Position numbers and translations under genes: made by a program. The notes under the pieces were generated by a model, which saw nothing but the letters and a program-made list of their open reading frames with translations, did not search any database and was not told where the DNA came from. This document shows, piece after piece, positions 1 to 64,000 of a stretch of 64,000 nt of DNA. Source of the DNA: Candidatus Latescibacterota bacterium. Lineage in GTDB: Bacteria > Latescibacterota > UBA2968. The stretch is taken from assembly GCA_965205975.1 (NCBI GenBank), contig OZ242195.1:3072001-3136000 (forward strand). The letters are read 5' to 3'. The stretch's first letter is position 1. Each line of letters starts with the position of its first letter.

Positions 1-729
1 ATCCCAGCCCCGTCCACCTTCTTGCTTGTCGAGAAAGGTTGACGACATACTCAAGGGCAACAGAATCTCAAAATCCAGACTTGAATTTAGGGGAGGCGTT
101 TCCACAATGCCCTCTATTTTTACAGGGACCACTGCTTTTTTTGTCGGGTTAAAAGATAAAGACAATTTCGGAGGTGGTTGTATCCATAACACTTGACCTA
201 CTAAATTGCCAATATTGTTGGAAAGCGTCTGAGCGAATGCGCGTGTTATTGCGACTTGCCCTGGACGTGAGAGGAATGTACCATGAATAAGCGGGAATGA
301 AAAAATCTCCACGAAACTCCTATCTACCAACACGACCTTATCTATATCTCTCAGAAAATCTTTGTGAGTACCTACGTGCCAAATTCTCATATCAGGATGG
401 GAAAAGGCACCAAGTATACGGGTTGTGGCCTCGATCTCAGGAATCTCGGCAGACATCGCCGATGCCAATGAAACTGGAAAACTGGTAGGCTCAGCTCCTG
501 TGCCCGCCAGAGGACCCATACCTATTTGTCTGAACTTTGCCTTCCCAGTAATGCGGTATATGCGATGATGGTCTTTGTGGAACTTATCAAAGCTCCAATC
601 ATACAGGACGTAAAGCACGCAAAGATAGGTGCAGGCAATCCCTATCCCCAAACCCAGCAGGTTAATGGCGGCATACGTTTTATATTTGAGAGCATTGCGA
701 AACCAGGTTCGGAAATAATTGAAAAGCAT
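1..729 (-). CDS. FtsX/MacB-type ABC transporter permease, N-terminal part (runs off window); paralog of 2649-5129
   Basis: Manual translation from ATG at 729: MLFNYFRTWFRNALKYKTYAAINLLGLGIGIACTYLCVLYVLYDWSFDKFH..., open to position 1 and collinear with the 826-aa permease; absent from the ORF track because no stop is in the window. Confidence 0.9.
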   Translation of the reverse strand, partial: MLFNYFRTWFRNALKYKTYAAINLLGLGIGIACTYLCVLYVLYDWSFDKFHKDHHRIYRITGKAKFRQIGMGPLAGTGAEPTSFPVSLASAMSAEIPEIEATTRILGAFSHPDMRIWHVGTHKDFLRDIDKVVLVDRSFVEIFSFPLIHGTFLSRPGQVAITRAFAQTLSNNIGNLVGQVLWIQPPPKLSLSFNPTKKAVVPVKIEGIVETPPLNSSLDFEILLPLSMSSTFLDKQEGGRGWD

Positions 730-779
730 TGGTTACCCTTGGCAATCAAGAGACGCTTGATCTCAGCTAACTTTCGCCA

Positions 780-1874
780 TTAGCTGGTAGGGGTTTCAGG
801 AGGGCCAATAAGACGATATACCCTGATCCTACCATTCGTATTCTCGTTATCTGTCGGAGATAAATACCTATATACAAACATCCCATAACAATTAAAAACA
901 TCGTTTACACCCAGTTCGTTTTTTATTTTTTCTGCATAAGGCTCTCCACTCGGATCTGATAGAAGTATCAGAGCTGTGCTATTTGATGAATCATTGAATA
1001 GATATCTGAGCAACATATCTCCCGAAGATAAGAGATGCATGCCGTTCAAGCGGCTGAAATTGTGTATATCACTTGCCAATTCTTTCTGAGTTTTGCTATC
1101 GTCCATTTTAAAGCGAATAAACTTAGGCTGACTCATGGTAATGGGCTTAAGAAAACGTTGTGTTATCAAATCAATTCGCATAACCTTCTCTTCCCAGGGC
1201 AGGACAAAGTGTATGATTTTTCGCGCTTCGTCATAAGCAAGCCCTTGAAAACGCTGCAACATAAAAAATAGGTCCATGTATTGTGCATCACAGACTTTGA
1301 ACTTTACGATATCTTTACCTGTTTCAAGTGAGGTGACGCAAAGCATACCGTTTTTGTCTTTGTCAACGTAAGTATGAATAAAGTTTTGATCTTCAGAAAC
1401 CATCATGCGATTAATGAAACGTCTCTCCGGCAGTTTCAATTGTCCTAAAAATTCACCTTTGATCGAGAATCGAAGAATCTGCCCGGCTCCCGCATCGTAG
1501 ATCAGCATTTGGTCGGTATTCGGTATCATTGTTGGCTCTCGCGGTATCTTGTACTGGCCTTCCATACCCCCTCGGTTGCCGATAGACCACTTGTAGTTAC
1601 CCTCTCTGTCAAAAACTTCGACACTCCTTCTCAAGCCATCTAAAACAATGATATAGTCCTTCACAACTGTGATAGAACTTACTACCCCAAGTCCTGGCCT
1701 CATCTCCGGGAATTCGAGTGTAATCTCGTCAACCAATGAAAGTTGCGTTCCTTGCGCTTGCTTAAGGACGACCTCTTCTTGCTGGTTTTCAACAGCACTT
1801 TTTTCGCAACTTCCAAAGATAAGAAAGAAGAGTGCCATCAATCTCACAGGGGCTAATAACTTTTTTCGATTCAT
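780..1874 (-). CDS. Six-bladed (NHL-like) beta-propeller lipoprotein, module 1
   Basis: Signal peptide with lipobox-like IFGSC; IGNRGGMEGQYKIP blade motif; paralog of 5180-6307. Confidence 0.8.
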   Translation of the reverse strand: MNRKKLLAPVRLMALFFLIFGSCEKSAVENQQEEVVLKQAQGTQLSLVDEITLEFPEMRPGLGVVSSITVVKDYIIVLDGLRRSVEVFDREGNYKWSIGNRGGMEGQYKIPREPTMIPNTDQMLIYDAGAGQILRFSIKGEFLGQLKLPERRFINRMMVSEDQNFIHTYVDKDKNGMLCVTSLETGKDIVKFKVCDAQYMDLFFMLQRFQGLAYDEARKIIHFVLPWEEKVMRIDLITQRFLKPITMSQPKFIRFKMDDSKTQKELASDIHNFSRLNGMHLLSSGDMLLRYLFNDSSNSTALILLSDPSGEPYAEKIKNELGVNDVFNCYGMFVYRYLSPTDNENTNGRIRVYRLIGPPETPTS

Positions 1875-1941
1875 GAGGATAATCCTTTCTTATCGTTGGC
1901 TCGGTGCCCCCAGTCTGTTTACCGAGAACACCAAGCCAATC

Positions 1942-1971
1942 TTGAGCCTATCAAGCTCGGTTGCACACTTT
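1942..1971 (+). promoter_or_regulatory. Conserved motif TTGAGCCTATCAAG-N7-GCACACTTT downstream of peptide gene 1, inverted relative to 2454-2486
   Basis: Near-identical copy at 6375-6404; reverse-complement copies at 2454-2486 and 6711-6743. Confidence 0.6.
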
Positions 1972-2211
1972 TTTCTATGATTAAGATCAGCAATTAAGAG
2001 TACACCTAAAGCTCACTCAGAAGAAAGAAGCCAGTCTAAAGTTCATAGAAAAGAAAAATGATCGAATTCACTTGAGATAGAACTTTTGCCCAGAGATGTG
2101 TGGGTATCTGTCAATCCAGGCGACTTCGATTCTTTTTATGAATTAGCAATACCTTAGACTGAATGATGGGTAGCTAAAGATGCTCTCAAGCATCAGAGAT
2201 TCCAGCGCTAA

Positions 2212-2421
2212 CTAGCCGCACGTAATAGTCTCCTCGTCATTATAGAAAATGTGAAGGCAGCTAGTATCGCACGTCACACTTCCCTCACATTGAATACAAT
2301 CAAAGTAATGTGCTCCGTAAGAGTCTGTAAACCAATAATCAAGGCGGCTTCCACTGCCCTCATATCCATAGATACGCGGAGAAGACAGCCGAGACTGCAC
2401 AGGCTTTGTCAAAGTTTTCAT
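2212..2421 (-). CDS. Putative RiPP precursor peptide 1 (69 aa; leader MKTLTKPV...IYGY, 5-Cys core)
   Basis: Strong SD AAGGAGGTGA; leader shared with 6481-6678 while the core is unrelated. Confidence 0.8.
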   Translation of the reverse strand: MKTLTKPVQSRLSSPRIYGYEGSGSRLDYWFTDSYGAHYFDCIQCEGSVTCDTSCLHIFYNDEETITCG

Positions 2422-2453
2422 AGTATCACCTCCTTTCCTTATTGAGTCAAGTT

Positions 2454-2489
2454 AAAGTGTGCTTGCCCTTACTTGATAGGCTCAAGTAA
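2454..2489 (-). promoter_or_regulatory. Conserved upstream element of peptide 1 with perfect dyad TTACTTGA-TAGGC-TCAAGTAA
   Basis: About 70 bp upstream of the ATG is nearly identical to that upstream of peptide 2 (6679-6750). Confidence 0.6.
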
Positions 2490-2501
2490 AACCATTCTCT
2501 C

Positions 2502-2613
2502 AGGCTCACATTCCCAAATGCTTGAGCTTTGAACTGTTGCCTGCCCGCGCTGTCGCACGGCAGGCAGGTCTGCCGCCAATATTCGACTTGCCAGGGTCTG
2601 TCGGCGGCTTTTT
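2502..2613 (+). ncRNA. Putative structured RNA/repeat, copy 1 (hairpin plus terminator-like hairpin), with a 29-nt palindromic insertion
   Basis: Near-identical to 9925-10008 except for insertion 2540-2568 CCTGCC...GGCAGGCAGG. Confidence 0.45.
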
Positions 2614-2648
2614 ATATTTAAAAATTCGGACAAATAGATAACCGCGTA

Positions 2649-5129
2649 TCAATCCTCCCGCAGGGCATCTATTGGGCTTGCAGAGGCGACCTTCAGCGCG
2701 TGTACGAAGCCACCTAACAAGGGAAGTAGAATGCCTGCGAAAATCGCCGCTAAAATCGTCCCAACCCCGAATTGAAAGCGGTAGGCAAACATCGAGAGCC
2801 AATCATCCATAAAGAAGTAGGAGAGAGGGAGTGCGATGATGGCAGCTATAAATCCGGGTAGTGCGTAGTTCAGCACAATGCCACTGGCTATTTTGGATGG
2901 CACAGCACCCATGACCCTTCGGATGGCGATTTCCTTTCGCCTGCGCGCCACTGCCAGAGAGATCATGCCCAGAGCACCCATTGACGCGATGAGAACCGTG
3001 CACAGGGCTGCGCCAGAGACGATTTTGCTCCAACTAATTTCTCTGGCATAAAATTTTTGTCTGTCATCTTCTACGAAGGAGAACCGCAACAACCCATTGA
3101 TTTTCTGGTCTTTCCAAAGCTGTTCGAGATACGGGACAAATTCATCTGCACGGCCTTCTTCGATACGAACCAATATCTCTCCTAAGCTGGCTCGTTGCAA
3201 AGTCGCATCCGTACCAACGGTGATGATGGTCGGCGCAACCGTGTGGCTCAAGTCTCTAACGTGAAAATCTTTTACCACACCCACAATGCGTCCACTGACA
3301 TCACTCCCAAACACTCGTGATCTTAACTTTTTTTCTGCTGGGCTGATCACCTCTCCAAGAGGCTCTGAAGACGTTAAGTGCTTTAGGAAGGCTTCATTCA
3401 CGATTACATCGCCAGGGATAGGGTTTGGGTATAGCGACTTTCCGTGTAAGAGTTGCAACCCAACGGTATCGAGAAAAGGCCCATCCACTTGATAATAGGT
3501 GACCTCATCAATGAGTTTGCCACTGCTGTCTTTCATCAAAACTGTGTTTGACCATCCGAAGGGCAGATTCGTCCGCACATAGAAGGTCACGAGTGGAGAG
3601 GCTGATAAAGATGCCTGCAGGCGGTTGATCTCATTTTTTTTCAAGCCATCAGTATTGAGTTTGACGAGGTTCGTCGGGTCAAAACCTGGATACGTGGTGA
3701 GGATAAAAAAAGTCTGTTCAAAGATAATAATGGTGCAAAACACGAACACCAACGTCACGCCCGATTGGACTGCCATCAATACCTTTAAGAAAGGACCAGA
3801 CCTGACAGCTTTTGAGGTCTTGCTCAAAACGCTGATGGCAGATATAGATGACATAAAGGTCACCGGATAAAGGGCTGTTCCTATCCCTATCAGACAAGCT
3901 AATATCAAGAGAATAATTGCGGTCTGAAGGGGTGCCACCGAGGACGTGAGTGGGGTCTGTAAAATACCTTCAAGGGGGGGTGATGCTAACTCTGCAACTG
4001 CCAGGCCTATGATGCAAGCCAAAATGCTGTATCCAAAGCCTTCGACCAATAGCTGGTGCGTGAGGTCCTGGCGGTTCGCGCCGAAGACTTGCCTAATGCC
4101 CAATTCTTTGGTGCGTGAATTGAACCGCGCCACGTAGAGCAACACGTAATTCAGACAAGCGACGGACAAAATTAGGATACTCATACCACCGAGAATATAT
4201 CCATATAAGGGACTGGTGATTCGACTCACACCATACACCCGCTGTCGTATCGATCCAGGATTATGGTGCATATCTGTGATGGGTTGAAGCCTGCTTTTAA
4301 AGGTATCTAAATTCCATAATGAGTTAAGAGAAGCCTGCTTTTGGATCAGTCTCGTAAGTTTTCCATCTAATGCCCCGATATCTGATCCATCTGTCAAACG
4401 GATGTAATGTGAGGATTGAAAGCGCCAGTCCCAATCTCCTTCTTCCCTGTCGAGAAAGGTTGCAGACATACTCAATGGCAAAAGTATCTCAAAATCCAGG
4501 CTCGAATTGCGGGGAGGCGTTTCCACAATACCCCCTATTTCAATAGGGGCTACTATAGGTTCCAGGTCTTTAAAGAGACTATGAGAAAATCGCAGCCATA
4601 AGACTTTGCCAATCAAACTGTCAGTATCATTGGCCAGTGTTCGAGCGAATCTGCGCGTGATCACGACTTGCTCTGGTCGAGCCAAGAAAGTTCCGCGGAT
4701 AAGCGGAAAAGAGAACATCTCCTCAAAACTTCTATCGACGAACAGTACCTTTTTGATAGGGCGCAGAAAATTTCTGTGGGTACCCACATCCCAATTCGCA
4801 AGGTCACTCGTTACGCGGGTCGTAAGTTCAATCTCTGGAAACTCGGCAGACATCATGGGTGATAGTGCAACAGGAAAAGACATTGTCTCAGTCCCTGTCC
4901 CTGCTTTAGGAGAGCTTCCTATTGTTTCGCTGTACTTTACCTTTCCTGCAACGCGATAGATGCGCTGATGGTTTTCGTGAAATCTATCAAAGCTCCAATC
5001 GTACAGGATGTATAACACACAGAGATAGCAACACGCGATCCCGATTCCCAAACCCAGCAGATTAATCGTTGCATAAGCTCTATACTTGAGGATATTGCGA
5101 AACCATGTTCGGAAATAATTGAAAAGCAT
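2649..5129 (-). CDS. FtsX/MacB-type ABC transporter permease (two periplasmic plus two FtsX domains, no ATPase)
   Basis: INLLGLGIGIAC, RTKELGIRQVFGA, RRKEIAIRRVMGA, PIDALRED motifs; 826 aa. Confidence 0.9.
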   Translation of the reverse strand: MLFNYFRTWFRNILKYRAYATINLLGLGIGIACCYLCVLYILYDWSFDRFHENHQRIYRVAGKVKYSETIGSSPKAGTGTETMSFPVALSPMMSAEFPEIELTTRVTSDLANWDVGTHRNFLRPIKKVLFVDRSFEEMFSFPLIRGTFLARPEQVVITRRFARTLANDTDSLIGKVLWLRFSHSLFKDLEPIVAPIEIGGIVETPPRNSSLDFEILLPLSMSATFLDREEGDWDWRFQSSHYIRLTDGSDIGALDGKLTRLIQKQASLNSLWNLDTFKSRLQPITDMHHNPGSIRQRVYGVSRITSPLYGYILGGMSILILSVACLNYVLLYVARFNSRTKELGIRQVFGANRQDLTHQLLVEGFGYSILACIIGLAVAELASPPLEGILQTPLTSSVAPLQTAIILLILACLIGIGTALYPVTFMSSISAISVLSKTSKAVRSGPFLKVLMAVQSGVTLVFVFCTIIIFEQTFFILTTYPGFDPTNLVKLNTDGLKKNEINRLQASLSASPLVTFYVRTNLPFGWSNTVLMKDSSGKLIDEVTYYQVDGPFLDTVGLQLLHGKSLYPNPIPGDVIVNEAFLKHLTSSEPLGEVISPAEKKLRSRVFGSDVSGRIVGVVKDFHVRDLSHTVAPTIITVGTDATLQRASLGEILVRIEEGRADEFVPYLEQLWKDQKINGLLRFSFVEDDRQKFYAREISWSKIVSGAALCTVLIASMGALGMISLAVARRRKEIAIRRVMGAVPSKIASGIVLNYALPGFIAAIIALPLSYFFMDDWLSMFAYRFQFGVGTILAAIFAGILLPLLGGFVHALKVASASPIDALRED

Positions 5130-5179
5130 TGGTTCTCCTCAGCAATTAGAGGATGCTTGAGCACACCTCACTTTTACCA

Positions 5180-6307
5180 CTATTCGGCAGGGTTTGCAGG
5201 AGCATCAATAAGACGATAAACACGGATATTACCATTCGTATCCTCGTTATCAGAAGGAGGCGAGTACTTATAAACAAGCCTGCCTTGACAAGTAAAAATA
5301 TTTCGTTCCAATTCATTGTTTACTTCTTGTGCAGAAGGTTGCACGCTCAGGTCTGATAGAAGTATAAGCGCGGTACTATTTGAGGGATCCCTAAAATCGT
5401 ACCTGAACAAAATATCTCCCGAAGGGAGGAGATGCATTCCGCTTAATCTACTAAACTTACCAAAGTTAGGTGGAGGGGAGAATAATCCTGTTTTATCATC
5501 ATCTAATTTGAGACTGACGAATTTGGGATGATTTGTGGTTATAGGGGGGAGAAAATCTCGTGTCGCCAGATCAATTCTCATCACTTTATCTTCCCAAGAT
5601 AGGGCAAAATATATGATTTCTCGCGCCTCATCATAAGCAAAGCCGTGAGAACGCTGGAACATAAAAAAAGCCCTCTCGTATTGAGCCTCGCAGACTTTGA
5701 ACTTTGCAAGGTCTTCACCCGTATCAAGGGAGGTAACGTAAAGCATACCGTTTCCTTTTCGGTCACCATAAGGATAAATGAGCTTGCGATCTTCAGAAAC
5801 CACCAGGGGATTAATAAGGCGTCGTTGGGGCAGTTTTAATCGTCCTAAAAATTCACCTTGAACGGAGAAGCGAAGCGTCTGCCCAGTCCCGCCATCGTAG
5901 ATCAGCATTTGTTCGGTATTCGGTATCATCGTTGGCTTGCTCGGTGATTTGTACTGGCCTTCTCCCTCTCCTCGACTGCCAATAGGCCACTTATAGTTGC
6001 CTGCTCTGTCAAAAACTTCGACACAACTTCTTAGAACATCAAAAATAATGATGTAGTCATCCATCACCGCAATTGAGCTTACCATCCCAAGTGCGGGACC
6101 TGTCTCTGGACGTTCGAGTGTAATGCCATCAATTAAAGATAGATGAGCCCCTTGTGTTTGCACTTTGAGGACGATGACATCTTGTCGCGATTGAAAACTC
6201 GCCATCCCATCTTGCTGGTTTTCAACCGCACTTTTTCCGCAACTCCCGCAGATCAGACACAGAAGTGTCAGCCCCCCTACTTGAACCCATAGCTTGTTGC
6301 GAGTCAT
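5180..6307 (-). CDS. Six-bladed (NHL-like) beta-propeller lipoprotein, module 2
   Basis: Lipobox-like ICGSC; IGSRGEGEGQYKSP motif; paralog of 780-1874. Confidence 0.8.
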   Translation of the reverse strand: MTRNKLWVQVGGLTLLCLICGSCGKSAVENQQDGMASFQSRQDVIVLKVQTQGAHLSLIDGITLERPETGPALGMVSSIAVMDDYIIIFDVLRSCVEVFDRAGNYKWPIGSRGEGEGQYKSPSKPTMIPNTEQMLIYDGGTGQTLRFSVQGEFLGRLKLPQRRLINPLVVSEDRKLIYPYGDRKGNGMLYVTSLDTGEDLAKFKVCEAQYERAFFMFQRSHGFAYDEAREIIYFALSWEDKVMRIDLATRDFLPPITTNHPKFVSLKLDDDKTGLFSPPPNFGKFSRLSGMHLLPSGDILFRYDFRDPSNSTALILLSDLSVQPSAQEVNNELERNIFTCQGRLVYKYSPPSDNEDTNGNIRVYRLIDAPANPAE

Positions 6308-6374
6308 GACTTATCACCCTTTCCCTATTGTAAAATCAGTGCTCCTGTAATATTTTGAGAGCACTGAGTCAATT

Positions 6375-6404
6375 TTGAGCCTATCAAGCTTGATTGCACA
6401 CTTT
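6375..6404 (+). promoter_or_regulatory. Conserved motif TTGAGCCTATCAAG-N7-GCACACTTT downstream of peptide gene 2
   Basis: Copy of 1942-1971; inverted partner at 6711-6743. Confidence 0.6.
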
Positions 6405-6480
6405 TATTTTTTACTGAACATACTTCATTATGGCAATAAAAAAGATAAAATAGAAGACAGATCTCTTTAAAAGCCAGCCC

Positions 6481-6678
6481 TTATCCCCAAGACCGAGCAC
6501 CAGGAGGAAAGCACTGCAAAACGGAACGCCAAACGAACTGGCACTCATACAAATCAACAGGGTTTCCATCTACAACGCCATCTCCAACGTCTACCCAGGC
6601 AAGTCCAACTCCAAACTCGTATCCATATATAGGCGACGCCATATTCTGAATCTTCACTGGTTTGGTCAATGTTTTCAT
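6481..6678 (-). CDS. Putative RiPP precursor peptide 2 (65 aa; leader MKTLTKPV...IYGY, 2-Cys core)
   Basis: SD AAGGAGGTGA; shared leader with 2212-2421. Confidence 0.8.
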   Translation of the reverse strand: MKTLTKPVKIQNMASPIYGYEFGVGLAWVDVGDGVVDGNPVDLYECQFVWRSVLQCFPPGARSWG

Positions 6679-6710
6679 AATATCACCTCCTTTCCTTATT
6701 GCGTCAAATC

Positions 6711-6746
6711 AAAGTGTGCTTGTCCTTACTTGATAGGCTCAAGTAA
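6711..6746 (-). promoter_or_regulatory. Conserved upstream element of peptide 2 with dyad TTACTTGA-TAGGC-TCAAGTAA
   Basis: Same as 2454-2489. Confidence 0.6.
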
Positions 6747-6766
6747 AACCGTTCTGTTCTTAAATA

Positions 6767-7489
6767 TCAATAAATAAATGTAGATAAAGGATCTATATCA
6801 AAATCTTTGGCAATAATTTGAGAATAGGGCACTCCTTTAAGATGATCGTTCAGAAGTGGTTTTTGCAATCGCAAATGTCTTTGAATCACACCAAAAAAGA
6901 GGACTGTATTTTGAGGGCGATCTTTTGAGGATAGATGACAATGCGTTATGATATTCTTTTCATTGACAACAAAGATAGCCGGGGTGCGATGAGTAAGCAT
7001 TTCATTTTGGAATAGCATGTTCTCCGTATCCGGAAGCAACTCGTAATGGAGGTTAAAACTCCTTTTGTATCTTTTTAACACGCCCGCAGGAGCATTGGCA
7101 AAAGCATAAATTGGAAAGCGTTTTGAGGGATCCTGATTTTGGTACACATGCTCCAGTAACTTTATCTGGGTGATTAGACATGGCTGACAGTCTTGTGGGC
7201 TGAAGACCAGAACCAGTCCTTTTCCTGTTTCGGAAAAGTCTGTTGAAATCCAGTCGCCATTTATGTTCTTCAATTCCAACTTCGGAAATTCCTGTCCTTG
7301 ATAATTGGATGCGTAGGTAGAGGCATTTATATGCTCTTTGTAATCGGCATTCTCTATTCGGAGTTCTCTGATTGTTTTCCAATGACCAGAGTTCGTATTT
7401 CTCAATTTCCATATCCCGAATAACGCAACCAGAAGAAGAACAGATAACAGGATATTCAAAATCAGCGACATTTTCCGAATTTCTTGCAT
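6767..7489 (-). CDS. Membrane-anchored redoxin/AhpC-TSA (thioredoxin-fold) protein
   Basis: N-terminal TM helix; FPKLELKNING, VFSPQDCQPC (CxxC), TPAIFVVN cis-Pro motif. Confidence 0.75.
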   Translation of the reverse strand: MQEIRKMSLILNILLSVLLLVALFGIWKLRNTNSGHWKTIRELRIENADYKEHINASTYASNYQGQEFPKLELKNINGDWISTDFSETGKGLVLVFSPQDCQPCLITQIKLLEHVYQNQDPSKRFPIYAFANAPAGVLKRYKRSFNLHYELLPDTENMLFQNEMLTHRTPAIFVVNEKNIITHCHLSSKDRPQNTVLFFGVIQRHLRLQKPLLNDHLKGVPYSQIIAKDFDIDPLSTFIY

Positions 7490-7632
7490 TTACTTTCTCC
7501 CCATCACCAAAAGCAACCACAGATAAACCGATGAACACGGATGGTTGCAGGTTTAGGACCTGCACTGGAGGCCATAATTCAGTGCTACGCTTGTCTCAAA
7601 TGCGGGCAACCACGAGGGTTGCCCCTACGATT

Positions 7633-9534
7633 TCAAAAAAAATCAACAACAACATCGGCCATCTTTTTACGTCCTTCGGCACTAATTATCTCAGTCGCCG
7701 GAATGCGATGTGTTGATTCCAAGTTCAATATCGTTTGACAGATTTCCTCTCTACAAAGCGGTTGACTCACGACTGTGTTGACCGTGTGATTTACAATTTT
7801 TTTCTTATCGCTAAAAACGAGCAGAATAACTTTTCCTTTTCCCAGGCTCTCTAAAACTCGGATATTTTCCTGTATAAATTCAGGCTCGTCGATAGAATTA
7901 ACGAGCAAGACATAAGCATCGGGAACGGTTCCAAAAAGCAAGATCAATGAGGGCAAAGTGTAACTCTGAGATTTTTCGTAAAAGTTATGAGGTATGATAC
8001 CGGACTGGCCACCAACGACGATGATATCCGGGTCTGATTGTTCGATACCGACCATAGCGGAATTTAGAAGTGGAATGTGCAAATCCATGGGAATCTGGAT
8101 GCTCTGATGCCCGTCATATCCATTTGGAAATGTAAAATCGAAATCAAATAATGCAGATTGGTGTTCTGTACCCAATTGACCAACTTTATAGCCAATTTTC
8201 TGTAATTGTTTTCTGAGTGCCAATTGAGCAGTGAACTTTCCTTGCTGCGGTCCTGTTCCAAACACGCCCAAGACAGGTTTCTGGCTTCTGCTTCTCCAAT
8301 CATAAGTTTTGGTCAAAGCCTCATAAGTTGCAAAATCTATGGTCGGTGCTGCATAATGCAGATGTTTTTCTTCAAATGCTTTGCTTATGCTTTCGTATTG
8401 CTTATTTGCAATGGGGCTCAGACTATACACATTCTTGTTATGCTTCAATGCCAATTCCAAAGATTCTTGTAACACATCGCGTTTCTTAATCCGGCTAATT
8501 TCATCCAAATAGCCCAGAACGAGCGTATCGCCGTATTGCAGACAATCTTCCAAATTTTGTTGTATGATCAAATTAGATTCGGACCCCCCAATAACCTCCC
8601 CACAATCTTTGCCTATGGTTCTTTTTCCAATAACATCAACTACCCTTGTAATTCTAAACGGCAATAACTCCCGAAACCGCACCAACCCATGCATTTCTTT
8701 GTTATAGGGGAAAATAACAGCCTCGTCTATCCAGCTTGGCGCGTTTGCCTTATTGAGATCGCGGATAGAAACATCTGAGCGAGATCTGGGCATCCCGCTC
8801 ATCGCATAAGTGCTACTATCTACCAGGTCGGGACATTGACTTAAGGAATGTCTCTGCAAAATTTCTGTCAGATCGTTGAACGAGATACAACCATATTTCT
8901 CTATGATCAGAGCAATCAAGCCGGAAATATGCGGAGCCGCAAAGCTCGATCCCCCAATAAATATCTGTTTGCCTTCCAGCCAATTTAGGCGTTGACGATC
9001 ACCCCGTGCGACAAACTGTATTTTTTCGTGCGGGTCATAAAAGTAATCAAACTTGCCATTAACTTTTCCTCCTGCTACGCCAAAGACATTGGGAAAAGAC
9101 GCGGGAATACTCGGTTGTCCATCATTTGATGTCGCAGCAACAATGAACGTCTGGTGTTTGTGTGCAAAATCACAGGCCTCCTTCAAAACATCGCTATCTC
9201 TCTCATCCAGAGTACCTAAACTCAAATTGACAATGTGACAGTGATGTTCAACACACCAGTAAATCGCCTTGCACAAAATGTCCATTTTCGTTATCAGTTC
9301 TGACTTAAAAATTTTGACAGGCAAAAATTCAGTATTTGGAGCTTTGGAGTGGATGACGCCAATACAGGCTGTGCCGTGGCCTATCATATCTTGGTAATTT
9401 GAATCTTGATCGCCATTACAGAAACTGGTACCATTCAACACATGCACATTTTTTTTACCCGTATTAAAACCGCTATCAATCACGCCTACCCGGGTACCTG
9501 TACCTGTCAACCCAGAAAAAAAATGCTCCATCAA
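7633..9534 (-). CDS. S8 (subtilase) serine peptidase fused to a DUF1611/TIGR04066-like P-loop peptide-maturation domain
   Basis: Triad motifs VIDSG, GHGTAC, GSSFAAPH; C-terminal part with IFPYNKE, GKDCGE, VFGTGPQQGKFTAQLALR, PDIIVVG. Confidence 0.8.
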   Translation of the reverse strand: MMEHFFSGLTGTGTRVGVIDSGFNTGKKNVHVLNGTSFCNGDQDSNYQDMIGHGTACIGVIHSKAPNTEFLPVKIFKSELITKMDILCKAIYWCVEHHCHIVNLSLGTLDERDSDVLKEACDFAHKHQTFIVAATSNDGQPSIPASFPNVFGVAGGKVNGKFDYFYDPHEKIQFVARGDRQRLNWLEGKQIFIGGSSFAAPHISGLIALIIEKYGCISFNDLTEILQRHSLSQCPDLVDSSTYAMSGMPRSRSDVSIRDLNKANAPSWIDEAVIFPYNKEMHGLVRFRELLPFRITRVVDVIGKRTIGKDCGEVIGGSESNLIIQQNLEDCLQYGDTLVLGYLDEISRIKKRDVLQESLELALKHNKNVYSLSPIANKQYESISKAFEEKHLHYAAPTIDFATYEALTKTYDWRSRSQKPVLGVFGTGPQQGKFTAQLALRKQLQKIGYKVGQLGTEHQSALFDFDFTFPNGYDGHQSIQIPMDLHIPLLNSAMVGIEQSDPDIIVVGGQSGIIPHNFYEKSQSYTLPSLILLFGTVPDAYVLLVNSIDEPEFIQENIRVLESLGKGKVILLVFSDKKKIVNHTVNTVVSQPLCREEICQTILNLESTHRIPATEIISAEGRKKMADVVVDFF

Positions 9535-9568
9535 AAACCTCTCGCAGTGTTTAGTTCATAACGTTGAT

Positions 9569-9862
9569 CTATTCGGGAATAAGTGAATGTGTATCAGTGG
9601 CTAATTTCTCATATATATACTTCGCGACCGAATGTGTCGAAGTTAGCATTTCTTCTGTGAGTTCTTCGTCCTCTACGATCACATCAAATGCATCCTCTAA
9701 GCCTGTCACCAGGGCCAGGGTAGAAATAGAGTCGAGTATAGAATTCAAAGGAAGATTGTCCCAATCTATATCATCGGATGTGACTTCACGGTCTAATGCC
9801 TTCAGAACCAAATCTTGAATCTGATTCTCAATCTCAGATATTGTTATTGTATTTTTTGTCAT
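9569..9862 (-). CDS. Acyl carrier protein
   Basis: Acidic 97 aa; LDSISTLALVTGLEDAFDV phosphopantetheine-site motif. Confidence 0.8.
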   Translation of the reverse strand: MTKNTITISEIENQIQDLVLKALDREVTSDDIDWDNLPLNSILDSISTLALVTGLEDAFDVIVEDEELTEEMLTSTHSVAKYIYEKLATDTHSLIPE

Positions 9863-9889
9863 AAAATTTTATATCCGATTGCACGATGG

Positions 9890-9918
9890 TTGACAATCTA
9901 CCCCTCAAAAGATACCTT
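9890..9918 (+). promoter_or_regulatory. Sigma70-type promoter TTGACA-N17-TACCTT for the antisense structured RNA
   Basis: TTGACA 9890-9895, 17-bp spacer, TACCTT 9913-9918; the repeat begins about 7 nt later. Confidence 0.55.
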
Positions 9919-9924
9919 ACTATC

Positions 9925-10008
9925 AAGCTCACATTCCCAAATGCTTGAGCTTTGAACTGCAGTCTGCCGCCGACACTCGACTTGCCAGGGTCTGTCGGCG
10001 GCTTTTTT
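9925..10008 (+). ncRNA. Putative small structured RNA, copy 2 (about 84 nt, ends in intrinsic terminator)
   Basis: Hairpin AAGCTCA-CATT..AATG-CT-TGAGCTT, then GCCGCCGACA...TGTCGGCGGC-TTTTTT; duplicated at 2502-2613. Confidence 0.5.
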
Positions 10009-10009
10009 A

Positions 10010-11377
10010 TCAATATGATGTGTTCTTTAACGCTTCTTCAGCCTTTGCCAAGTTTATATTCCGAACACATCCTGAACGGCATTCCCAGCCCACACCTTCA
10101 TAGTCAGCAATAGCAGCGATTTGCTCTCGCAAAGGATCGTTGCATAAATCAAGAACGCGCTTGCCCTTCAAGATGGGTAAAATCGGTATATGAAACGAGG
10201 AAATGGGATGTGCGATCAACAGTAGGGAACATTCACATAGCGACTTGAGGGATTTTGTCAATTGTCCCTGCCACATCTTTCGGGCATCACTTTGAATATA
10301 AGTCGGCTCCACGTCCAAGAGGCCCAACTCCACTGACGGGTCATATGCGATCACATGATACCCTTCTGAGATGAGCATGTTTCCGAGTTTTACGAATGGA
10401 CTATCCCTCAAGTCGCCTGTATTGGGCTTAAAACTCAAACCCAACATACCCAGTGTTCCTCGAACGGCAAGCGACCTTACCCTCCTTACCGTGGACCTGA
10501 TATGAAGATCATTACTGGCGATGATATTGGTCAGCAGAGGTAATTCGGGTTCTTGTCGTCCGTTAGATAGCCGCAGGAGTGCTGTAAGATCCTTCGGGAG
10601 ACAGGATCCTCCGAATGCGAATCCCGGCCTCATGTAGGCTTTTGACATATTGAGCTTGTTGTCTGAGCACACGACCTCCATTACTCTATTGCTGTCTATC
10701 CCGAGATATCTGCAAATATTCGATATCTCATTCGTGAAAGTAACCTTCATAGCATGAAAAGCATTGCATACATACTTCACCATTTCAGCGATCTCGTATT
10801 CGGTAATGTACACCGGCCCAGCTTCACCGTAAATATCTAACACGCGCTGGTAATAACCAGTCTTTGGAGCACCAATGATCCGAATCGGAGGATCATTCAG
10901 GTCCTCCATTGCGCTTCCCTCTCTCAAGAACTCCGGATAATACCAGACATTGCCAAAATTCCCGAAGGCTCCAGAGGCGATATTACGCGTCGTACCGGGC
11001 GGAACAGTGCTGCGCAAAACTATGTCAAACATGCCTCTTTTCTTTTTCACTATCTCTACCAGTGACGTTACGGCCTGATAAAGAAAACACAGATTTGGTA
11101 CTCCGTCTTTCTCACCTCGCGGCGTACCTACACAGATAATCGCTACACTCGCATCCTCGACAGCTTTGAAGTAGTCAGTCGAAAGCTGGAGCCTCCCACT
11201 TCTAAGTGCTGAACTTAGCAGGTCGCTTACGCGGGGTTCTGGTTCAGGTTCACCGGCAAAAAGATGGTGGATTCTCTCCTGGGAGACATCCAGACCTGTG
11301 ACGATATGACCTCGTTCAAGCAAGTAGGCAATATTCACAATGCCGACATGGCCCAAACCAACTACACAAATTTTCAT
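10010..11377 (-). CDS. UDP-glucose/GDP-mannose 6-dehydrogenase family protein (AlgD-like)
   Basis: GLGHVG Rossmann motif, ICVGTP, PEFLREG, PGFAFGGSCLPKD, GLSFKPNTGDLRDSP. Confidence 0.9.
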   Translation of the reverse strand: MKICVVGLGHVGIVNIAYLLERGHIVTGLDVSQERIHHLFAGEPEPEPRVSDLLSSALRSGRLQLSTDYFKAVEDASVAIICVGTPRGEKDGVPNLCFLYQAVTSLVEIVKKKRGMFDIVLRSTVPPGTTRNIASGAFGNFGNVWYYPEFLREGSAMEDLNDPPIRIIGAPKTGYYQRVLDIYGEAGPVYITEYEIAEMVKYVCNAFHAMKVTFTNEISNICRYLGIDSNRVMEVVCSDNKLNMSKAYMRPGFAFGGSCLPKDLTALLRLSNGRQEPELPLLTNIIASNDLHIRSTVRRVRSLAVRGTLGMLGLSFKPNTGDLRDSPFVKLGNMLISEGYHVIAYDPSVELGLLDVEPTYIQSDARKMWQGQLTKSLKSLCECSLLLIAHPISSFHIPILPILKGKRVLDLCNDPLREQIAAIADYEGVGWECRSGCVRNINLAKAEEALKNTSY

Positions 11378-11516
11378 CCTGCACCCTTACCTTCCATATG
11401 TCTCACTGACCCTAATCCTGATTGATTTCCAATATTTTTAATAGCATCAAATCTATATTTACCAGATTGAATTACCATTTACCGGGCAACCCAATATCAT
11501 CTGATATCGAACAGAA

Positions 11517-12518
11517 CTACTTGGTGAATTTCTGTTGTTCAATACAAGAGACTATGACCTCCGTTGTGTCTTCCCACTTTTTATTTTCAGGTTTGACTCG
11601 CGGAACTCTATTGCTAAGATTTGCCAATATTTCTTTAGTCACCTTACCAAGATCAGGGATTATTAATTGTCCACTCTCGACTAATTCTCGGTTTATGCAC
11701 ATTTCCCTTCTTCCAAGATAGATAGTAGGTACTCCTAAGAGAGCCCCTTCCCTTGCAACAGTATCTCCAGTAGTTACCACCAGGGCTGAATAGTAAATCA
11801 GGGAATGGATACTGGGACAAGGTTCAACAACCTTTCGGAAATTGGGGTGTTCAAACTCGAGATTTATTCCCCGTTCAAGGGAGGCTATGATGCTCATTCC
11901 AGTATTTAAAATCGCATTCGTCGCTTGCATAACTTCTTCCTGACCCAGGCGTCGATAGTTCATGCTAATAGGTGCAACATACCTGACGAAAACATACTCT
12001 CCTGGCTGAACGCCATAATCACCTAAAATCTTCGGTTGCGGGACGAATCGGTTCAAGTAAGCCAACTCTTTGAACCCGTTGTATTGAATGATGTTTCTGC
12101 CTGCCACTCCGAGTGCTTCAGGTAAGACAAGTTGATGAGCGAATAAAAGACATGGCCAAAAATTTAGCTTGTATTCGAAGTCGTCATAAAAAATCACAGA
12201 CCGTACGCGACAAAACCGCGAAACTATGCCCGAATAGAATCCACAACTCGCCAAAACATCTGTCTCCATTTCGCATACTATCTTCTTGAGATCAACGACC
12301 CTTTCCCATACCCCAAACATCTTTCTAACACCAGTTCTATGAGCACCCATTACACGAAAGGAACAAGGGAGGTCTGACTCCGCTATGGCAACAAGGTTAC
12401 CTCTTTGCCTGACAACAGCCGACACATCGTGTCTCGCCTTCAACGATTTGATGGCTGAATTAAAAAAATTGAGATGTGCGACGTGAAGAATGTCAAAGAG
12501 AATCTTCAAAGGTAGCAT
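11517..12518 (-). CDS. DUF354-family GT-B glycosyltransferase-like protein
   Basis: ILFDILHVAHLNFF, YNGFKELAYL, GDTVAREGALLGVPTIY motifs. Confidence 0.7.
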   Translation of the reverse strand: MLPLKILFDILHVAHLNFFNSAIKSLKARHDVSAVVRQRGNLVAIAESDLPCSFRVMGAHRTGVRKMFGVWERVVDLKKIVCEMETDVLASCGFYSGIVSRFCRVRSVIFYDDFEYKLNFWPCLLFAHQLVLPEALGVAGRNIIQYNGFKELAYLNRFVPQPKILGDYGVQPGEYVFVRYVAPISMNYRRLGQEEVMQATNAILNTGMSIIASLERGINLEFEHPNFRKVVEPCPSIHSLIYYSALVVTTGDTVAREGALLGVPTIYLGRREMCINRELVESGQLIIPDLGKVTKEILANLSNRVPRVKPENKKWEDTTEVIVSCIEQQKFTK

Positions 12519-12558
12519 CCTAAATTAGCCAAGTGATCTCTGTCCAAGTTCTATTGAT

Positions 12559-12792
12559 TTAATAGCCGTCATGTGCAAATACATACACATACCAAGAGGC
12601 CTGTTCTGGTCCTACCCCATTAGGGGGAGCTTCACAACCCCAAATTTTAGCGAGTCGAGTCACTTCTTGCTGGGCTTCCCTCTTAGAATTATAATGCGCC
12701 ACAGTCTTCCAGTTTCTGAAGGAGCGGAACCTGGAACGCCAATATCGCTTTCGCTCGTCGGGATCCATCGTAATTCCAACTCGACAGGCCAT
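12559..12792 (-). CDS. Small hypothetical protein (possible GIY-YIG-like fragment)
   Basis: 77 aa, RVGITMDPDER motif, begins 17 nt after the rSAM stop. Confidence 0.55.
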   Translation of the reverse strand: MACRVGITMDPDERKRYWRSRFRSFRNWKTVAHYNSKREAQQEVTRLAKIWGCEAPPNGVGPEQASWYVYVFAHDGY

Positions 12793-12809
12793 CTTTATCT
12801 CTTTATGGT

Positions 12810-14240
12810 TTACGAGGTTATTTCCAGATTATATCGTCGCTGCAACAAAGACGCATCCTCTTCTGCAATCTCCATACACATCTCCATCGCCAGTTCATAG
12901 CGATAACGTGTCTGTTCACAAGCAACAGGGTTGGGGTACATCGGGTCCCCCGTCGTCGTCCGAGCATCCCAAAGACATCCACCACCACACAGATTGCGCG
13001 CCCAGCATGTCTTGCACTCTGGGCGATTATTCACATTGAACTGCGCGTCAAAATGCTGCTGCTTTTCGCGATCAATACCCACAAACACATCACCCATCTT
13101 AAACTCGGGTGCATCGGCCAGACTCGAGCAAAAATAAATTGATCCATCTGCTGCAATAGCCAGATACTGCTTACCACCCAGGCATCCATGACAGGATTTT
13201 GCGCGCGTCAGCAATTTCTGAATCCGCGGATCAAACTCTTCACTCTCTTCACCATTCAGAATAGCTTTGAGCGCACGGCGGCTCCGCCTGTAAATTTGTT
13301 GTTTCAAAACAGGTATGTGTTCTTCCCGAATGGCATAAGGCGCATCGGGGGAGACAACCGCCGGACCGATGAGCGCGTTATCAGTACCCAATGAGCGCAA
13401 ATCATCGGCAATCTCATCCTCATCCATATCATACGCTGTCATAATAGCTTGCAGGTACACGCGCTCAGGTGCCTCAGCAGTCAATTTCTGTACATTCTTT
13501 GCCACGACATCATAAGTACCAGAACCATTGTGAAACTTGCGAATACGGTCCTGTGTCTTACGTCCGCCATCCAGGCTGACTTTAATTTGAAACTTTTCAT
13601 CGATCAAGAACTGCTTCATCTCGTCGGTCAACAGCGTGCCATTGGTCACAATGCCAAAACCAACCTGCACTCCCAGGCACGCGCCCAGAGATTTGGCAAA
13701 TGGGACAAGCTCTCTCATCAATGGAAAATTCAGAAGCGGCTCCCCGCCAAAAAAATCAATCTGGCACCGCCCCAAAGCCTGAGCTTCGGTGATGATCCAG
13801 CGTATCGATTGCTCGGCAACATCGGGTTGCATCAGCATCGCCTTACCGCCATAATCCCCGCCATGTGCAAAGCAATAAGCACACTGAATATTGCATGTAT
13901 GCGAAACGTGCAGCGACACCTGCAAACGATCTGTCTGTGATACCCCACAAGCTGCCACCCCTTCTGTCGTCGGCACCTGGGACACCAGAAGCAATGCACC
14001 ATCCGCAATCAACCCCACCTGTGCCAATTCCTCAATAGCCTCGGCAATTTCCTCTGCCTCGTATTGATCGGCCAACGTCTGGACAACCTGTGAAGCAGAT
14101 AAGCCCTCGCAACATTCTAAAATTGATTTGAAAAGGGGATCCAGTTCAAAAAACAGACCTGTCTCAATCTGATAGACAATCGGCTGATTTTGCTCTTCAG
14201 TTTGAAAAAGATGTATGTCGCATTTCTGAATGCATAGCAT
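12810..14240 (-). CDS. Radical SAM/SPASM peptide maturase with N-terminal RRE (CteB/QhpD-like)
   Basis: CNIQCAYC motif, FFGGEPLLN, SPASM cysteines CHGC...C and CKTC...CGGGC...C; PqqD-like N-terminus; SD GAGGAG favours ATG at 14240 over GTG at 14249. Confidence 0.9.
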   Translation of the reverse strand: MLCIQKCDIHLFQTEEQNQPIVYQIETGLFFELDPLFKSILECCEGLSASQVVQTLADQYEAEEIAEAIEELAQVGLIADGALLLVSQVPTTEGVAACGVSQTDRLQVSLHVSHTCNIQCAYCFAHGGDYGGKAMLMQPDVAEQSIRWIITEAQALGRCQIDFFGGEPLLNFPLMRELVPFAKSLGACLGVQVGFGIVTNGTLLTDEMKQFLIDEKFQIKVSLDGGRKTQDRIRKFHNGSGTYDVVAKNVQKLTAEAPERVYLQAIMTAYDMDEDEIADDLRSLGTDNALIGPAVVSPDAPYAIREEHIPVLKQQIYRRSRRALKAILNGEESEEFDPRIQKLLTRAKSCHGCLGGKQYLAIAADGSIYFCSSLADAPEFKMGDVFVGIDREKQQHFDAQFNVNNRPECKTCWARNLCGGGCLWDARTTTGDPMYPNPVACEQTRYRYELAMEMCMEIAEEDASLLQRRYNLEITS

Positions 14241-14268
14241 GCCAGGCACTCCTCAGAACAGATACAAT

Positions 14269-14445
14269 TTACTCAGGCTGATCAAAATTGTCCCAATCGT
14301 CATCATCAGGGAACGGCATGGGGGGAACAGTAATAGGATAAGGGGTACAGCCAACTTCAAAACTATCCGTCGTCTGATATGTGCTAATACCACCCTCTTT
14401 ATCCATTGTTCCATTGATCAAGATCAACTTGCGTCGAGTCGTCAT
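14269..14445 (-). CDS. Unannotated 58-aa putative rSAM precursor peptide MTTRRKLILINGTMDKEGGISTYQTTDSFEVGCTPYPITVPPMPFPDDDDWDNFDQPE
   Basis: Manual translation; SD AAGGAGG 14451-14457; first gene after the sigma54 promoter and directly upstream of the rSAM gene. Confidence 0.8.
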   Translation of the reverse strand: MTTRRKLILINGTMDKEGGISTYQTTDSFEVGCTPYPITVPPMPFPDDDDWDNFDQPE

Positions 14446-14503
14446 ATTATCCTCCTTAAATACAAAAATCTAAATGTCGTCATTGTCTTCGCTCCGTTTA
14501 TAT

Positions 14504-14520
14504 CGCAAGATCCGTGCCTA
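14504..14520 (-). promoter_or_regulatory. Sigma54 (-24/-12) promoter TAGGCACGGATCTTGCG
   Basis: GG-N10-GC with GGCACG and TTGC consensus; sigma54 activator gene adjacent. Confidence 0.8.
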
Positions 14521-14535
14521 ATAATGCATTAGCAT

Positions 14536-14567
14536 AAAAAAAAGCACTTAAAAACTCTCAAGTGCTT
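14536..14567 (-). terminator. Intrinsic terminator after the activator gene
   Basis: AAGCACTT-N10-AAGTGCTT followed by a T-run on the minus strand. Confidence 0.55.
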
Positions 14568-14630
14568 GAAAAAACAAGGAAATAAAATTTAAAAATTATT
14601 TGTACTGTAAATGCGGCATCCAGATATATG

Positions 14631-14746
14631 TGTACCTAATAGATACACATATAACCGTTCATTTAGATAAAATATGCATAACCGATTGATTAATATAAAA
14701 ATAAATTAAAGTGCATCTAAATGATACATTATTGTAAAATGATACA
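14631..14746. promoter_or_regulatory. Putative enhancer (UAS) sites TG(T/C)A(T/C)C-N5-GATACA
   Basis: TGTACCTAATAGATACA 14631-14647, TGCATCTAAATGATACA 14712-14728, half-site AAATGATACA ending 14746; 110-230 bp upstream of the -24/-12 site. Confidence 0.6.
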
Positions 14747-14758
14747 CCCATTCAACAT

Positions 14759-17700
14759 CTATCTCAACCCCAGACGATTCATCTTTCTATACAAGCTGGC
14801 GCGCACCAACCCCAGTTCTTCGGCCGTACGCTTAATATTACCCTCGTATTTTTCGAGCGCATCCATAATCAACCGTTTCTCATACTCCTGCATACTATCT
14901 TTTAAATGTCCCTGGTATTCGACAGAGACACCCGACATCGCGTGGCCGACAGCTTCCGAAAACAAATCGGGCGTAATTGCACCATCTTCTTCTACCAATG
15001 CAACCGCACGCCGAATCTCATTCTCCAACTCGCGCACATTACCCGGCCAGTTGTAATTTGTAAGTGCCCTGATTGCACCTACTGTCAGCCCGCCAACCGA
15101 CTTGTTTGCCTCTTCCTTTGCCCGAATGAGCAAATGTTCGGCCAATAACGGCACATCTTCCATGCGTTCTCGTAAAGGCGGCATATCGATCTGAATCACG
15201 TGCAACCGATAATACAAATCTTCGCGGAAAGAGCCTTTTTCTACTTCTTTTTTTAAGTCTCGATTGGTCGCTGCAATAATGCGTACATCTACTGCGCGAT
15301 CCTCTGTTTCTCCCACACGCCTAATCTCTCCTTCTTGCAACACCCGCAACAAACTCCTTTGCAATGGTGGCGGGGCATCGCCGATTTCATCTAAAAAGAC
15401 CGTACCCCCATTAGCCGTCTCAAAAACCCCCTTATGATCTTCAGTCGCGCCAGTAAACGCCCCTTTTTTATGACCAAACAACTCACTCTGCAACAGCTCT
15501 GGTGAAAGGGCAGCACAATTTTGCGACAAAAAACGCTGGTCTTTACGTGTACTATTGTAGTGTATGGAACGCGCAGCTAATTCTTTGCCAGTACCTGTTT
15601 TGCCTTGCACAAGCACGGGAATATCGCTTTTTGCCGCACGTTCTATAAGCCGGTAGATCGCCTGCATCGCATCACTTTGCCCAAACAGATCGCCAAGCTG
15701 GTGCTGTCTTTCGACCTCTTGCTGCAAATATCGCGCTTTCTCTTCCAATTGTTCGTACATCCTCGCATTGACCAGTGCTACACCCACCAGATTCGCAAAT
15801 GCTTGTAAAAACGTCTGGTCTGCTTCAGAAAATGCGTTGCCTATGCCGCGATGATCCACATATAGGGCACCCATTACACCTTCGCTAACATGAAATAGAG
15901 GCACACACAATACAGACCGAATGTTGTAGTCTATCACACTCTGATATTGATTTAGCCTATCGTCTGTTTGTGCATCAAGGCTCAAAACGGGTTCATTTGT
16001 TTCAATAACCCGACGAATAATACCCCCACTCAATTCTTCTGCATCATTCGATTCTAAATTGTGGTGGCGCACCACATCAACTACAAAGTCTTTTGGAGTC
16101 TCATTTTTAATCGCAACAATCACCCGCTCTGCTGAATAGACAGCCAACAAATTGCCCAAAGTTCCATCCAATAGCACCTTGACATCGTGCTCTGTTGTTA
16201 ATTCCTGGCTCATATCATAGAGCAAATTCCAACGATCAACAGACAACGCACCAACTGGAACCTCAGAACTGGATACGGTATCCTCACCGCGATGGAGCGT
16301 TGGAGCGGCATCCCTGCCGCGACCATCTTCGTCGCGAGATAATTGATTTAATAACACCTGTGTTTTCTCCAAAAAATAGGACATTTCCATTTCCTCAAAC
16401 GCCTGTTTTGCCGCTTCGAGATGTGCTTGCGCTTTTGGCATATCATCGCGCTGGAGATAAAACTCCCCAGCCATCAGCAATGCCCGCGCCCAGTGGTCGC
16501 CTTTGGATTCTCTGCGACATTCAATTGCCTGCTCAAAAGCCTCTTCAGCCTCAGCAATTCGCCCTGCCTGAGCAAAAGCCGCACCAATACCGCAATATAC
16601 CAGGGGCAATATGCCTGTGTACATACCCGATATTTGTTGCGTACCTTCTTTGGCTTTTTCAGCCCATTCAAGTGCTGTTTCACCATTTCCCATTCTCGCA
16701 GCAGCCGTTGCCGCAATTGCATAAGCGCGATAGATATAATCTTTTCGCGGTGTTTCCAAAAATCGCTCTGATGAAATCTCGGCATATTCCAATGCCTCGG
16801 CAAAATCATCGCGTTCCAGAGCCAATTCCCCAAGCCATAGGAAATTTGCTGCTTCCCAATACACACCCCCTCGCTTCTGCCACTCACCAATGACCTCATA
16901 ACAAACGGCTTCAGCACCATTGAAATCCCCCAAATAAAAATAAATTCTTTGAAGTGCATTGAGTGCCCAAACGCGATGGTGCTCTAAACCAAGTTGTCTA
17001 AAGATCTTTACAACAGTTTCTAAATAGCCCTTAGCTGTCTCAAATCGAAATTCCACTAATGCGGCCTGGCCTTCTCGTCCTTGTATAAAAGCCTGGTTTT
17101 GTGGATCTCCCGACTCACGGAGTTTCTCTATTTCCCGACGCATATACGCAATTGATTCTTCGTGCCGACCAGACACATCACACAAATAAGACAAGCTGCT
17201 TAACGCCTGAATTTCGCCATCGAAATCACCGAGTTCACGATAAAGCTGCAATGCCTCCAGCATATATCCTTCTGCAATTTCACCATGTTGAAGTACGCTG
17301 TGAATCTCACCCTGGTCGTTTAAAATACGCGCTTTCAAATCTTTCCGATCAGCGGGCAATAATGCATTTGCTTCGTCTAAAAGTTTTAGTGCGCAATTGT
17401 ATTCACTACAATTGCGAAACACATCTGCATAATCGCACAAAAAATCGATAGCATCTGCAGGTAATTCAAAAACGTCATCCGCTGTCCAGTCCCTCACTGC
17501 CTCGAACCGTCTCAATGCCTGGCGATACGCTTGTACCTCCAATGCTTTTTTACCCGCCAGACACATATATTTCACAGCCTTATCTCGTTCTTCTGCCGCC
17601 GCAAAATGATCCGCCAATTCTTCCGTCAATTCTTCTGCATCACCCGTCTCTTCCAGAGCATTGCCAATTTCTCGATGCAACAGACGCCGCCGCACATCTT

Positions 17701-18841
17701 GCATGCGGTCATAAATTGCACGCCGACACAAATCCTGTGAAAATCGATAGCGGTCTTCATCCTCTCCACAAGCAGCCAAAAGCCCTTCCGCAATCAAGTC
17801 ATCCAGCATATCCAGCAATTCTAACTCATCACCGCGCCAAACTGCAGCCAATAATTCGAAAGAAAAATCACTTAAAAAAACACAGGCGTATTCCAGCACC
17901 CGCTGTTGCATAGCAGGCAGGGTTGCTATGCGCCTGTACAAAACCTCTGAAAAGTCATTGGATAATAATGTTTCGGGAAACTCTCCCCACTGCCAATCGC
18001 CAGACACATCTTGCCGAACCACATCGGCATGCACCAGTGTCCTTATCGCCTCCACGACAAACAGGGGTTGTCCGCCTGTTTCTCTGAACAGGGTTTGCAA
18101 TGCATCCGACGGTATGGATCGCTCCCCTAACATCGACGCCGCTAAATATCCCACCTCTTCTTGTTGTAGATACTCCAACTGCATCTGGGTCGCTTCAGCA
18201 AATTCATTACTATGTATAAAATTCTCAATTTCCTCTGAAAGCGGTTCCAGATTAGACCATCGGCAAGTCAGACATAACAAAAACGGGCACGGTTCTGGAT
18301 CGCGCAACACATACTGCAAAAATTCCAGAGTCAATTCATCAAGCCATTGAATATCTTCCAAACACAACACAATGGGCTGTTTCTGTCGCAGACTTTTTAG
18401 TAACTGCAACCAGCGCTCCATAACAGAAAACTTGTCGGTCTCTAATGAATCGGGCAACTCTGCCATCAAATCCGTCGTCCCTTGAAAAGCCCTGATCAAC
18501 GCACCGTATATTTGTCCGCCCTCTTCCTGCCCTGCGCCCTTCAAACATAGAAAATCGTGGATCAGAGCGTCGCCCAACAGTTCTTCGGCCAGTCTCGATT
18601 TACCTACTCCCGCCTCACCCGAGATCAAAACCACGCGCTGCTTGCCAGCCTGTACATCCTGTAACATCGCACTCAGTATCTTCATTTCAGATTCCCGCCC
18701 GACAAATTGTGGGCGCACAACTTTTCTATGCACATCGCGCTGCTCGTCCTCCAGCAGCACAAGCTCCGATGGTAAGGCACGTACCAGTTCCTCTGCCGAC
18801 TGATAACGATCAACACGCTCCTTTGCCAGCAACTTCAGCAC
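14759..18841 (-). CDS. Multidomain sigma54-dependent activator (P-loop ATPase, TPR, GAF, AAA+ GAFTGA, Fis HTH); C-terminal part of a frameshifted kinase fusion
   Basis: GEAGVGKS, GKTGTGKE, SELFGHKKGAFTGA, WPGNVRELEN, terminal HTH. Confidence 0.9.
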   Translation of the reverse strand: MLKLLAKERVDRYQSAEELVRALPSELVLLEDEQRDVHRKVVRPQFVGRESEMKILSAMLQDVQAGKQRVVLISGEAGVGKSRLAEELLGDALIHDFLCLKGAGQEEGGQIYGALIRAFQGTTDLMAELPDSLETDKFSVMERWLQLLKSLRQKQPIVLCLEDIQWLDELTLEFLQYVLRDPEPCPFLLCLTCRWSNLEPLSEEIENFIHSNEFAEATQMQLEYLQQEEVGYLAASMLGERSIPSDALQTLFRETGGQPLFVVEAIRTLVHADVVRQDVSGDWQWGEFPETLLSNDFSEVLYRRIATLPAMQQRVLEYACVFLSDFSFELLAAVWRGDELELLDMLDDLIAEGLLAACGEDEDRYRFSQDLCRRAIYDRMQDVRRRLLHREIGNALEETGDAEELTEELADHFAAAEERDKAVKYMCLAGKKALEVQAYRQALRRFEAVRDWTADDVFELPADAIDFLCDYADVFRNCSEYNCALKLLDEANALLPADRKDLKARILNDQGEIHSVLQHGEIAEGYMLEALQLYRELGDFDGEIQALSSLSYLCDVSGRHEESIAYMRREIEKLRESGDPQNQAFIQGREGQAALVEFRFETAKGYLETVVKIFRQLGLEHHRVWALNALQRIYFYLGDFNGAEAVCYEVIGEWQKRGGVYWEAANFLWLGELALERDDFAEALEYAEISSERFLETPRKDYIYRAYAIAATAAARMGNGETALEWAEKAKEGTQQISGMYTGILPLVYCGIGAAFAQAGRIAEAEEAFEQAIECRRESKGDHWARALLMAGEFYLQRDDMPKAQAHLEAAKQAFEEMEMSYFLEKTQVLLNQLSRDEDGRGRDAAPTLHRGEDTVSSSEVPVGALSVDRWNLLYDMSQELTTEHDVKVLLDGTLGNLLAVYSAERVIVAIKNETPKDFVVDVVRHHNLESNDAEELSGGIIRRVIETNEPVLSLDAQTDDRLNQYQSVIDYNIRSVLCVPLFHVSEGVMGALYVDHRGIGNAFSEADQTFLQAFANLVGVALVNARMYEQLEEKARYLQQEVERQHQLGDLFGQSDAMQAIYRLIERAAKSDIPVLVQGKTGTGKELAARSIHYNSTRKDQRFLSQNCAALSPELLQSELFGHKKGAFTGATEDHKGVFETANGGTVFLDEIGDAPPPLQRSLLRVLQEGEIRRVGETEDRAVDVRIIAATNRDLKKEVEKGSFREDLYYRLHVIQIDMPPLRERMEDVPLLAEHLLIRAKEEANKSVGGLTVGAIRALTNYNWPGNVRELENEIRRAVALVEEDGAITPDLFSEAVGHAMSGVSVEYQGHLKDSMQEYEKRLIMDALEKYEGNIKRTAEELGLVRASLYRKMNRLGLR

Positions 18842-19616
18842 AATTTGTTGCGTCTCTTCGGGAACAGCGATATTGAACTTCGCCTATTGGTGGAGGTGAC
18901 TCTCGAATATGCTTCATAATAACAGATATGGGATTTTGTCCAGAAAAGGGCGATGCGTCCGTGAGGACTTCGTATAAAATCACACCCAATGAGTACAAAT
19001 CTGACCGATGATCCACCCACAACCCCTTACCCTGCTCTGGCGACATATATTCTGCCGTACCAATCGTTGCACCCGTCTGAGTAATGGAAGCACTGTGCAA
19101 ATGTCTGAATTTCGCCAATCCCAGGTCCAGAATCGTGGTTTCAATCCCCTCTTTTGTCTCCAAAACCATAATATTGGATGGCTTGAGATCGCGATGCACT
19201 GCACCCTGAGCGTGGACATAAGCCAATCCATCGGCAATTTGTTGTATCAAGTCAAAAAAGTGAGACGTCCGGAATTGCTCTAACAGTACACGATCGGCAA
19301 TAATTTTTTCCAATGTCTTTCCGGGCAAATATTCCATTGTAAAATAGGGACGGTCTTTGGCAAAGCCCCAGGTGTATGTGCGAACCAGACGCGGGTGCTG
19401 GAATCGGTTCAACACCTGAAACTCTCTGTGAAAACGACGGCGCACAGCCTGCTCATCCATCATTTCATTCAAAATTTTGAGCGCGCAATCCCGATCTTGC
19501 TCCAGGTCCAAAACCCGATACACTTCACCCATGCCCCCGGCTCCCAGGTGCGCCTGGATCTGGTATCTTTTGTCGAGAATTGTGCCAATTTCGAACATAC
19601 GCGTTATTCTTTGCAA
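18810..19616 (-). CDS. Hanks-type Ser/Thr protein kinase domain, separated from the activator by a 1-nt frameshift near 18876
   Basis: GAGGMGEVY, HRDLKPSN, DLGLA, YMSPEQ, DLYSLG; the kinase C-lobe end (LLAKERVDRYQSA) lies in the other frame. Confidence 0.85.
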   Translation of the reverse strand: MQRITRMFEIGTILDKRYQIQAHLGAGGMGEVYRVLDLEQDRDCALKILNEMMDEQAVRRRFHREFQVLNRFQHPRLVRTYTWGFAKDRPYFTMEYLPGKTLEKIIADRVLLEQFRTSHFFDLIQQIADGLAYVHAQGAVHRDLKPSNIMVLETKEGIETTILDLGLAKFRHLHSASITQTGATIGTAEYMSPEQGKGLWVDHRSDLYSLGVILYEVLTDASPFSGQNPISVIMKHIRESPPPIGEVQYRCSRRDATNCAEVAGKGAC

Positions 19617-19725
19617 GTTTTGATTGATATGTGAGATTAATAATGCGTAAGATTCAGAATTTTTTCAACCTTTTTGGCGACACGGGGCGCAGTTTGTTCT
19701 GTTGTATTTTTCAGACCCATCAATT

Positions 19726-21639
19726 CTAATTGAGATGGATAGCCCTGGCCTGTCTTTGCACCAACACCAGAACGAGAAAAATCGCCATCCCAATGACATG
19801 ACATACCAGCAAAGGCCAGAGCATCAGAACCGCTGCCACCAGGAATAAGACGCGGTATAATACACTCAGCGACACCATATGAAAACCCTCAGAAGCCGCC
19901 GCAAAAGACAGCAATCCCAGAAGCGTAGCTATCGCAGTCTCAATAACGCGCCAGGTCTCTCCTTCAAAAAGGATGGGCGTGTAGCAAAAAAGCAGGGGAA
20001 TAAAATAAATGCCCTTGGCAATGCGCCACGACTCAAAACCCGTACGCAGCGGATTTGCCCCCGCAATACCCGCAGCAGAATACGCAGCCAGACAAACCGG
20101 AGGCGTGACATTGGCATCCTGAGAATACCAGAAAATCAGCAAATGCGCCGCAATCAGACTCACCCCCAGATTGGTCAGCGCAGGCGCAGCCAGCACCGCG
20201 AGCACGATATAAGAAGCCGTCACCGGCAGACCCATGCCCAGAATCAGAGACGCAATGGCAATAAGCACAACAGTAATGAGCACACTGCTTCCGGCAATCG
20301 CCGAAATGAGCAAAGAAAATTTGATCCCAACGCCAACCATCAGCACCACACCCACAATAATACCCGCACACAGCAGAATAATACCCGTGGTAATCATATT
20401 GTGAGCACCCAGCGCAAGAGCATCGACAATATCGCGGATATTCATGCGCGTATTCTTATTCAACCAGCTCGCAACAACAATACTCGCGGTTCCCGTTGCC
20501 GCCGCAAACGTGGGTGTAAAACCGTAGATCAGTGTACCCACCAGCACCCCAATGGGAATCGCAAAATGCCAGCCTTCGCGGATCGTATCGCGGATATCCG
20601 GAAGTTCCGAAGCAGGCAAGGGCGCAATCCCCCGTTTTCGCGCGCGAAAATGAATAAAAAAAGTAACACTCAAAAAATAGATAAGCGCCGGGATAAAAGA
20701 CACACCTACAATGGTCAAATACGGAATCTGCGTCCACTGACTCATAATAAACGCACCCGCACCCATAATCGGCGGCATGAGTTGACCGCCCGTAGATGCC
20801 GCCGCCTCGACCGCGCCTGAAAAAGTAGGCGAAAAACCCGTGCGCTTCATCATCGGAATCGTAAGCGAACCCGACCCCACCGTATTCGCCACAGCACTCC
20901 CCGAAATTGAACCGAGCATACCACTGGCAAAAACCGCCATCTTTGCCGGTCCACCCACCGTGCGCCCCAGCAGCGCGAGCGCCAGACGAATCATAAAATC
21001 GCCCGCACCCGAACGCAGGAGAAACGCGCCAAAAAGCACAAAAAGCGCGACAAAAGTAGATGAAATAGTCGCAATCGTCCCAAAAATACCATCGGGCGCG
21101 AAGTACATGCGGTAGAGCAAACGCGGAAATGACACCCCTGGAAACGCCCATATACCCGAAATATATTGCCCCCAAAAAAGCGCGTAAGTGAGAAATACAA
21201 GCGCGAGCAGTGGAATAAAAAAACCCGTTGTCCGCCGGGTAATCTCGAGCAAAAGGAGAATCGCGATACCCGCAAAAATGAGATCAGCCGTATTCGGCAC
21301 CTCATTGCGGGCGTGCAGTGCATCCTCAAAAAACACGAGATAAAGGGCGACGGCAACAGATAGGATGGCGAAAAAATAATCGAGAATCAGCGTGCGCGGG
21401 GCATAGCGCGTAGAAACGGGATAAAGCAGATATCCCAAAAAAAGAATAAAGGCATAATGAGCGGCATTGCGCTGTAATTCGGGCAAAACACCCAGCGTAT
21501 TGCTCCACAGGTGAAACAGAGACAGGCAAACCCCCACAACAACGACGAGCACCTGATGCCTGCCTGTAAGCACGCGATGCGGCGTACTCACTTCGCCGCC
21601 GTGATCCTGTTCAACTATGGTCCTATGAGATTCTGGCAT
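19726..21639 (-). CDS. TRAP transporter fused (4TM/12TM) permease, TAXI type
   Basis: GGPAKMAV, SGSAVAN, AASTGGQLMPPIMGAGAF, NVTPPVCLAA. Confidence 0.9.
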   Translation of the reverse strand: MPESHRTIVEQDHGGEVSTPHRVLTGRHQVLVVVVGVCLSLFHLWSNTLGVLPELQRNAAHYAFILFLGYLLYPVSTRYAPRTLILDYFFAILSVAVALYLVFFEDALHARNEVPNTADLIFAGIAILLLLEITRRTTGFFIPLLALVFLTYALFWGQYISGIWAFPGVSFPRLLYRMYFAPDGIFGTIATISSTFVALFVLFGAFLLRSGAGDFMIRLALALLGRTVGGPAKMAVFASGMLGSISGSAVANTVGSGSLTIPMMKRTGFSPTFSGAVEAAASTGGQLMPPIMGAGAFIMSQWTQIPYLTIVGVSFIPALIYFLSVTFFIHFRARKRGIAPLPASELPDIRDTIREGWHFAIPIGVLVGTLIYGFTPTFAAATGTASIVVASWLNKNTRMNIRDIVDALALGAHNMITTGIILLCAGIIVGVVLMVGVGIKFSLLISAIAGSSVLITVVLIAIASLILGMGLPVTASYIVLAVLAAPALTNLGVSLIAAHLLIFWYSQDANVTPPVCLAAYSAAGIAGANPLRTGFESWRIAKGIYFIPLLFCYTPILFEGETWRVIETAIATLLGLLSFAAASEGFHMVSLSVLYRVLFLVAAVLMLWPLLVCHVIGMAIFLVLVLVQRQARAIHLN

Positions 21640-21644
21640 ATCAG

Positions 21645-21743
21645 TGGTCAGTAGTCAGTCCCTCTTTTTCATCTGCGTTCATCTGCGTTCATCTGCGGAT
21701 ACTCGCCTTTCACACTTCAAACTTCTCACTTCAAACTTCTCAC
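21645..21743. repeat. Short tandem repeats (TCAGTRG, ATCTGCGTTC x3, CACTTCAAACTTCT x2)
   Basis: Direct reading; the 10-mer family also occurs at 7515-7542 and 22722-22751. Confidence 0.7.
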
Positions 21744-22801
21744 TCCCCTATCAAAGACGGCGAAATATCGATACCCTTCTCGCTATAATAGCGCACAGCA
21801 CCCGCATGCAGGGGAACAGCCAGCCCCATCGTGGCTTTATCGAGAGACATTGCGAGCGTGGCCTTGTGGATATTTTGAATCTCCTCTAAATTCTCATAAA
21901 TAGTTTTTGTAATCTCATAGACCACATCCTCAGGCAAATCTGCTCTACACGCCAAAAAATTGGGTTGTGCAATCGTCTCAATCGCTTCGGACTGCCCGGG
22001 ATACGTATTGGCCGGAATAATATACCGCGTCCACATGGGAAACGCATTTTGGATTGCCGCGAGGTGATCATCGCTAAAAGCAAGCACAGAAACCCCGTCT
22101 GCACCGAGCTGGGCAAAAGCCTGCGTCACAGCAGCCACGGGCGGACCAGCCGAAAGCGTCGCCCCAGCAATGCGACCGTCAATCATAGCCTGAGCAGACG
22201 GACTATAACCCAAATACTCAGACGTAAAATCCTCATCCGGAGAAATATTAAGCGCTGCGAGAATCGTTCGCGTCGCGCCTTCTGTACCACTGCCGCGTTT
22301 GCCAATAACGTATTTGCGGCCGAGTTTTCTCAAGTCCTCAACAGTACCTGTTTTGGCATCGGACGCCCGAAGTATAAAATGCTCGACATTCTCCCATAGC
22401 AGGGTAATAGACCGGAGATCTCTAACCGCTTGCCCCTGATAAGTCCCCTCTCCGCGATAAGCCATCGTACCGTACAAACCCAGCAAAATCGCCAGATGTG
22501 CCTCTCGATTGACCAGCATCTGAATATTCTCGGCCGACCCTGCAGAATTGATAGCTGCTACCACAATCTTGGGCTGTAGCTTCTGTGTAATCGTCGTACT
22601 CAGCGCAACACCCACCGGATAATACGTACCGCCGGGCGTGGCTGTTGCAATAATCAAATTCTGCGTCTGCATACCTTCCTGCGGTGCTCCACAGGAGATA
22701 CAGAATATAAAGGCGAAAAGCAACCACCGATGAACACGGATAAACACAGATGAAAGGAAAGGATGCAAAAAGGAAGATATACGCGACATAAAAAACCTCA
22801 T
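21740..22801 (-). CDS. TAXI family TRAP solute-binding lipoprotein
   Basis: IATATPGGTYYPVG, SAGSAENI, GSGTE, PLHAGAVRYY; start uncertain. Confidence 0.9.
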   Translation of the reverse strand: MRFFMSRISSFLHPFLSSVFIRVHRWLLFAFIFCISCGAPQEGMQTQNLIIATATPGGTYYPVGVALSTTITQKLQPKIVVAAINSAGSAENIQMLVNREAHLAILLGLYGTMAYRGEGTYQGQAVRDLRSITLLWENVEHFILRASDAKTGTVEDLRKLGRKYVIGKRGSGTEGATRTILAALNISPDEDFTSEYLGYSPSAQAMIDGRIAGATLSAGPPVAAVTQAFAQLGADGVSVLAFSDDHLAAIQNAFPMWTRYIIPANTYPGQSEAIETIAQPNFLACRADLPEDVVYEITKTIYENLEEIQNIHKATLAMSLDKATMGLAVPLHAGAVRYYSEKGIDISPSLIGE

Positions 22802-22880
22802 ATCAAAAAAGTGAACAGATATTTATCAGCCTAATTATACCCGCCCGCCTATATGCGTCAAGAGAAAACACCTTTGCGCC

Positions 22881-22909
22881 TTGACAACCTCTGTTGCGAT
22901 TTCTATACT
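22881..22909 (+). promoter_or_regulatory. Sigma70 promoter TTGACA-N17-TATACT
   Basis: Consensus -35/-10 followed by SD GAGGAG and ATG 22929. Confidence 0.7.
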
Positions 22910-22928
22910 TCCTCTGAGGAGTAGATCT

Positions 22929-23912
22929 ATGGATAACACGCGCACAATTCTCTTTTGCACACTCGCATCCGTCTTGCTCTTGTCTGGCTGTGCCGAGTAT
23001 CGGGCGTATCGCCATTTAGATCGCGCAGTTGCTCTCGAAGCCAATCGGGATCGCGAAACCGCGCTCGCGATATTTCAGGCTGCGGTGGATATATGCCCTG
23101 AAGACGCGGTTTTGCGGCGGTGGTTGGGCAGGGCATATTTGAGGCGCAACCAATACGACGCAGCGCGAGCCGAGTTCGAAATTGCGCTTGGATTGGCACC
23201 CGATTATATGCGCTTGTACCGCGACCTCGCAATCGTCAATGAAGCACTCGAGAGACCAGAAGTTGCTATCGCGTGGCTGGAAAAAGCCGTATCACAGGTA
23301 CCCGAGCATCGGGAATCTTATCGCGATCTCGTCAGTCTCTATCTGTCCCACGACCGGTTGAGCGAAGCGCAATCCCTTTTGGAAACAGTTGTCGAACAGT
23401 GGCCAAAAACGATATGGGCACATTTTCAACTGGGCGGTCTCTATATGGTATTAAAATGGCCCGAGCGCGCCGAAGAAGCTTATGTACAGGTACTGGACAT
23501 CGAGCCAAAAAACGACAATGAATCGGAAATACGAGCACGCACGCACGGCGAATTGGGCAATGTTTATTACGAGCGCAAAAACTATGAGCGCGCCGAGGAA
23601 TTTTACAAAAGAGCACTGGAGCTCAATCCTCTTGACGACAGCAGCCTGAACAATCTCGCCTGGATATATGCCATTCAGGGCATTCACCTGCGCGAAGGGA
23701 TTCGCCTCTCGCAGCGGTCTTTGCGCCTGCGTCCACACACCCCATCCTACCTGGACACACTGGCCGAACTGCATTACCGGATGGGCAATACCGAACGCGC
23801 CATTTTCATCATCCGCCAGGCCATTGCATTGGATCCGGATAACCCGGAGATGCGCGCCCATCTACATCGGCAACTCGCCAAATTTATTTCCGGCGGCCGG
23901 GGAAAGGTATAG
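22929..23912 (+). CDS. TPR-repeat lipoprotein
   Basis: LLSGC lipobox; multiple TPR helices; NNLAW/YLDTLA motifs. Confidence 0.85.
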   Translation: MDNTRTILFCTLASVLLLSGCAEYRAYRHLDRAVALEANRDRETALAIFQAAVDICPEDAVLRRWLGRAYLRRNQYDAARAEFEIALGLAPDYMRLYRDLAIVNEALERPEVAIAWLEKAVSQVPEHRESYRDLVSLYLSHDRLSEAQSLLETVVEQWPKTIWAHFQLGGLYMVLKWPERAEEAYVQVLDIEPKNDNESEIRARTHGELGNVYYERKNYERAEEFYKRALELNPLDDSSLNNLAWIYAIQGIHLREGIRLSQRSLRLRPHTPSYLDTLAELHYRMGNTERAIFIIRQAIALDPDNPEMRAHLHRQLAKFISGGRGKV

Positions 23913-23922
23913 GCACTGACTT

Positions 23923-25763
<1,841 letters not shown>

Positions 25764-25774
25764 AGGCACAAAAA

Positions 25775-26503
25775 GTGAGTGACTCTTTACTACAAATCGC
25801 ATCGCCAATCTTACCCGAAGAGACCCGCGCGCGCTTAAACGCAGTGTACGCACAGGTTCCCGCTGTATCGTGTACAGGTTGCGATGCACCGGGAAGCTGT
25901 TGCGAACTGACAGATGCCGAATACGACGACGATTTTGCAACCATGTATCCGCTCTACGCCGTCGAATACCTCAACATCACAGATTATGTGCGCTCGCACT
26001 TTGACCCCCAAAAACAGCGTGAATTGCTAAACACAGTCGAAGAACGCCCGCGCCGTTGTCCGTTCTTGACACCCGAAGGCGGCTGCTCAATCCACCCAGC
26101 GCGCCCCCTGACCTGTCGCACCTACGGTATTTTGAACCAGGTCTCTCAGGTCAACGCCACAGCTGAATCCGCACGCGACAAAGTACCCTGGCAATGGATA
26201 TCTTCTTTCTTATCCACAGAGCGATACACCGTATGTCCAAAAACCAGATTAAAAGAAGCCGACAAAGTCGATGCACACATGCAGGCGATGGTATCCCTGG
26301 AATACGAGCGCGAATTGATCTATCTATCGGACACACTCAACTGGTTGGATGCAGACCGTCGAGAACTATTCCAACAAATAACAAAAAAAATCCACCCCAC
26401 GCGGTGGACGTGGGGTGGATTTAACGCCCTCACCCAAAAACCATTGAAATGGGTAAAAAGCCACTTTGCAAATCTCTGGAAATCATCTTTTTTGGGGGAG
26501 TAA
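25775..26503 (+). CDS. YkgJ/CxxCxxCC-family cysteine-cluster protein
   Basis: CTGC...CC, CPFL...CSIHPARPLTCRTY. Confidence 0.8.
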   Translation: MSDSLLQIASPILPEETRARLNAVYAQVPAVSCTGCDAPGSCCELTDAEYDDDFATMYPLYAVEYLNITDYVRSHFDPQKQRELLNTVEERPRRCPFLTPEGGCSIHPARPLTCRTYGILNQVSQVNATAESARDKVPWQWISSFLSTERYTVCPKTRLKEADKVDAHMQAMVSLEYERELIYLSDTLNWLDADRRELFQQITKKIHPTRWTWGGFNALTQKPLKWVKSHFANLWKSSFLGE

Positions 26504-26513
26504 AAGGAAACAC

Positions 26514-27455
26514 CTAATACCCCTTCTCCTTATCCACCACATTCTGCAGCGCCTCACCCCTCACATACCTGTGCAAATTATCTACAAACCGCACCATAGC
26601 GCGCCTCCGAATATGTTGTGAAGACCCCGCACTATGCGATGTCAAAATCACATTGGGTTCGGTCCACAGCGGACTATCTTCCGGGCAGGGTTCCGTATAA
26701 GTCACATCCAGCCCAATACCCGCCAGTTTGCCCGACCGCAGCGCCGCAATCATAGCCTCCTCATCCACCACCTTTCCCCGACTCACATTGACGATCAAAC
26801 TACCCTCCATCAACCGATCAAACATCTCACCCGACAGCATCTTATGCGTTTCAGCCGTACTGGGACAACATACCATCACCACATTGGACTGCGACATAAG
26901 TTCGGGTAAATAATCCATCTTTTCCAACAAATCCACAGAATCGGGACAATCCATATCTTCGGGATCAACGGCAATAACCCGAAATTCAAACGCTTTTGCG
27001 CGGTCTGCAATCGCCCGTCCAATGCCGCCCAATCCAATAATACCCATCGTCATACCCGCCAGTTCCAAACACGGCACCCGCTCCCAATGCTTGCGCTTCA
27101 TAAATTCCAACTGCGTGTGAATTTGCCGCGTCAACGCCAGCAAAAGAGCAAACGCATGTTCTGCAATTTGCGGACCGAACAATCCCCCCGCATTAGTCAA
27201 AACCATATTGCTATTCTTAAATTTTTCATACAAATGCCCTTCGGCACCCGCATGGGGCTGCTGAACCCATTTCAACGCATCTGCGTGATCAAAATCGGAC
27301 TCGGCAAGCCGACCAAAAAGCACTTCTACACCCGATAGATAATCAGCCTGCTTTTCCCCCTCTGGCAAAAATATCACCTCAACTTCAGAAGGCACACCTT
27401 TTAACAACGCCTCAACATCCTCTGAATACCGACTGCCAATCAACGTGCGAACCAT
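26514..27455 (-). CDS. D-isomer-specific 2-hydroxyacid dehydrogenase
   Basis: GLGGIG, NVSRGKVVDE, LDVTYTEP, TSHSAG. Confidence 0.9.
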   Translation of the reverse strand: MVRTLIGSRYSEDVEALLKGVPSEVEVIFLPEGEKQADYLSGVEVLFGRLAESDFDHADALKWVQQPHAGAEGHLYEKFKNSNMVLTNAGGLFGPQIAEHAFALLLALTRQIHTQLEFMKRKHWERVPCLELAGMTMGIIGLGGIGRAIADRAKAFEFRVIAVDPEDMDCPDSVDLLEKMDYLPELMSQSNVVMVCCPSTAETHKMLSGEMFDRLMEGSLIVNVSRGKVVDEEAMIAALRSGKLAGIGLDVTYTEPCPEDSPLWTEPNVILTSHSAGSSQHIRRRAMVRFVDNLHRYVRGEALQNVVDKEKGY

Positions 27456-27570
27456 GCTCTATCTCCTTTTGATCTTACCGATGGCCAAATCAACCTCTGG
27501 AACTTTCATGGTACAAAAAGAAAACGCCACCGCAAAGCATTTCCGATGGCGTTCTGGATAATATCCATAC

Positions 27571-29259
27571 TCAAAGATATCGTTTGATGAGATCGGCAAT
27601 ATCCCCATATCCTTTTTTCTCTGCCCAGGCGAGTGGCGTTGCCCAATCAGCACCCGCCAGCGTGGGATCGGCGCCGCGCTCGAGATAGAGACGCGCGAGA
27701 TCGTATTTACCCCAGCGCACAGCCCAGCCAAGCGGTGAAGATTGCAAAAGCTCATCAATCACATTGAGATCTGCACCATAGTCGAGCAGAATTGTCGCAA
27801 AGGTGACACGCTCAGGCTCAGTCATAATCACCTCTCCCCACACAACACCGCAGGCCGCCAGATGATGGGCAAGGCGATACCCGAAACGCCCGACCAGATT
27901 GGGACTGACGCCGTGATCGAGAATCATGCGAAAAATCTCGGGATAGACCGTGCGATCAAAATCCCGGAACTTGCGATGAGGGTGCGTGCGCCACAGGCGA
28001 ATGGGTTGCTCGAGCAAGCCAAACCAGCGACCGTCATCGGGAGCCCACTTGAGTTGACGCAAACACATCCCCACAATATTGGGATCGCCCCCACAGCCCG
28101 CAGCCCACAAAAGCCTTTCCGCAAGCGAAGAATCATTGTGAAGCGCAACCGCAGCGGCAGACGTCTCACCCTCAAGCCCAGCAGTGATGTGATCCAAAAC
28201 CCCGCCGTATCTAAACAGCAACCCCTTCATCTTATCGTCACGATTATTATACGCAGCCGCTATGGGATTGCCACTCGCATAAATACTCGCATTGGGATCG
28301 GCACCGCGCTCGAGCAGAAGCTCAGCAATCTCATACTGCGAGTGCCCAGCCGCATGAGCCAGCGGTTGGCCCCATGAATAGGGCTTAGACTCATAGTGAT
28401 GAAGTTGATATCTATCGTCGGGATCGAGCCCCAAATCCAGCAGCATACGCACCATATCGAGATTGTCACTTTGCACAGCGATCTGCAAAAGACCGTCTCG
28501 CTCGCTATCATTGGACTGAAAGCGTTCGGGATGTTGTCTCTCATACTCGCGAACAAAACCAAGATCCCCAAGCGCGACAGCAGATTCAAGCGACTGCTCG
28601 CAACCGGCCTGAAGGAGAATACCCGCACAAATCAAACACCCCTCGTTGAGCGGCCTGTTGCGACCGCGAATATTGTGAACAGCACCATCCAGAGGCGATT
28701 GACCCTCGGGCGTGAGATGCGTGATATCCGCACCGCGCTTGAGCAGATATTGAACAAGCTCGTAATTTCCAAGAGATGCACCAGTGTGAATCACACTACC
28801 GCCATTGCGATGGCAGGCGTTGATCAAATCGGGATTCTTATAGAGAATTTCCACGGTCTCCATCATCCGCCCCTCACGAATAGCCTCAAAAAGCGCGTCA
28901 TTCTCCTCCGTAATGGTAATATTCTCACAAGCCGCGAGTTTGCGTTTCTCATCCTCCTCTCGCAAAATCTCAACAATATCATCCATGCCGCGTTCATCCG
29001 CCATGGTAAGCGCGTCCGTAGCATCGCGGTGGGGATAAATACCCGACGTGTGATCTGCACCCGCTTCCATCAGAACGCGCACTGCATCTGCGTGCTGATT
29101 CATAACCGCGTAATGAATGGCGAGGTGTTCGTTGTTTTCGGCCATATGCACGTTGACCAGATCGGGTTGCACATCGAGAATCTGACGAATTTTGGCGACA
29201 TCGCCCTCACTCGCCGCCTCACATAAGTCGGCGACTTGATAAGTTCCATTTGTATCCAT
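27571..29259 (-). CDS. Ankyrin repeat protein
   Basis: Repeated LLERGADPN / PLGWAV / TPLAWA motifs. Confidence 0.9.
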   Translation of the reverse strand: MDTNGTYQVADLCEAASEGDVAKIRQILDVQPDLVNVHMAENNEHLAIHYAVMNQHADAVRVLMEAGADHTSGIYPHRDATDALTMADERGMDDIVEILREEDEKRKLAACENITITEENDALFEAIREGRMMETVEILYKNPDLINACHRNGGSVIHTGASLGNYELVQYLLKRGADITHLTPEGQSPLDGAVHNIRGRNRPLNEGCLICAGILLQAGCEQSLESAVALGDLGFVREYERQHPERFQSNDSERDGLLQIAVQSDNLDMVRMLLDLGLDPDDRYQLHHYESKPYSWGQPLAHAAGHSQYEIAELLLERGADPNASIYASGNPIAAAYNNRDDKMKGLLFRYGGVLDHITAGLEGETSAAAVALHNDSSLAERLLWAAGCGGDPNIVGMCLRQLKWAPDDGRWFGLLEQPIRLWRTHPHRKFRDFDRTVYPEIFRMILDHGVSPNLVGRFGYRLAHHLAACGVVWGEVIMTEPERVTFATILLDYGADLNVIDELLQSSPLGWAVRWGKYDLARLYLERGADPTLAGADWATPLAWAEKKGYGDIADLIKRYL

Positions 29260-29409
29260 ATTGGTTCCTTTCCCAAATGTCAGTACACAACATCTCCACG
29301 TTTTCTATGATGAAAATTATAGTGAACATTTGTATATCTGTCAAGGGGAGTTCTGCATCACTATTCACATTACTCAATCGACAAATCAAAGCGTTGACCA
29401 CGCGACATC

Positions 29410-30975
29410 TCACAGATCCGAAAAACTGACCAATTTGTCCTTGAGACGCCGGGAATATGTGACAAAATTGGAGAGCGTACCGGCATCGCGCCTGTCCGGT
29501 TGCGCCAATAGCGGCAGCAACTCGCGGTTGATCTCGTCCAAAAAATCCTGAAGCTCTTCGGCTCTTTTTTCAACATTGACCTTGGACTTCTCCTCCAGCG
29601 ACTTGCGGATATCCTCGAACAAAGCCAATGTGTGCCCGGAAAGTGTTCTGACCATCAATAAAATATCGCTCTCCAACTCCACATAGTACATGTTCAACGC
29701 TTTCTTGGTATTGAAAATATCGTCTATTGAATCGTATATCTGGAAGAGATAATCAAACTGGGTATGCAACTTGAGCAAATCTCGGGATTCGCGTTCATGG
29801 GTAATGGATATGACAGCTTGAGAAAAGTAGCTCACGTATTCCTTCTCCAAAAAGTTGACGTATTCCATGCGCTTGGCAGACGCATCAAAGATACCGCGGT
29901 AATTAGACTCGATACTCAGCGTAACGAGATTGTAGCTTTCCTGCAAAAAGGAAAGGAGATCAACGAGATTTTGGCGCAGTTCGGATTTTACTTTCTTAAA
30001 AGCGACTTGCTCATCAAACGCGGGAATGGCCAATCGCTCGAAATCCATCTCGTCCTCCCCCAAAAGCATATCGATCAGCCGCGTGAAAGGCGTAATCAAA
30101 AGAATAAAAATCAGACTGGTCACCACATTAAATACGAGGTGTATATTGGCCAATGCGATCGCGGGATTGGTGGAAAATTCATTCAGTCTATCGCCAAAAA
30201 GCAAAAGGACAGGTAAAAAAAGCAGCACACCGCCCACATTAAAGAAAAAATGGGAAAGCGCGGTCTTCCTGGCGGCAAAATCCATGTGTACCATCGCGAG
30301 CAATGCCGTCGCTGTGGTGCCGATATTGGCCCCAATAATGATGGGCACCGCATTTTCAAGGCTCAACAACCCCTGTTGTGTAAATACAATTGCCAGACCC
30401 GTCGTCACCGAACTCGATTGCACCGCAGCCGTAAACAGACAACCCACCAGAATCGCGAGCAGCGGGTTTTGAGGATTTATGAGATATTGAGTAAACGTGG
30501 GATCATTCTGGAGAGGACCGAGTGAAGAAGAGATCAGATTGAGGGTAAAAAAGACAAAACCAAAATAAAAAATAGACTTGCCGAAAATGGCAACTCTCGA
30601 CCGAACAAAAGAAAGAGCAAATCCCAGAATAATAAATACGGGTGCAAACGCAGTGAGCTTAAAGGCGACCAGTTGAGCCGTAATCGTGGTACCGATATTC
30701 GCCCCGAAGATAATACCAACGCTGCTCTTGAACGAGAGCACGCCCGCATTGACCAGACCCACGGCAATCACCGAGGTCGCAGAACTCGACTGAATCACAG
30801 CGGTTACGAGCGCGCCGATGAGCACACCTATAATTGGAATTCTGGTCGCCCTGGCGAGAAATCTTCGGAATTTCTCGCCAGAAACCTGTTCGATCTCCGC
30901 GGAAAAATTCTCCAATCCAAAAATGAAGAGAATAATCGCCGTCAGCCCGGCCATAATAACAGGGAGATATTCCAT
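29410..30975 (-). CDS. Na/Pi cotransporter family protein with C-terminal PhoU-like domain
   Basis: Two QSSS and GANIGTT repeats. Confidence 0.9.
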   Translation of the reverse strand: MEYLPVIMAGLTAIILFIFGLENFSAEIEQVSGEKFRRFLARATRIPIIGVLIGALVTAVIQSSSATSVIAVGLVNAGVLSFKSSVGIIFGANIGTTITAQLVAFKLTAFAPVFIILGFALSFVRSRVAIFGKSIFYFGFVFFTLNLISSSLGPLQNDPTFTQYLINPQNPLLAILVGCLFTAAVQSSSVTTGLAIVFTQQGLLSLENAVPIIIGANIGTTATALLAMVHMDFAARKTALSHFFFNVGGVLLFLPVLLLFGDRLNEFSTNPAIALANIHLVFNVVTSLIFILLITPFTRLIDMLLGEDEMDFERLAIPAFDEQVAFKKVKSELRQNLVDLLSFLQESYNLVTLSIESNYRGIFDASAKRMEYVNFLEKEYVSYFSQAVISITHERESRDLLKLHTQFDYLFQIYDSIDDIFNTKKALNMYYVELESDILLMVRTLSGHTLALFEDIRKSLEEKSKVNVEKRAEELQDFLDEINRELLPLLAQPDRRDAGTLSNFVTYSRRLKDKLVSFSDL

Positions 30976-31054
30976 TGCTCTCCACCTTTCTCATTGACCC
31001 AAAATTTGAATCCGTTAGCAGGCTAAATTACGCTAAGGATCTGAAATTAAACGC

Positions 31055-32908
31055 CTATACGTGTTCTACTATCATCTCGTCCGGCTCGTGCAAGCGCGGT
31101 TCTGGTGCAACCTCGTCGGGTCTGTGTGTCTGGTGTACATACATGCGCCAGTACACACCTTTTTGTGCAACCAACGCATCGTGTGAGCCTTGTTCTACAG
31201 CCTGCCCTTCGCTCATGACGAGAATCTGGTGTGCATTTTCCGCTGTGCGCACCCGGTTCGTAACAATAATTATTGTTTGCTTTTCAAATGCCTTCTCAAT
31301 ATTTTCAAAAAGCAATTCTTCAGCTTCTTCAGAAAGTGCGGAAACCGAGTCATCAAAAACAAAAATAGCCGGGTCGCCCAAAAGTGTGCGTGCTATGGAA
31401 ATGCGTTGCACAACATCTTGAGACAGCGACTCACCACCTTTTCCAATCGGTGTATCATATCCCTTTGGCAGTTCGAGGATCGCATCGTGAATGCCTGCAA
31501 CCTGTGCGACGTGTTCAATAGCAGACCGTTCGATATCTGGATCTCCAAAAGCGATATTTTGCGCCACAGTTCCCGAAAATATGCGTGCTTCTTGACTCGC
31601 CATGCCAATCTGTTCGCGCAGGTCTTGAAGATTGAGCGTGCGTATATCCAGTCCATCGATCAACACCCGGCCTTCGGTGGGATCGTAAAAGCGCGATAAC
31701 ACATTCACCACAGCCGTCTTGCCACATCCACTTGGCCCCAATACAGCAAGTGTCCGGCCTGCGGGCAAATGAAAATTTACATCTCGCAATGCAACAGGTC
31801 CACCCTCGATGTAGCGCAGCGATACATTCTCAAAAGTAATATCTCCCCGTAAAGTATCTACAACCATACCCTCCCCATCGTCTGACAGATCATTTTCCAT
31901 GTCGAGCACGTCATAGATGCGCTCCAAAATGATGCGGGTTGTCTGAAGCTGAACATTGGTATTTGTCAACGCAGTAATGGGTCCAAACAGCAGGGCGGTC
32001 ATCTGATAGACAGCGAGGACTTCGCCGAGTTTCATAGCCCCGTCCTGCAATTGCAAGAAGCCATATAGCAATATGCCGGTTGCGCCCAATCCACTTATGA
32101 TCATCAGGGTAACGCTCAGGCCAGTGTTCAAAGCATTTTGTCGAAAACCAATCCGTAAATTCTGCTGCAGCCGCTTGAAAAAGCGCGTTGATTCTGCTGC
32201 TTCCTGGGCATAGTGTTTGATAGTCGCAACATAAGTCAATTTTTCTTCAATCAGCGATTGCAACTCTGCATTGGCATTTCTCATCTCCTCTGTATTTTTC
32301 CGCAGGGGACTCATAAATAGCATTGCGCCAGTCGCATAAAAAGGCAATACACCCAGTGCCATAAGGGTCATTGTCGGACTGATATTCCAGAGCAAAACAA
32401 GCCCCACAATAAGGGTCACAAACTGAGTCGCCACATTGACCGGCAGATTCACGGTATTGGTCTGTGCGCTATTGGCATCATCCATTACGCGCACCATCAA
32501 CTGCCCGGTTGAATATTTGTCAAAATACGAGAGCGGCAGATTGCTGAGTTTTGTCTGTACCTGTGACCGCAATCGAAACAAAACGCGCTGTCCTGCCGAG
32601 GATGTTAAATATCCAGAAATGCCACCAAATCCAGCCGTTCCAAACCGCAGTGATAGGCTAATGGCCAGAAAGATCCACAGCCCTTCAAATTTATCCTCAG
32701 TACTCACAGGCGACTGGCTCTGCTCTGGTTGCACAACTGCGACATTGCCTGGCCTTGCAACCTGGAGAACATCATCAACCAGCCATTTACCCAACAAACT
32801 GAATCCATAAGGCGCTTGATTAGCCGTCACGGTCAGCAAGAATGCCAGCAGCAGTTTTCCCCAGTGTCTCAGTACGTATTCCTTATAGAACCGTCTAATC
32901 AGTTTCAC
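31055..32908 (-). CDS. ABC exporter half-transporter (TMD+NBD), degenerate NBD
   Basis: Walker A GPSGCGKT; signature LSQDV; Walker B FVFDD. Confidence 0.85.
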   Translation of the reverse strand: MKLIRRFYKEYVLRHWGKLLLAFLLTVTANQAPYGFSLLGKWLVDDVLQVARPGNVAVVQPEQSQSPVSTEDKFEGLWIFLAISLSLRFGTAGFGGISGYLTSSAGQRVLFRLRSQVQTKLSNLPLSYFDKYSTGQLMVRVMDDANSAQTNTVNLPVNVATQFVTLIVGLVLLWNISPTMTLMALGVLPFYATGAMLFMSPLRKNTEEMRNANAELQSLIEEKLTYVATIKHYAQEAAESTRFFKRLQQNLRIGFRQNALNTGLSVTLMIISGLGATGILLYGFLQLQDGAMKLGEVLAVYQMTALLFGPITALTNTNVQLQTTRIILERIYDVLDMENDLSDDGEGMVVDTLRGDITFENVSLRYIEGGPVALRDVNFHLPAGRTLAVLGPSGCGKTAVVNVLSRFYDPTEGRVLIDGLDIRTLNLQDLREQIGMASQEARIFSGTVAQNIAFGDPDIERSAIEHVAQVAGIHDAILELPKGYDTPIGKGGESLSQDVVQRISIARTLLGDPAIFVFDDSVSALSEEAEELLFENIEKAFEKQTIIIVTNRVRTAENAHQILVMSEGQAVEQGSHDALVAQKGVYWRMYVHQTHRPDEVAPEPRLHEPDEMIVEHV

Positions 32909-34674
32909 GCCCCCTCCTCCACACTGTATTGTAGCTCAAACAGATTGCGATAATGTCCACCTTCAATCGCCATTAATTCGTCGTGTGTTCCAGACTCCAC
33001 TATTTTTCCATTTTCAATCACGGCAATGATGTCGGTTTCACGAGCGACACCCAGGCGACGCGCGACTGTCAGAATGGTCGTGTCTGGCAAATACTCAAAG
33101 ACGGCATTTAACACTTCGGTTGCACTTTCCGGATCTAAAGCAGCTATGGCCTCATCGAGAATCAGTATTTTGGGTTTTACAACCAGTGCCCGAGCAATGC
33201 CCAGACGCTGTCTTTGTCCCGCAGATAATCGAATCCCGCCTGGTCCTACAGGTGTTTCTATCCCCTCACTGAGTTGTGCTACAAGGCCATCCAACCCAAC
33301 AACCTTCAACACTTCCTGTAATAACTCCTCGCTTGCATCCGCTTTTCCATAAGTCAGATTGTCTCGAATCGTACCTCTAAAAATCCCAGTGGAATCGCGC
33401 ACCATAGGCACCTGTTGTTGATAATGCACCACATCGTATTCACGCACATCGCGGTCATTGACCAAAAGGTGTCCATCTTTCGGGTCAATCATTCTGCGGA
33501 TTGCACCGAGCAAAGAGGTTTTACCCGAAGCAGGCGGTCCAACAAGCGTCAGATTCTCTCCCGGGTCAATATCCAGATTCACACCGTTGAGCACGACCTG
33601 CCCATCTTCGGGATCGCTGTATTTGTATCCATTCATTTTTATGTTTACGTCAGCCCCATCTTTTAATTTTGCGCCCGATGTGTGCTCAATCTCCGGTGAT
33701 TGTCCAAATAGTTCATTCACGCGCCCAATATTTACAAGGGACTGAGCCGCAGCCTGGAGCATCTTCACAAAACGAACCACAGGGCCCATCAACTGATTTG
33801 AATAGGCCGCAAATGCAATTACATCACCATATTGGATCTCACCCTTTAAAAACAAATACACCGATGCTACATAGATACATGTTGCACCGGTGCCGTTGAT
33901 AAATGTCGTTGCCTGTGTAAATCCCATATTATAGACAATACCGCGGAGTGCTGTATCGCGACTTGCCCGCAACCGATCTCGGAAATGCAATGTGGATTCG
34001 TCTTCCTGGGCGTAACTCACCACGAGGTCATGGCTTGCCAGCCTTTCCTGGAGCATGCTGCTGACGTGATCCATGTGTCCCCGCAGTTGCACATTGTTGG
34101 ATTGTATGCGCCCGGTGAACAGTTTGTAATTCAGATAAAAAATGGGCACAAGTGCCAACGAGACCAGTGTCAATTTGCCGCTGATCTCGATCATGACAGT
34201 AATTGCAAATATTGCAGTGATTATATCGATCACCAGATTGATCAAATGCCCGGTCACCAGGTTTTGAACCGCGCCCACATCGCCCATCAGCCTTTGCATC
34301 AGGGAACCCGTGGGTGTCTTGTCGTGAAAACGCAGAGGCAGATGCAACAAGTGTTGATAAAGATCATTGCGGATGCTGGCAACGATACGCCTGCCTACAA
34401 TCGCAATAGCACGCGCGTTCATATACGTCATTCCCGCTCGCAGCAGTGTGATACCAAATAACGCACCGATCAATAATGGCAGCAATCCATACTGCCCATC
34501 TGAAGCCACATCATTGACCAGCCGACGCATCACCAGCGGCGGCAACAACCCAATCACCGTCAGTACACCAGCGAGAAGCAGTGCCCAAATAAATTTCCAT
34601 TTAAACGGTTTGAGGTACGGCCACAAATCCCCGATGCTTTTGATCAAACCCTCTTGTTTATTCTTTTTTGCCAT
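32905..34674 (-). CDS. ABC exporter half-transporter (TMD+NBD)
   Basis: GPPASGKT, LSAGQRQR, ILILDE; 4-nt overlap with its partner. Confidence 0.9.
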   Translation of the reverse strand: MAKKNKQEGLIKSIGDLWPYLKPFKWKFIWALLLAGVLTVIGLLPPLVMRRLVNDVASDGQYGLLPLLIGALFGITLLRAGMTYMNARAIAIVGRRIVASIRNDLYQHLLHLPLRFHDKTPTGSLMQRLMGDVGAVQNLVTGHLINLVIDIITAIFAITVMIEISGKLTLVSLALVPIFYLNYKLFTGRIQSNNVQLRGHMDHVSSMLQERLASHDLVVSYAQEDESTLHFRDRLRASRDTALRGIVYNMGFTQATTFINGTGATCIYVASVYLFLKGEIQYGDVIAFAAYSNQLMGPVVRFVKMLQAAAQSLVNIGRVNELFGQSPEIEHTSGAKLKDGADVNIKMNGYKYSDPEDGQVVLNGVNLDIDPGENLTLVGPPASGKTSLLGAIRRMIDPKDGHLLVNDRDVREYDVVHYQQQVPMVRDSTGIFRGTIRDNLTYGKADASEELLQEVLKVVGLDGLVAQLSEGIETPVGPGGIRLSAGQRQRLGIARALVVKPKILILDEAIAALDPESATEVLNAVFEYLPDTTILTVARRLGVARETDIIAVIENGKIVESGTHDELMAIEGGHYRNLFELQYSVEEGA

Positions 34675-34690
34675 ATCACGCCTTTTTGCT

Positions 34691-35740
34691 CTATTCTGCG
34701 ATCTTCTTTTGACGCGCCTGCATCAATTCATCACGCCTTTGTTTTGCCAATTCTCTCATGTCCTCAACTTCATCAAATTCATCGACGATTTCCTGGCCCA
34801 GCATTTCTTCCAGCACATCTTCCAGGGTCACCACGCCAGCTACACCGCCAAATTCACCCAACACCACAAACATATGCTGCTTGCGTTCGAGAAACTGTCG
34901 AAGCAATTGATCCAGCGGCAGGTCATCTGCTACAAAATGCACCGGATGTATCAGGTTGATTAGTTTCTTGTCAAATTCGTCCTGCCCAATAGCATTCAAG
35001 ACCTCTCGCCGATGTGCAATGCCTACAATGTCCTCGCTATCTTTGTCGTAAATGGGCACGCGACCATGTACCCAATTTCCCGCTTCGTCTCGAATATCTC
35101 CCACGGTAAGCTGACCGCTCTTTGAGAATATGACAATGCGGGGTGTCATGACTTCCACAACTTTTTTCGATTTTAACGCGATGATATTTGTGATGGCATC
35201 CACTTCGTCTTTTTCGAGCACGCCCGTTTGTCCACTCAACCGTATCATAACCTGGAGTTCGTCTTCTGAAATACGCTGCTCCTGATTGCGCTTTGAAATC
35301 AGCCGTGTAAGCTTGCGTGTAAACCAGACCAACGGCGACATCACTGTCACCAGCAGTTGTAATGGTCTTGCAATAAATCCCGACAAGGGGCGGCAATAGA
35401 CAACGCCCGCTGTCTTGGGAAACACTTCGGAAAACATTAAAATCAGCAGCGTAAATACAGCCGAAAAATAGACGACATTCGATGGACCAAATACTTTTAG
35501 TGCTACAGCACCTGCTACTGCAGCACCGGCTGTATTGGCAATCGTATTGAGAGAAAGAATCGCTGCAATAGGTCGATCAACCTCTTTGCGCAATCGCTGC
35601 AAGATCCTGCCCGATGCACGCCCTTCCTGAGCCAGAGATTCGATATGACTAATAGGTACTGAGTATAAAATTGCCTCAAACAGTGAACACATCGCCGATG
35701 TGCCTACAACAACCATTACAATGATGATCAATTCAATCAT
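34691..35740 (-). CDS. CNNM/DUF21 plus CBS (hemolysin/CorC-like) membrane protein
   Basis: CSLFEA, ILSLNTIANTAG, SEVFPK, VMTPR, GVVTLEDVLEE; start MIELIII chosen over the upstream ORF start. Confidence 0.85.
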   Translation of the reverse strand: MIELIIIVMVVVGTSAMCSLFEAILYSVPISHIESLAQEGRASGRILQRLRKEVDRPIAAILSLNTIANTAGAAVAGAVALKVFGPSNVVYFSAVFTLLILMFSEVFPKTAGVVYCRPLSGFIARPLQLLVTVMSPLVWFTRKLTRLISKRNQEQRISEDELQVMIRLSGQTGVLEKDEVDAITNIIALKSKKVVEVMTPRIVIFSKSGQLTVGDIRDEAGNWVHGRVPIYDKDSEDIVGIAHRREVLNAIGQDEFDKKLINLIHPVHFVADDLPLDQLLRQFLERKQHMFVVLGEFGGVAGVVTLEDVLEEMLGQEIVDEFDEVEDMRELAKQRRDELMQARQKKIAE

Positions 35741-35847
35741 AGGACCCCCGATATCTAATTCAATACTCCAACCAGATCGCAAACCAATCACTACATCTGA
35801 ACCTATCGCAAGTTATCATTGGCGCATAATGATTTCAACCTTTTTTT

Positions 35848-38220
35848 TTATTCACAGCGCAATATATCAACGGGATTGGCACGCGCTGTTTTCCATGCGA
35901 GGCATCCTGCTGTAAAAACAGCTATAAAAAGCAGAATCGCTATACTGAAAAGAAACGGCCAAACCGCGAGATCGATCTGATAGGCAAAATTCTGCAACCA
36001 ATCTCGCATCAAAAAATATCCAACCGGACAAGCAAGCACACTCGCGAACACAGCGAGCCTGGCAAAATCCCGGCTAATCAAAACCACAAGATGGGATGCC
36101 GAAGCACCCAGCACCTTGCGAATACCAATTTCACGGGTGCGCTGTTCAGCGGCAAAAGCCGCCAGACCCGCCAGACCCAAACAGGCCAGCACAATGGCGA
36201 CAATTGCAGACCGCGTAAAAATGTGCCCCTGGCGTTGTTCTCGTCGGTATTTAGAATCAATATAATCGTCGATAAAAAAGAATTCAAAAGGCCGCGTCGG
36301 GATAAAATGCATCCAGGTCTCTTCGACAAAAGCCATCGTCTCCCGAATACGGTCGGGTTTAATCTTGAGATGCAAGTATTTCAAATCCGCACCCGCCGCA
36401 GACAAAACCACAGGCCCCAGAGGCTCTCTGAGAGAACGCACATGAAAATCTCCCATCACGCCAATAACCTGCGCGGGTCTCTCCCCAATCATCAGCATAC
36501 ACCCCAGAGGATCTGCCCAACCAAATCGCTTTACAGCAGTCTCATTTACCACCACCTGAATCGCGGCTGCGTCCTCTGTCACCTGCTCCGCATAAGCCTG
36601 TGAAAAACTTCGACCCGCGAGCATCGGAATATTGTAACACGTAAGAAAATTCTCATTCGCCCGAAAAACGCGCACTTCAACCTCTCGATCAGGCATTTCA
36701 ATATCCGACGCAAAACGTCGGCTCGGCCAACTGTGCCCGGGCAAATCGGAACTCGTACCCGCTGCAATAATATTGGGATGCTGAAGAAAACGCTGTTTGA
36801 CCGCATTATACTGACCATTTAAGCGAACTTGCTCCGAATCCGGACCAAAAATTTTCACCACGACAATCTCATTGCGATCAAAACCCAGGTATTTACTCTG
36901 CACCAGATCCATCTGCTGATAGACCACGAGCGTAGATGCAATGAGAATCGCAGACACCGCAAATTGCACCACCACGAGACCTTTGCGCAACCAGAGATCT
37001 CCTGGAAGCCTGTTGCGCAGCCCCTTCAGCGCATCAACGGGCTGCTGCGCCGAAAGATAAAAAGCGGGATAACTCCCCGAAACCAGAGCAGTAACCAGCG
37101 CAATGCCCCCAATCCACAAAACATGATCAAAAATATTAAAGACAAGCGGTTGCCCCATCAGACCTGAAAATTGGGGCAAAAGCAACACCGTCAAACCAAA
37201 AGATACGGGCAGAGCAACCCCGGTAAACAACACAGACTCGCACAAAAACTGCCCCATAATATGTTGCCGGCGCGCCCCCGCAACCATTCGCAGACCAATT
37301 TCGCGGGCGCGAATAGCTGATCGCGCAGTAGCCAGATTCATAAAATTGATACAGGCGATGAGCAAAATACCCACGCCCAGAACAGACAGGGGATAGAGAT
37401 CGCGGACATCCCGATACGGCATCCCTCCATCACCCGTAAAACCCGCCAGATCAATCCTGGAATACAGATGGATGCGCGGCAGAGCCTGGAGATGATAAGT
37501 CGCCTCCGATTCAGAGGGAAAATGCACGGCAAGCGCATGCTCAAGAGCCTCAACATCTGCATCGGGACGCAAACGCACGTAAATCGGCGCAGCGCGTATA
37601 GCCCAGTTATCGGACGCAAAAAACGTCACACTATCAAACTCCAACCGCGTATTGGGAGGACGATCTTTCATCACGGCAACAACCGTAAACACCTGCTGAT
37701 AGGTCTCGCGCTGCACCTCAACAGTGCGACCAATGGGGTCTTTATGACCATAGAGCTTATCGGCAACACCCTGCGTTAAAACAATGGACGCATCTCGACG
37801 TTTGAGCGCAGTCGCATCCCCTCGAATAATATCCAGACCAAAAAAATCCACAACATCGCCATCAACTGGACAAAGGCGCTGTTGAAACAATCGGTCCTCC
37901 GCGCGAAACCAGGACGTGATGCGGCGGAACTGAACAACCGCCTCGACCTCGGGATATTCATCGCGCAAATGCATGGCAATCTCTGAGGGAAGAGCACCGC
38001 GCCATTCGACTTGCCCCCGCGCGTTTAGATCCCTCTTCATAATCCGATAGACGCGATCGGCGTGGGGTCGAAAGGCATCGTAGCTCATCTCGTAGCGAAT
38101 AGAAAGCACAATGAGCACAGCACACGTCAATCCAATGGCAAGACTACTCAGACTGATAAACGCATAGAACTTGTGACGCATCGCGTTGCGAATCGCAACT
38201 GTCAAAAAATTGTAGAACAT
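35848..38220 (-). CDS. FtsX/MacB-type ABC transporter permease
   Basis: IACINFMNLATARS, REIGIRKVLGAS, ANPVDILR. Confidence 0.9.
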   Translation of the reverse strand: MFYNFLTVAIRNAMRHKFYAFISLSSLAIGLTCAVLIVLSIRYEMSYDAFRPHADRVYRIMKRDLNARGQVEWRGALPSEIAMHLRDEYPEVEAVVQFRRITSWFRAEDRLFQQRLCPVDGDVVDFFGLDIIRGDATALKRRDASIVLTQGVADKLYGHKDPIGRTVEVQRETYQQVFTVVAVMKDRPPNTRLEFDSVTFFASDNWAIRAAPIYVRLRPDADVEALEHALAVHFPSESEATYHLQALPRIHLYSRIDLAGFTGDGGMPYRDVRDLYPLSVLGVGILLIACINFMNLATARSAIRAREIGLRMVAGARRQHIMGQFLCESVLFTGVALPVSFGLTVLLLPQFSGLMGQPLVFNIFDHVLWIGGIALVTALVSGSYPAFYLSAQQPVDALKGLRNRLPGDLWLRKGLVVVQFAVSAILIASTLVVYQQMDLVQSKYLGFDRNEIVVVKIFGPDSEQVRLNGQYNAVKQRFLQHPNIIAAGTSSDLPGHSWPSRRFASDIEMPDREVEVRVFRANENFLTCYNIPMLAGRSFSQAYAEQVTEDAAAIQVVVNETAVKRFGWADPLGCMLMIGERPAQVIGVMGDFHVRSLREPLGPVVLSAAGADLKYLHLKIKPDRIRETMAFVEETWMHFIPTRPFEFFFIDDYIDSKYRREQRQGHIFTRSAIVAIVLACLGLAGLAAFAAEQRTREIGIRKVLGASASHLVVLISRDFARLAVFASVLACPVGYFLMRDWLQNFAYQIDLAVWPFLFSIAILLFIAVFTAGCLAWKTARANPVDILRCE

Positions 38221-38226
38221 GGAAAC

Positions 38227-39075
38227 TCAGGGAAAACGACCAGCGTGTTGATAAACGCGGTCTCCGTGTGCCATAAGCATCTCATTCTCTTCTGGCGCAG
38301 GTGCCCGCCAATCATCCAACAGTGAAAAATCGTGCTCAAGCTCCGCCCGGTCATTAGGCGCTGCAATGGCGATGGCGACAGAGGGATAGGCCAGTGCAAA
38401 GCGGTACCACTCTTTTGCAGGTGGCGGTATAAAATTGGGTGGATCATCCGGCGTGGGCTTCATCAGAGCGCCCCATCGCAGACAGGTATAAACAACCACC
38501 GGAATACTGATCGGATCGGTCAACGGGAACACATCCTCTTCTGCCCCCCGGTGGGCGGCATTGTAGCGGAGCATAAGCATATCCAGAGGGCGGGACTCAA
38601 CCTGTTCAGATGCTCTGAGTTCACCTGTAGCAATGCGCGCGGCCATATTGCGCTGGTGGCTGGTAAGGCCCAGAAAGCGCAACTTACCCTGCTCTTGGGC
38701 GCGAGCCATAGCTTCATAAGCGCCCCCTTCAGACGCAATATCGCACCATTCGCCCTCGCTCTCCACATAGTAAAAAGTCACAACATCTATATAATCGGTA
38801 TTCAGTTCACGCAACGCATCTTCAAGCTCTCGTTCCGCACCTGAAGCAGTACGGGACTTGAGCTGCCATGCCAGCACAATCTCCTCCCGCTCCACCCCCA
38901 TACCCGCAACAGCGCTACTCAAACCATCGGGACGACCGCACCAATTGAGATAATTGACACCGCGCTCAACTGCATAACGGACATCGGCAGGGGACAGGTG
39001 GGTATTGCCCCTCGTAGCCAGACCCAGGCGACAAAGAGGAGGTGTGTTGTCGTCAAATTGAAAGGTACGTCGCAT
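38227..39075 (-). CDS. Aldo/keto reductase family protein
   Basis: LRELNTDYID, GKLRFLGLTSH, RYNAAHRGAE; likely start MRRTFQ. Confidence 0.75.
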   Translation of the reverse strand: MRRTFQFDDNTPPLCRLGLATRGNTHLSPADVRYAVERGVNYLNWCGRPDGLSSAVAGMGVEREEIVLAWQLKSRTASGAERELEDALRELNTDYIDVVTFYYVESEGEWCDIASEGGAYEAMARAQEQGKLRFLGLTSHQRNMAARIATGELRASEQVESRPLDMLMLRYNAAHRGAEEDVFPLTDPISIPVVVYTCLRWGALMKPTPDDPPNFIPPPAKEWYRFALAYPSVAIAIAAPNDRAELEHDFSLLDDWRAPAPEENEMLMAHGDRVYQHAGRFP

Positions 39076-39092
39076 AGTGTTCTCTCTTGAAC

Positions 39093-39125
39093 TGAATACT
39101 ATAGTCTGTGGACTAATAGTATTCA
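39093..39125. promoter_or_regulatory. C-box double operator of the R-M controller
   Basis: TGAATACTATAGTC-TGTG-GACTAATAGTATTCA palindrome just upstream of the C gene, resembling AhdI/Esp1396I-type C-boxes. Confidence 0.75.
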
Positions 39126-39143
39126 ATTTACGTACGTTTATAT

Positions 39144-39386
39144 ATGATGAATGAGGCTCTTGCAAAAATTCTCAAACGCTTGAGAAAAAAAAAGAATCTA
39201 AGCCAAGAAGCATTCGGTTTTGAATGCGGAATCCACAGGACTTATGTAAGCCAGCTTGAAAGAGGATTAAAAAGTCCATCTCTCAAAACATTGTGCAAAA
39301 TTTGTGGCGTATTAGAGATTAGTCTTGCAGATCTGATGATATTATTGGAAAAGGAAATGAAGGGTGTATCGTCTGACCAGTCGTGA
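39144..39386 (+). CDS. R-M controller (C) protein, XRE HTH
   Basis: LSQEAFGFECGIHRTYVSQLERGLKSPSL. Confidence 0.85.
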   Translation: MMNEALAKILKRLRKKKNLSQEAFGFECGIHRTYVSQLERGLKSPSLKTLCKICGVLEISLADLMILLEKEMKGVSSDQS

Positions 39387-40077
39387 ATTGGAAAAACTAA
39401 AAAAAGCACTGGAAGCAATATATACCGTGCCATTTATTGATGACGTTGAAGATTATATTTGGGAAGCAATCTTTTGTTATGTAAAAAATATTCCTCCCGT
39501 AGATCCACTTTTAAATATAAGGGAAAAGAGGCTCTTTGATATTGTCGATTCTTCCACTGCTGTAGGATGGTCTGCAAAGGCTTTACAAGCAACAGTCGGT
39601 CCATCTCGCCAATTTGAATTGGTCATCCAACGAGCAGACATCTTCAAAAAAAGTCAAGAACTTGGCTTTAATTCGCTAAGCGTGGCGTCTCCTCCTGAAG
39701 ACCTGGGTTTGGCTTTATTACGACACTGGTATGGAAAAGTGTATGAGGATGCAGAGGCACAAGGAGTTACAGATAGAAGGGTTTGTATTCTAGTGAAATC
39801 AAAAGATCGAAAAACCTATGGATTCCTTGAAGAAGACCTATCAGACTATAAGCCCCAGGAGCTTTATTGGATATGGACAAATGAAACAAAAACCGGACTT
39901 CAAGGAATAAGAAACAAGGATGGATTTTGCGTCTTTCGATGGTATCCCAATCAAAAACAATTTTTTGAAAGATTTATTCTACCAGAGGATACACATATTT
40001 TTTCAATCGAACCTACGCGATTGCCAATGGATGAGGTTGTTGATCTGTTGTTGAGCCAACTGAACAGCACCGTTTAA
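39364..40077 (+). CDS. Putative type II restriction endonuclease
   Basis: Overlaps the C gene, convergent with a C5-MTase; LFDIVD...WSAK as a possible PD-(D/E)xK variant. Confidence 0.65.
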   Translation: MYRLTSRELEKLKKALEAIYTVPFIDDVEDYIWEAIFCYVKNIPPVDPLLNIREKRLFDIVDSSTAVGWSAKALQATVGPSRQFELVIQRADIFKKSQELGFNSLSVASPPEDLGLALLRHWYGKVYEDAEAQGVTDRRVCILVKSKDRKTYGFLEEDLSDYKPQELYWIWTNETKTGLQGIRNKDGFCVFRWYPNQKQFFERFILPEDTHIFSIEPTRLPMDEVVDLLLSQLNSTV

Positions 40078-41173
40078 TGTCCTCAGCAAACACTTCCATT
40101 AATAAAGGGGGAACTGCATTACCCAACTGTTGAGATTTTTGGATGTAGGTCCCCGTAAATCTAAAATCATCAGAAAAAGATTGTAACCTCGCCGCCTCTC
40201 GTATTGTGATGAGGCGGATTTCTTTTGGATGACAAAATCTGCCTGATCCTGGATGAAACACCCACCGAGTAATAGTTGGAGCAATCATTTCACAATCCAA
40301 TCGTCCATAAGCTCCGCTATATCCAGATTTAGGTCTCAGGTGGTCGGGAAGGTCTTTGATACCTTGACCTGGTTTTAGAGAGGCGATTCTTGAGAACTGC
40401 TTCTCTTTTAATTTTCGGGTGATATGATCATAAATTTTTGTTGAATCTCGACGCATTTGACTTTGGAACTCATTCTCAGGTTCTTTGCCATACTCCATAG
40501 GTTCAAAACCTTCTCCATTTTCCAAAACAGGTAAATCAGATAAAGCTGACCAGGCAGACCTATACTGTATTATGTGACTACCCCAAAGGGATGGTTTCTC
40601 CACTGGGCCAAATAGAGGGGGAGAAAATGTAGGAGACACTCCTGTTCTTGATGCCAAAAAGAAGCACCTTCTCCTCCTTTGCGGAATCCCATAATCAGGG
40701 GCGTAAATAACCTTGACCTCTACCTCATAGCCCGCCTCATATAGAATATCAATGATTTCATCACGAACAGTTCCAGAATATGCATTGTAAATTTCCGCTA
40801 CATTTTCCATACATACAGTCTTGGGATATAGGGTCTTAACAAATCTGAGAAAATCCCTAAATAATTGATTTCTTGGATCTTCTAAGAATCTATAAGAAGA
40901 CGGTACATTTTTTGAAAAACCTTGACAGGGGGGACCACCAACAATACAGTCTAATTCTCCTTTTGTTAGATGCAATTCCTCCATAACATCTTCGGGATTA
41001 AGACGTGTCATATCGCCATTTATGATTTGGGACTCTGGATGATTAAAATTAAACGTATTGAGTGCCGGCTCCCAATTATCAATACCTGCAAGAACCTTGA
41101 AACCCGCCTTTGAAAGCCCCCAGGACATGCCACCGCAACCACTGAACAGGTCAAGTACCGTCAAATTATCCAT
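40013..41173 (-). CDS. DNA (cytosine-5)-methyltransferase
   Basis: DLFSGCGG, GGPPCQGFS, ENV, PQRRRR, REAARLQSF, QLGNAVPP. Confidence 0.95.
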   Translation of the reverse strand: MDNLTVLDLFSGCGGMSWGLSKAGFKVLAGIDNWEPALNTFNFNHPESQIINGDMTRLNPEDVMEELHLTKGELDCIVGGPPCQGFSKNVPSSYRFLEDPRNQLFRDFLRFVKTLYPKTVCMENVAEIYNAYSGTVRDEIIDILYEAGYEVEVKVIYAPDYGIPQRRRRCFFLASRTGVSPTFSPPLFGPVEKPSLWGSHIIQYRSAWSALSDLPVLENGEGFEPMEYGKEPENEFQSQMRRDSTKIYDHITRKLKEKQFSRIASLKPGQGIKDLPDHLRPKSGYSGAYGRLDCEMIAPTITRWVFHPGSGRFCHPKEIRLITIREAARLQSFSDDFRFTGTYIQKSQQLGNAVPPLLMEVFAEDIKRCCSVGSTTDQQPHPLAIA

Positions 41174-41507
41174 AGTTTTTGTATCCTTTGTTTACCATTG
41201 AATATATCACATATTTTGAATACTATAGTAGTAATAATTAATTTCTCAGAAATGTCAACCGAAAATAAACCATATTACACAACGACCTCTCTGGGTCAAG
41301 TCCACTGACCCCTATCACGAGGCTATCTTTTTATAAAACTTTTTGGACTTGACCCTCTATAGGCAAACAACCACTGAACATATGGATAGCCAGAATTTGG
41401 CAAAGTGTCAAGAGCAAACACAAACAGAATTTTGCTCTTGACGATGTAATTTGACATCGGGCATAAGTTGGCTATACTTGAGGGTTATACTTGAGAAGGA
41501 GATGATC

Positions 41508-41825
41508 ATGTCTGATTCTGACGAAATTATTCGCGTCGGTCACGAGATTCCCGAGGTCGCTTCTGTAAAAACGCGAATGCCTTATACACTAATTGTAACC
41601 TTTGAGGACGGCACTTGTCGGGAAACCCTGTTAAATCCCGATGATTTGGTTGGCCTCATGGCCTCCTTAAAAGATCCAGATTACTTTGCTCGAGCATTTG
41701 TAGATACTCACACCAGGACCGTTGCCTGGCCTAATGGGATCGATTTAGACCCTTGTGTGCTCTATGAGCCATCCTTGCGAACAAAAGTGAAACGAAAGCA
41801 TATTGACAAAACACAATCCCTATGA
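41508..41825 (+). CDS. DUF2442-family protein (orphan antitoxin-like)
   Basis: LIVTFEDG...TVAWPNGIDLDPCVLY; TTGACA-N16-TATACT promoter at 41451-41478. Confidence 0.75.
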   Translation: MSDSDEIIRVGHEIPEVASVKTRMPYTLIVTFEDGTCRETLLNPDDLVGLMASLKDPDYFARAFVDTHTRTVAWPNGIDLDPCVLYEPSLRTKVKRKHIDKTQSL

Positions 41826-43038
41826 AGCATTTCACATCAGGGAATTTCGGTTATACGCACTGGGCTGGTTTGTCGCATTGGTCGGCACGCAAATTCAGAG
41901 TGCAGCCATAGGATGGGAAATGTATGCCCGCACCGGGCAAGCACTCGCGCTCGGCCTGGTGGGCCTGGCAATCGCATTGCCCACAATGATCCTCGCACTC
42001 CCCGCGGGTTATCTCGCCGACCGCTTTAACCGGCGCACGGTCATGATGTTGAGCTTGACGGGCACAACATTGACCTCTCTCGGCCTTGCCGCATTATCCT
42101 GGAAACAGGGACCAATTGCCCTGATGTACGCCCTGCTCGTCGTCGATGCTGCAATAACCGTACTCGGTGCGCCAGCACGGCGGGCAATTGTACCCCAACT
42201 GGTACCGCGCGGTATATTTCCCAATGCCGTGACATGGAGCATGAGCTTGATGCAAATGGCGTGGGTAGTCGGACCCATGATCGGAGGCCTGATCGCAGCA
42301 GTTTACGTACCCGCAGCGTACCTGGCAAGTGCCGGATGTACAGGGTGGTTCTTATTGATACTATCCCGATTGCGCGTACCGCCTATAGAACGCGATAAAA
42401 ATGCAGCGCGAATTTCACCACTACAAAATCTGATGGGCGGGCTGGTGTTTCTGAAGAACAACCGCTTGCTATTGTCGCTCATGGCCCTGGACATGTTTGC
42501 CGTGCTCCTGGGCGGCGCCGTGTATTTATTACCAATTTACGCACAGGACATCTTAAATGTGGGATCCGAGGGATTTGGAATATTGCGATCAGCACCTGCG
42601 GTGGGTGCCCTGATAATGGCACTCACGCTGGCACACCTGCCCCCGATGAAAAAAGCTGGCAGAAATCTGCTCCTCACCGTAGCTGGATTTGGCATCGCAA
42701 CCATTGTATTCGGAATATCGGAAAACTTCTGGTTGTCATTTGCGATGCTCGTATTAACCGGGGCATTTGACAACGTGAGCATGGTCATTCGTCACACACT
42801 CGTACAGCTAATCACCCCCGATGCAATGCGCGGCAGGGTATCGGCTGTAAACGGGGTATTTGTGAGCGCGTCCAATGAACTGGGCGGCCTCGAATCTGGA
42901 GGCGTGGCGGAATTGTATGGGCCTGTATTCTCAGTCGTAAGCGGCGGCATCGGAACGCTATTAGTCACAGGCATAACAGCAATAGCTTCCCCGAGCTTGA
43001 GAAAAGTAGGCGCACTGGATGAAGTAGAGGAAGGATAG
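41803..43038 (+). CDS. MFS transporter (EntS/macrolide efflux-like)
   Basis: AGYLADRFNRR, MRGRVSAVNGVFVSASNELG; about 12 hydrophobic segments. Confidence 0.9.
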   Translation: MTKHNPYEAFHIREFRLYALGWFVALVGTQIQSAAIGWEMYARTGQALALGLVGLAIALPTMILALPAGYLADRFNRRTVMMLSLTGTTLTSLGLAALSWKQGPIALMYALLVVDAAITVLGAPARRAIVPQLVPRGIFPNAVTWSMSLMQMAWVVGPMIGGLIAAVYVPAAYLASAGCTGWFLLILSRLRVPPIERDKNAARISPLQNLMGGLVFLKNNRLLLSLMALDMFAVLLGGAVYLLPIYAQDILNVGSEGFGILRSAPAVGALIMALTLAHLPPMKKAGRNLLLTVAGFGIATIVFGISENFWLSFAMLVLTGAFDNVSMVIRHTLVQLITPDAMRGRVSAVNGVFVSASNELGGLESGGVAELYGPVFSVVSGGIGTLLVTGITAIASPSLRKVGALDEVEEG

Positions 43039-43083
43039 GATAGCAGGAGGGATACTGGTCAGACCTGGACCACAACCCGTGAT

Positions 43084-44037
43084 CTAATGCCGCTTGATAA
43101 CAACATAACTGATATCGTCATCGGGTGTATTAAACGCGATGAGGTCCTCTTTAATCGCGTGGAAAATTTCTTTGGCAGTCAAATTTCTGATCTCGTGAAG
43201 TTTTTGTTCGAGATAATGCGGCGCGTAAAACTCGCCATTTCGGTGATGTTCAACCAGACCATCTGTAAAAAGAATGAGAATATCGCCCGTGCCCATTAAA
43301 TCCCATTCGTTAAGTTCGTACTCTTCCTTAAAACCGAGCACACTCTCATTGATATTGCGATCGATATCGCGTCCAGAGGGAAGCGTACCAATGGGCGGAG
43401 AGGCAATCATCCTATCTTCGGGCACATCCACAATACCTTTGTACTTGCGCGAATACACCAGCGGCATGGGATGTCCTGCCGACAAAAACTGGAAATGTCC
43501 TTCCTGAGATATCTCCCCGTAAATCATCGTAATAAATTTACTGAGACTCGACGAATTGTAAAACCGCGTATTGAGATTTTCAAACAACTTGGCCGTGATA
43601 TTGCCGTAATAATCCATTTCGTAAATCGCACCCATCAAAAAAGCCTGATGGAGCATCGCCGCGAGAAGCGCGTCCGTAATCTGGTGCCCCGAAACATCAG
43701 CCACTGCCACACCCGCCTTAAAGCGACATTCCTCCAGCTTTTTGACAACATCATCCTGACCGCGGCCACGAGCTTTTTCTATACGAGCATCGAGATCATA
43801 GCGCTTCTTAAAATCGACATAGACAATATGATCGCCACCCACAATACCGTTGAGCGGAATGGTCTCGCCGTAAATATCAATACCATCGAGCACGGGTATT
43901 TCCCCTGGCAATGGTTTGACGTAGCCTGCGATATCCTGGAAATTATTCAACTCCCCCATAAGCATCTTCATGGAGTCATTCACTTGCTGGATACCCGTTT
44001 CGTCTATTTCATCAAAAGCCATAGAATTTTTAGACAC
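43084..44037 (-). CDS. SpoIIE/PP2C-family protein phosphatase
   Basis: VGGD, ADVSGH, SAGHP, LFTDGLVE, DDIS. Confidence 0.85.
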   Translation of the reverse strand: MSKNSMAFDEIDETGIQQVNDSMKMLMGELNNFQDIAGYVKPLPGEIPVLDGIDIYGETIPLNGIVGGDHIVYVDFKKRYDLDARIEKARGRGQDDVVKKLEECRFKAGVAVADVSGHQITDALLAAMLHQAFLMGAIYEMDYYGNITAKLFENLNTRFYNSSSLSKFITMIYGEISQEGHFQFLSAGHPMPLVYSRKYKGIVDVPEDRMIASPPIGTLPSGRDIDRNINESVLGFKEEYELNEWDLMGTGDILILFTDGLVEHHRNGEFYAPHYLEQKLHEIRNLTAKEIFHAIKEDLIAFNTPDDDISYVVIKRH

Positions 44038-44360
44038 GGTTTATTACCTGTATGAAGTTGGGACATTCGATTCAAAAGTAACCATTTGTCGATCTCAAAT
44101 CAAGTCAGGCAATTCTCATTCGAGCGAAACGGGTTCGCCAATACGGTCGTACTTTATCAAAATGAATTGTAGCCACAATTCCTCCCTTGAGATCATCAAA
44201 CCAATCTGCTTTCCACCGAATATATTTTAAAGCGCCACCTCATGCAACAACGCGATAAACTTGACAGCTTGACGGAGTATGGTTTTGTTTTATATTATCG
44301 CCACGCAGTTGGATTTTGAAGTCTCTATCTCCTCCACAATCCAATAGAAAGGATTACACT

Positions 44361-44993
44361 ATGTCATTGCAATTAGGCGATGTTGCCCCCGACTTTACGG
44401 CAGAAACCACGGAAGGCACCGTCAATTTTCACGAATGGTTGGGCGATGGCTGGGGCATTCTATTTTCCCATCCCGCCGACTTTACCCCGGTATGCACCAC
44501 CGAATTGGGCGCCATGGCAAATATCAAAGACGAATTTGACAAGCGCGGCGTCAAAGTTTTAGCGATCAGCGTTGATCCCCTCGAATCCCATGAAGGCTGG
44601 ATCAGCGACATCAACGAAACGCAAAATGCAACCGTGAATTATCCCATGATCGCCGACCCCGACCGCCAGGTAGCTGACCTCTACGAGATGATCCATCCCA
44701 ATGCAGATAATACCCTGACCGTGCGCTCGGTATTTGTAATTGGTCCCGACAAAACAATCAAACTGATGCTCACCTACCCGGCATCTACGGGCCGGAACTT
44801 CGACGAAATACTGCGCGTAGTCGATTCCCTGCAGTTGACAGCCAAACACAGTTTGGCCACGCCAGTGAACTGGCGCCCCGGCGAAGACGTGATCATCTCA
44901 CCCACGGTTACAGACGAAGAAGCCGACGAGCGCTTCCCCGGATATACCGCTGTGAAACCCTATTTGCGCGTCATACAGCAACCCGCTGAGTAA
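44361..44993 (+). CDS. 1-Cys peroxiredoxin (Prx6 type)
   Basis: FSHPADFTPVCTTELG, YPASTGRNFDE. Confidence 0.93.
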   Translation: MSLQLGDVAPDFTAETTEGTVNFHEWLGDGWGILFSHPADFTPVCTTELGAMANIKDEFDKRGVKVLAISVDPLESHEGWISDINETQNATVNYPMIADPDRQVADLYEMIHPNADNTLTVRSVFVIGPDKTIKLMLTYPASTGRNFDEILRVVDSLQLTAKHSLATPVNWRPGEDVIISPTVTDEEADERFPGYTAVKPYLRVIQQPAE

Positions 44994-45016
44994 ACGACCA
45001 TTCATCGGTAAAAAGC

Positions 45017-45051
45017 AAAAGGTCTGTGACAAATGTCACAGACCTTTTTTT
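45017..45051. terminator. Bidirectional intrinsic terminator
   Basis: AAAAGGTCTGTGACA-AA-TGTCACAGACCTTTTTT between convergent genes. Confidence 0.85.
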
Positions 45052-45406
45052 ATTCAGAACAAATCAAATCGGGCAATGGCTCAAGTTGAGCAATTTCCTC
45101 CGCTTTTTCGGTTTGCATCGCATGCCACAAATCCCAATCTGATTGCAGGTCAAGCCAGAAATCTGCGGACATACCAAGCACTTGTGCCAGACGCAATGCG
45201 ATATCTGGCGTGACACATCGCTTGCCGTTTATAACTTTATTCAAACGCGGGAATGAGACGCCTAATCTTACAGCAAAATCCGATTGACTGATTCCCAGGG
45301 GCTTGAGAAATTCTTCCAATAACATTTCGCCCGGGTGCGTTGGCGGTCGGTTGGTTGGAAGCCGTCGCTCTGTCAATTTAGTGATAGTCTGTAATTTCGA
45401 TTTCAC
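45050..45406 (-). CDS. higA: HigA-family antitoxin
   Basis: THPGEMLLEEFLKPLG, ADFWLDLQ. Confidence 0.85.
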   Translation of the reverse strand: MKSKLQTITKLTERRLPTNRPPTHPGEMLLEEFLKPLGISQSDFAVRLGVSFPRLNKVINGKRCVTPDIALRLAQVLGMSADFWLDLQSDWDLWHAMQTEKAEEIAQLEPLPDLICSE

Positions 45407-45831
45407 AATAATTCGACCTCTTGCTCGCTACATATACCCCCGAAATCACGCAGATTAAATGTGAGCATCGCATCTATGCGAACGTTCTTGTCTTCAAGGA
45501 TTGCACGGATCACGAAATCTACGAGACTCATGGCATTGTGGGGCGGAGTGGCCTGTGCGAAGGTATTCTCGTAAGCATCCAGACGATACGGGGCATCGTC
45601 AAGCAAGACGGTATCAGGTACGCGAATCAGGCTTTCAAAACGCGCAACCGTTTCTGGTCTTCGGACAAATCGCGTATTAATGGTTTCGTACAGGATTGGC
45701 CAAGGTATGACAATAGAGAGGATTTCCAGCCAATCTTGTTTTTCACAGGCATCGGCGTGATAACGGTCTCTCGGATTGAAAAGCGCGAAGAAGAAGCCCG
45801 AGTCCACCAAAAGCGTTTTAGAATCCACGAT
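45403..45831 (-). CDS. PIN-domain (VapC-like) protein
   Basis: LVDSGFFFAL...DRYH, SLVD, LTFNLRDF; start uncertain. Confidence 0.75.
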   Translation of the reverse strand: MVDSKTLLVDSGFFFALFNPRDRYHADACEKQDWLEILSIVIPWPILYETINTRFVRRPETVARFESLIRVPDTVLLDDAPYRLDAYENTFAQATPPHNAMSLVDFVIRAILEDKNVRIDAMLTFNLRDFGGICSEQEVELL

Positions 45832-46138
45832 CATCAACGTACTCCGCGCATGTGCCGTAACCCGACCAGGGCGCGCTTTTGCGTCTGCCAATGATGAAAC
45901 GTCCTCTTGTCTCTCCTTCTTGCATACAAACGATATATATCCGCGAGCGTTTATTCAGCAAGACCGCCTCCTCTATCTCGGTCTTGAGGGATTCAAATAA
46001 GTCTCCATCATAGCAGAACGAAAAACACGCGACGCTATTACCGCACTCTTTTGCATCGTGATCGTCGAGCCAGGTGTACAGCCCTTCGTAATCACCTGTC
46101 ACACCGAGATCGTAAGATATCCAAATAAAACTTTGCAT
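45818..46138 (-). CDS. Small hypothetical protein, possible VapD/Cas2-like fold
   Basis: WISYDLG...DYEGLY N-terminal motif; overlaps the PIN gene. Confidence 0.55.
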   Translation of the reverse strand: MQSFIWISYDLGVTGDYEGLYTWLDDHDAKECGNSVACFSFCYDGDLFESLKTEIEEAVLLNKRSRIYIVCMQEGETRGRFIIGRRKSAPWSGYGTCAEYVDDRGF

Positions 46139-46279
46139 ATCCTTATCCTTTCACTGGATTTCGCAAAATACCGTGACCGTATTAAAAATATTCTCAATAC
46201 CGCGATTTCGGAACGAATTTATCATACCATATATTATTATAATTGTCAATTATCGACATCGATTTTTGTTTCTATCAAT

Positions 46280-48727
46280 CTACTCATGCCGCAGGGCTTC
46301 CACCGGATTGGACACAGCCGCGCGAAGGGCGTGAAAACTCACAGTAAACAACGCGATCGCCAATGCAACCGCGCCACTCAACATAAATATCCACCACGAA
46401 AGATCCGTGCGATATTCAAAGCCGTCCAGCCAACTTCGCATGGCAAAATACGCAACCGGCCATGCAAACAGATTCGCAATCAAAACCATAATTGCAAATG
46501 TCCTGGAAATTAGCATCACAATATTTGACACACTCGCACCCAAAACCTTTCGCACCCCGATCTCTTTCACCCGCTGCTCAACCGTAAATGCCGCGAGACC
46601 AAACAGCCCCATACACGCGAGCAAAATCGCCATACCCGAAGAGAGCAACGTCAGCTCCTGCACCCGTTGTTCTGCATAGTACATGAATTCAAACTGCTGA
46701 TCCCACATCATATAGTCAAACGGCTGATCTGCAGAAGCGAACTGCTTCCATGTCTTTTCAAAAAAAGCGAGCGTCTCTTCCATGCCCTCGGCTTTGACGC
46801 GCGCGCCCAGATTGTAAAATTGCTGGTGCCGAAGCGTCAGTGCAACAGGACCGATTTTTTCGTGCAACGGACTATAGTGAAAGTCCTGCACAACGCCAAT
46901 CACCGTTCCCTTCCGATTTCTCACCCGATCAACCCACTCAAAAGACTTGCCAACAGGATCGTCCCAACCGAGTCGAGCCACCGCCGTTTGATTAATAATA
47001 AAAGCTTTGGACGTATCTGTGGGAAATGCAATCGGATCAAATTTGCGTCCCTCTACCAGTTCGATTTGAAACACATCGAGATAATCTTCATCGACCTCCA
47101 GAAGGGGCATGCGCCAGTCCGTGCCCTCGTGTCCCTCTGCCCGAATGGTTCGGGTAATACCCCCGCCCCATCCAATCCACCAGCGATACGCCGTTACCTC
47201 AAGCACATTCGGATGGGCGCGAAAAGCCTCTTTCACCGTGGTATAACGGGCGGCGAGCTTTTGCCCCGGGTCTGATTTTGTTTCTTGATCAAGCACAAAG
47301 ATGGGCATAAGCACCATCTGCTCCACATTAAAACCCAGGTTCTTGTTTCTCATATAATCAAGTTGCCGATAGATCACCCCCGTACTCGCGATCAGAATAA
47401 TTGAAATCGCAAATTGCACTACCACCAGCCCCTTCCGAATCCACTGCCCCCGAGAACCCGCGCGAAACGCCCCCTTTAGCGTCTCTGTAGGTTGATATGC
47501 AGAAAGAAAAAATGCGGGATAAACGCCAGCCAACAGCCCGACGAATACGGCAATACCAATCAAAGAAATTACAAGCAACGGATCGCTCAACAAATTCAAC
47601 TCAATCTGCTTGAAGAAAAAGGCATTGAACTCGGGAAGCACGAGTTTGACGGCAACAAGCGCGAGAATAAGCGCGACCATTGCCGTGAGAACAGACTCGC
47701 CCAAAAACTGACCCATCAGTTGTGAGCGATACGCTCCCGACACCTTTCGCAAACCCACCTCGTGCGCCCTGCGAGCCGATTGCGCTGTCGTCAAATTCGT
47801 GAAATTAATACATCCAATCGCAAGCACCAGAACCGCAATAGCACCAAATTGATAAACGCGTTCAATATCGCCGTACCAATCCAGACCGTAATCCTGCCTC
47901 GAATAGAGATAAATGCGATTGAGAGGCTGGAGATGATACGCATTTGTGCGTGCGATCTCTGCCCCCATATAGCGATCAATCAATTCGGGAAATTTCGCGG
48001 ACAGCGCCTTTGGATCCGCCCCTTCTCGCAGCAGAAAATACGTATTGACCGGACGCCAACCATCGGTTGGGATCCAATCTTCCCAGACAATTTTCGCACC
48101 TGGGGACGTGAATCCGCCTGTTGAAAAATAATCGATTTCACCGAAGCCAAGTGTAGAATTGAGAGGCACATCTTTTAATATTGCCGTGATGGTGCGCTCG
48201 CCTCCGTGGTGATTGCTCTCAGCGGTGATGGTCTTGCCAATCGGATCTTCGTCTCCAAACAACCGCTTTGCCGCCGATTCTGTTATGGCAATCGCATTGG
48301 GATTGGGAAATGCAGTTTCGAGATTGCCGCGCACAAATGGGAAATCGAAAATTTCAAACATCTCGGGATCGGCAACACAGAGACCCAGCTCAAACTTTTT
48401 TTCGTCCAAACGCACATCTACGGACGACCACGTTATCACGCGCACGGCTTTCTCCACTTCGGGAAAATCCCGCGCAAGTGTCCGTGCCAGCGCGCCCGAC
48501 GTCTCTGGCAAATAATCCGATTGCCCCCCAGATCGGGTCTCTCGGACCACGCGATAGATCCGATCTCCTTTTGCATGCCAACGGTCAAAACTCAACTCGT
48601 CCTGAATATAGAGCACGATCAAAATGCACGTCCCCAGACCAATGGCAAGCCCCAAAATATTAATCGCACTAAAGGTCTTTTGCCGATTGAGATTTCTCAG
48701 TGCGATAACCAGATAATTTCTAAACAC
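46280..48727 (-). CDS. FtsX/MacB-type ABC transporter permease
   Basis: CINFTNL, KEIGVRKVLGAS, NPVEALRHE. Confidence 0.9.
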   Translation of the reverse strand: MFRNYLVIALRNLNRQKTFSAINILGLAIGLGTCILIVLYIQDELSFDRWHAKGDRIYRVVRETRSGGQSDYLPETSGALARTLARDFPEVEKAVRVITWSSVDVRLDEKKFELGLCVADPEMFEIFDFPFVRGNLETAFPNPNAIAITESAAKRLFGDEDPIGKTITAESNHHGGERTITAILKDVPLNSTLGFGEIDYFSTGGFTSPGAKIVWEDWIPTDGWRPVNTYFLLREGADPKALSAKFPELIDRYMGAEIARTNAYHLQPLNRIYLYSRQDYGLDWYGDIERVYQFGAIAVLVLAIGCINFTNLTTAQSARRAHEVGLRKVSGAYRSQLMGQFLGESVLTAMVALILALVAVKLVLPEFNAFFFKQIELNLLSDPLLVISLIGIAVFVGLLAGVYPAFFLSAYQPTETLKGAFRAGSRGQWIRKGLVVVQFAISIILIASTGVIYRQLDYMRNKNLGFNVEQMVLMPIFVLDQETKSDPGQKLAARYTTVKEAFRAHPNVLEVTAYRWWIGWGGGITRTIRAEGHEGTDWRMPLLEVDEDYLDVFQIELVEGRKFDPIAFPTDTSKAFIINQTAVARLGWDDPVGKSFEWVDRVRNRKGTVIGVVQDFHYSPLHEKIGPVALTLRHQQFYNLGARVKAEGMEETLAFFEKTWKQFASADQPFDYMMWDQQFEFMYYAEQRVQELTLLSSGMAILLACMGLFGLAAFTVEQRVKEIGVRKVLGASVSNIVMLISRTFAIMVLIANLFAWPVAYFAMRSWLDGFEYRTDLSWWIFMLSGAVALAIALFTVSFHALRAAVSNPVEALRHE

Positions 48728-48936
48728 AACAACCCGCCTCCGAAATAAAAAGTAAAATCATCACGTACGAGTGTAGCTACGATCTTTAGAACCGTCAAGG
48801 TTTAGAATATAATTTCCAATGAAAAACCATCACCCATTGGACACACCTTGATCGCAGATGGTTTCTCTTTTCACACAGATACATTATATTGACCGAGTTA
48901 TATCCCCATTTCCCCAACATCTCTACCTGATCCACT

Positions 48937-49782
48937 ATGAAGGCCTTTACTCGCACAACCCTCTATCTCCTCATTCTCTCTACCTCCTTGCCCGGATGCA
49001 AGGACAAACCCACTGCCCCGCCGGAAGAACCAGAGCCGCCACCGCACGTTGTATCGCAGACACAAACAGGCATCCAGATCACAACCCATGTGGGCACGAC
49101 GCACACCCTCATTTTAATACCCGAAGGACCGTTCGAAATGGGCGCCAACAACGGCATCCGCAACGAAGGTCCAGAACACATCGTCCACCTCAAAGCCTAT
49201 TACATAGACCACACAGAAGTTAGCAATGCCCAATGGAATCCCTACGCCATTGCCGAGCGTCAACTGCCCAACTTTGACCCGCCTGAACATCCCGTTGTCA
49301 ATATCAACTGGTTTCAAGCTGGCGAATACTGCGCATGGCTCGGCGGACGCCTGCCCACCGAAGCCGAATGGGAAAAAGCAGCGCGCGGAACCGACAGGCG
49401 CATCTATCCCTGGGGCGCTGCCCCGGACCCCAACCGCGCCAACTACCTCAACAGCGGCGACCCCTTTGACAACGGCACAGCACCTGTTGCATATTATCGT
49501 GAAGGCAATAACGATGGGCGCAGCCCTTATGGCGTATTGGACATGGCTGGCAATGTTTGGGAATGGACACAAGACGAATACGACAGCGCGTTCTATCAGC
49601 GCAGCCCACGCGATAACCCCGTCAATTACGAACTCAGAACCCATTTCTTGCACCTCGAACGCGTCGTGCGAGGTGGATCCTGGTTCAGCACTGCCTTTCT
49701 GATACGCACAACAGCGCGCGACGCTCGAACATCCAATCTCCAGACCAATACTCTTGGATTCAGGTGTGTGGTGGATCGGTAA
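48937..49782 (+). CDS. FGE-sulfatase (SUMF1/EgtB/PvdO) domain lipoprotein
   Basis: RLPTEAEWEKAARG, DMAGNVWEW, RGGSW, GFRC; lipobox LPGC. Confidence 0.9.
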   Translation: MKAFTRTTLYLLILSTSLPGCKDKPTAPPEEPEPPPHVVSQTQTGIQITTHVGTTHTLILIPEGPFEMGANNGIRNEGPEHIVHLKAYYIDHTEVSNAQWNPYAIAERQLPNFDPPEHPVVNINWFQAGEYCAWLGGRLPTEAEWEKAARGTDRRIYPWGAAPDPNRANYLNSGDPFDNGTAPVAYYREGNNDGRSPYGVLDMAGNVWEWTQDEYDSAFYQRSPRDNPVNYELRTHFLHLERVVRGGSWFSTAFLIRTTARDARTSNLQTNTLGFRCVVDR

Positions 49783-50239
49783 TTTTAAGTGGGAATAATA
49801 TTGTGTTGCTTGTCGAAAGTGTTGGTGATAATTCCATCTTTTTTATCTTTGTTCTGCCTTCGGCGACTTACTTTTTTTCAGCAGCCACAAAAAGTAGGCG
49901 AGCGGGGTACAACTGACCGTTTCTCAGGTCAGTTCAAAAATGCCGCTCTCAATCGCCGAAGGGCTTGCACAGCGCAAACCGCTTGTGTGCAAATACAAAA
50001 GAAGGTGGCCTACTGTATTGGATGAACAATAGATGTTTGGTGCGAGACGGACTCGCGCGCTGTGCGTGACAGCTTTGATTGATAGCGTTTTCCGAGGGTG
50101 CGTTTTGTGATGGCTTATCTGAAGTACTGCGTAACATCAGTTATAAATACACAAGGACACGCATTCATATATCGAGTGCATGTCCTTTTTAACAAAAATC
50201 AAAGACCGAGGATTTCGAAAAGCCTTTTCAGTTCACTTT

Positions 50240-51436
50240 TTAACCAATCTTTGGAATACCACCGAGCACCCCCGCCCGGTATTTGGGATAGAGACGCGTA
50301 TCGCGCCGGAGACCCTGCACATCTTGTGCGCCATGCACACGGGTTGCGCCACTGTTGTCCTTCTCTACAATAAAAATCTCCTCCTTTTCCAGATTATCGA
50401 GCAGACCGACATTGTGAGAGGAGACAAAAAGCTGTGCACCTGAAGGATTGACCTCTTGAGAGCGGAACCAGCTAAGAATTTCTCCGGCGATATCCACATG
50501 GAGATCGCCATCTATCTCGTCGAGGACCAGAGGAACGCCGCTACGGAGCGCGCCACCGATCCGAGGCAACAGATGAAGCAGGCGTTTCGTTCCACTGGAT
50601 TCCAAGTGTAGGGGGATTGACATATCAAGCCCGTGATGGTCGAAAAACACTTCCTTTTTTTCAGATTGGTCAGAAATAGTTATATCCTGAATTCCCAAAT
50701 CACTGGATCGGATATGGTTTCTAATCCAGGATTCCATATCGGGGTCGCTCTCGAATGTATCCATCACACTTTGGGTCGAAGGTGCCCATCTCTCACGAAG
50801 CACGATATTGGATGACCAAAAAAAATCTTCCATCCATTTTGTAATACGCATCGCCAAGGGCACATTGAGCAGGGCGAGCGTGGTGATCACCGATGTGTCT
50901 GCCCGAACCGCCTGGAGGCGATCATCCCCGGACTTAAGACCAAATTCTTTAGAAACGTATATAGATTTTCCCGGGACACCGCGCTCGAAAAGGCGCCGGG
51001 GGCGGCCCTTTGGAAAGTGGAACAAGGCTTCGTAAGAGAAGAAAGGATCATTACCACTGCATGCCACCTCTAACTCGTACCGGAACAACTGATGGACCTC
51101 GCCCAGCCAATCTGCTTCGAATTCCAGGCAAAATCGCGTCGGCTCATTTCTGGTTTCCTTGGAAAAAAAGGAAAAAAAGGTCTTGATCGGGCGGGTCCTC
51201 TCAGTGGGTGATGGGAATAAGGTGGCCAAGGCAGTAGCGATCAGCGCACTGAGCAATGTTGACTTACCCGATCCATTGGGGCCTATGAGCACGACCACAG
51301 AAGGAAGCCGGATATCCGGCTTTGCTGTGCTCCTTCGGAACCGCGGCAGGTCGGGGGCAGTGCCCGGAATACGCAGGTCAAGAACGACTTCTTCGCGGAC
51401 CGAATGGAAATTAGATATAGAAAATTTATGAATCAT
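50240..51436 (-). CDS. AAA_21/RloA(AbiEii)-like ATPase
   Basis: GPNGSGKS, ESSGTKRL, LDEIDGDLH, AQLFVSSH, YRAGVLGGIP. Confidence 0.85.
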   Translation of the reverse strand: MIHKFSISNFHSVREEVVLDLRIPGTAPDLPRFRRSTAKPDIRLPSVVVLIGPNGSGKSTLLSALIATALATLFPSPTERTRPIKTFFSFFSKETRNEPTRFCLEFEADWLGEVHQLFRYELEVACSGNDPFFSYEALFHFPKGRPRRLFERGVPGKSIYVSKEFGLKSGDDRLQAVRADTSVITTLALLNVPLAMRITKWMEDFFWSSNIVLRERWAPSTQSVMDTFESDPDMESWIRNHIRSSDLGIQDITISDQSEKKEVFFDHHGLDMSIPLHLESSGTKRLLHLLPRIGGALRSGVPLVLDEIDGDLHVDIAGEILSWFRSQEVNPSGAQLFVSSHNVGLLDNLEKEEIFIVEKDNSGATRVHGAQDVQGLRRDTRLYPKYRAGVLGGIPKIG

Positions 51437-51556
51437 ATCGCAATAATAACAATTTTTTGTCGAGATAGCAATGTAATAGTCAAAAAATAACGGAACAACC
51501 AGTGCCCCGATCTTGTGGACTGATTGCCCCGTTCTGTGTAAAATGCCTTTGTATTC

Positions 51557-54500
51557 TTAAACTCGAGCAGCGTTATAGACCTCCTTGAGCAATGCGTCCA
51601 TGATGAAATCGCGCAGAGCTTTGTCAGACATAAAATCGTTCACAATCTTCTGGTTTCTGCCCTGCCGTTGAACAAATGCCTTCATCACCTCGGGTTCAAA
51701 AACCTGCTTAAACTGATCAATGGAATTGGCCTGAGCCTGTTCCGCAAGACGTGAATTTCGCGCCATATCGCCTGAAATCTGATCAAATAGCAACTTATCC
51801 TCATCCGTCCAACTGGTGCCAAACCGCTCGTTAATCACTTCAATAATAGATGATAGCGGTGTGGTACGGTCGTCTTTGACCTTTGCCGTACCAACATCAC
51901 CCACGCCCTGCACAAAATCTTTGTCCCCCACCTCCAATGCCCCGCTACCAGAAAATGTCATCTCGTTGCGATAGTGCGAAAGCGCAACTTCGTCGTCGAG
52001 TTCCAACATGCCCTCACCCAAACGGCGAGGCAGCTTGGTGAACAAATGCCGCGAGTATGCATAGAGCTTCTCCAGTTCGGTATCCTGCCATTCAATAATC
52101 TGACTCAAAAAGCCATACAGCCGTATAAAGCTCTGCAAGGTACTTTTGAAAATCTCGCCTTCTTCCGTGTATGCGTCCCCACCCGAACCCGGGACACCGT
52201 AAGATTGCTTGAATCGCTCCACAGCAGGATCGACCCATTTGTTGAGTTGCCCGTGATCATGCCTTGTTCGAAGTGATTGGAGCTTGAAATAAGTCCTGGC
52301 AAATTCCTCAATCTCCTCATCGCGTAACACGGGTTCGCTTTTCAGTCTTGCATCCAGCGTATAGAGATGATTGGGATCGGTTGGTTCATCGATCTCCGTC
52401 TGTTTGTAATACGGCTTGAACGCCTCTTTGATCTCATCGATCTCATTGGCAAAATCAAGCACAAATGTATCCACCTTCCCGCCTGCTGTGCGGTTGAGCC
52501 GCGACAAAGTCTGAACAGCTTTCAGGTCTGCAAGCCGCTTATCGACAAACATCGTATGCAACAGAGGTTGATCAAAACCAGTCTGATACTTCTCCGCCAC
52601 AATCAATATCTGATATTCGGGCGTAGCAAAATGGGCGGGCAATTCTCGTTCACTGATGCCGTTCATGCTCGCCTCTGTGTAATGCTTATCCTCGACATCT
52701 GGATCGACAACAGTTCCTGAAAATGCCACAAGCGTTTTGAGATCGGTATATCCTCTCGCCTCGATATATTTGTCAAAAGCCTGTTTGTAGCGCACCGCGT
52801 GTAACCGCGAGCGCGTAACAACCATCGCTTTCGCATTGCCATTGATCTTCTTGCGCGTAAAAGCCCGAAAATGCTCAACCATAATTTCCGTCTTCTGCGC
52901 GATATTGTGCGGATGCAAACTCATAAACCGGGCAATAGCCCGCTTCGCCTTGCTCTCATCCACCTCGGGATCGTCTTCAATCGCTTTGGACAATTTGTAA
53001 TACGTCCTGTACGTGGTATAATGCTTGAGCACATCGTGGATAAAGCCTTCTTCGATACCCTGACGCATAGCGTAAAGATGGAATGGCTGCGGATTGCCCT
53101 CTGCATCGCGCACGCCAAACATTTCGAGCGTACGGTGTTTGGGCGTAGCCGTAAAAGCGTAAAAATTGATATTCGGCTGTGGTCCCCGGCGTTTGGCCTC
53201 CGCAAGAATCAAATCTTCCATATCGGGCGGATCTTCTCCCTCAGCCTCCTCAGCCTCTGCTTGCTCAAGCCCACCCAACACACCGCGCAAATTGCTCGCA
53301 CTTCGACCACCCTGGCTGCTATGAGCCTCATCCACAATCACCGCGAATGTCCTGTCTGACAGATCTTCCACCTTACCCATCAAAAAAGAGAATTTTTGCA
53401 GCGTCGTAATGATGATCTTTGTTCCCTTATTGAGTTCATCGGCCAGATCACTCGAATTGCGATCCTCATCAATCTTGACAACCACGCCCTGCTTGTGTTC
53501 GATCTGATAAATATTATCCTGCAACTGCTTATCCAGATTGCGCCTGTCGGAAACAACCACAACCGAATTAAAAATAGGCGCGTCCGCATCATCGTGGATA
53601 CTGGCAAGCTGATGGGCAAGCCACGAAATCGTATTGGTCTTACCCGACCCGGCACTGTGCTGAATCAGATGTGTGCCCACACCTTTGGCTCTGGTATCTG
53701 CGATCAGATTGCGAACAGCGGTAAGCTGGTGATAGCGGGGAAAAATGAGGGTTTCTTCAGTGGTAGTTTTGCGCGTGGTGACGTCGGTACTTTTTTCCAC
53801 ATGAAGGTGGATAAATCTGTGGATAATATCCAGCCAACTATCGCGCTGCCAGATTTCTTCCCAGAGATACCCAGTCTTGTATCCCGTCTCATACTGGTGA
53901 TCGTCTGGATTGCCCTTGCCACCTTTGTTACCCGTGTTAAAAGGTAGGAAGAAAGTCTTATCACCCGAAAGCCGCGTAGTCATATACACGTCATCGGTAT
54001 CGACGGCAAAATGCACCAGCGCACGTTTTTTGAACTGGATAAGGGGGGTTCTGACGGTGGGAACACGGTCCTTGATATATTGCTGAATAGCGTGACCCGT
54101 ACGCTGCCCTGTAAAAGCGTTTTTGAGTTCAACCGTAGCAATGGGCAGGCCATTGAGCGACAAGAGCATATCTATCGAATTATTTCTATCCACATCATAA
54201 CGCACCTGTCGCATCACCGTGAGACGATTCTGATTATAGCGTTTTTCCGTTTCGATATTCAGACGAGTCGGCGGACGAAAATACGCCAGATGCAGATGTT
54301 GCCCCCGGTCGCGCACGCCATTCCGCACCACATCGAGCAATCCGCGCTTATCACACTCAGAGGCAATCCGCTTGACGACCGCCTCCTCCACCGCGTTGCC
54401 ATAGCTCCTTTTGAGCGCGTCCATAGTATCGGACTGCGTCTCATTGAGAAACGCGAGCAACGTGTGTTTGTCCAGACCGAGTGCAGGATCAAACTGGCGA

Positions 54501-54589
54501 TTATCGGCTTTGGCATATCCAGCGCGATCTACCAGCCACGCCTCAATCGCGTCCTCAAAGTCTTTTTCAGATGTGGGTTTGCGTGTCAT
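51557..54589 (-). CDS. hsdR: Type I restriction enzyme R subunit
   Basis: NGLPIATVELKN, QHSAGSGKT, DEAHSSQ, FTATPK, TGFDQP, QTLSRLNR. Confidence 0.95.
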   Translation of the reverse strand: MTRKPTSEKDFEDAIEAWLVDRAGYAKADNRQFDPALGLDKHTLLAFLNETQSDTMDALKRSYGNAVEEAVVKRIASECDKRGLLDVVRNGVRDRGQHLHLAYFRPPTRLNIETEKRYNQNRLTVMRQVRYDVDRNNSIDMLLSLNGLPIATVELKNAFTGQRTGHAIQQYIKDRVPTVRTPLIQFKKRALVHFAVDTDDVYMTTRLSGDKTFFLPFNTGNKGGKGNPDDHQYETGYKTGYLWEEIWQRDSWLDIIHRFIHLHVEKSTDVTTRKTTTEETLIFPRYHQLTAVRNLIADTRAKGVGTHLIQHSAGSGKTNTISWLAHQLASIHDDADAPIFNSVVVVSDRRNLDKQLQDNIYQIEHKQGVVVKIDEDRNSSDLADELNKGTKIIITTLQKFSFLMGKVEDLSDRTFAVIVDEAHSSQGGRSASNLRGVLGGLEQAEAEEAEGEDPPDMEDLILAEAKRRGPQPNINFYAFTATPKHRTLEMFGVRDAEGNPQPFHLYAMRQGIEEGFIHDVLKHYTTYRTYYKLSKAIEDDPEVDESKAKRAIARFMSLHPHNIAQKTEIMVEHFRAFTRKKINGNAKAMVVTRSRLHAVRYKQAFDKYIEARGYTDLKTLVAFSGTVVDPDVEDKHYTEASMNGISERELPAHFATPEYQILIVAEKYQTGFDQPLLHTMFVDKRLADLKAVQTLSRLNRTAGGKVDTFVLDFANEIDEIKEAFKPYYKQTEIDEPTDPNHLYTLDARLKSEPVLRDEEIEEFARTYFKLQSLRTRHDHGQLNKWVDPAVERFKQSYGVPGSGGDAYTEEGEIFKSTLQSFIRLYGFLSQIIEWQDTELEKLYAYSRHLFTKLPRRLGEGMLELDDEVALSHYRNEMTFSGSGALEVGDKDFVQGVGDVGTAKVKDDRTTPLSSIIEVINERFGTSWTDEDKLLFDQISGDMARNSRLAEQAQANSIDQFKQVFEPEVMKAFVQRQGRNQKIVNDFMSDKALRDFIMDALLKEVYNAARV

Positions 54590-54609
54590 TGTGAAAGATC
54601 AGGAAATAT

Positions 54610-55214
54610 TCAACTTTTCAGCGAAAGTTCAACCAGCTTTCCGCTCTCGTTATTCTCCCTAATCAGCAGTTCGATGAGATTACCACTTTCCCTCGCTGTT
54701 CGTCGCATCGCCTTTTCTTTTTTATAGAACCTACGTCATGTGTGACTTCAAGATCAGTGGTCAGATGAGCCCTGTCATTCTGAGCGGAGCGCAGCGGAGT
54801 CGAAGAATCTGCTGCTTGAACGGTGTTTATGGGTAACAGATGCTTCGTCAGCCTATCGGCTTCCTCAGCATGACATGGTGTAGTAGCACATTTACTTTTA
54901 AAGTCACATATCGCGTAGAACCTATTGATCCCAATCGGCAACACGCCACCTAACAAGGCACTCAGCGCTGCCGTGCCATAGTAATCGAAAGGGACAAAGG
55001 ACTTCCACAATTCGCAAATAAAGGGAAAATGGAGATTAAAAAAGAAAATAACCATCACGCGCGCAACGGCGACTAACAAGCAACCTACGATGGCAGACTT
55101 AAATAAGACATGGTAACCCGAATCCCGGAGCACGCCATAGCGTGTATAGTAAAGTCTCGTCAGAAACCAGTAACCGCCGAGAGTGGGAATAAAAAGTAAC
55201 CCAAGGCTACCCAA
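54610..55214 (-). pseudogene. Membrane protein gene interrupted by a MITE
   Basis: Removing 54734-54915 plus one TSD copy gives a continuous frame ...INRFYKKEKAMRRTARESGNLIELLIRENNESGKLVELSLKS*. Confidence 0.7.
54734..54915. mobile_element. 182-bp MITE with imperfect 15-bp TIRs and 9-bp target duplication
   Basis: TAGAACCTA at 54725-54733 and 54916-54924; TIRs CGTCATGTGTGACTT / AAGTCACATATCGCG (12/15 match). Confidence 0.8.
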
Positions 55215-55249
55215 TGGGAATACCTCGTGATAGAATGATTATCGGTTTT

Positions 55250-55426
55250 CTATTCTTGGTCTTTCGGCGACGTTTCTGATGACTTTCGCTCAACGGGAAT
55301 ATCTGCCATTTTTTTTATAATTTCACGCACCTGGGGACTGGCAAGCAATTCATCTGCTTTGACATACTGACCGCCCCTTGGGGTTACGTATATCTTCAGT
55401 CCTTCTTCTGATGTGTTCTTAGACAT
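55250..55426 (-). CDS. 58-aa hypothetical protein, copy 1
   Basis: MSKNTSEEGLKIYVTPRGGQYVKADELL...; SD AGGAGG; paralog at 55973-56149. Confidence 0.7.
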   Translation of the reverse strand: MSKNTSEEGLKIYVTPRGGQYVKADELLASPQVREIIKKMADIPVERKSSETSPKDQE

Positions 55427-55463
55427 GGATGGCCCCTCCTGAAGTTCGATGAACAAAGTCCGG

Positions 55464-55913
55464 TCAGTCAGAATCCGAAACGAAAAAGAAATTAATTGCC
55501 TTAAAGACATCTTGATCTAATTGCTTCATAACCAATGCATAGAAATCAAACTCTGTCTCCACCATCAGGTCGTCCTGGTCTTCTGGCACAGCTACGACAA
55601 TGAGGTTCTCAGCGGTATCAATGGAGATTTGCACATTCCAATTCAACTCGGAGGCAGCAGCCTCAACAACAGAGCGCACTTGACCCCAGGCGACGCGAAC
55701 AGGCACAGGATGTAGATGTGACCACGCGGCGTCTTCCTCTGGACGATCCCAGTCTTCGGCAAGTGCGGCTTCACTGAGCAATGCCGTTTCAGGACTATCT
55801 CGCTCATCATCAAGAATCGTCACATAAGCCCGTCGTGGTTTTGACAACTGGATAGGCTGTAATAACTGCACATTGCCCTGTTCATCAATCGTAGCTTCAA
55901 TGGTTTGTCGCAT
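55464..55913 (-). CDS. Chimeric protein: antitoxin-like N-terminus fused to a copy of the C-terminal domain of 60463-61059
   Basis: SEAALAEDWDRPEEDAAWSHL followed by VVEAAASELNW...DTAENLIVVAVPEDQDDLMVETEFDFY. Confidence 0.65.
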   Translation of the reverse strand: MRQTIEATIDEQGNVQLLQPIQLSKPRRAYVTILDDERDSPETALLSEAALAEDWDRPEEDAAWSHLHPVPVRVAWGQVRSVVEAAASELNWNVQISIDTAENLIVVAVPEDQDDLMVETEFDFYALVMKQLDQDVFKAINFFFVSDSD

Positions 55914-55972
55914 TTTTGACGCCTTGGTCCTGTCCTGATTCTGTAACTGAATCTCGAATGATTATCGGTTTT

Positions 55973-56149
55973 CTATCCGCGGTCTTTTGGCGACATGTCT
56001 GATGATTTTCGCTCAATAGAAATTTGCGTCATTTTTTTAATTGCTTTACGTACCTTGGGACTCTTGAGGACCTCATCTGCTTTAACATATCTTGCCCCCC
56101 TTGGGGTTACATATATCTTTGGCCCTTCTTCTAATGAGTTCTTGGACAT
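55973..56149 (-). CDS. 58-aa hypothetical protein, copy 2 (not in ORF track)
   Basis: Manual translation MSKNSLEEGPKIYVTPRGARYVKADEVLKSPKVRKAIKKMTQISIERKSSDMSPKDRG; SD AAGGAG. Confidence 0.7.
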   Translation of the reverse strand: MSKNSLEEGPKIYVTPRGARYVKADEVLKSPKVRKAIKKMTQISIERKSSDMSPKDRG

Positions 56150-56223
56150 AGGATTGTGCTCCTTAATAAATGCTGCCGTTTTCTGGATCGTTAGAAATCG
56201 TCAGGTATAAAATGTCTTCTTGC

Positions 56224-58035
56224 TCATATCTCTTCCGGAAAAATGATTCCCCGCCAAAACTTTGGTGGCAATGGAGATTGATGTTTAATACAGGCAAGAA
56301 TTAAAGCTGCACGAGGAACCTCAATAAATGCCTTTGGTGGAAATTTTTCTCTACACTGTCTCACGAAATCTTGAATTTTTTCAGCCAAAGACCGTTGATC
56401 ATTTGGATGAAATTCAAAATTATGAGTCATAATTGCTGTCCCATCAGTAACAGGTTCACGAAGAATCCGCACGTCCCAATCATCCGGAGGTATCCATCCA
56501 AGCAAATCTATTTTATTATTATCAAGAGGCTGTCCATCTGCACCTACTCCCTTTACAATCTGCTCAAAGTACCGCTCTAATAACTCATCTCGCTGGCTTT
56601 CTTCAAGCGAAAAGCACAATTCTAAAATCATCAGCAGAAGATATGAACTCCCATCAGTAAATTCTGGGGGACGTTTAGAAGTGGCTGCAAACTCAGCGAC
56701 TAAATCCGTCCTGTTTCGGGCCTCAATGAATGGTAGCCTATTCATTTCTACTCTTCTTGTAAGCAGACAATTTTCCAGACTTCCGAGCCATTCGTACATC
56801 TCGTTCTGGCCTTTTACCTGCCATAACATCAACCATACCAAAAATAACTCAACATGATGAACATCCAACAAGGGCCGCAATGCAGCGGGATTATTATAGA
56901 AAAACTCACCAAGCCATTCGACATTTCGCTTCAAATGCTTTTTGAAATTTTCCCTGTGCTTACCCTGGGTGTCCCAGAATTGCTGTGGGGCATAGTTCAA
57001 TATTCCCAACCGACCCAGATGCCAATAAGCAATATAAGCATCTCGGACTGCTCCCAATTGACCAATATCGCGCCCTCTATCTCTCCCAGCTAATCCGTGT
57101 TCTGTAGTCAAAGCATCCTGTACCGCGAAAAAGTATCTTGTCAATTCCTCGACATAAAAGTTAAGCCAAATATTAGCTACGATGTCCTTTAATTCTTTCG
57201 CTTTCAAATCTCGACAGGTATCCCACAGAGCCAGCATAGCCCATTCAATTAAATCAATCCATCCCGGATAGCTATTGGGCGTTTTTTTTCTGTACTCGTA
57301 GATAATCGTCAGAGCAACGGGCACAAGTTGCAATTTTCGCTTATCTATCGGGGGTTCTAACACCTTACTGAGAAAATATCTCCATTGGGGAACCAATTGA
57401 TTTTCCCATTCTGCAGACCCGAAATCAAAGTCGCCCACTTGCAAACAAATATACTGTAACGCGCTCGATAAGTGCTGTGGCATCAACTCGGGCGAGAGAA
57501 GATTGCTTCTCACCTCTTTTACCAACCTTGTAAGATGCCACCTCTCAAAAGTCAACTTAACACCATCACTCCGCGTTTTTCCGAGAGATTCGGTTAGTCG
57601 TTCAAAAAGTTCAATCCCTGTGTTATCTTCATCTTTATTATATGCGAGTATGATCTTGACCTCCCCTACCGCCTCAAATCCCAATTTCTTTAAATCTATA
57701 GTGGATGCCTTTCGTAACTCTGGGTCAAAATTATGATTTGTCCAGTTGCTATTAGTCAGTGCTTCGTCCTTAAGTACAAAAATGATGAGTTCTTGACTAC
57801 TCTCACTAAGAAAAGCGAGATCAATTCCTAATTCCGCTTCAGTCTTTGTCTTTGGCGTTTCAGGACTCGGTGCCCTAAAAAACGGCAACCGAACCGGTGT
57901 CCAGTTTTTTGCAATAGCCAGATTATAAATTACCCAGTCAAAACCTACTTTAATACCTTTCTTTTCGTCTCTCGTTCTCTCTAACAAACTCGTCAGATAT
58001 TTACTCAAAAAAGGAGTGAGGTCATTACTTTGCAT
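56224..58035 (-). CDS. Hypothetical protein with putative N-terminal PD-(D/E)xK nuclease domain
   Basis: EAELGIDLAF...IFVLKD motif; likely start MQSNDL overlapping the upstream gene by 11 nt. Confidence 0.55.
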   Translation of the reverse strand: MQSNDLTPFLSKYLTSLLERTRDEKKGIKVGFDWVIYNLAIAKNWTPVRLPFFRAPSPETPKTKTEAELGIDLAFLSESSQELIIFVLKDEALTNSNWTNHNFDPELRKASTIDLKKLGFEAVGEVKIILAYNKDEDNTGIELFERLTESLGKTRSDGVKLTFERWHLTRLVKEVRSNLLSPELMPQHLSSALQYICLQVGDFDFGSAEWENQLVPQWRYFLSKVLEPPIDKRKLQLVPVALTIIYEYRKKTPNSYPGWIDLIEWAMLALWDTCRDLKAKELKDIVANIWLNFYVEELTRYFFAVQDALTTEHGLAGRDRGRDIGQLGAVRDAYIAYWHLGRLGILNYAPQQFWDTQGKHRENFKKHLKRNVEWLGEFFYNNPAALRPLLDVHHVELFLVWLMLWQVKGQNEMYEWLGSLENCLLTRRVEMNRLPFIEARNRTDLVAEFAATSKRPPEFTDGSSYLLLMILELCFSLEESQRDELLERYFEQIVKGVGADGQPLDNNKIDLLGWIPPDDWDVRILREPVTDGTAIMTHNFEFHPNDQRSLAEKIQDFVRQCREKFPPKAFIEVPRAALILACIKHQSPLPPKFWRGIIFPEEI

Positions 58036-59974
58036 TTTCCATTTCCTCAGTTTGTAACCGCCGTATATTTTCGGCAGCAATCATTCTCCGCTGTGCCATA
58101 ATCTCTGGCATGAGAACTTCAAGGCGTGGCAATTCCATTTGGTGGGAAAAACGATTCATCGGAAAAGGATCTCCTGGTCCGTCCTGCTCTCCTTGTCCCA
58201 GAACACACACATTGTCCCCATAAATCAGATCTACGCTTGTCAAAAGTTGTGATATCAATGATCGGTCATGAGCACCTTGTGAAACCCGATGTGAAAAATC
58301 TCGGTATCCTTTCTCAGCCGTCTCAACAAAATTTGGGAATTGAAAACTGTTTGCAGGAGAGTTGTGAACTTTCTTCAGATCTTCAAAATAGCCATCTGCT
58401 TTTGCTATGACTCGTTTAAGTAAATCTGATGGCTTTTCCACCTCTTTCCATTTTTTTAAGCACGAACCCGGATAGTTCATTGCCTGTAAGACCATCTCTC
58501 TCTCAAATGCATCCCGCAACTCCCTATCAGATGCATTCCGGAACAATGGCTCTAGAACCTGCAAGAAGTGTGCGATAGCCTCGCCATCAAAAAATGGCTT
58601 TCTGATAAATTCCCACAGTGCCAAGCGCAACTCAGTATTTGATATTTGCTTCATCACTTCATCGGATATTGTTTCAATCTTGATCTGCTCATAGAGAATA
58701 TTTCCCAGTCTTCTAATGGTATTGCTCTTAGAGAAAAGGCAGTCCGTTATAAACTGCGACATACCAACTCTGTCCATTTTTGAGACCAAATGTTCAAACT
58801 CATGATTTCTGAATAATTCGATCAAAGTCTCCGGATTTTTCTCGGCAATTTGCTTTAGAAGTTCGCCAAAATAGCTCGTATTTTCAAACAGCCGGTGAAC
58901 CAAATAACCTTCAACTTCTTTCCATATTCCGGTATATTTTTTTTCTATTGGCTGAATGCCAAGGATGAGCTTATTCGAGTCAGCAGTATCTATCAACTGC
59001 TTATCTCTCCCCTGGTAATCTCGTAATCGAGATACCATATCCACGACACTGAGCTTTGCGTCTGGTGACAATTCAGGTGATACATGTTTGGTCAACCATT
59101 TTAAAATAAAACAGGAAAATTCTTCTTCTATTTGTCCCAAACAAAGACGCCTTACAACATCAAAGGCTTCCTCCTGTTCTTCTTTTGTACCTTCCATCGC
59201 TGCGTCGAGTACCGAACGCAACTCGTCAATGGAAACGCCACCTCTTCCAAAGGTAGTTCTCCACGACCGATAGTAGCAAAGTCGCAATTCTGTTTTTGGG
59301 CCTGTCTTCAGTTCGATATCCCATTTGTTTACTGCTTCTTTAGATATTTTCTCTTCCGTAGATTTTGCACGTAGTACTCCCAGGATAATTGCCGCAAGGT
59401 GCAATCTCGTATCCTTGAGTCCATCGTTGATATATTGTCCGAATACGGTCAAACCAGCAGAGGAGAAATTGAAAGCATAGTTTTCAACCCCTCTAAAAAA
59501 ACTACCGCCCGCTAAATTTCCACTTACTGCGTCTCCAATTCTTAAAAACCAATCAGAAGCAAATACTGCGGGAACTTCGACATGCGCCAAAAACGTCGGT
59601 AATGCACTAATGTAATTCCAAAATGGAAATTCTTTCTCCTTAATCCACAGGTCTAAGAAAGATTCCCTGCTATGCGATGGCACCTGTTGGTACGCCTCGC
59701 CCCAAAGGATACCCATTAGTTGATAGCTCGATTCCTCAAACTCTAAACAAATAGGAATTTTTGAAAGTGTTTCGTAGAATTTATAGCTAACTTTAATCTC
59801 TTCGGGAAAAAGGATATTCAGTAACTCGGCTGCTCGCTCTTTATTTTCTTCGAGATATTGAATTTCTTTTTTTATTTTATCCTTTTTATCTGACAAACGT
59901 GCTTTAATATCATCCTGATCAACCCCCTGAGAAATGGATTGACACATCGCCAATATGTTCGCCAAATGTTTCAT
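58025..59974 (-). CDS. 649-aa hypothetical helical protein, candidate defence component
   Basis: Long ORF, AT-rich, translationally coupled to the nuclease-like gene; no recognisable catalytic motif. Confidence 0.6.
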   Translation of the reverse strand: MKHLANILAMCQSISQGVDQDDIKARLSDKKDKIKKEIQYLEENKERAAELLNILFPEEIKVSYKFYETLSKIPICLEFEESSYQLMGILWGEAYQQVPSHSRESFLDLWIKEKEFPFWNYISALPTFLAHVEVPAVFASDWFLRIGDAVSGNLAGGSFFRGVENYAFNFSSAGLTVFGQYINDGLKDTRLHLAAIILGVLRAKSTEEKISKEAVNKWDIELKTGPKTELRLCYYRSWRTTFGRGGVSIDELRSVLDAAMEGTKEEQEEAFDVVRRLCLGQIEEEFSCFILKWLTKHVSPELSPDAKLSVVDMVSRLRDYQGRDKQLIDTADSNKLILGIQPIEKKYTGIWKEVEGYLVHRLFENTSYFGELLKQIAEKNPETLIELFRNHEFEHLVSKMDRVGMSQFITDCLFSKSNTIRRLGNILYEQIKIETISDEVMKQISNTELRLALWEFIRKPFFDGEAIAHFLQVLEPLFRNASDRELRDAFEREMVLQAMNYPGSCLKKWKEVEKPSDLLKRVIAKADGYFEDLKKVHNSPANSFQFPNFVETAEKGYRDFSHRVSQGAHDRSLISQLLTSVDLIYGDNVCVLGQGEQDGPGDPFPMNRFSHQMELPRLEVLMPEIMAQRRMIAAENIRRLQTEEMENAK

Positions 59975-60006
59975 ACGCCGAATTCCTCCATAATTTTCTC
60001 AGCCAT

Positions 60007-60432
60007 TCAAACCTTTCCCACCATTTCCGTAAAGTCTATATTCTGTAAATTTCTGATCTCCGCCTCAACACGTTTTAAAAGTTTCTCGGCGTTACGGGGT
60101 TTTGTAAAGTACCCATCCCAACGACCAACGGGTTCAAGCACGTAATCTGCCTGCTGACGTGCTTCATAAACCCGGCTAAGAATTTCGGCCAACCTGTTTA
60201 AGTCAGAGTTATTTGCCGAAGCCAAAGAATCCTTTAATTTTCCATGATCAATTCGATCATCACGACCATGGGAAGCACTGCCTTCCTGTACGCGTATTTC
60301 AGTTCTGATAGCAAGAAAAAGTGCATAATACGCTCGCCCAACTGCTGTTCTTATGCGAGCTTCTTTGTCAAGGCTACTAGGTCGTATTATTGATCGCCCA
60401 ACTTGGGCGAATAGTACTGGATCAAAACGCAT
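60007..60432 (-). CDS. HEPN-domain protein
   Basis: RTAVGRAYYALF ... H ... RQQADY pattern. Confidence 0.75.
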   Translation of the reverse strand: MRFDPVLFAQVGRSIIRPSSLDKEARIRTAVGRAYYALFLAIRTEIRVQEGSASHGRDDRIDHGKLKDSLASANNSDLNRLAEILSRVYEARQQADYVLEPVGRWDGYFTKPRNAEKLLKRVEAEIRNLQNIDFTEMVGKV

Positions 60433-60462
60433 AATAATTTGAAAGTACGATTAGTCGGAACT

Positions 60463-61059
60463 TTAAAGAAAAAAGAAATTAATCGCCTTGAAAATCTCTT
60501 TACGCAATTGTTTGATAATCAATGAGTAGAAATCAAATTCCGTCTCCACCATCAGGTCGTCCTGGTCCTCTGGTACAACTATTACAATGAGGTTTTCGGC
60601 AGTATCAATGGATATCTCAACATCCCAATTCAACTCTGAAGCGGCTGTCTCAACAACGGCACGCACATAACTCCAGTTGATGTTTACGTCAACAGCCTCG
60701 TCTCTAAATGCCTCCGGTTGATCTTGCAGTGTGTTTAAATGATTCTTTTGGAGATAGTTTATTCCTGATTGCACCTGCCGATCGAACAAGACCTTTCTTT
60801 CTTTTATCTGTTCAGTAAGTGAGTCGGCAGTAATTGGCAGAGAATCGGCTTCCTGCCATAAGTGTGTTTTAGTCTCTTGCAGCGAGGCACTGCTACCTAC
60901 TCGCGCCTGCCTATGGGCAGACACGGTGCCGTGTACCTGCCAGCCAGGATGGTGTATTCGAGTTGGTTCTAATTGGGATAATTTCTGTAACATCCGCTTG
61001 CTACTCCCATATATCTGATAGTATCCAATACAATCGGATGCTATCGCGTGGGTAATCAT
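60463..61059 (-). CDS. Hypothetical protein upstream of HEPN (possible antitoxin partner)
   Basis: C-terminal domain duplicated in 55464-55913; start uncertain. Confidence 0.55.
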   Translation of the reverse strand: MITHAIASDCIGYYQIYGSSKRMLQKLSQLEPTRIHHPGWQVHGTVSAHRQARVGSSASLQETKTHLWQEADSLPITADSLTEQIKERKVLFDRQVQSGINYLQKNHLNTLQDQPEAFRDEAVDVNINWSYVRAVVETAASELNWDVEISIDTAENLIVIVVPEDQDDLMVETEFDFYSLIIKQLRKEIFKAINFFFL

Positions 61060-61184
61060 TCTATTCCGGCTTCACAGACAACAGCCTCCATTACGGCCAC
61101 ATCTTACATTGTCTGCACAGGCAGAAGAGGAAAAATTCATTGCTCTATATAAACATAGCGATTCTATGTACATCTTTCAAGGGT

Positions 61185-62534
61185 CTATACTGCGTTCCGC
61201 ACATCAATCTTCCCCGTCACCGCAGCGGAGATCACCACGGTTCGGCGTTCTTTGAGCAGATCAATCGCCGTTTCACATTTTTCAATGAGGGTATCAATCT
61301 TCGCCGTTTCTTGGTTGAGGAATGCGGCGATTTGCTTCTGTTCTTCCAGTGGAGGCAACGGGAGTATGAAATTACTGATGGCATAAGTTCCAAGACCATA
61401 TCGCGTTATGCCATTGGCTCGGGTGGCGAAGAAACTCCTCGCATATCGGGAGTCCATGACTCGCTTCAAATACTCACCGCATGTCCCTTTCTCTGGTCTT
61501 AGCAGGGCTAAGTGATAACCACAGACTACACCTTCTAAATCCTGTGGGACATAAGTAGGTACAGCAATGTCGTTGGGGTCTTCGGAATCCTTTGTGATTA
61601 TTGTGTCCCCTCTTTTCAAAGTGAACTTTCTGATCTGAACATCAGATGCAGTCGCCTTCATAAGGGACAAATCTTCCGTAATTTCTTCGTTGTAATACAC
61701 ATCGGTATAGTTACAAAGCCGCACTTCCTTTTCATTTTCTTTACTCTTCTTATCCACGTTACTTGGCTGAACCGCTGCCACAAACTTCAGCTTTTTTATT
61801 TTCCACTCTATCGGCACCTCTCCCAACCACCCAATCCCACTATCTTTCATCTTCACATTCGGGTTCAATCCTCTGGTAACGGCATGTGAAATGATCGCCT
61901 GCCGCTTTTCCTGAAGCAGTGTGATCAATTGCTCTTGCTTGTCAATGAGGATGTCGGTATTCGTCGTTTCTTTGTCGAGGAATGCGGCGATTTGATTTTG
62001 TTCTTCGAGTGGAGGAAACGGAAGTATGAAATTACTGATGGCATAAGTTCCAAGTCCATATCGCGTTATGCCGTTGGCTCGGGTGGCGAAAACACTTCTC
62101 GCATATTGGGTATCCATAACCCGCTTCAAATACCCACCGCATGTCCCTTTCATAGGTCTTAGCAATGCCAGATGATAGCCGCAAACCACGCCTTCCAAAT
62201 CCTGTGGGACATAAGCTGGAACAGCAATGTCGTTGGGGTCCTCAGAATCCTTTGTAATTATGGTATCTCCGCTTTTCAAAGTAAACTTTCTGATCTGAAC
62301 ATCTGACGCAGTCGCCTTCATAAAGGGCAAATCGGCTGTAATCTCTTCGTTGTAATACACATCGGTATAGTTACAAAGCTGTACTTCCTTTTCATCCTTT
62401 TTGCTCTTCTTATCCACGTTACTCGGCTGAATCCTCGCAACAAACTTCAATTTTTGGGTCGTCCATCCCGCAGGTATTTCTCCCAACCACTCAACCCCAC
62501 TCTCCTTATATTCTGCATACTTCCGAAAGCTCAT
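61185..62534 (-). CDS. hsdS: Type I restriction specificity subunit with two near-identical TRDs
   Basis: YKESGVEWLGEIP, PPLEEQ x2, SHAVTRGL, SAAVTGKIDVR. Confidence 0.95.
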   Translation of the reverse strand: MSFRKYAEYKESGVEWLGEIPAGWTTQKLKFVARIQPSNVDKKSKKDEKEVQLCNYTDVYYNEEITADLPFMKATASDVQIRKFTLKSGDTIITKDSEDPNDIAVPAYVPQDLEGVVCGYHLALLRPMKGTCGGYLKRVMDTQYARSVFATRANGITRYGLGTYAISNFILPFPPLEEQNQIAAFLDKETTNTDILIDKQEQLITLLQEKRQAIISHAVTRGLNPNVKMKDSGIGWLGEVPIEWKIKKLKFVAAVQPSNVDKKSKENEKEVRLCNYTDVYYNEEITEDLSLMKATASDVQIRKFTLKRGDTIITKDSEDPNDIAVPTYVPQDLEGVVCGYHLALLRPEKGTCGEYLKRVMDSRYARSFFATRANGITRYGLGTYAISNFILPLPPLEEQKQIAAFLNQETAKIDTLIEKCETAIDLLKERRTVVISAAVTGKIDVRNAV

Positions 62535-62569
62535 GTGTCGTTCTCCTCAGCGGACTCGCATTGCGAATC

Positions 62570-62593
62570 GGGCGACGCATGCGTCGCCCCTAC
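62570..62593. repeat. REP-like palindrome GGGCGACGCATGCGTCGCCCCTAC
   Basis: Perfect palindrome with a GTAG foot on the minus strand; second CCCCTACGATTC about 40 nt downstream. Confidence 0.6.
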
Positions 62594-62642
62594 GATTCTA
62601 CTGGACCTGTGTATGCCTGGCCCCTACGATTCTTTTGGATAT

Positions 62643-62819
62643 AATTGTGTCAGCAGTGGTGACACTTTTAACGGGTTGAGACGGTCCATGGTAATTGTCT
62701 CGGCGATGCTGAGACTTTTGGCGGCCTGAACACGATCCCCAATAATTGTCGCACCACTGGTGAGACTTTTTGCGAGTTAAACACGAACTACAGTTTGTGT
62801 CACCAGTGGTGACACTTTT
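62643..62819. repeat. Four about 50-bp tandem units, each containing a 27-bp palindromic element
   Basis: Units start at 62643, 62693, 62744 and 62793; core GT(G/C)(T/G)C-N8-GA(C/G)ACTTTT. Confidence 0.75.
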
Positions 62820-62849
62820 TGAACGAAGTCACGACGGAGAATCGCGTTA

Positions 62850-64000
62850 TCACCCATTCAAAATCCCTCCAACCGTTTCAACAATACCATCCGTCACACC
62901 TTCAATCATTTCAACAATACTATCCGTCACACCTATCAAATCTGCACCAATCTCATCTAACGGACGGGGCGGTTTGAATGTGTAGAAATACCGGTTAAAA
63001 GGAATTTCGTAACCCACTTTTGTCTTGCTGTAATCTATCCAGGCCTCCGGCACATGGGGCTGGATTTCGCGTTCGAAATACGCATCAATATCCTCCCGCA
63101 ACGGCACATTTTCATAATCGCGCAAATCGGGATAGGGTTCTGGTTCTCCCTTGCGATTGGTACAAACATCAGCGGTCTCGTCATACTCCCCCAACGATTG
63201 ATAGATCAACTTCAACTGAGCCGTTATAATATTCACTTGCGCCCCCGTAAAAGCATCCGTAAGAATGCGAATAAATTCATCGCGGTTTTTGTATTTGCAA
63301 TCACCCTCAAGCGTCGCCAGAACCTCGAGAACGCGCTGCTGCTGTTCTTGCGGCAAACGGGCAAAACTCCTCGCCGATTTGAGAATCTCAACGCGATCTT
63401 CACACACCTGAAAATTGCGCTTGAGCGGACGCTCAATGGTAATGCGCTGATACCCGAAATCAACATTGTCAAAAATCTTCACGCGATTCCTGAATAAACC
63501 CTTTTCAGGACATGCCTGCACATCCTCAAAATCGCCAAACAATTGCGTAATCTCCGCGATCTGTCCATCGGAAATCTCCTTGCGCTTGCTACCCAGGCTC
63601 TGGATCATCGCAACGTGAAAATCTGCGGCATTGATCAATTGCACTTTACCCTTGCGCTGCGGCGTCTTCTGATTTGTAATAATCCAGATATAGGTCGCAA
63701 TACCCGTATTGTAAAACATATCCGTAGGCAGGGCTATAATCGCTTCCAAATAATCATTCTCAATAATCCAGCGCCGGATCTCGCTCTCCCCACTGCCCGC
63801 GCTGCCCGTAAAAAGGGGCGATCCATTGAGCACAACAGCCAGACGGGACAAATCGCCATTCTGATTGAACTTCGAAATCATGTGCTGCACAAAAAGCAAA
63901 GAACCATCGCTAACACGCGGAAGCCCTGCGCCAAAGCGTCCCCTATAACCGAGGTGATTGGCTTCGTCCTTAATCTCGGATGCCACCTTCTTCCAATCAA
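62850..64000 (-). CDS. hsdM: Type I restriction-modification M subunit, C-terminal part (5' end outside window)
   Basis: GLPRVSDGSLLF, NGSPLFTG, LPTDMFYNTGIATY, KVGYEIPFNRYFY. Confidence 0.95.
   Translation of the reverse strand, partial: DWKKVASEIKDEANHLGYRGRFGAGLPRVSDGSLLFVQHMISKFNQNGDLSRLAVVLNGSPLFTGSAGSGESEIRRWIIENDYLEAIIALPTDMFYNTGIATYIWIITNQKTPQRKGKVQLINAADFHVAMIQSLGSKRKEISDGQIAEITQLFGDFEDVQACPEKGLFRNRVKIFDNVDFGYQRITIERPLKRNFQVCEDRVEILKSARSFARLPQEQQQRVLEVLATLEGDCKYKNRDEFIRILTDAFTGAQVNIITAQLKLIYQSLGEYDETADVCTNRKGEPEPYPDLRDYENVPLREDIDAYFEREIQPHVPEAWIDYSKTKVGYEIPFNRYFYTFKPPRPLDEIGADLIGVTDSIVEMIEGVTDGIVETVGGILNG

Follow-up and report, generated by a model that had tools for sequence, protein, structure and literature searches.

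We conclude that the ~19.6 kb of co-oriented genes described here, which lie within a 64 kb stretch of the genome of an uncultured Latescibacterota bacterium (hereafter the window), are probably a recent juxtaposition of two self-sufficient, uncharacterized RiPP-type modules together with an optional pair of sugar genes, and not one pathway. Module 1 would occupy positions 14269-19616 and module 2 positions 1-9862 plus a further 1.8 kb to the left of the window. All of the genes lie on the minus strand, and the gene order and family assignments of the original prediction were borne out by ORF positions, strand and matches to NCBIfam and Pfam. That prediction also held that one locus makes several modified peptides; the RiPP-type genes and the several precursors are there, and the part that did not stand is the single locus-wide system. 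The view that the gene combination is uncharacterized agrees with our literature search, which returned no paper characterizing either module and no characterized chemistry for an S8-DUF1611/ACP system or for this pairing of radical SAM (rSAM) enzyme and precursor. The arrangement goes beyond chance, because each block recurs in other genomes with its internal order kept.

Module 1: regulator, promoter, precursor and maturase

The kinase and enhancer-binding protein that had been read as two genes are one gene, which a single extra T (18875..18876) splits by a +1 frameshift, as alignment with both paralogs in the same genome shows; the paralogous regulators, at the loci L110 and L111, are continuous proteins of 1666 and 1605 aa. 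The N-terminal part (18810..19616) is a Ser/Thr protein kinase domain (Pkinase, 156.4 bits), and the enhancer-binding part (14759..18841) consists of a STAND ATPase (AAA_16, 88.8 bits), TPR, GAF (47.7 bits), sigma-54 AAA+ activator (Sigma54_activat, 250.4 bits) and Fis-type HTH (HTH_8, 45.8 bits) domains. Contigs from run X4 carry the extra T as the window does (0 of 34.3 depth without the base); the frameshift could vary between strains, because the extra base is missing from one contig of run X1 that holds 124.7 of 209.4 depth.

The regulator gene is followed by a terminator-like hairpin (14542..14567), an 11-pair stem and then the T run TTTTTTAT, and this in turn by a sigma-54 promoter of the -24 GG/-12 GC type, GGCACGgatcTTGC (14505..14518), the one place in the 64 kb where GGCAC-N5-TTGC is matched exactly. 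The predicted sigma-54 control element is real and is conserved across related loci, in the form GGCACG-N4-TTGC for module 1 as a whole; it lies upstream of the precursor in 18/18 loci whose rSAM identity is at least 87% and in three of the four loci at 51-55%, and the genome encodes rpoN (420.9 bits, cut-off 277).

The precursor pepA (58 aa, 14269..14445) has a GGAGG ribosome-binding site and ends 19 nt before the start of the rSAM gene, a spacing that is 17-28 nt in 17 of 18 close loci; residues N11, G12, C33, P44 and P46 are invariant among 22 aligned homologs, down to 23% identity. The rSAM gene (12810..14249) encodes a peptide maturase with RRE (PqqD-like, 27.5 bits), radical SAM (57.8 bits) and SPASM (23.5 bits) domains, whose best NCBIfam matches, namely SCIFF maturase (266.5), QhpD (254.7, cut-off 453) and PapB (224.5), are all below their cut-offs. 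These nearest families would place the enzyme in the thioether clade, with every NCBIfam cut-off missed, and a cross-link of a non-thioether kind is possible, since the enzyme scores below those cut-offs and pepA has a single Cys in place of a Cys-rich core. A 77-aa ORF (orf77, 12559..12792), for which NCBIfam and Pfam gave no family, accompanies the rSAM module, and copies 87-88% identical follow the rSAM gene in L009 and L111. Judged from the pepA spacing, the invariant Cys/Pro pattern, the conserved sigma-54 element and the presence of rpoN, module 1 is a coherent unit.

Module 2: carrier protein, fusion protein and redoxin

Module 2 begins with a putative acyl carrier protein (ACP, 9569..9862), for which PP-binding reaches 17.2 bits (cut-off 20.8) and the ACP matches are likewise sub-threshold; the Ser of its DS(I/M) motif, the site of phosphopantetheine attachment, is invariant in all 49 aligned homologs. 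No ACP-loading enzyme was identified. An intergenic hairpin repeat of the REP type (9904..10007), which belongs with the direct-repeat families D8 and D10, has a second copy at 2481-2613.

The adjoining gene (7633..9534) encodes a cytoplasmic S8 subtilase (residues 1-260; Peptidase_S8, 77.6 bits) fused to a DUF1611/TIGR04066-like domain (residues 265-633; DUF1611, 38.7 bits). The fusion protein falls short of the cut-offs for QhpE (140.7 of 165 bits) and TIGR04066 (122.9 of 200), and its catalytic triad D20/H53/S197 and P-loop-like GTxxQQGKFT loop do not vary among 16 sequences. The structure model of the C-terminal half (pLDDT 91.9) finds 2g0t, 7xrj (DgcN) and 2obn as its best PDB matches, and this half has, in the model, the DgcN/DUF1611 fold, which a ligase-type reaction would fit about as well as acyl transfer would. 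A predicted complex of the fusion protein with the precursor pepC scored 0.47, against 0.00 for the best of three controls, on a scale where 116 of 157 solved complexes, and 2 of 215 mismatched pairs, attain the mark but where the scores at 0.60 or under include only 18 of those 157 and both mismatches; at least 48% of contacts are shared between runs, the partner pLDDT is at least 38, and together these values tentatively suggest that the two proteins may pair. After the fusion gene, in 9/9 orthologous loci, comes the gene for a membrane-anchored redoxin of thioredoxin fold with a CQPC motif (6767..7489; AhpC-TSA 31.8, Redoxin 28.9 bits).

Peptide-propeller-permease repeats

Two peptide-propeller-permease units, 72-82% identical in nucleotide sequence, complete the module. 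In the first, pepB (65 aa, 6481..6678) has an MKTLTKPV...IYGYE leader and a two-Cys core and is bracketed by inverted-repeat arms (6711-6744 and 6374-6403) that pair in the minimum-free-energy fold. It is followed by a six-bladed, NHL-like DUF5128 propeller, probably a lipoprotein (5180..6307; PF17170, 49.1 bits), whose model (pLDDT 83.3) best matches NHL domains and the exported Bacteroides proteins 4raa and 3s9j, and by a DarB/ADOP-like permease of 826 aa with duplicated MacB_PCD/FtsX halves (2649..5129; FtsX 82.9, MacB_PCD 57.8 bits), which scores 191.8 against the ADOP cut-off of 622 and 82.9 against the DarB cut-off of 700. In the second unit, pepC (69 aa, 2212..2421) has the same leader as pepB and a six-Cys core, and the fold closes on its bracketing arms (2454-2487 and 1941-1972; z = -4.12); the second propeller lipoprotein (780..1874; PF17170, 43.2 bits) is 62% identical to the first, and the second permease, of which the N-terminal 243 aa (1..729) lie in the window, is 77% identical to the first over residues 237-826 (L002).

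The leaders of pepB and pepC share the pattern MKxLTKP...IYGY-E, to which the pepA leader is unrelated, and their cores are hypervariable and do not align. A likeness of these leaders to those of CLI_3235-type (TIGR04065) precursors had been suggested, and it did not hold up: none of the three peptides matches any NCBIfam or Pfam family at E<=0.01. Leader-bearing peptides are present in 8/8 informative orthologous loci, and peptides whose leader varies from the pattern also occur at L039/L069 and L016. From the recurrence of the fusion loci, the leaders, the invariant catalytic motifs, the DUF1611 fold and the ACP Ser, module 2 is a coherent unit.

It is possible, if doubtful, that each of these units is a bacteriocin-like toxin-immunity cassette, in which the peptide is the weapon and the propeller and FtsX-type permease give the producer its cognate immunity and have no part in maturation or export. 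Each peptide variant, with its unalignable core, is paired with a diverged propeller and permease of its own, the propeller adopts a ligand-binding NHL fold and matches no enzyme, and CAAX-protease-type immunity-like genes are present in 19 of 77 related loci. Bacteriocin-like activity is only putative here, however, the permease is missing at L003 and L006, and its closest named relative, DarB, is an exporter subunit; moreover, this explanation addresses a single part of the locus and can hold together with two juxtaposed modules.

Damage in the host genome

The expectation that further repeats would be found to the left failed, as the array stops there: the 1.8 kb to the left of the window complete the second permease, and next come the stump of an ABC exporter (162 aa) and a Mutator/IS256-type transposase. 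Only residues 2-144 of the exporter's ortholog are left, the cut falling after about residue 144, so that the module pair is damaged both by the regulator frameshift and by the IS256-type truncation of the exporter. The rhodanese and MauE genes of intact relatives have been lost from the cluster, and a companion gene of ~300 aa, which follows rSAM or orf77 in L009, L111 and G080, is missing.

These losses might mean that the locus is a decaying remnant that makes nothing in this organism, its function residing in paralogous clusters elsewhere in the genome, which holds two further rSAM modules and two further fusion genes besides the window copy. We regard this as unlikely. The remaining ORFs are full length, without internal stops, and 88-96% identical to their orthologs; the duplicated units with their diverged cores look maintained; translation from the GTG at 18841 could still give an enhancer-binding protein without its kinase; the lost export step could be taken over by the DarB-like permeases; and the contig from run X1 has no frameshift.

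Separability of the modules across genomes

The juxtaposition of two modules is argued for chiefly by the way in which they come apart elsewhere. The unit of kinase and enhancer-binding protein, promoter, 58-aa peptide and rSAM occurs three times in this genome, with rSAM identities of 91-92%, and ACP, S8, DUF354 and UGDH genes are all absent at the other two. At L110 a truncated activator and a UvrD helicase are all that comes after the rSAM gene, and at L111 it is followed by orf77, an unknown protein of 310 aa, GT4/GT28 enzymes, a CAAX protease and a C39 exporter. Across 168 Latescibacterota genomes, an rSAM match lies within 15 kb of an S8-DUF1611 gene in 6 of 54 cases, the other 48 copies not being near one, and two genomes, G086 and G050, have the rSAM without a fusion gene at E<=1e-50. 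The fusion gene itself is found in 85 of the 168 genomes (228 places across the genome contigs searched), and 77 fusion loci include an ABC TMD-NBD exporter (59), ACP (47), HlyD (40), redoxin (21), rhodanese (21), propeller (19) and MauE (14). Peptides are kept without any rSAM in 6 of the 8 informative orthologous loci with ACP, S8-DUF1611, redoxin, peptide and propeller. Across all eight, the immediate upstream neighbor of ACP and fusion gene is an AraC-type response regulator in four, the sugar pair in four and the rSAM module in two.

The sugar pair, which consists of a putative DUF354 (GT-B-like) glycosyltransferase (11517..12518; PF04007, 41.4 bits, cut-off 22) and an NDP-sugar (UDP-glucose-type) 6-dehydrogenase, UGDH (10010..11377; TIGR03026, 303.1 bits, cut-off 189.8), is optional, being present in half of these eight loci. 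Copies of the DUF354 gene at 96% identity are confined to G080 and G089, each beside an ACP-S8 cluster, and both genes are probably accessory to the neighborhood of module 2; they could instead serve pepA, because the rSAM gene at L111 also has glycosyltransferases after it.

The rSAM and fusion blocks do occur together in other genomes (G089, G080, G081 and G052/G053), and they are neighbors more often than chance, in six cases and at least three arrangements (G000/G089/G080, G081, G052/G053). A complete lack of such co-occurrence, as in a chance association, would have counted against the original prediction; as it is, a loose recurrent neighborhood is real, and a single pathway is not supported. 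The locus L009 of G089 repeats the block order of the window, G052/G053 have a different order, and at L039/L069 a propeller and a leader-bearing peptide come immediately after the rSAM. In G080 the rSAM and ACP/S8 blocks are 13 kb apart, with ~9 kb of other genes between them, including an AraC-type regulator, and at nucleotide level the rSAM module is 84-86% and GT-UGDH 95% identical to the window; because the blocks are separated there and divergence differs on its two sides, the junction at 12519-12558 is a rearrangement.

A functional link between the modules may nonetheless exist. The genes are co-oriented with short gaps, we found no terminator between rSAM and ACP in the window and nothing terminator-like within 14249-7633, and the AraC-type regulator of relatives is absent from the window and from L009, so that sigma-54 read-through into module 2 is possible and the sigma-54 promoter is the only recognized regulatory input. 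Cassettes of Firmicutes, as described in PMC10731318, also join an rSAM (TIGR04068), an ACP-like protein (TIGR04069), TIGR04066 and a subtilase. One integrated sigma-54-controlled pathway, in which rSAM, glycosyltransferase, ACP/DUF1611 and S8 act on all three precursors to give cross-linked, glycosylated and acylated peptides exported through the propeller-permease modules, is still very improbable given the rSAM modules that lack every other component, the peptide clusters without rSAM or sugar genes, the unrelated leaders and the divergence across the junction.

Relationship to known systems

The family of the rSAM enzyme is best approached through SCIFF maturase (TIGR03974) and PapB (NF047865), its best-scoring families together with QhpD, with which it shares an RRE, a CX3CX2C radical SAM domain and a SPASM domain. 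Unlike the substrates of these, which have a six-Cys or CX3D-repeat core, pepA combines a Pro-rich core with one invariant Cys, and the rSAM here is under a kinase-fused sigma-54 activator.

Maturation of the quinohemoprotein amine dehydrogenase gamma-subunit uses the rSAM QhpD, the subtilisin-like protease QhpE, the ABC exporter QhpF and the AraC-type regulator QhpR. Shared with it are a cytoplasmic rSAM-SPASM enzyme of thioether type and a cytoplasmic subtilase without pro-peptide for leader removal (roles that are predicted here), as well as an MsbA-like exporter and an AraC-type regulator, with both Qhp scores below cut-off. Unlike the Qhp system, the window locus has no dehydrogenase subunits nearby, its substrates are free, small, hypervariable peptides, it has the DUF1611 fusion and an ACP, and rSAM and protease belong to different units.

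The fusion protein shares the two-domain fold of DgcN (7xrj) and of the DUF1611 structural-genomics proteins 2g0t and 2obn, with TM-scores of 0.59-0.71 (normalized by query length) and E values of 1e-10 to 1e-15, and PF07755 is above its cut-off. It differs from the N-acetyltransferase DgcN, which acts on a free amino acid with acetyl-CoA, in its low identity to DgcN and relatives (16-19%), its fused protease and its ACP partner, and its reaction is putative. The permease shares with DarB, the darobactin exporter permease, and with ADOP a length of ~800 aa, two MacB_PCD/FtsX halves and a gene beside a RiPP precursor; it differs in that neither an ATPase nor a membrane-fusion protein adjoins it within the window, and it scores far below the DarB cut-off.

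Another known system close to module 2 is the CcpM/CLI_3235-type cassette of Bacillota, exemplified by the SacP23 cluster of Paenibacillus polymyxa #23, which, in PMC10731318, comprises a TIGR04065 precursor, TIGR04068 rSAM, TIGR04066, a TIGR04069 ACP-related protein, subtilase and ABC exporter, and for which the roles of TIGR04066 and the carrier protein are there given only as guesses, 'immunity' and 'modification'. As far as that description goes, the two share a DUF1611/TIGR04066-like protein, carrier, subtilisin-type leader protease, ABC exporter, Cys precursors and sometimes an rSAM. Module 2 differs in having protease and DUF1611 domain in one polypeptide, a carrier of ordinary ACP type without a TIGR04069 match, precursors without a TIGR04065 match (the family scores are all below curated cut-offs) and an rSAM that is usually absent or else part of a separate unit with its own precursor; it adds a periplasmic redoxin, rhodanese, MauE, propeller and MacB-type permease.

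Proposed activities of the two modules

In module 1, the kinase/STAND/TPR/GAF enhancer-binding protein would activate the sigma-54 promoter and with it the expression of pepA and the RRE-rSAM-SPASM enzyme. The RRE would bind the conserved L-x-L-I-N-G leader of pepA, and the enzyme would cross-link the one invariant Cys of the peptide with some position of the conserved, Pro/aromatic-rich C-x7-VPPLPFP stretch, by a thioether of the sacti/ranthipeptide kind that we propose because the nearest families are the SCIFF, QhpD and PapB maturases. In module 2, the cytoplasmic S8 domain would cut the leader off pepB and pepC beside the IYGY motif, and the DgcN-like DUF1611 domain, with holo-ACP replacing CoA, would modify the freed peptide, most likely by N-acylation. 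The MsbA-like ABC exporter of the cluster would export the product, the membrane redoxin would oxidize a conserved Cys pair, with rhodanese and MauE in intact relatives, and the cognate NHL-propeller lipoprotein and DarB/MacB-like permease would then handle the peptide, either for export through the envelope or for self-protection.

Gene content and organization of the locus

All genes of the locus lie on the minus strand of a Latescibacterota genome assembled as one contig (G000, in which the window is G000:C1:3072001-3136000). In the order of transcription, family scans identify a Ser/Thr kinase domain (18810-19616) and a 1360-aa protein with AAA_16 (STAND), TPR, GAF, Sigma54_activat and HTH_8 domains (14759-18841). 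Between this regulator gene and a -24/-12 element detected by motif search (GGCACGgatcTTGC, 14505-14518) lies a terminator-like hairpin (14542-14567). The genes that follow are a 58-aa ORF preceded by a GGAGG ribosome-binding site (pepA, 14269-14445), an enzyme with RRE, radical SAM and SPASM domains (rSAM, 12810-14249, family scan), a 77-aa ORF (orf77, 12559-12792), a DUF354 protein (11517-12518, family scan), an NDP-sugar dehydrogenase scoring above its NCBIfam cut-off (UGDH, 10010-11377) and, again by family scan, an ACP (9569-9862), a protein that joins an S8 subtilase to a DUF1611/TIGR04066-like half (the fusion protein, 7633-9534) and a membrane-anchored CQPC redoxin (6767-7489). Downstream of the redoxin are two tandem sets, each consisting of a small peptide, a DUF5128 propeller and an 826-aa double MacB_PCD/FtsX permease. 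The gene families named in the original prediction, which was made from the sequence alone, agree almost gene for gene with these scans. Apart from this set, the ORFs listed up to 30000 include an enolase-like one (24474-25763), two copies of an intergenic hairpin element of the REP type are present (2481-2613 and 9904-10007, 83-93% identical), and an Rfam scan of the 64 kb gave no matches at gathering thresholds.

The original prediction needs correcting in that the kinase and the enhancer-binding protein belong to one gene: both paralogs in the same genome are continuous (1666 and 1605 aa), and the window differs from them by one extra T at about 18875/18876, which shifts the reading frame of the regulator. 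We dropped a plain assembly error as the explanation because contigs from sequencing run X4 agree with the window (0 of 34.3 depth without the extra base). One contig from run X1, which carries 124.7 of 209.4 depth, lacks the base and may represent a second strain or a paralog.

A leftward continuation of the array of peptide-propeller-permease sets was considered and abandoned: just left of the window the second permease gives way to what is left of an MsbA-like ABC exporter, a stump of 162 aa, with a Mutator/IS256-type transposase directly behind it (PF00872, 421 bits; positions 16295-18018 of the extracted region L002, i.e., G000:C1:3068295-3070018). Only residues 2-144 of the orthologous exporter remain, at 85% identity; the rest is nowhere in G000, and the exporter that matches next best, a paralog at 45% identity, lies about 13 kb past the end of another fusion gene. 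No rhodanese or MauE gene occurs in the 10 kb on the far side of the transposase. Contigs from X23, an RNA-library run, match 12484-14454 and parts of 7629-12289 at 90% identity or more, and as most are 90-95% alike, they come from relatives; the evidence from sequencing runs consists of contigs, DNA carry-over is possible in X23, and contig depth cannot rank the genes.

The sigma-54/rSAM module

A search of 168 Latescibacterota genomes with the window's rSAM (E<=1e-40) returned 54 match rows in 29 genomes. Two to three copies per genome are usual in the window's genus (15 of 20 genomes, not counting G000), and G000 itself has three, with 91-92% identity. One of its other copies (L110) consists of the kinase-bEBP (enhancer-binding protein) gene, pepA and rSAM, followed only by a truncated activator and a UvrD-type helicase. 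The other (L111, G000:C1:2804000-2823999) has the kinase-bEBP gene, pepA, rSAM and orf77, and downstream of these a 310-aa protein of no recognised family, two glycosyltransferases (a GT4/GT28 fusion and a GT4 protein), a DUF6861 protein, a CAAX protease and the first part of an exporter of the cNMP-binding C39 peptidase type. DUF354, UGDH, ACP and the S8 fusion are missing from both. L111 resembles a more complete form of the rSAM pathway that has sugar and export genes of its own. A protein of ~300 aa follows rSAM or orf77 in L115 (9544-10452), L111 (7995-8927) and L009 (6087-6980) and is absent from the window and L110; it has no Pfam or NCBIfam match. The L115 and L111 copies have a similar N-terminus with an FGSGPS motif, and our guess, from size and position, is that the L009 copy belongs to the same family.

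The distance from the end of pepA to the start of rSAM is 17-28 nt in 17 of 18 close loci, and L009 has an insertion of ~300 nt. An alignment of 22 pepA homologs, down to 23% identity, retains M1, N11, G12, C33, P44 and P46, and nearly retains L7, L9, D15, G18, I20 and P41, giving a pattern of an L-x-L-(I/V)-N-G leader, a single Cys and a Pro-rich core; the acidic tail DDDDWDDFDQ is confined to the close group.

The -24/-12 element is found upstream of pepA in 18/18 loci with rSAM identity of at least 87% and in 3/4 loci at 51-55%, in a tally of 24 rows of which some are one place under two locus identifiers. The matches in the window by themselves do not support a sigma-54 motif, since GGCAC-N5-TTGC with up to one mismatch occurs 12 times against 15.7 expected, and it is the conservation of the element that does. 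The strict consensus TGGCAC-N5-TTGC has no match in the window, and a degenerate 16-mer with one mismatch has nine against 7.3 expected, none of them at the peptide. The features of a sigma-54 regulon are all found: the regulator combines an AAA+ sigma-54 interaction domain and an HTH, a -24/-12 promoter precedes pepA, and G000 has rpoN. Sigma-70-like sites (41 vs 33.4 in shuffled sequence) and terminator-like sites (19 vs 18.4) are not above shuffles, and TTGACG/GATATT matches directly before pepB and pepC, the two leader-bearing peptide genes of the tandem sets, were discarded for overlapping the ribosome-binding site.

The rSAM translation contains C-N-I-Q-C-A-Y-C, a CX3CX2C radical SAM core, and its Radical_SAM (57.8 bits), SPASM (23.5) and PqqD (27.5) matches each exceed the Pfam cut-off. 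The best families are the SCIFF maturase, QhpD, nif11 rSAM and PapB, all under cut-off (SCIFF maturase TIGR03974, 266.5 of 425; QhpD TIGR03906, 254.7 of 453; PapB NF047865, 224.5 of 340), as is the match to TIGR04068 (165.8 of 500). From these sequence relationships we infer that the enzyme may make a Cys-based thioether cross-link.

The ACP/S8-DUF1611 module

Searching the protein collection at E<=0.001 returned 591 relatives of the fusion protein, and its gene was confirmed at 228 places in genome_contigs, among the Latescibacterota, KSB1, Gemmatimonadota, Ignavibacteriota and Bacteroidota. It is present in 85 of the 168 Latescibacterota genomes with up to seven matches per genome, three copies being in G000. 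To count its partners, the ORFs of 77 fusion-gene loci were clustered and representatives annotated. The most frequent are an ABC exporter with joined TMD and NBD (59 loci), ACP (47), HlyD (40) and an unknown 345-aa protein (26), followed by a redoxin and a rhodanese (21 each), a DUF5128 propeller and a CAAX protease (19 each), an AraC-type response regulator (17), AcrB (16), MauE (14), a BtrH_N/DUF4872 protein (13; e.g., L048 8638-9696 and L039 14691-15698) and the 826-aa permease (5). With the window's enzyme as query, an rSAM is detectable in only 6 of the 77.

Nine loci, the window and L003-L010, are orthologous (fusion identity 88-93%) and share the order ACP, fusion, redoxin, leader-bearing peptide, propeller (with or without permease), ABC exporter, rhodanese and MauE, in some cases led by a regulator. 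Eight of them are informative upstream: an AraC-type regulator lies directly before the ACP gene in four (L004, L007, L008, L010), and UGDH, with or without DUF354, in the other four (window, L003, L009, L005). The rSAM module is found upstream in two (window, L009). Elsewhere, L024, L020 and L050 (Ignavibacteriota/Bacteroidota) carry a fixed set consisting of an ABC exporter, HlyD, an unknown 133-aa protein, a PapB-like rSAM (210 bits), an unknown 521-aa protein, the fusion protein, ACP and an ANT(6)-like nucleotidyltransferase. L024 is from Rosettibacter primus strain 4148-Me, a named strain record rather than a MAG, and experiments may be possible in this relative.

Two modules and their junction

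The original prediction joined the genes from 1 to 19616 into a single RiPP system. Its underlying observation is real, and the genes are interesting and uncharacterised, but the claim of one combined system is mostly not supported: L110 and L111 have no genes of the second module, only two of the eight informative orthologous loci have the rSAM, and only 6 of the 54 rSAM rows have a fusion gene on their contig at a distance of 15 kb or less. The rSAM module is a module of its own, and the ACP/S8-DUF1611 unit is another, common one. The six adjacencies, at 3 kb in G000, 4 kb in G089, 6 kb in G052, 6.6 kb in G053, 11 kb in G081 and 13 kb in G080, exceed a rough chance estimate, by hand arithmetic, of about 1; the genomes are related, and at most three or four of the arrangements are independent. 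In G086 and G050 an rSAM is present and no fusion gene was found at E<=1e-50.

In G080, where the rSAM module lies upstream of an orthologous fusion gene, ~9 kb of other genes (encoding 302-aa, 635-aa and 600-aa proteins, three small ORFs, an AraC-type regulator and a second sugar dehydrogenase) separate it from DUF354-UGDH. G080 and the window are 84-86% identical across the rSAM module and 95% identical across DUF354-UGDH; the junction at 12519-12558 is therefore a rearrangement that removed the AraC-type regulator. G089 (L009) has this junction in common with the window, plus an extra 297-aa gene. DUF354 at 96% identity is confined to G080 and G089. The sugar genes may belong to a neighbouring glycan region, because DUF354 paralogs (38-43% identity) adjoin other glycosyltransferases in G088 and G076, 17-21 kb downstream of the orthologous cluster.

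Precursors and inverted repeats of the second module

In a motif scan, every informative orthologous locus has small ORFs that begin with the leader M-K-x-L-(T/S)-K-P-...-I-Y-G-Y-E, and variant leaders (…IYAYE, …VHAYN) are found beside paralogous fusion genes. The leader is conserved, and the cores cannot be aligned except for a Trp and a C-x5-8-C pair; the two leader-bearing genes of the window have two and six Cys. DNA identity between the tandem peptide-propeller-permease copies is 72-82%, rising to 89% over the leader and upstream region, so that the core has either been exchanged or changed far more quickly than the sequence on its two sides. That pepB and pepC might be rSAM substrates was dropped because orthologous loci keep such peptides without an rSAM.

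Each precursor gene is bracketed by inverted-repeat arms of ~30 nt (6711-6744 with 6374-6403, and 2454-2487 with 1941-1972). Both arms recur in L004 and L006-L009, with matching base changes on the two arms in L004, L008 and L009, and L010 is matched by the upstream arm only. The predicted RNA fold is closed by the arms in both cases (z = -1.22 and -4.12). The arms could be stems for RNA processing or stability, or recombination flanks for cassette exchange. One contig from sequencing run X5 joins 2449 to 6755, as would a one-module locus in a relative; its shorter side is only 27 letters, which makes it weak.

A proposed working of the second module

The S8 domain has neither a signal peptide nor a pro-domain, carries an invariant D20/H53/S197 triad, and among named families is most closely related to QhpE; it would act as a cytoplasmic leader protease. 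The C-terminal half of the fusion protein has a predicted fold of the DUF1611 type (pLDDT 91.9), matches PF07755 at 38.7 bits (cut-off 25) and finds, by Foldseek, 2g0t, 7xrj (the DgcN N-acetyltransferase) and 2obn at probability 1.00, the farther matches being CoA- or nucleotide-binding enzymes. Judged from fold, the domain may be an acyl-CoA-dependent N-acyltransferase. The attachment Ser of the ACP is invariant (49/49), and the simplest reading is that its phosphopantetheine arm stands in for CoA, with the DUF1611 domain acylating the amine that proteolysis exposes. In butirosin biosynthesis BtrH transfers an acyl group from an ACP to an amine, and the co-occurrence of BtrH_N/DUF4872 proteins with fusion genes is a second hint of an ACP-bound group moved to an amine. 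The main alternative to acylation is a loading reaction of the ligase type; an ACP-loading enzyme was not found.

A complex prediction for the fusion protein with pepC scored 0.47 (best of three controls, 0.00), which lends weak support to their association and indicates neither an interface nor the domain that would bind the leader; the mark for such predictions is reached by 116/157 solved complexes and 2/215 mismatched pairs, and at scores of 0.60 or less by only 18 of the 157 and both mismatches. At least 48% of contacts agree between runs, with partner pLDDT of at least 38.

The exporter, redoxin, rhodanese and MauE suggest that the peptide is exported and that its Cys pair undergoes thiol chemistry in the periplasm. 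The propeller is a probable lipoprotein with six blades of the NHL type; its fold is matched by look-alikes of the NHL and WD40 kinds and by two Bacteroides proteins without an assigned function, with no enzyme among them. The nearest named relative of the permease is the darobactin exporter subunit DarB, far under cut-off. The propeller-permease pair may serve export or producer immunity.

Comparison with known systems

We assign neither module to a known system, because no curated cut-off of such a system is reached. The window's rSAM resembles the SCIFF, PapB and QhpD maturases in its CX3CX2C core, SPASM domain and N-terminal RRE, but does not reach their equivalog cut-offs, and their precursors are Cys-rich (six Cys in ~45 residues, CX3D repeats, or QhpC), whereas pepA has the one invariant Cys (C33) and no family match. 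The QHNDH maturation genes, which we take to be the closest system with known roles, are likewise separated from the window proteins by the equivalog cut-offs of QhpE and QhpD, and there are no quinohemoprotein amine dehydrogenase genes among the ORFs of window positions 1-30000. The permease matches Pfam FtsX and MacB_PCD above cut-offs but falls well short of the DarB/ADOP models (TIGR03434, 191.8 of 622.3; NF038008, 82.9 of 700). The fusion protein shares its PF07755 match and two-domain fold with DUF1611/DgcN proteins.

The closest described system is the Firmicute TIGR04065/66/68/69 cassette (CcpM/CLI_3235), with which the locus shares a subtilase with the invariant D/H/S triad and an ABC exporter (in 59/77 related loci, truncated in G000). 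TIGR04066 is homologous to the fusion protein but scores 122.9 bits against a cut-off of 200, with an alignment that spans only positions 3-245 of a profile 361 long. The window's ACP matches ten ACP models at E<=0.01, none of which is TIGR04069, nor does the L024 ACP match that model. The original prediction had likened the peptides to CLI_3235 precursors; this likeness did not hold, as pepA, pepB and pepC match no family at E<=0.01, the TIGR04065 model included. In the published account of that cassette, the precursor peptide is expressed and the roles of TIGR04066 and the ACP-like protein are guessed (PMC10731318).

Literature searches on DUF1611 with RiPP returned no paper, and those on DUF1611 alone, on DUF5128/NVEALA/BF3164 and on BtrH with RiPP and acyl carrier protein returned unrelated work only. 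The present analysis adds the synteny of the orthologs, this subgroup's leader family, the cassettes of propeller and permease with their inverted-repeat brackets, and the independence of the rSAM module.

Implications

The co-oriented RiPP genes of this locus are a mosaic of mobile sub-modules, and a long "super-cluster" of this kind should not be taken as one pathway without synteny checks. A far-reaching combined reading, which we think rather improbable, is that the fusion protein and ACP form a "cut, then acylate" maturase defining a new and widespread class of N-acylated ribosomal peptides, that the precursors are exchangeable, inverted-repeat-bracketed cassettes co-evolving with their own NHL-propeller lipoprotein and MacB-type permease as export/immunity partners, and that in this lineage the whole set, along with a one-Cys rSAM peptide, came under the control of a kinase-gated sigma-54 switch; were all of this true, a single signal in a sponge-associated symbiont population would set free a mixture of peptides that carry different modifications. 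In an uncultured phylum, the two modules represent RiPP-type systems that are so far uncharacterised. Establishing what the DUF1611 domain and its ACP do, here or in the Firmicute relatives, would define a new peptide modification. The rSAM module contributes a family of Pro-rich precursors with one Cys, and its regulator is unusual in that a single protein unites a STAND ATPase and a sigma-54 activator with a kinase of eukaryotic type.

Follow-up and report, generated by a model that had tools for sequence, protein, structure and literature searches.

What ties a small peptide gene to a beta-propeller lipoprotein gene and a permease gene is the question raised by a locus in which the three stand twice in a row. 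The locus was analyzed in a 64,000-nucleotide stretch (the window) of contig OZ242195.1 from Candidatus Latescibacterota bacterium (GCA_965205975.1). A sequence-only reading had proposed that each peptide needs its own propeller and its own permease, in a system expanded by whole-module duplication and served by shared upstream maturases. The features are listed below (window coordinates and strand).

6481..6678 (-), precursor peptide 1: 65 aa, 2 Cys; leader MKTLTKP...IYGY, then Glu; core with family pair C46, C56
6711..6743 (-), 5' arm of the long-range stem bracketing precursor 1
6375..6404 (-), 3' arm of the long-range stem bracketing precursor 1
6336..6367 (-), hairpin in the gap between precursor 1 and propeller 1
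5180..6307 (-), propeller 1: DUF5128 six-bladed NHL-like beta-propeller lipoprotein, Cys23 invariant
2649..5129 (-), permease 1: duplicated FtsX/MacB-type (ADOP-like), 826 aa
2499..2650 (-), structured intergenic element that recurs at 9914-10007 and, left of the window, near -1951..-1771
2454..2486 (-), 5' arm of the long-range stem bracketing precursor 2
2212..2421 (-), precursor peptide 2: 69 aa, 5 Cys including CIQCE; family pair C42, C51
1941..1971 (-), 3' arm of the long-range stem bracketing precursor 2
1896..1939 (-), hairpin preceding propeller 2
780..1874 (-), propeller 2: DUF5128 propeller lipoprotein
1..729 (-), permease 2: 5' part in the window; 833 aa in total, end at -1772
6767..7489 (-), thioredoxin-fold protein, membrane-anchored, CQPC; conserved locus member
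7633..9534 (-), probable leader protease and modifier: S8 subtilase with intact Asp/His/Ser motifs, in fusion with a DUF1611/TIGR04066-like P-loop domain
9569..9862 (-), acyl carrier protein (ACP)-like gene, LDSIS motif

Both consecutive modules were present, with the complete gene order on the minus strand. As had been noticed from the letters, the leaders are conserved (13 of 21 positions identical), as are 104 bp spanning the start codons (about 77 bp upstream; 89% identical), the propellers and permeases are diverged paralogs (60% and 73% identical, respectively), and peptide 2 has five Cys, including CIQCE, to the two of peptide 1. In Pfam, both propellers were assigned to DUF5128 (PF17170; 49 and 43 bits, cutoff 22.9), and permease 1 to FtsX and MacB_PCD. 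The two modules were recovered with zero differing letters in contigs from public runs (e.g., 160-2533 and 4193-6909; the best run is possibly the source sample) and are thus no assembly artefact. Left of the window, where the earlier reading had advised looking, permease 2 continues to -1772 and is followed by an ABC exporter gene, which in this genome a Mutator/IS256 transposase cuts short at 162 aa.

The modules belong to a peptide-maturation locus with the S8 protease-DUF1611 fusion, the ACP, the thioredoxin, and the ABC exporter. An S8-DUF1611 ortholog (at least 88% identity) was found in exactly 7 of the 21 genomes of the genus, which are those with intact close precursors, and the ACP-like gene was present in all 7 intact loci. 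One genome (G001) showed joint decay of three elements: its S8 ortholog, its leader start, and its propeller. In the fetched stretches, UDP-sugar dehydrogenase and DUF354 genes adjoined no more than 3 intact loci out of 7 (this genome, G006, and G008) and were therefore not counted as parts. For the nearby radical SAM enzyme, the role of shared maturase could not be upheld: the enzyme comes with its own sigma54 promoter and, in 3 of 3 copies, its own precursor, and matches to it occurred in 16 of the 21 genus genomes, including some that have none of these peptides. Its module is present three times in this genome, the nearby kinase-sigma54 activator belongs with it, and its score against TIGR04068 (CcpM) was 166 (cutoff 500).

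Across relatives, the proposed association of peptide and propeller was borne out, a propeller being part of the cassette for 18 of 19 precursors. A permease for each peptide was not: one accompanied 8 of the 10 close precursors and none of the 9 of sister type. In sister loci, propellers numbered one or two per peptide, the FtsX permease was absent with an RND pump in its place, and an AraC-type regulator lay immediately upstream of the first precursor. One relative has a pair of peptides with a single propeller in its locus and lacks a permease there (G008 being the genome with two precursors to one propeller). The constant unit is the peptide plus the propeller, not the full triad. Several sister-type precursors were overlooked by the profile search and recovered by a local scan, so absences are valid for the close type only.

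Propeller-permease pairs co-varied (Mantel rho 0.44, p 0.002, 13 pairs, kin not being independent). For core and propeller similarity, rho was 0.35 (p 0.03, 9 pairs), and 0.19 (p 0.16) in the 7-genome set; for core and permease it was 0.00. The most alike cores were those of G014 and G005, which also had the most alike propellers (89%). The peptide-propeller co-variation is weak, and linkage alone could produce the core-propeller signal.

Whole-module duplication did not stand up to dating. The two modules differ by a dS of 0.73-0.98, compared with 0.29-0.39 for flanking genes across species, and are therefore not the product of a recent duplication; judged from the sequences, they appear to be old swapped alleles. 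Among 7 species, the identity of intact flanking genes was 88-94% (S8), 84-91% (thioredoxin), and 80-95% (ABC exporter), and in the cassette it was 63-76% for propellers (one pair 89%) and 69-84% for permeases. Median dS was 0.75 for the propeller and 0.76 for the permease, and 0.29, 0.39, and 0.37 for the S8, thioredoxin, and ABC genes, respectively. As a control, the identity of an ATPase-linked ADOP permease was 92-94% across five of these genomes, with 85% in one more. High dS together with omega values of 0.27 (propeller) and 0.21 (permease) points to old, functional alleles under purifying selection; gene-level positive selection was tested by dN/dS and none was detected (omega < 0.3). 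A further 83 full-length propeller alleles had a median pairwise identity of 69%. The variability of top-face propeller loops did not significantly exceed that of bottom loops (p 0.32), and permease identity was 66% in the periplasmic domains and 82-90% elsewhere.

The cores of peptides 1 and 2 had been described as sharing nothing. Their pairwise BLAST alignment was indeed limited to the leader, but an invariant Cys pair was found in 44 of 44 aligned family rows. Clustering at 50% identity gave 40 precursor clusters. Glu directly followed the leader in 36 of 40 precursors, and the pattern aromatic-x-C-x(6-10)-C occurred in 28 of 40 cores, compared with 3.0 in shuffles. The second Cys of CIQCE is variable, the near-twin P0011 having CIQSE. 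Ranthipeptides (PapB-type) carry Cys-x3-Asp/Glu core motifs, which were unenriched here (25 of 40 cores, 20.9 in shuffles, p 0.10). The AF2 model of peptide 1 was a three-stranded sheet with pLDDT of at least 90 at 24 residues; compared with 48,161 PDB representatives, it gave nothing at Z of at least 2, and no toxin fold was recognised in that comparison. The ESM Atlas gave no usable match for the peptide, and a leader-pattern scan of JGI metagenomes returned 0 matches. Mean net charge of the cores was -8.75. Typical membrane-active bacteriocins are not acidic, unlike these cores, which is a point against a toxin.

The propeller model matched NHL propellers, and permease 1 has 8 predicted TM segments and two periplasmic domains, in the duplicated FtsX architecture. 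The earlier reading had noted no ATPase gene in the window. No ATPase adjoins the permeases, the window has two ABC-like ORFs at 31055-34674 outside the motif scan, and that scan of the genome found five LolD/MacB-type ATPases, the nearest 283 kb off. Close permease relatives occurred without any propeller (e.g., in G004 and G016), so the permease has a role outside the system. Complex prediction for propeller 1 (alignment) with core 1 scored 0.01 with controls not folded, which speaks neither for nor against binding.

Each precursor ORF is bracketed by a covarying long-range RNA stem, which probably permits separate excision or stabilisation of the precursor message. Rfam gave 0 matches in 1-15000, the structured intergenic element included, and scans for sigma70 promoters and terminators did no better than chance. 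Inversion of the DNA between the inverted arms found no support: none of the 15 joints listed, out of 17, changes strand, in contigs that drop rare variants.

Five propeller-permease pairs with no peptide were found in three relatives (G005, G007, and G015; two per locus in two of these genomes), each of the five with a sigma54 -24/-12 site ahead of it. The orphan propeller of G005 was 93% identical to propeller 1 (dS 0.12; S8 dS for the same genome pair 0.29), and that genome's own propeller was 63% identical to propeller 1. Such pairs are what orphan immunity would predict.

From the observed gene linkage, allele ages, orphan pairs, Cys pair, and RNA covariation, we infer a polymorphic peptide toxin, countered by cognate and orphan modules for immunity and efflux, together with all its biochemical steps, binding and toxicity included, at a probability of about 0.45. 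A conserved maturation/export chassis (ACP, S8-DUF1611, thioredoxin, and ABC exporter) would flank an exchangeable precursor-propeller-permease cassette, whose old alleles would pass from one species to another when the conserved flanks recombine, two being stacked in this genome. The cytoplasmic S8 domain would cut after the leader (...IYGY), leaving an N-terminal Glu. The DUF1611 domain, which we take to be an acyltransferase, may acylate the new N-terminal amine with the ACP as acyl donor. The peptidase-less ABC exporter would take the peptide to the periplasm, where the thioredoxin would close the invariant Cys pair on the small beta-sheet. The propeller would bind its peptide class and shield the cell, and the permease, with ATPase and adaptor borrowed in trans, would clear peptide from membrane or periplasm. 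Related Latescibacterota would be the targets, and non-producers would retain inducible orphan propeller-permease pairs as immunity. Several findings weigh against this reading: the acidic cores with no recognised toxin fold, the weak core-propeller and absent core-permease similarity, the lack of gene-level positive selection and of excess top-face variability, the uneven peptide and propeller counts in G008 and the sister loci, the IS-broken exporter of this genome, and the role of the permease outside the system. Its full form is unlikely: polymorphic toxins of a class not described before, acidic miniproteins that are N-acylated and disulfide-stapled and made via S8-DUF1611/ACP, with propellers as allele-specific immunity, ADOP-like permeases as membrane extractors, orphans as inducible acquired defence, and a dedicated stem that excises the message.

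The propeller and permease might instead be non-specific export or folding helpers that chaperone any family peptide, the diversity hitchhiking with the swapped cassette. The omega values of 0.21-0.27, the weak core-propeller and absent core-permease correlation, the propeller shared by two peptides in G008, and the decay of the G001 propeller alongside its peptide would all suit such helpers. A generic helper would not need the intact peptide-free pairs kept under their own promoter, with two alleles per locus, one recently acquired, and we consider this explanation unlikely. Less probable still is private-good scavenging, with the peptide secreted to chelate or to carry a nutrient, the propeller as its cognate receptor, and the orphans as pirate receptors. 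In its favour are the strongly acidic cores, bearing Cys, Tyr, and Trp, and the orphan pairs under a sigma54 promoter; allelic diversity and orphan receptors are also typical of siderophore piracy. However, neither a TonB-dependent receptor nor an import ABC turned up in the fetched loci, transporters of the MacB/FtsX and RND types work as exporters, and the cores have no conserved metal-ligand residues beyond the two Cys. Kin-specific signalling (peptide as pheromone, propeller as receptor, and orphans as eavesdroppers) has a conserved leader, a variable core, and the AraC-type regulator that immediately precedes the first precursor of sister loci on its side, but it is improbable, as window-type loci have no constant sensor kinase or receptor-coupled regulator, the anchored propeller lacks an output domain in the cytoplasm, and the nearby kinase-sigma54 activator is part of the radical SAM module.

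If true, the toxin-immunity reading would mean peptide-based antagonism or exchange among close relatives in an uncultured phylum. Two large families whose function is unknown, the DUF5128 propeller lipoproteins and the ADOP-like permeases, would gain a ligand class that can be tested, and the S8-DUF1611/ACP pair a concrete substrate and cut site (...IYGY | Glu). For a cognate-versus-swap panel, 40 natural precursors and about 100 propeller alleles are available, including the 93%-identical orphan in another species. The covarying stem at the precursor ORF offers an independent clue to what determines by how much precursor exceeds enzymes.

No description of a peptide-propeller-permease system was found in the literature searched, which covered listings and openly available text. 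The closest known system is the clostridial CLI_3235/TIGR04066 system. In the accessible part of its description (CLI_3235/CcpM of Clostridia and Paenibacillus; TIGR04065, 04066, 04068, 04069; SacP23 cluster, PMC10731318), it shares a basic short leader, a Cys core, a subtilase, and TIGR04066-like, ACP-like, and ABC exporter proteins with the present locus. By the same partial account, the locus differs in its fusion of S8 with a TIGR04066-like domain that scores below the cutoff (E 1.5e-35, 123 bits, cutoff 200), in having no dedicated CcpM, and in its acidic beta-sheet cores with one constant Cys pair; the propeller, the FtsX or RND pump, the thioredoxin, and the orphan modules are additions. 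TIGR04065 matched 0 of 44 aligned precursors at E of at most 1 and neither of the two window peptides, and TIGR04069 was absent from the 14 NCBIfam matches of the ACP-like protein.

Polymorphic toxins with polyimmunity loci, as far as the accessible text describes them (PMC3482391), resemble the locus in the constant N-terminus, the variable C-terminus, the adjoining lipoprotein partner, and tandem partner genes elsewhere with no toxin (here 5 pairs in 3 genomes). Unlike in that account, the putative toxin here is a processed peptide of 45-60 residues with no recognised toxin domain, and its partner is a DUF5128 propeller plus a permease.

In lantibiotic immunity, NisI/NisFEG combine a peptide-binding lipoprotein with an ABC pump, and DarB and MacAB-TolC are MacB-type peptide exporters. 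The propeller, as a putative peptide-binding lipoprotein, is likewise paired with a membrane pump, and the permease matched DarB weakly (E 1.3e-23; 83, cutoff 700). Unlike in those systems, no ATPase or adaptor adjoins, the lipoprotein fold is another one, and the peptide is neither a lanthipeptide nor a darobactin. The permeases resemble ADOP (TIGR03434), in the part of its description available (PMC3914696), in being duplicated FtsX permeases of about 830 aa with no adjoining ATPase and about 20 paralogs in the genome, and differ in scoring under the TIGR03434 cutoff (191.8 versus 622.3 bits). That one ADOP-like subfamily is tied to propellers and peptides suggests a substrate class for it.

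Two consecutive modules were found on the minus strand as the sequence-only reading had described them, each with a precursor peptide, a propeller and a permease, and both were reproduced in public contigs. The genes of the modules and those upstream of them were:

6481-6678 (-), precursor peptide 1
5180-6307 (-), propeller 1
2649-5129 (-), permease 1
2212-2421 (-), precursor peptide 2
780-1874 (-), propeller 2
729 leftward past the window edge (-), permease 2
upstream of the modules, fusion of an S8 subtilase, its Asp/His/Ser motifs intact, with a DUF1611/TIGR04066-like domain
upstream of the modules, ACP gene
upstream of the modules, thioredoxin-fold membrane protein (CQPC)

The claimed conservation of leaders and upstream DNA held (leaders 13/21 identical; 104 bp around the starts 89% identical), and the propellers (60% identical) and permeases (73%) were indeed diverged paralogs. 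Both propellers passed the DUF5128 cutoff, and propeller 1 as modelled by AF2 (pLDDT 72) matched six-bladed NHL propellers. All seven strong DUF5128 matches in the window's genome lay inside two peptide loci, with two weak ones elsewhere. The permease carried FtsX and MacB_PCD domains and an ADOP match below cutoff. The sequence left of the window, proposed earlier for inspection, held an ABC exporter gene past permease 2, truncated to 162 aa by a Mutator transposase; the intact exporter of a relative had membrane and ATPase domains only, without peptidase. The S8-DUF1611, ACP, thioredoxin and ABC exporter genes flanking the cassette are called the chassis here.

In three runs from two samples, contig depth was lower over module 2 (160-2533), at approximately 0.55-0.65 of the value for module 1 with the upstream genes (4193-12000); this hints weakly that the population carries module 2 as an accessory element, contig depth not being copy number. 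Direct repeats (2469-2650 and around -1951..-1771) could mediate deletion of module 2. A hairpin-rich intergenic repeat (2499-2650, 9914-10007 and -1951..-1771), to which Rfam gave no match, sat 5' of precursor 2, ACP and the ABC exporter.

An S8 ortholog (at least 88%) was present in 7/21 genus genomes, exactly the seven with intact precursors bearing the window-type leader (close type); in an eighth, G001, the start of the precursor's leader was missing and an early stop truncated the propeller. The four named records encoding relatives were Ca. Latescibacterota MAGs. Peptide-propeller linkage extended beyond the window, with 18 of 19 precursors accompanied by a propeller. For ten close-type precursors, the cassette included a propeller in nine and a permease in eight; its order was as in the window for six, and the permease came first for two. 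Genome G008 had one propeller for two precursors and no permease. Sister-type precursors (leader ...KPQRE..NAVLAY; n = 7, one without a clear start), each with one or two propellers downstream, were found in the window's genome (C1:2161453-2178235), G002, G012 and G015, and their loci had an RND pump and adaptor and no FtsX permease. The claim that each peptide needs its own permease was not supported, given G008 and the sister loci. In another family, two near-identical loci had the propeller immediately upstream.

The sister locus L001 (C1:2164146-2173206 of the window's genome) contained two precursors and five propellers, one interrupted by IS3, and its first precursor, without a clear start codon, ran into the final part of an AraC regulator gene. 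In G001, remains of two broken sister-type propellers were seen (L088, 8566-10183), and neither a precursor nor a maturase lay close to them. Many more S8-DUF1611 and ACP loci (~40% identity) occurred with an ABC exporter and other partners, e.g., L003 (C1:4635000-4644400 of the window's genome) and L071-L087, at least one being present in 18/21 genus genomes; these loci had no recognised precursor or propeller within the 20 kb fetched.

A profile search of 1.84 billion proteins yielded 40 precursor clusters with the leader consensus MKxLTKPxKxxxxSxxIYGY, followed by Glu in 36. The cores had been said to share nothing, but two Cys were invariant in 44/44 aligned rows; the short hits P0012, P0034 and P0020, each aligning two Cys, were kept, and the 37-aa one-Cys P0036 was excluded. 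The motif Aromatic-x-C-x(6-10)-C was present in 28/40 cores (3.0 in shuffles), and CX3D/E in the 40 cores was at chance frequency compared with shuffles. The cores were acidic (mean net charge -8.75) and were modelled by AF2 as a beta-hairpin plus a third strand; the peptide model had no PDB match, and TIGR04065 matched 0/44 aligned precursors.

The radical SAM gene (12810-14249) belonged to a separate module with a sigma54 site and its own precursor:

14269-14445 (-), radical SAM precursor, 58 aa, behind the sigma54 site; MTTRRKL...GCTPYP...DDDDW

All three radical SAM copies in the window's genome had their own such precursor. The module (12810-19616, minus strand) consisted of a Ser/Thr kinase-AAA-TPR-GAF-sigma54 activator, a sigma54 promoter, the precursor and a PqqD-radical SAM/SPASM gene; its three copies in this genome were 91-92% identical, and matches occurred in 16/21 genus genomes. 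The activator was split into two overlapping ORFs in the window (18810-19616, 14759-18841) and was a single ~1600 aa ORF in the other copies. A cytosine methyltransferase-like gene (40013-41173) and a type I restriction-modification-like cluster (51557-63986) were judged from N-terminal sequence only.

Both precursor ORFs were bracketed by inverted arms:

6711-6743 (5' arm) and 6375-6404 (3' arm), around precursor 1
2454-2486 (5' arm) and 1941-1971 (3' arm), around precursor 2

In the nine aligned loci (G001, with its 5' arm lost, was excluded), 93% of cells paired, compared with 27-41% in slid controls, and the cells-changed and covariation scores were reached by 0/500 shuffles, the structure being drawn from these same sequences. 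Two-sided changes affected seven pairs, four of them in a local downstream hairpin and three, including one weak terminal pair, in the long-range helix; covariation was clear in C-G/U-A (5 vs 4) and in U-A/C-G/U-G, which represent few events. A one-base insertion in G008 was matched in both arms. RNA is favoured over a DNA repeat because all eight one-sided changes in the long-range helices yielded G-U. For both transcripts, the stem was present in the MFE and the centroid fold (z -1.9 and -7.3), and each arm could also form a local hairpin. We infer a stem that serves RNase III-type processing or stabilisation; the arms may act at the DNA level. No such arms were evident around sister-type precursors.

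Across the seven species, identity was 84-94% for the chassis (S8, Trx), 63-76% for propellers (89% in one pair) and 69-84% for permeases; an ATPase-linked ADOP permease, used as a control, showed 92-94% identity in five of the genomes concerned and 85% in one other. Median pairwise dS was 0.75 for the propeller, 0.76 for the permease and 0.29-0.39 for S8, Trx and ABC, and the dN/dS comparison suggested earlier gave omega values of 0.27 (propeller) and 0.21 (permease) vs 0.16-0.18 for the same three. Between the window's two modules dS was 0.98 (propeller) and 0.73 (permease), which marks them as old alleles brought together rather than as the product of a fresh module duplication. Permease variation was periplasmic (66% identity there vs 82-90% elsewhere), a bias partly expected for such a fold. 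With loops assigned from secondary structure, top-face loops accounted for 14 of the 24 propeller positions with the highest variability, and their mean variability was not significantly higher than that of bottom loops (p 0.32). With kin not being independent, the anticipated core-propeller co-variation was weak (rho 0.35, p 0.03 over 9 pairs; 0.19, p 0.16 over 7 genomes), core and permease similarity showed no correlation at all, and propeller and permease similarity were correlated (rho 0.44, p 0.002, 13 pairs). An unlikely alternative is that propeller and permease are generic helpers whose diversity is hitchhiking.

Five propeller-permease pairs with no precursor upstream (orphans), each preceded by TGGCA-N-TTGC, were located at a different locus in G005, G007 and G015. 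No close-type precursor was found by pattern or profile in G007 (95% complete, 280 contigs) or G015 (one contig); G015 does have a locus of the sister type. Among the G005 orphans, one propeller was 93% identical to propeller 1 (dS 0.12 vs 0.29 for S8 in the same genome pair), and G005's own propeller was 63% identical to propeller 1. A peptide acting as a scavenger, together with a receptor, is an unlikely account of the system, and peptide signalling is more improbable still.

Permeases related to permease 1 stood alone in some genomes. MacB-type ATPases adjoined ADOP permeases at two places in the window's genome, one with a confirmed adaptor, and these could serve in trans. The role of ADOP clusters is described as unknown in PMC3914696. 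Orphan locus L022 (11302-13371) encoded a CarboxypepD_reg plus PD40/TolB-like propeller protein, with further ADOP-like permeases amid sulfatase-like genes. Two more ADOP-like permeases in the window (35848-38220, 46280-48727) were 24-27% identical to permease 1 and had no adjacent ATPase.

The preferred reading, allele-specific immunity by the propeller, is tentative, with a probability of roughly 0.45. The leader would be removed and the peptide possibly N-acylated in the cytoplasm, followed by ABC export and disulfide formation in the periplasm; the permease would drive peptide clearance, the propeller would confer immunity by binding the peptide allele-specifically, and orphan pairs would be acquired defence. 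The acyl step is proposed on the link of DUF1611 to the glutamate N-acetyltransferase DgcN. PMC12363236 bears out just one element of this, the involvement of DgcN in D-Glu use.

The CLI_3235 system has a related chassis, but the precursor and radical SAM maturase tests of that family failed here. The cassette would work like a polymorphic toxin-immunity system.

Follow-up and report, generated by a model that had tools for sequence, protein, structure and literature searches.

The SCIFF system CteA-CteB (5WGG; TIGR03974) consists of a small peptide gene directly before that of an enzyme with an RRE, a radical SAM and a SPASM domain. One thioether per precursor is reported for CteA (PMC8326336), and a table of the same review lists a signalling role for SCIFFs (citing Chen 2020). 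QhpC-QhpD and PapA-PapB make RRE-guided thioethers from a cysteine to a carbon atom. The function of ranthipeptide-type products is mostly unknown. In the agr (AgrD/AgrC) and RRNPP systems a variable peptide core is matched to a variable patch of the sensor, and the peptide operon stands under its own regulator. Streptococcal radical SAM peptides have been linked to shp/rgg (PMC11851443).

We analysed a window of 64 kb from a Candidatus Latescibacterota bacterium (the whole stretch of 64,000 nucleotides, to which positions refer unless a locus is named). It holds a gene for a 58-residue precursor peptide which, as in the SCIFF system, lies directly before that of an RRE-radical SAM-SPASM enzyme; such an enzyme beside a cysteine-containing precursor is a class feature of ranthipeptides. 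The enzyme has seven SPASM cysteines in the same pattern as CteB and identical residues at proximity positions 1, 2 and 4. Unlike the SCIFF precursor with its six cysteines in ~45 residues, the peptide has one. The enzyme also differs from the SCIFF maturases (~30% identity, 266 bits against a cut-off of 425, a separate clade with support 1.0) and carries Ser-Ser in place of the His-Gln of CteB, plus an eighth cysteine. In further contrast to SCIFFs the system is multicopy and has a hypervariable loop and a dedicated sigma-54 activator.

QhpD and PapB belong to the same enzyme neighbourhood (255 and 225 bits). Unlike at QhpC-QhpD, no dehydrogenase subunits were seen on reading through the genes listed for 42 cassettes. 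As in triceptides (YhhB, FxsB and DynA types), aromatic-X-X triplets can be read in the peptide, but they are not conserved here, and the enzyme reaches 74-93 bits against cut-offs of 370-450. With agr and RRNPP the locus shares a variable peptide core, a variable patch in the candidate sensor and a peptide operon with a dedicated regulator. In contrast to these systems and to shp/rgg, it is the product of the radical SAM enzyme that would serve as the signal; the sensor, unlike those of agr and RRNPP, would be a cytoplasmic kinase-STAND-TPR-GAF-sigma-54 activator of 1600 residues, and no exporter or protease is conserved. A giant kinase-AAA protein tied to peptide clusters is also found in the TOMM kinase/cyclase fusion (TIGR03903), whose model matches both activator ORFs of the window with 165 and 130 bits (cut-off 706); the output here is a GAF plus sigma-54 activator, not a cyclase.

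The locus represents an undescribed family of one-cysteine precursors that has a radical SAM clade and a sigma-54 activator to itself; it works like a ranthipeptide system and belongs to no named family. It adds an undescribed precursor family and enzyme clade from an uncultured phylum, with a candidate receptor encoded next door. The literature searched, which left most subscription papers outside, contained no description of the cassette. Ranthipeptide and RRE clusters called by antiSMASH are reported from sponge-associated Latescibacterota with unnamed precursors (PMC12993501); they may include the present family.

The peptide gene and its conservation

The gene occupies positions 14269-14445 on the minus strand, which the initial annotation had left unstated; the plus-strand translation of the same interval is unrelated to the peptide. 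A ribosome-binding site, AAGGAGG (14451-14457, minus strand), is located 5 nt before the ATG, and a sigma-54-type -24/-12 promoter box, GGCAC-N5-TTGC (14504-14519, minus strand), 59 nt before it. The initial annotation had described an ORF with a leader, a single cysteine (Cys33), a proline-rich stretch, an acidic tail and this ribosome-binding site behind a sigma-54 promoter, and each of these elements is found as described. The stop codon is separated by 20 nt from the start of the radical SAM gene. Only four ORFs of 30-90 codons with a comparable ribosome-binding site exist in the 64-kb window. In all 33 close cassettes a sigma-54 box lies 43-65 nt before the precursor ATG; in seven distant cassettes (110 nt examined) it is clear in one, weak in one and not found in five. 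Counts of sigma-70 promoters and terminators equalled those in shuffled sequences. An AT-rich hairpin with a T run at 14542-14567 (minus strand), just upstream of the sigma-54 box and alike in many cassettes, could be the end of the activator transcript.

The same genome encodes two paralogs of the peptide, which are 78% and 68% identical to it; both are followed by an enzyme with 91% identity to that of the window. A protein search for homologs matched 28 of 28 database candidates at E <= 1e-14, and protein search and loci together gave a close set of 59 distinct precursors from 61 rows. With these paralogs, close homologs and the conserved cassette, the expectation that the gene is conserved beside homologous radical SAM enzymes is borne out. 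For the peptide as a whole, dN/dS is 0.36 (pooled pairwise over the 33 close cassettes, which as kin are not independent). Resolved by part over the same cassettes, it is 0.19 for the leader, 0.10 for the proline motif (aa 41-46), 0.22 for the tail and 1.12 for the loop (aa 34-40). Read contigs of four public runs, which stem from at most two samples of one study and are possibly the source of the window itself, cover 14290-14573 with zero differing letters. At the level of sequence, the 58-residue peptide gene is confirmed as real and conserved; its translation is predicted.

The leader strand (aa 1-12; 14410-14445, minus strand as for all peptide segments) contains the motif L-x-L-[IV]-N-G in 59 of 59 close homologs and is the predicted RRE binder. 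Cys33 (14347-14349), the predicted sulfur donor, is invariant in three alignments. It is followed by a six-residue hypervariable loop (aa 34-39; 14329-14346) of fixed length, with 47 different loops in 59 precursors, and by the conserved motif [VI]-P-x-x-P-F-P (aa 40-46; 14308-14328; 57/59), the candidate acceptor region. The Cys-to-Pro spacing is constant in 58 of the 59 close precursors. An acidic tail (aa 47-58; 14272-14307) is confined to the close clade. Among the 33 close cassettes, 26 precursors have one cysteine and seven have two. The initial annotation, accurate on the features of the peptide, had overlooked that the residues after the cysteine form a hypervariable loop of fixed length, which covaries with the activator encoded upstream.

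Peptides of the sister clade, whose enzymes are 50-55% identical, are homologous by profile comparison (probability 87, E 4e-6). They keep I-N-[GA], the cysteine and the proline run and have no acidic tail; several contain W-P-R/D. More distant peptides (enzymes 43-45% identical) retain the leader Asn, one Gly and the Cys, and nothing else. Across all clades (15 rows) only N11, G18 and C33 are invariant besides the start Met, which leaves C33 as the sole core residue kept throughout.

The statement that the precursor fits no family holds for Pfam and NCBIfam, with 0 matches in each. The ESM Atlas gave no usable match, and a solved-structure search with the precursor profile gave one chance-level match (E 0.03). 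In a search of 50%-identity representatives, 13 of the 14 matches, as listed, belong to the same peptide family, several of them frameshifted-looking; the search also gave a repeat protein of 1522 aa. A likeness of the leader to those of SCIFF/CteA had been noted initially. Against a profile of SCIFF precursors built from 11 neighbouring loci the comparison was not significant (probability 0.3, E 0.23), and homology to the SCIFF leader was rejected. In L044 and L061 about 300 nt are inserted between a shortened precursor and the enzyme.

The radical SAM enzyme and the predicted ring

The enzyme (479 aa; 12810-14249, minus strand) contains PqqD (RRE), Radical_SAM and SPASM domains, all above the Pfam cut-offs. 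It scores 266.5 bits with the SCIFF maturase model TIGR03974 (cut-off 425), 254.7 bits with QhpD TIGR03906 (cut-off 453), 246 bits with a nif11-type family, far below its cut-off, and 224.5 bits with PapB NF047865 (cut-off 340). With the cyclophane synthases DynA, YhhB and FxsB it reaches 93, 88 and 74 bits against cut-offs of 450, 445 and 370, respectively. A tree of 49 sequences places the 25 family members in a single clade (support 1.0), apart from the SCIFF-type enzymes and beside the maturases of the SCIFF, QhpD and PapB kind. The closest relatives (87-92% identical) come from records labelled Candidatus Latescibacterota, plus one labelled Poribacteria and one labelled uncultured bacterium. 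CteB is the best solved relative (5WGG, E 1.7e-61), and anSME follows with E 6e-16.

The RRE, the CxxxCxxC motif and the seven SPASM cysteines are invariant in 48 of 48 enzyme homologs, and the cysteine spacing follows the pattern of CteB. An eighth SPASM cysteine (C353), which could fill the open site of cluster I, occurs in 25 of 48 homologs including the enzyme of the window and is absent in 23. The residues reported in catalytic proximity in CteB are F112, F152, T186, S210, H363 and Q364 (PMC10288494); the corresponding positions here are F127, F167, V201 (Thr in 30/48), S225, S375 and S376. Three positions are thus identical, one is variable (V/T/A) and two are different. At the fifth and sixth positions the homologs have Ser in 47/48 and Ser or Ala in 46/48, respectively, and the enzymes of the distant homologs keep the Ser-Ser site as well. 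Some neighbouring enzymes have a His-Arg pair, which we take to be the carboxylate binder of QhpD and PapB; it is missing here. As judged from its sequence, the enzyme is a member of no named family and works like a thioether-forming maturase in which the two residues beside cluster I are small. Its active site differs from those of all CteB-type relatives examined, which possibly means a new acceptor chemistry. The 47 natural loop variants would be handled by ~90%-identical enzymes, so that a loop-tolerant macrocyclase is likely.

At L021:10897-12378 the radical SAM/SPASM gene is followed by another, divergent one with 23-30% identity to it. Such a second gene is also found in the distant cassettes L024, L025, L077, L078, L100, L123 and L124, and L123 apparently has three radical SAM/SPASM genes.

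Based on these comparisons we propose the following course of the modification. The L-x-L-[IV]-N-G strand would dock on the RRE of the enzyme, and the peptide is very probably its substrate; leader-RRE binding has a precedent in CteA-CteB (PMC6231123). In the next step Cys33 would bind auxiliary cluster I, where CteB and PapB hold the substrate cysteine (PMC6231123, PMC12373016), and the 5'-deoxyadenosyl radical would probably lead to one C-S bond with a loss of 2 Da. The product would be a single thioether ring from Cys33 to a carbon atom further along the chain, displaying the six-residue variable loop. We place the probability that a conserved cassette, a peptide that is the substrate of the enzyme and a C-S bond at Cys33 hold together at about 60%. 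That the single cysteine alone among the core residues persists in every clade favours thioether chemistry.

None of the candidate acceptor residues is kept in all clades. The constant distance from Cys to Pro, with a freely varying loop in between, suggests that the ring is closed at Val40 or within the proline motif, and a residue of this region instead of an acidic one may be the acceptor, an assignment with the odds somewhat against it. The initial annotation had made the peptide the substrate of the adjacent CteB/QhpD-like enzyme, with a thioether to Asp, Glu or Thr or with W-x-N or F-x-Q cross-links. The conserved linkage of the genes supports the predicted substrate, and the conserved cysteine a thioether; the acceptors named there are doubtful and the cross-links unsupported. 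Unlike in QhpC and PapA, a Cys-x(n)-Asp/Glu motif is lacking within nine residues after the cysteine in 38 of 59 close homologs, and 22 of 59 have none of D, E, T or N there; the first acid of the tail follows at +14 or +15. VGCT, taken as a QhpC-like trait, occurs in 2/59.

A classical ranthipeptide link from Cys33 would lead either upstream to Glu30, as in NxxC peptides, or to one of the tail aspartates D47-D50. Glu or Lys is present at -3 or -4 from the cysteine in 58 of 59 precursors (Glu in 53), which makes this position the main alternative to Val40 and the proline motif, and an acidic run follows the proline motif in 58/59. Asp/Glu acceptors are reported for QhpD and PapB (PMC13692751, PMC12373016), the enzymes with which ours scores 255 and 225 bits. 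However, the spacing of the Glu varies between -3 and -4 and Lys substitutes for it, the first tail acid lies beyond the i+1 to i+7 range reported for PapB (PMC12373016), and distant homologs have no tail, yet their enzymes keep the Ser-Ser site. The His-Arg pair, moreover, is missing from the enzyme. We regard an acidic link as unlikely.

That no ring is formed and Cys33 is instead oxidised to formylglycine or a thioaldehyde, as by the anaerobic sulfatase maturase, would agree with the eighth SPASM cysteine in 25 of 48 homologs, with fully ligated clusters as reported for anSME (PMC6231123) and with a proline that stands two residues after the cysteine in 37 of 55 six-residue loops, a tally from which a filter had dropped three precursors. 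The 23 homologs without the eighth cysteine argue against it, as does the much greater distance of anSME compared with CteB (E 6e-16 vs 2e-61); in SkfB, the extra cysteine is described as sitting away from its cluster (PMC6231123). Oxidation without ring closure appears quite improbable.

A cyclophane of the triceptide type, formed at W-x-N, at F-x-Q or at the conserved F-P-[DNA], is very improbable. Aromatic-X-X motifs are the sites of triceptide formation (PMC11499958), F45-P46 is invariant within the close clade, and W-P-R/D is seen in several sister-clade peptides. F-P-[DNA], though, is kept in the close clade only, WDN occurs in 13/59 close homologs and a tail Trp in 50/59, and tail F-x-Q is found in 40/59 and absent from the distant homologs. 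The enzyme reaches 74-93 bits with the cyclophane-synthase models and 266 with that of the SCIFF maturase, and a cyclophane would leave the invariant cysteine unexplained. The triceptide and QhpC readings fail because of the low counts of WDN and VGCT and because the distant homologs have no acidic tail.

The activator and its covariation with the loop

The order of the cassette is activator, peptide, enzyme, and the activator lies upstream of the peptide in 40 of 42 loci; of the two others, one has only 309 nt upstream and one has insertion sequences. Together with the sigma-54 box these three genes make up a single conserved cassette, present in 2-3 copies per genome, and in the source genome each of three activators precedes a peptide and an enzyme. 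The activator (kinase-STAND-TPR-GAF-sigma-54; 14759-19616, minus strand) has ~1605 aa in the paralogs and is split in the window into two ORFs (18810-19616 and 14759-18841) between the kinase and STAND parts. The split results from one extra base at 18875, which is likely an assembly error because read contigs of three runs from one sample lack it (depths 125/149, 135/135 and 85/85); a fourth run has no cover there, and the runs may be the source of the window. The nearest solved chains to the TPR region in a profile search are designed TPRs and the LGN/Pins TPR domains.

Activator and enzyme were found in the same 15 of 20 genomes of the genus and both missed in the same five. Across the phylum, 26 of 168 genomes have the enzyme at E <= 1e-70, including one with a match of 30%. 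Of 24 loci from a metagenome scan, only two were informative additions. In a genus of the sister family, 10 of 15 genomes have a full-length activator and no enzyme match. Two activators that stand without peptide and enzyme (L130:1697-10154 and L129:1522-8143) occur in the source genus itself; they are 79-82% identical, have a sigma-54 box and drive either GWxTD/TPR genes accompanied by a BlaI-like repressor or dockerin/leucine-rich-repeat genes. The TPR region of peptide-less activators is also variable (0.75 vs 0.84 overall, five rows). Activators with internal deletions, frameshifts or truncations are found in L049, L060, L053, L064, L068, L133 and L146; in L049 and L060 most of the TPR region is gone, with peptide and enzyme kept.

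Identity among the activators is lowest in the TPR region near aa 800-880 (66%, compared with 74-89% elsewhere; 24 rows). The most variable segment, aa ~800-900, corresponds approximately to 16880-17182 (minus strand). Its similarity correlates with that of the peptide loop (r 0.34, p 0.0005) over 27 of the 33 close cassettes; six were dropped, three with an activator cut by a contig end, two with a deleted TPR and one with a loop one residue shorter. The correlation was unchanged after control for the enzyme, the rest of the activator, the locus and the genome. Over the same cassettes the loop showed r 0.01 with the enzyme and -0.04 to 0.08 with the AAA, GAF, sigma-54 and HTH domains; for the neighbouring TPR segment 900-1110 r was 0.17. 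In a scan of 22 activator segments only three overlapping ones, spanning 741-940, passed a family-wise test (best r 0.35, p 0.0001).

At one orthologous locus (12-13 cassettes), r was 0.61-0.65 when three flanking genes were controlled for one at a time. The HTH domain follows the locus (r 0.54). Within one genome the enzymes are more alike (r 0.21) and the TPR segments are not (r -0.10). Two further cassettes were added later: the TPR of L132 is closest (96%) to that of a cassette whose loop is the same, and L128 fits the pattern in part. Without six cassettes with PY[ST]F loops r falls to 0.23 (p 0.02), and after removal of one further pair to 0.04 (p 0.37); outside the main locus it is 0.19 (p 0.08). 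The loop and one TPR segment of the activator change together as a statistical pattern that is carried by two cassette groups. In a nearest-neighbour test on 25 cassettes, 18 agreed for the TPR segment, 15 for the arm, 13 for sigma-54, 12 for HTH and 11 for GAF; because the signal is also present in these other parts, shared descent explains part of the covariation.

Tracking of the loop by the TPR segment, absent for the enzyme, suggests signal-receptor pairs. The ring would then act as a ligand by which the activator of the same cassette, and with it the varied downstream genes, is tuned; we consider this role possible at odds clearly below even. The complete construction, in which a Ser-Ser enzyme closes a one-cysteine ring on a non-acidic residue and the loop is the ligand of the TPR domain, is doubtful as a whole. 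Within it, specificity groups of loop and TPR would separate the 2-3 paralogous circuits of a cell or neighbouring strains, and peptide-less activators would be listeners. If true, bacterial signalling would gain a new kind of circuit, in which a STAND activator of sigma-54 senses a peptide. Loop/TPR pairs that occur naturally, both cognate and non-cognate, allow a direct test. A complex prediction that combined 450 aa of the TPR region with residues 27-58 of the peptide scored 0.02; the thioether cannot be modelled in it, and the value speaks neither for nor against an interaction.

The same thioether chemistry could serve a peptide that is output only, an effector against competitors or towards a host, with the TPR region sensing an outside cue; the covariation would then come from shared descent of a few cassette lineages or from a common outside target. 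We give this alternative a nearly even chance. In L129, L130 and L134, GWxTD/TPR or leucine-rich-repeat genes are driven by peptide-less activators of the same family, the TPR segment of L130, which has no neighbouring peptide, shares 90% identity with that of paralog 2, and the sister-genus activators without an enzyme point the same way. So does the loss of the covariation once 8 of 27 cassettes are removed. The pair in the window itself is a counter-example to matched pairs, its loop being like that of paralog 2 and its TPR segment grouping with PxG/xPG-type cassettes. Against an output-only peptide stand the 2.4 kb between TPR segment and loop, which carry no family-wise signal, and the tree of a flanking gene, in which the PY[ST]F cassettes are dispersed, unlike in the TPR tree, where they group together. 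Nor does a conserved export or tailoring gene accompany the cassette at its most common locus.

Genes behind the cassette

The genes downstream of the enzyme are of several types: subtilase-DUF1611/carrier-protein peptide clusters (as in the window), peptidase-ABC bacteriocin-like clusters, glycosyltransferases, or housekeeping genes only. Among the downstream genes of 42 loci no family recurs in every cassette, and there is no protease or exporter common to all. The commonest downstream gene (15/42 loci, ~300 aa, no Pfam or NCBIfam match), for example L007:3090-3998 and in 14 other loci, looks methyltransferase-like by eye and is a possible tailoring enzyme.

In the window, a 77-aa ORF of no known family (12559-12792, minus strand) directly follows the enzyme, and an 88%-identical copy follows that of paralog 2. 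The region 7633-12518 (minus strand) encodes a DUF354 glycosyltransferase-like protein, a nucleotide-sugar dehydrogenase, an acyl carrier protein and a subtilase-DUF1611 fusion. A thioredoxin-like gene at 6767-7489 follows this subtilase-DUF1611 block, and the L061 cassette has the same block with a different loop. Behind paralog 2 (C1:2800000-2812000) we observed small double-glycine-type peptides, glycosyltransferases, a peptidase-ABC transporter and an HlyD-like gene. Two small peptide genes of the window (6481-6678 and 2212-2421, minus strand) share the leader MKTLTKPV...IYGYE and have unrelated, cysteine-containing cores; each lies before genes for a six-bladed propeller lipoprotein and a MacB/FtsX permease. 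Similar leaders are present in L022/L073 and, within the genome, at two further loci of the subtilase-DUF1611/carrier-protein kind.
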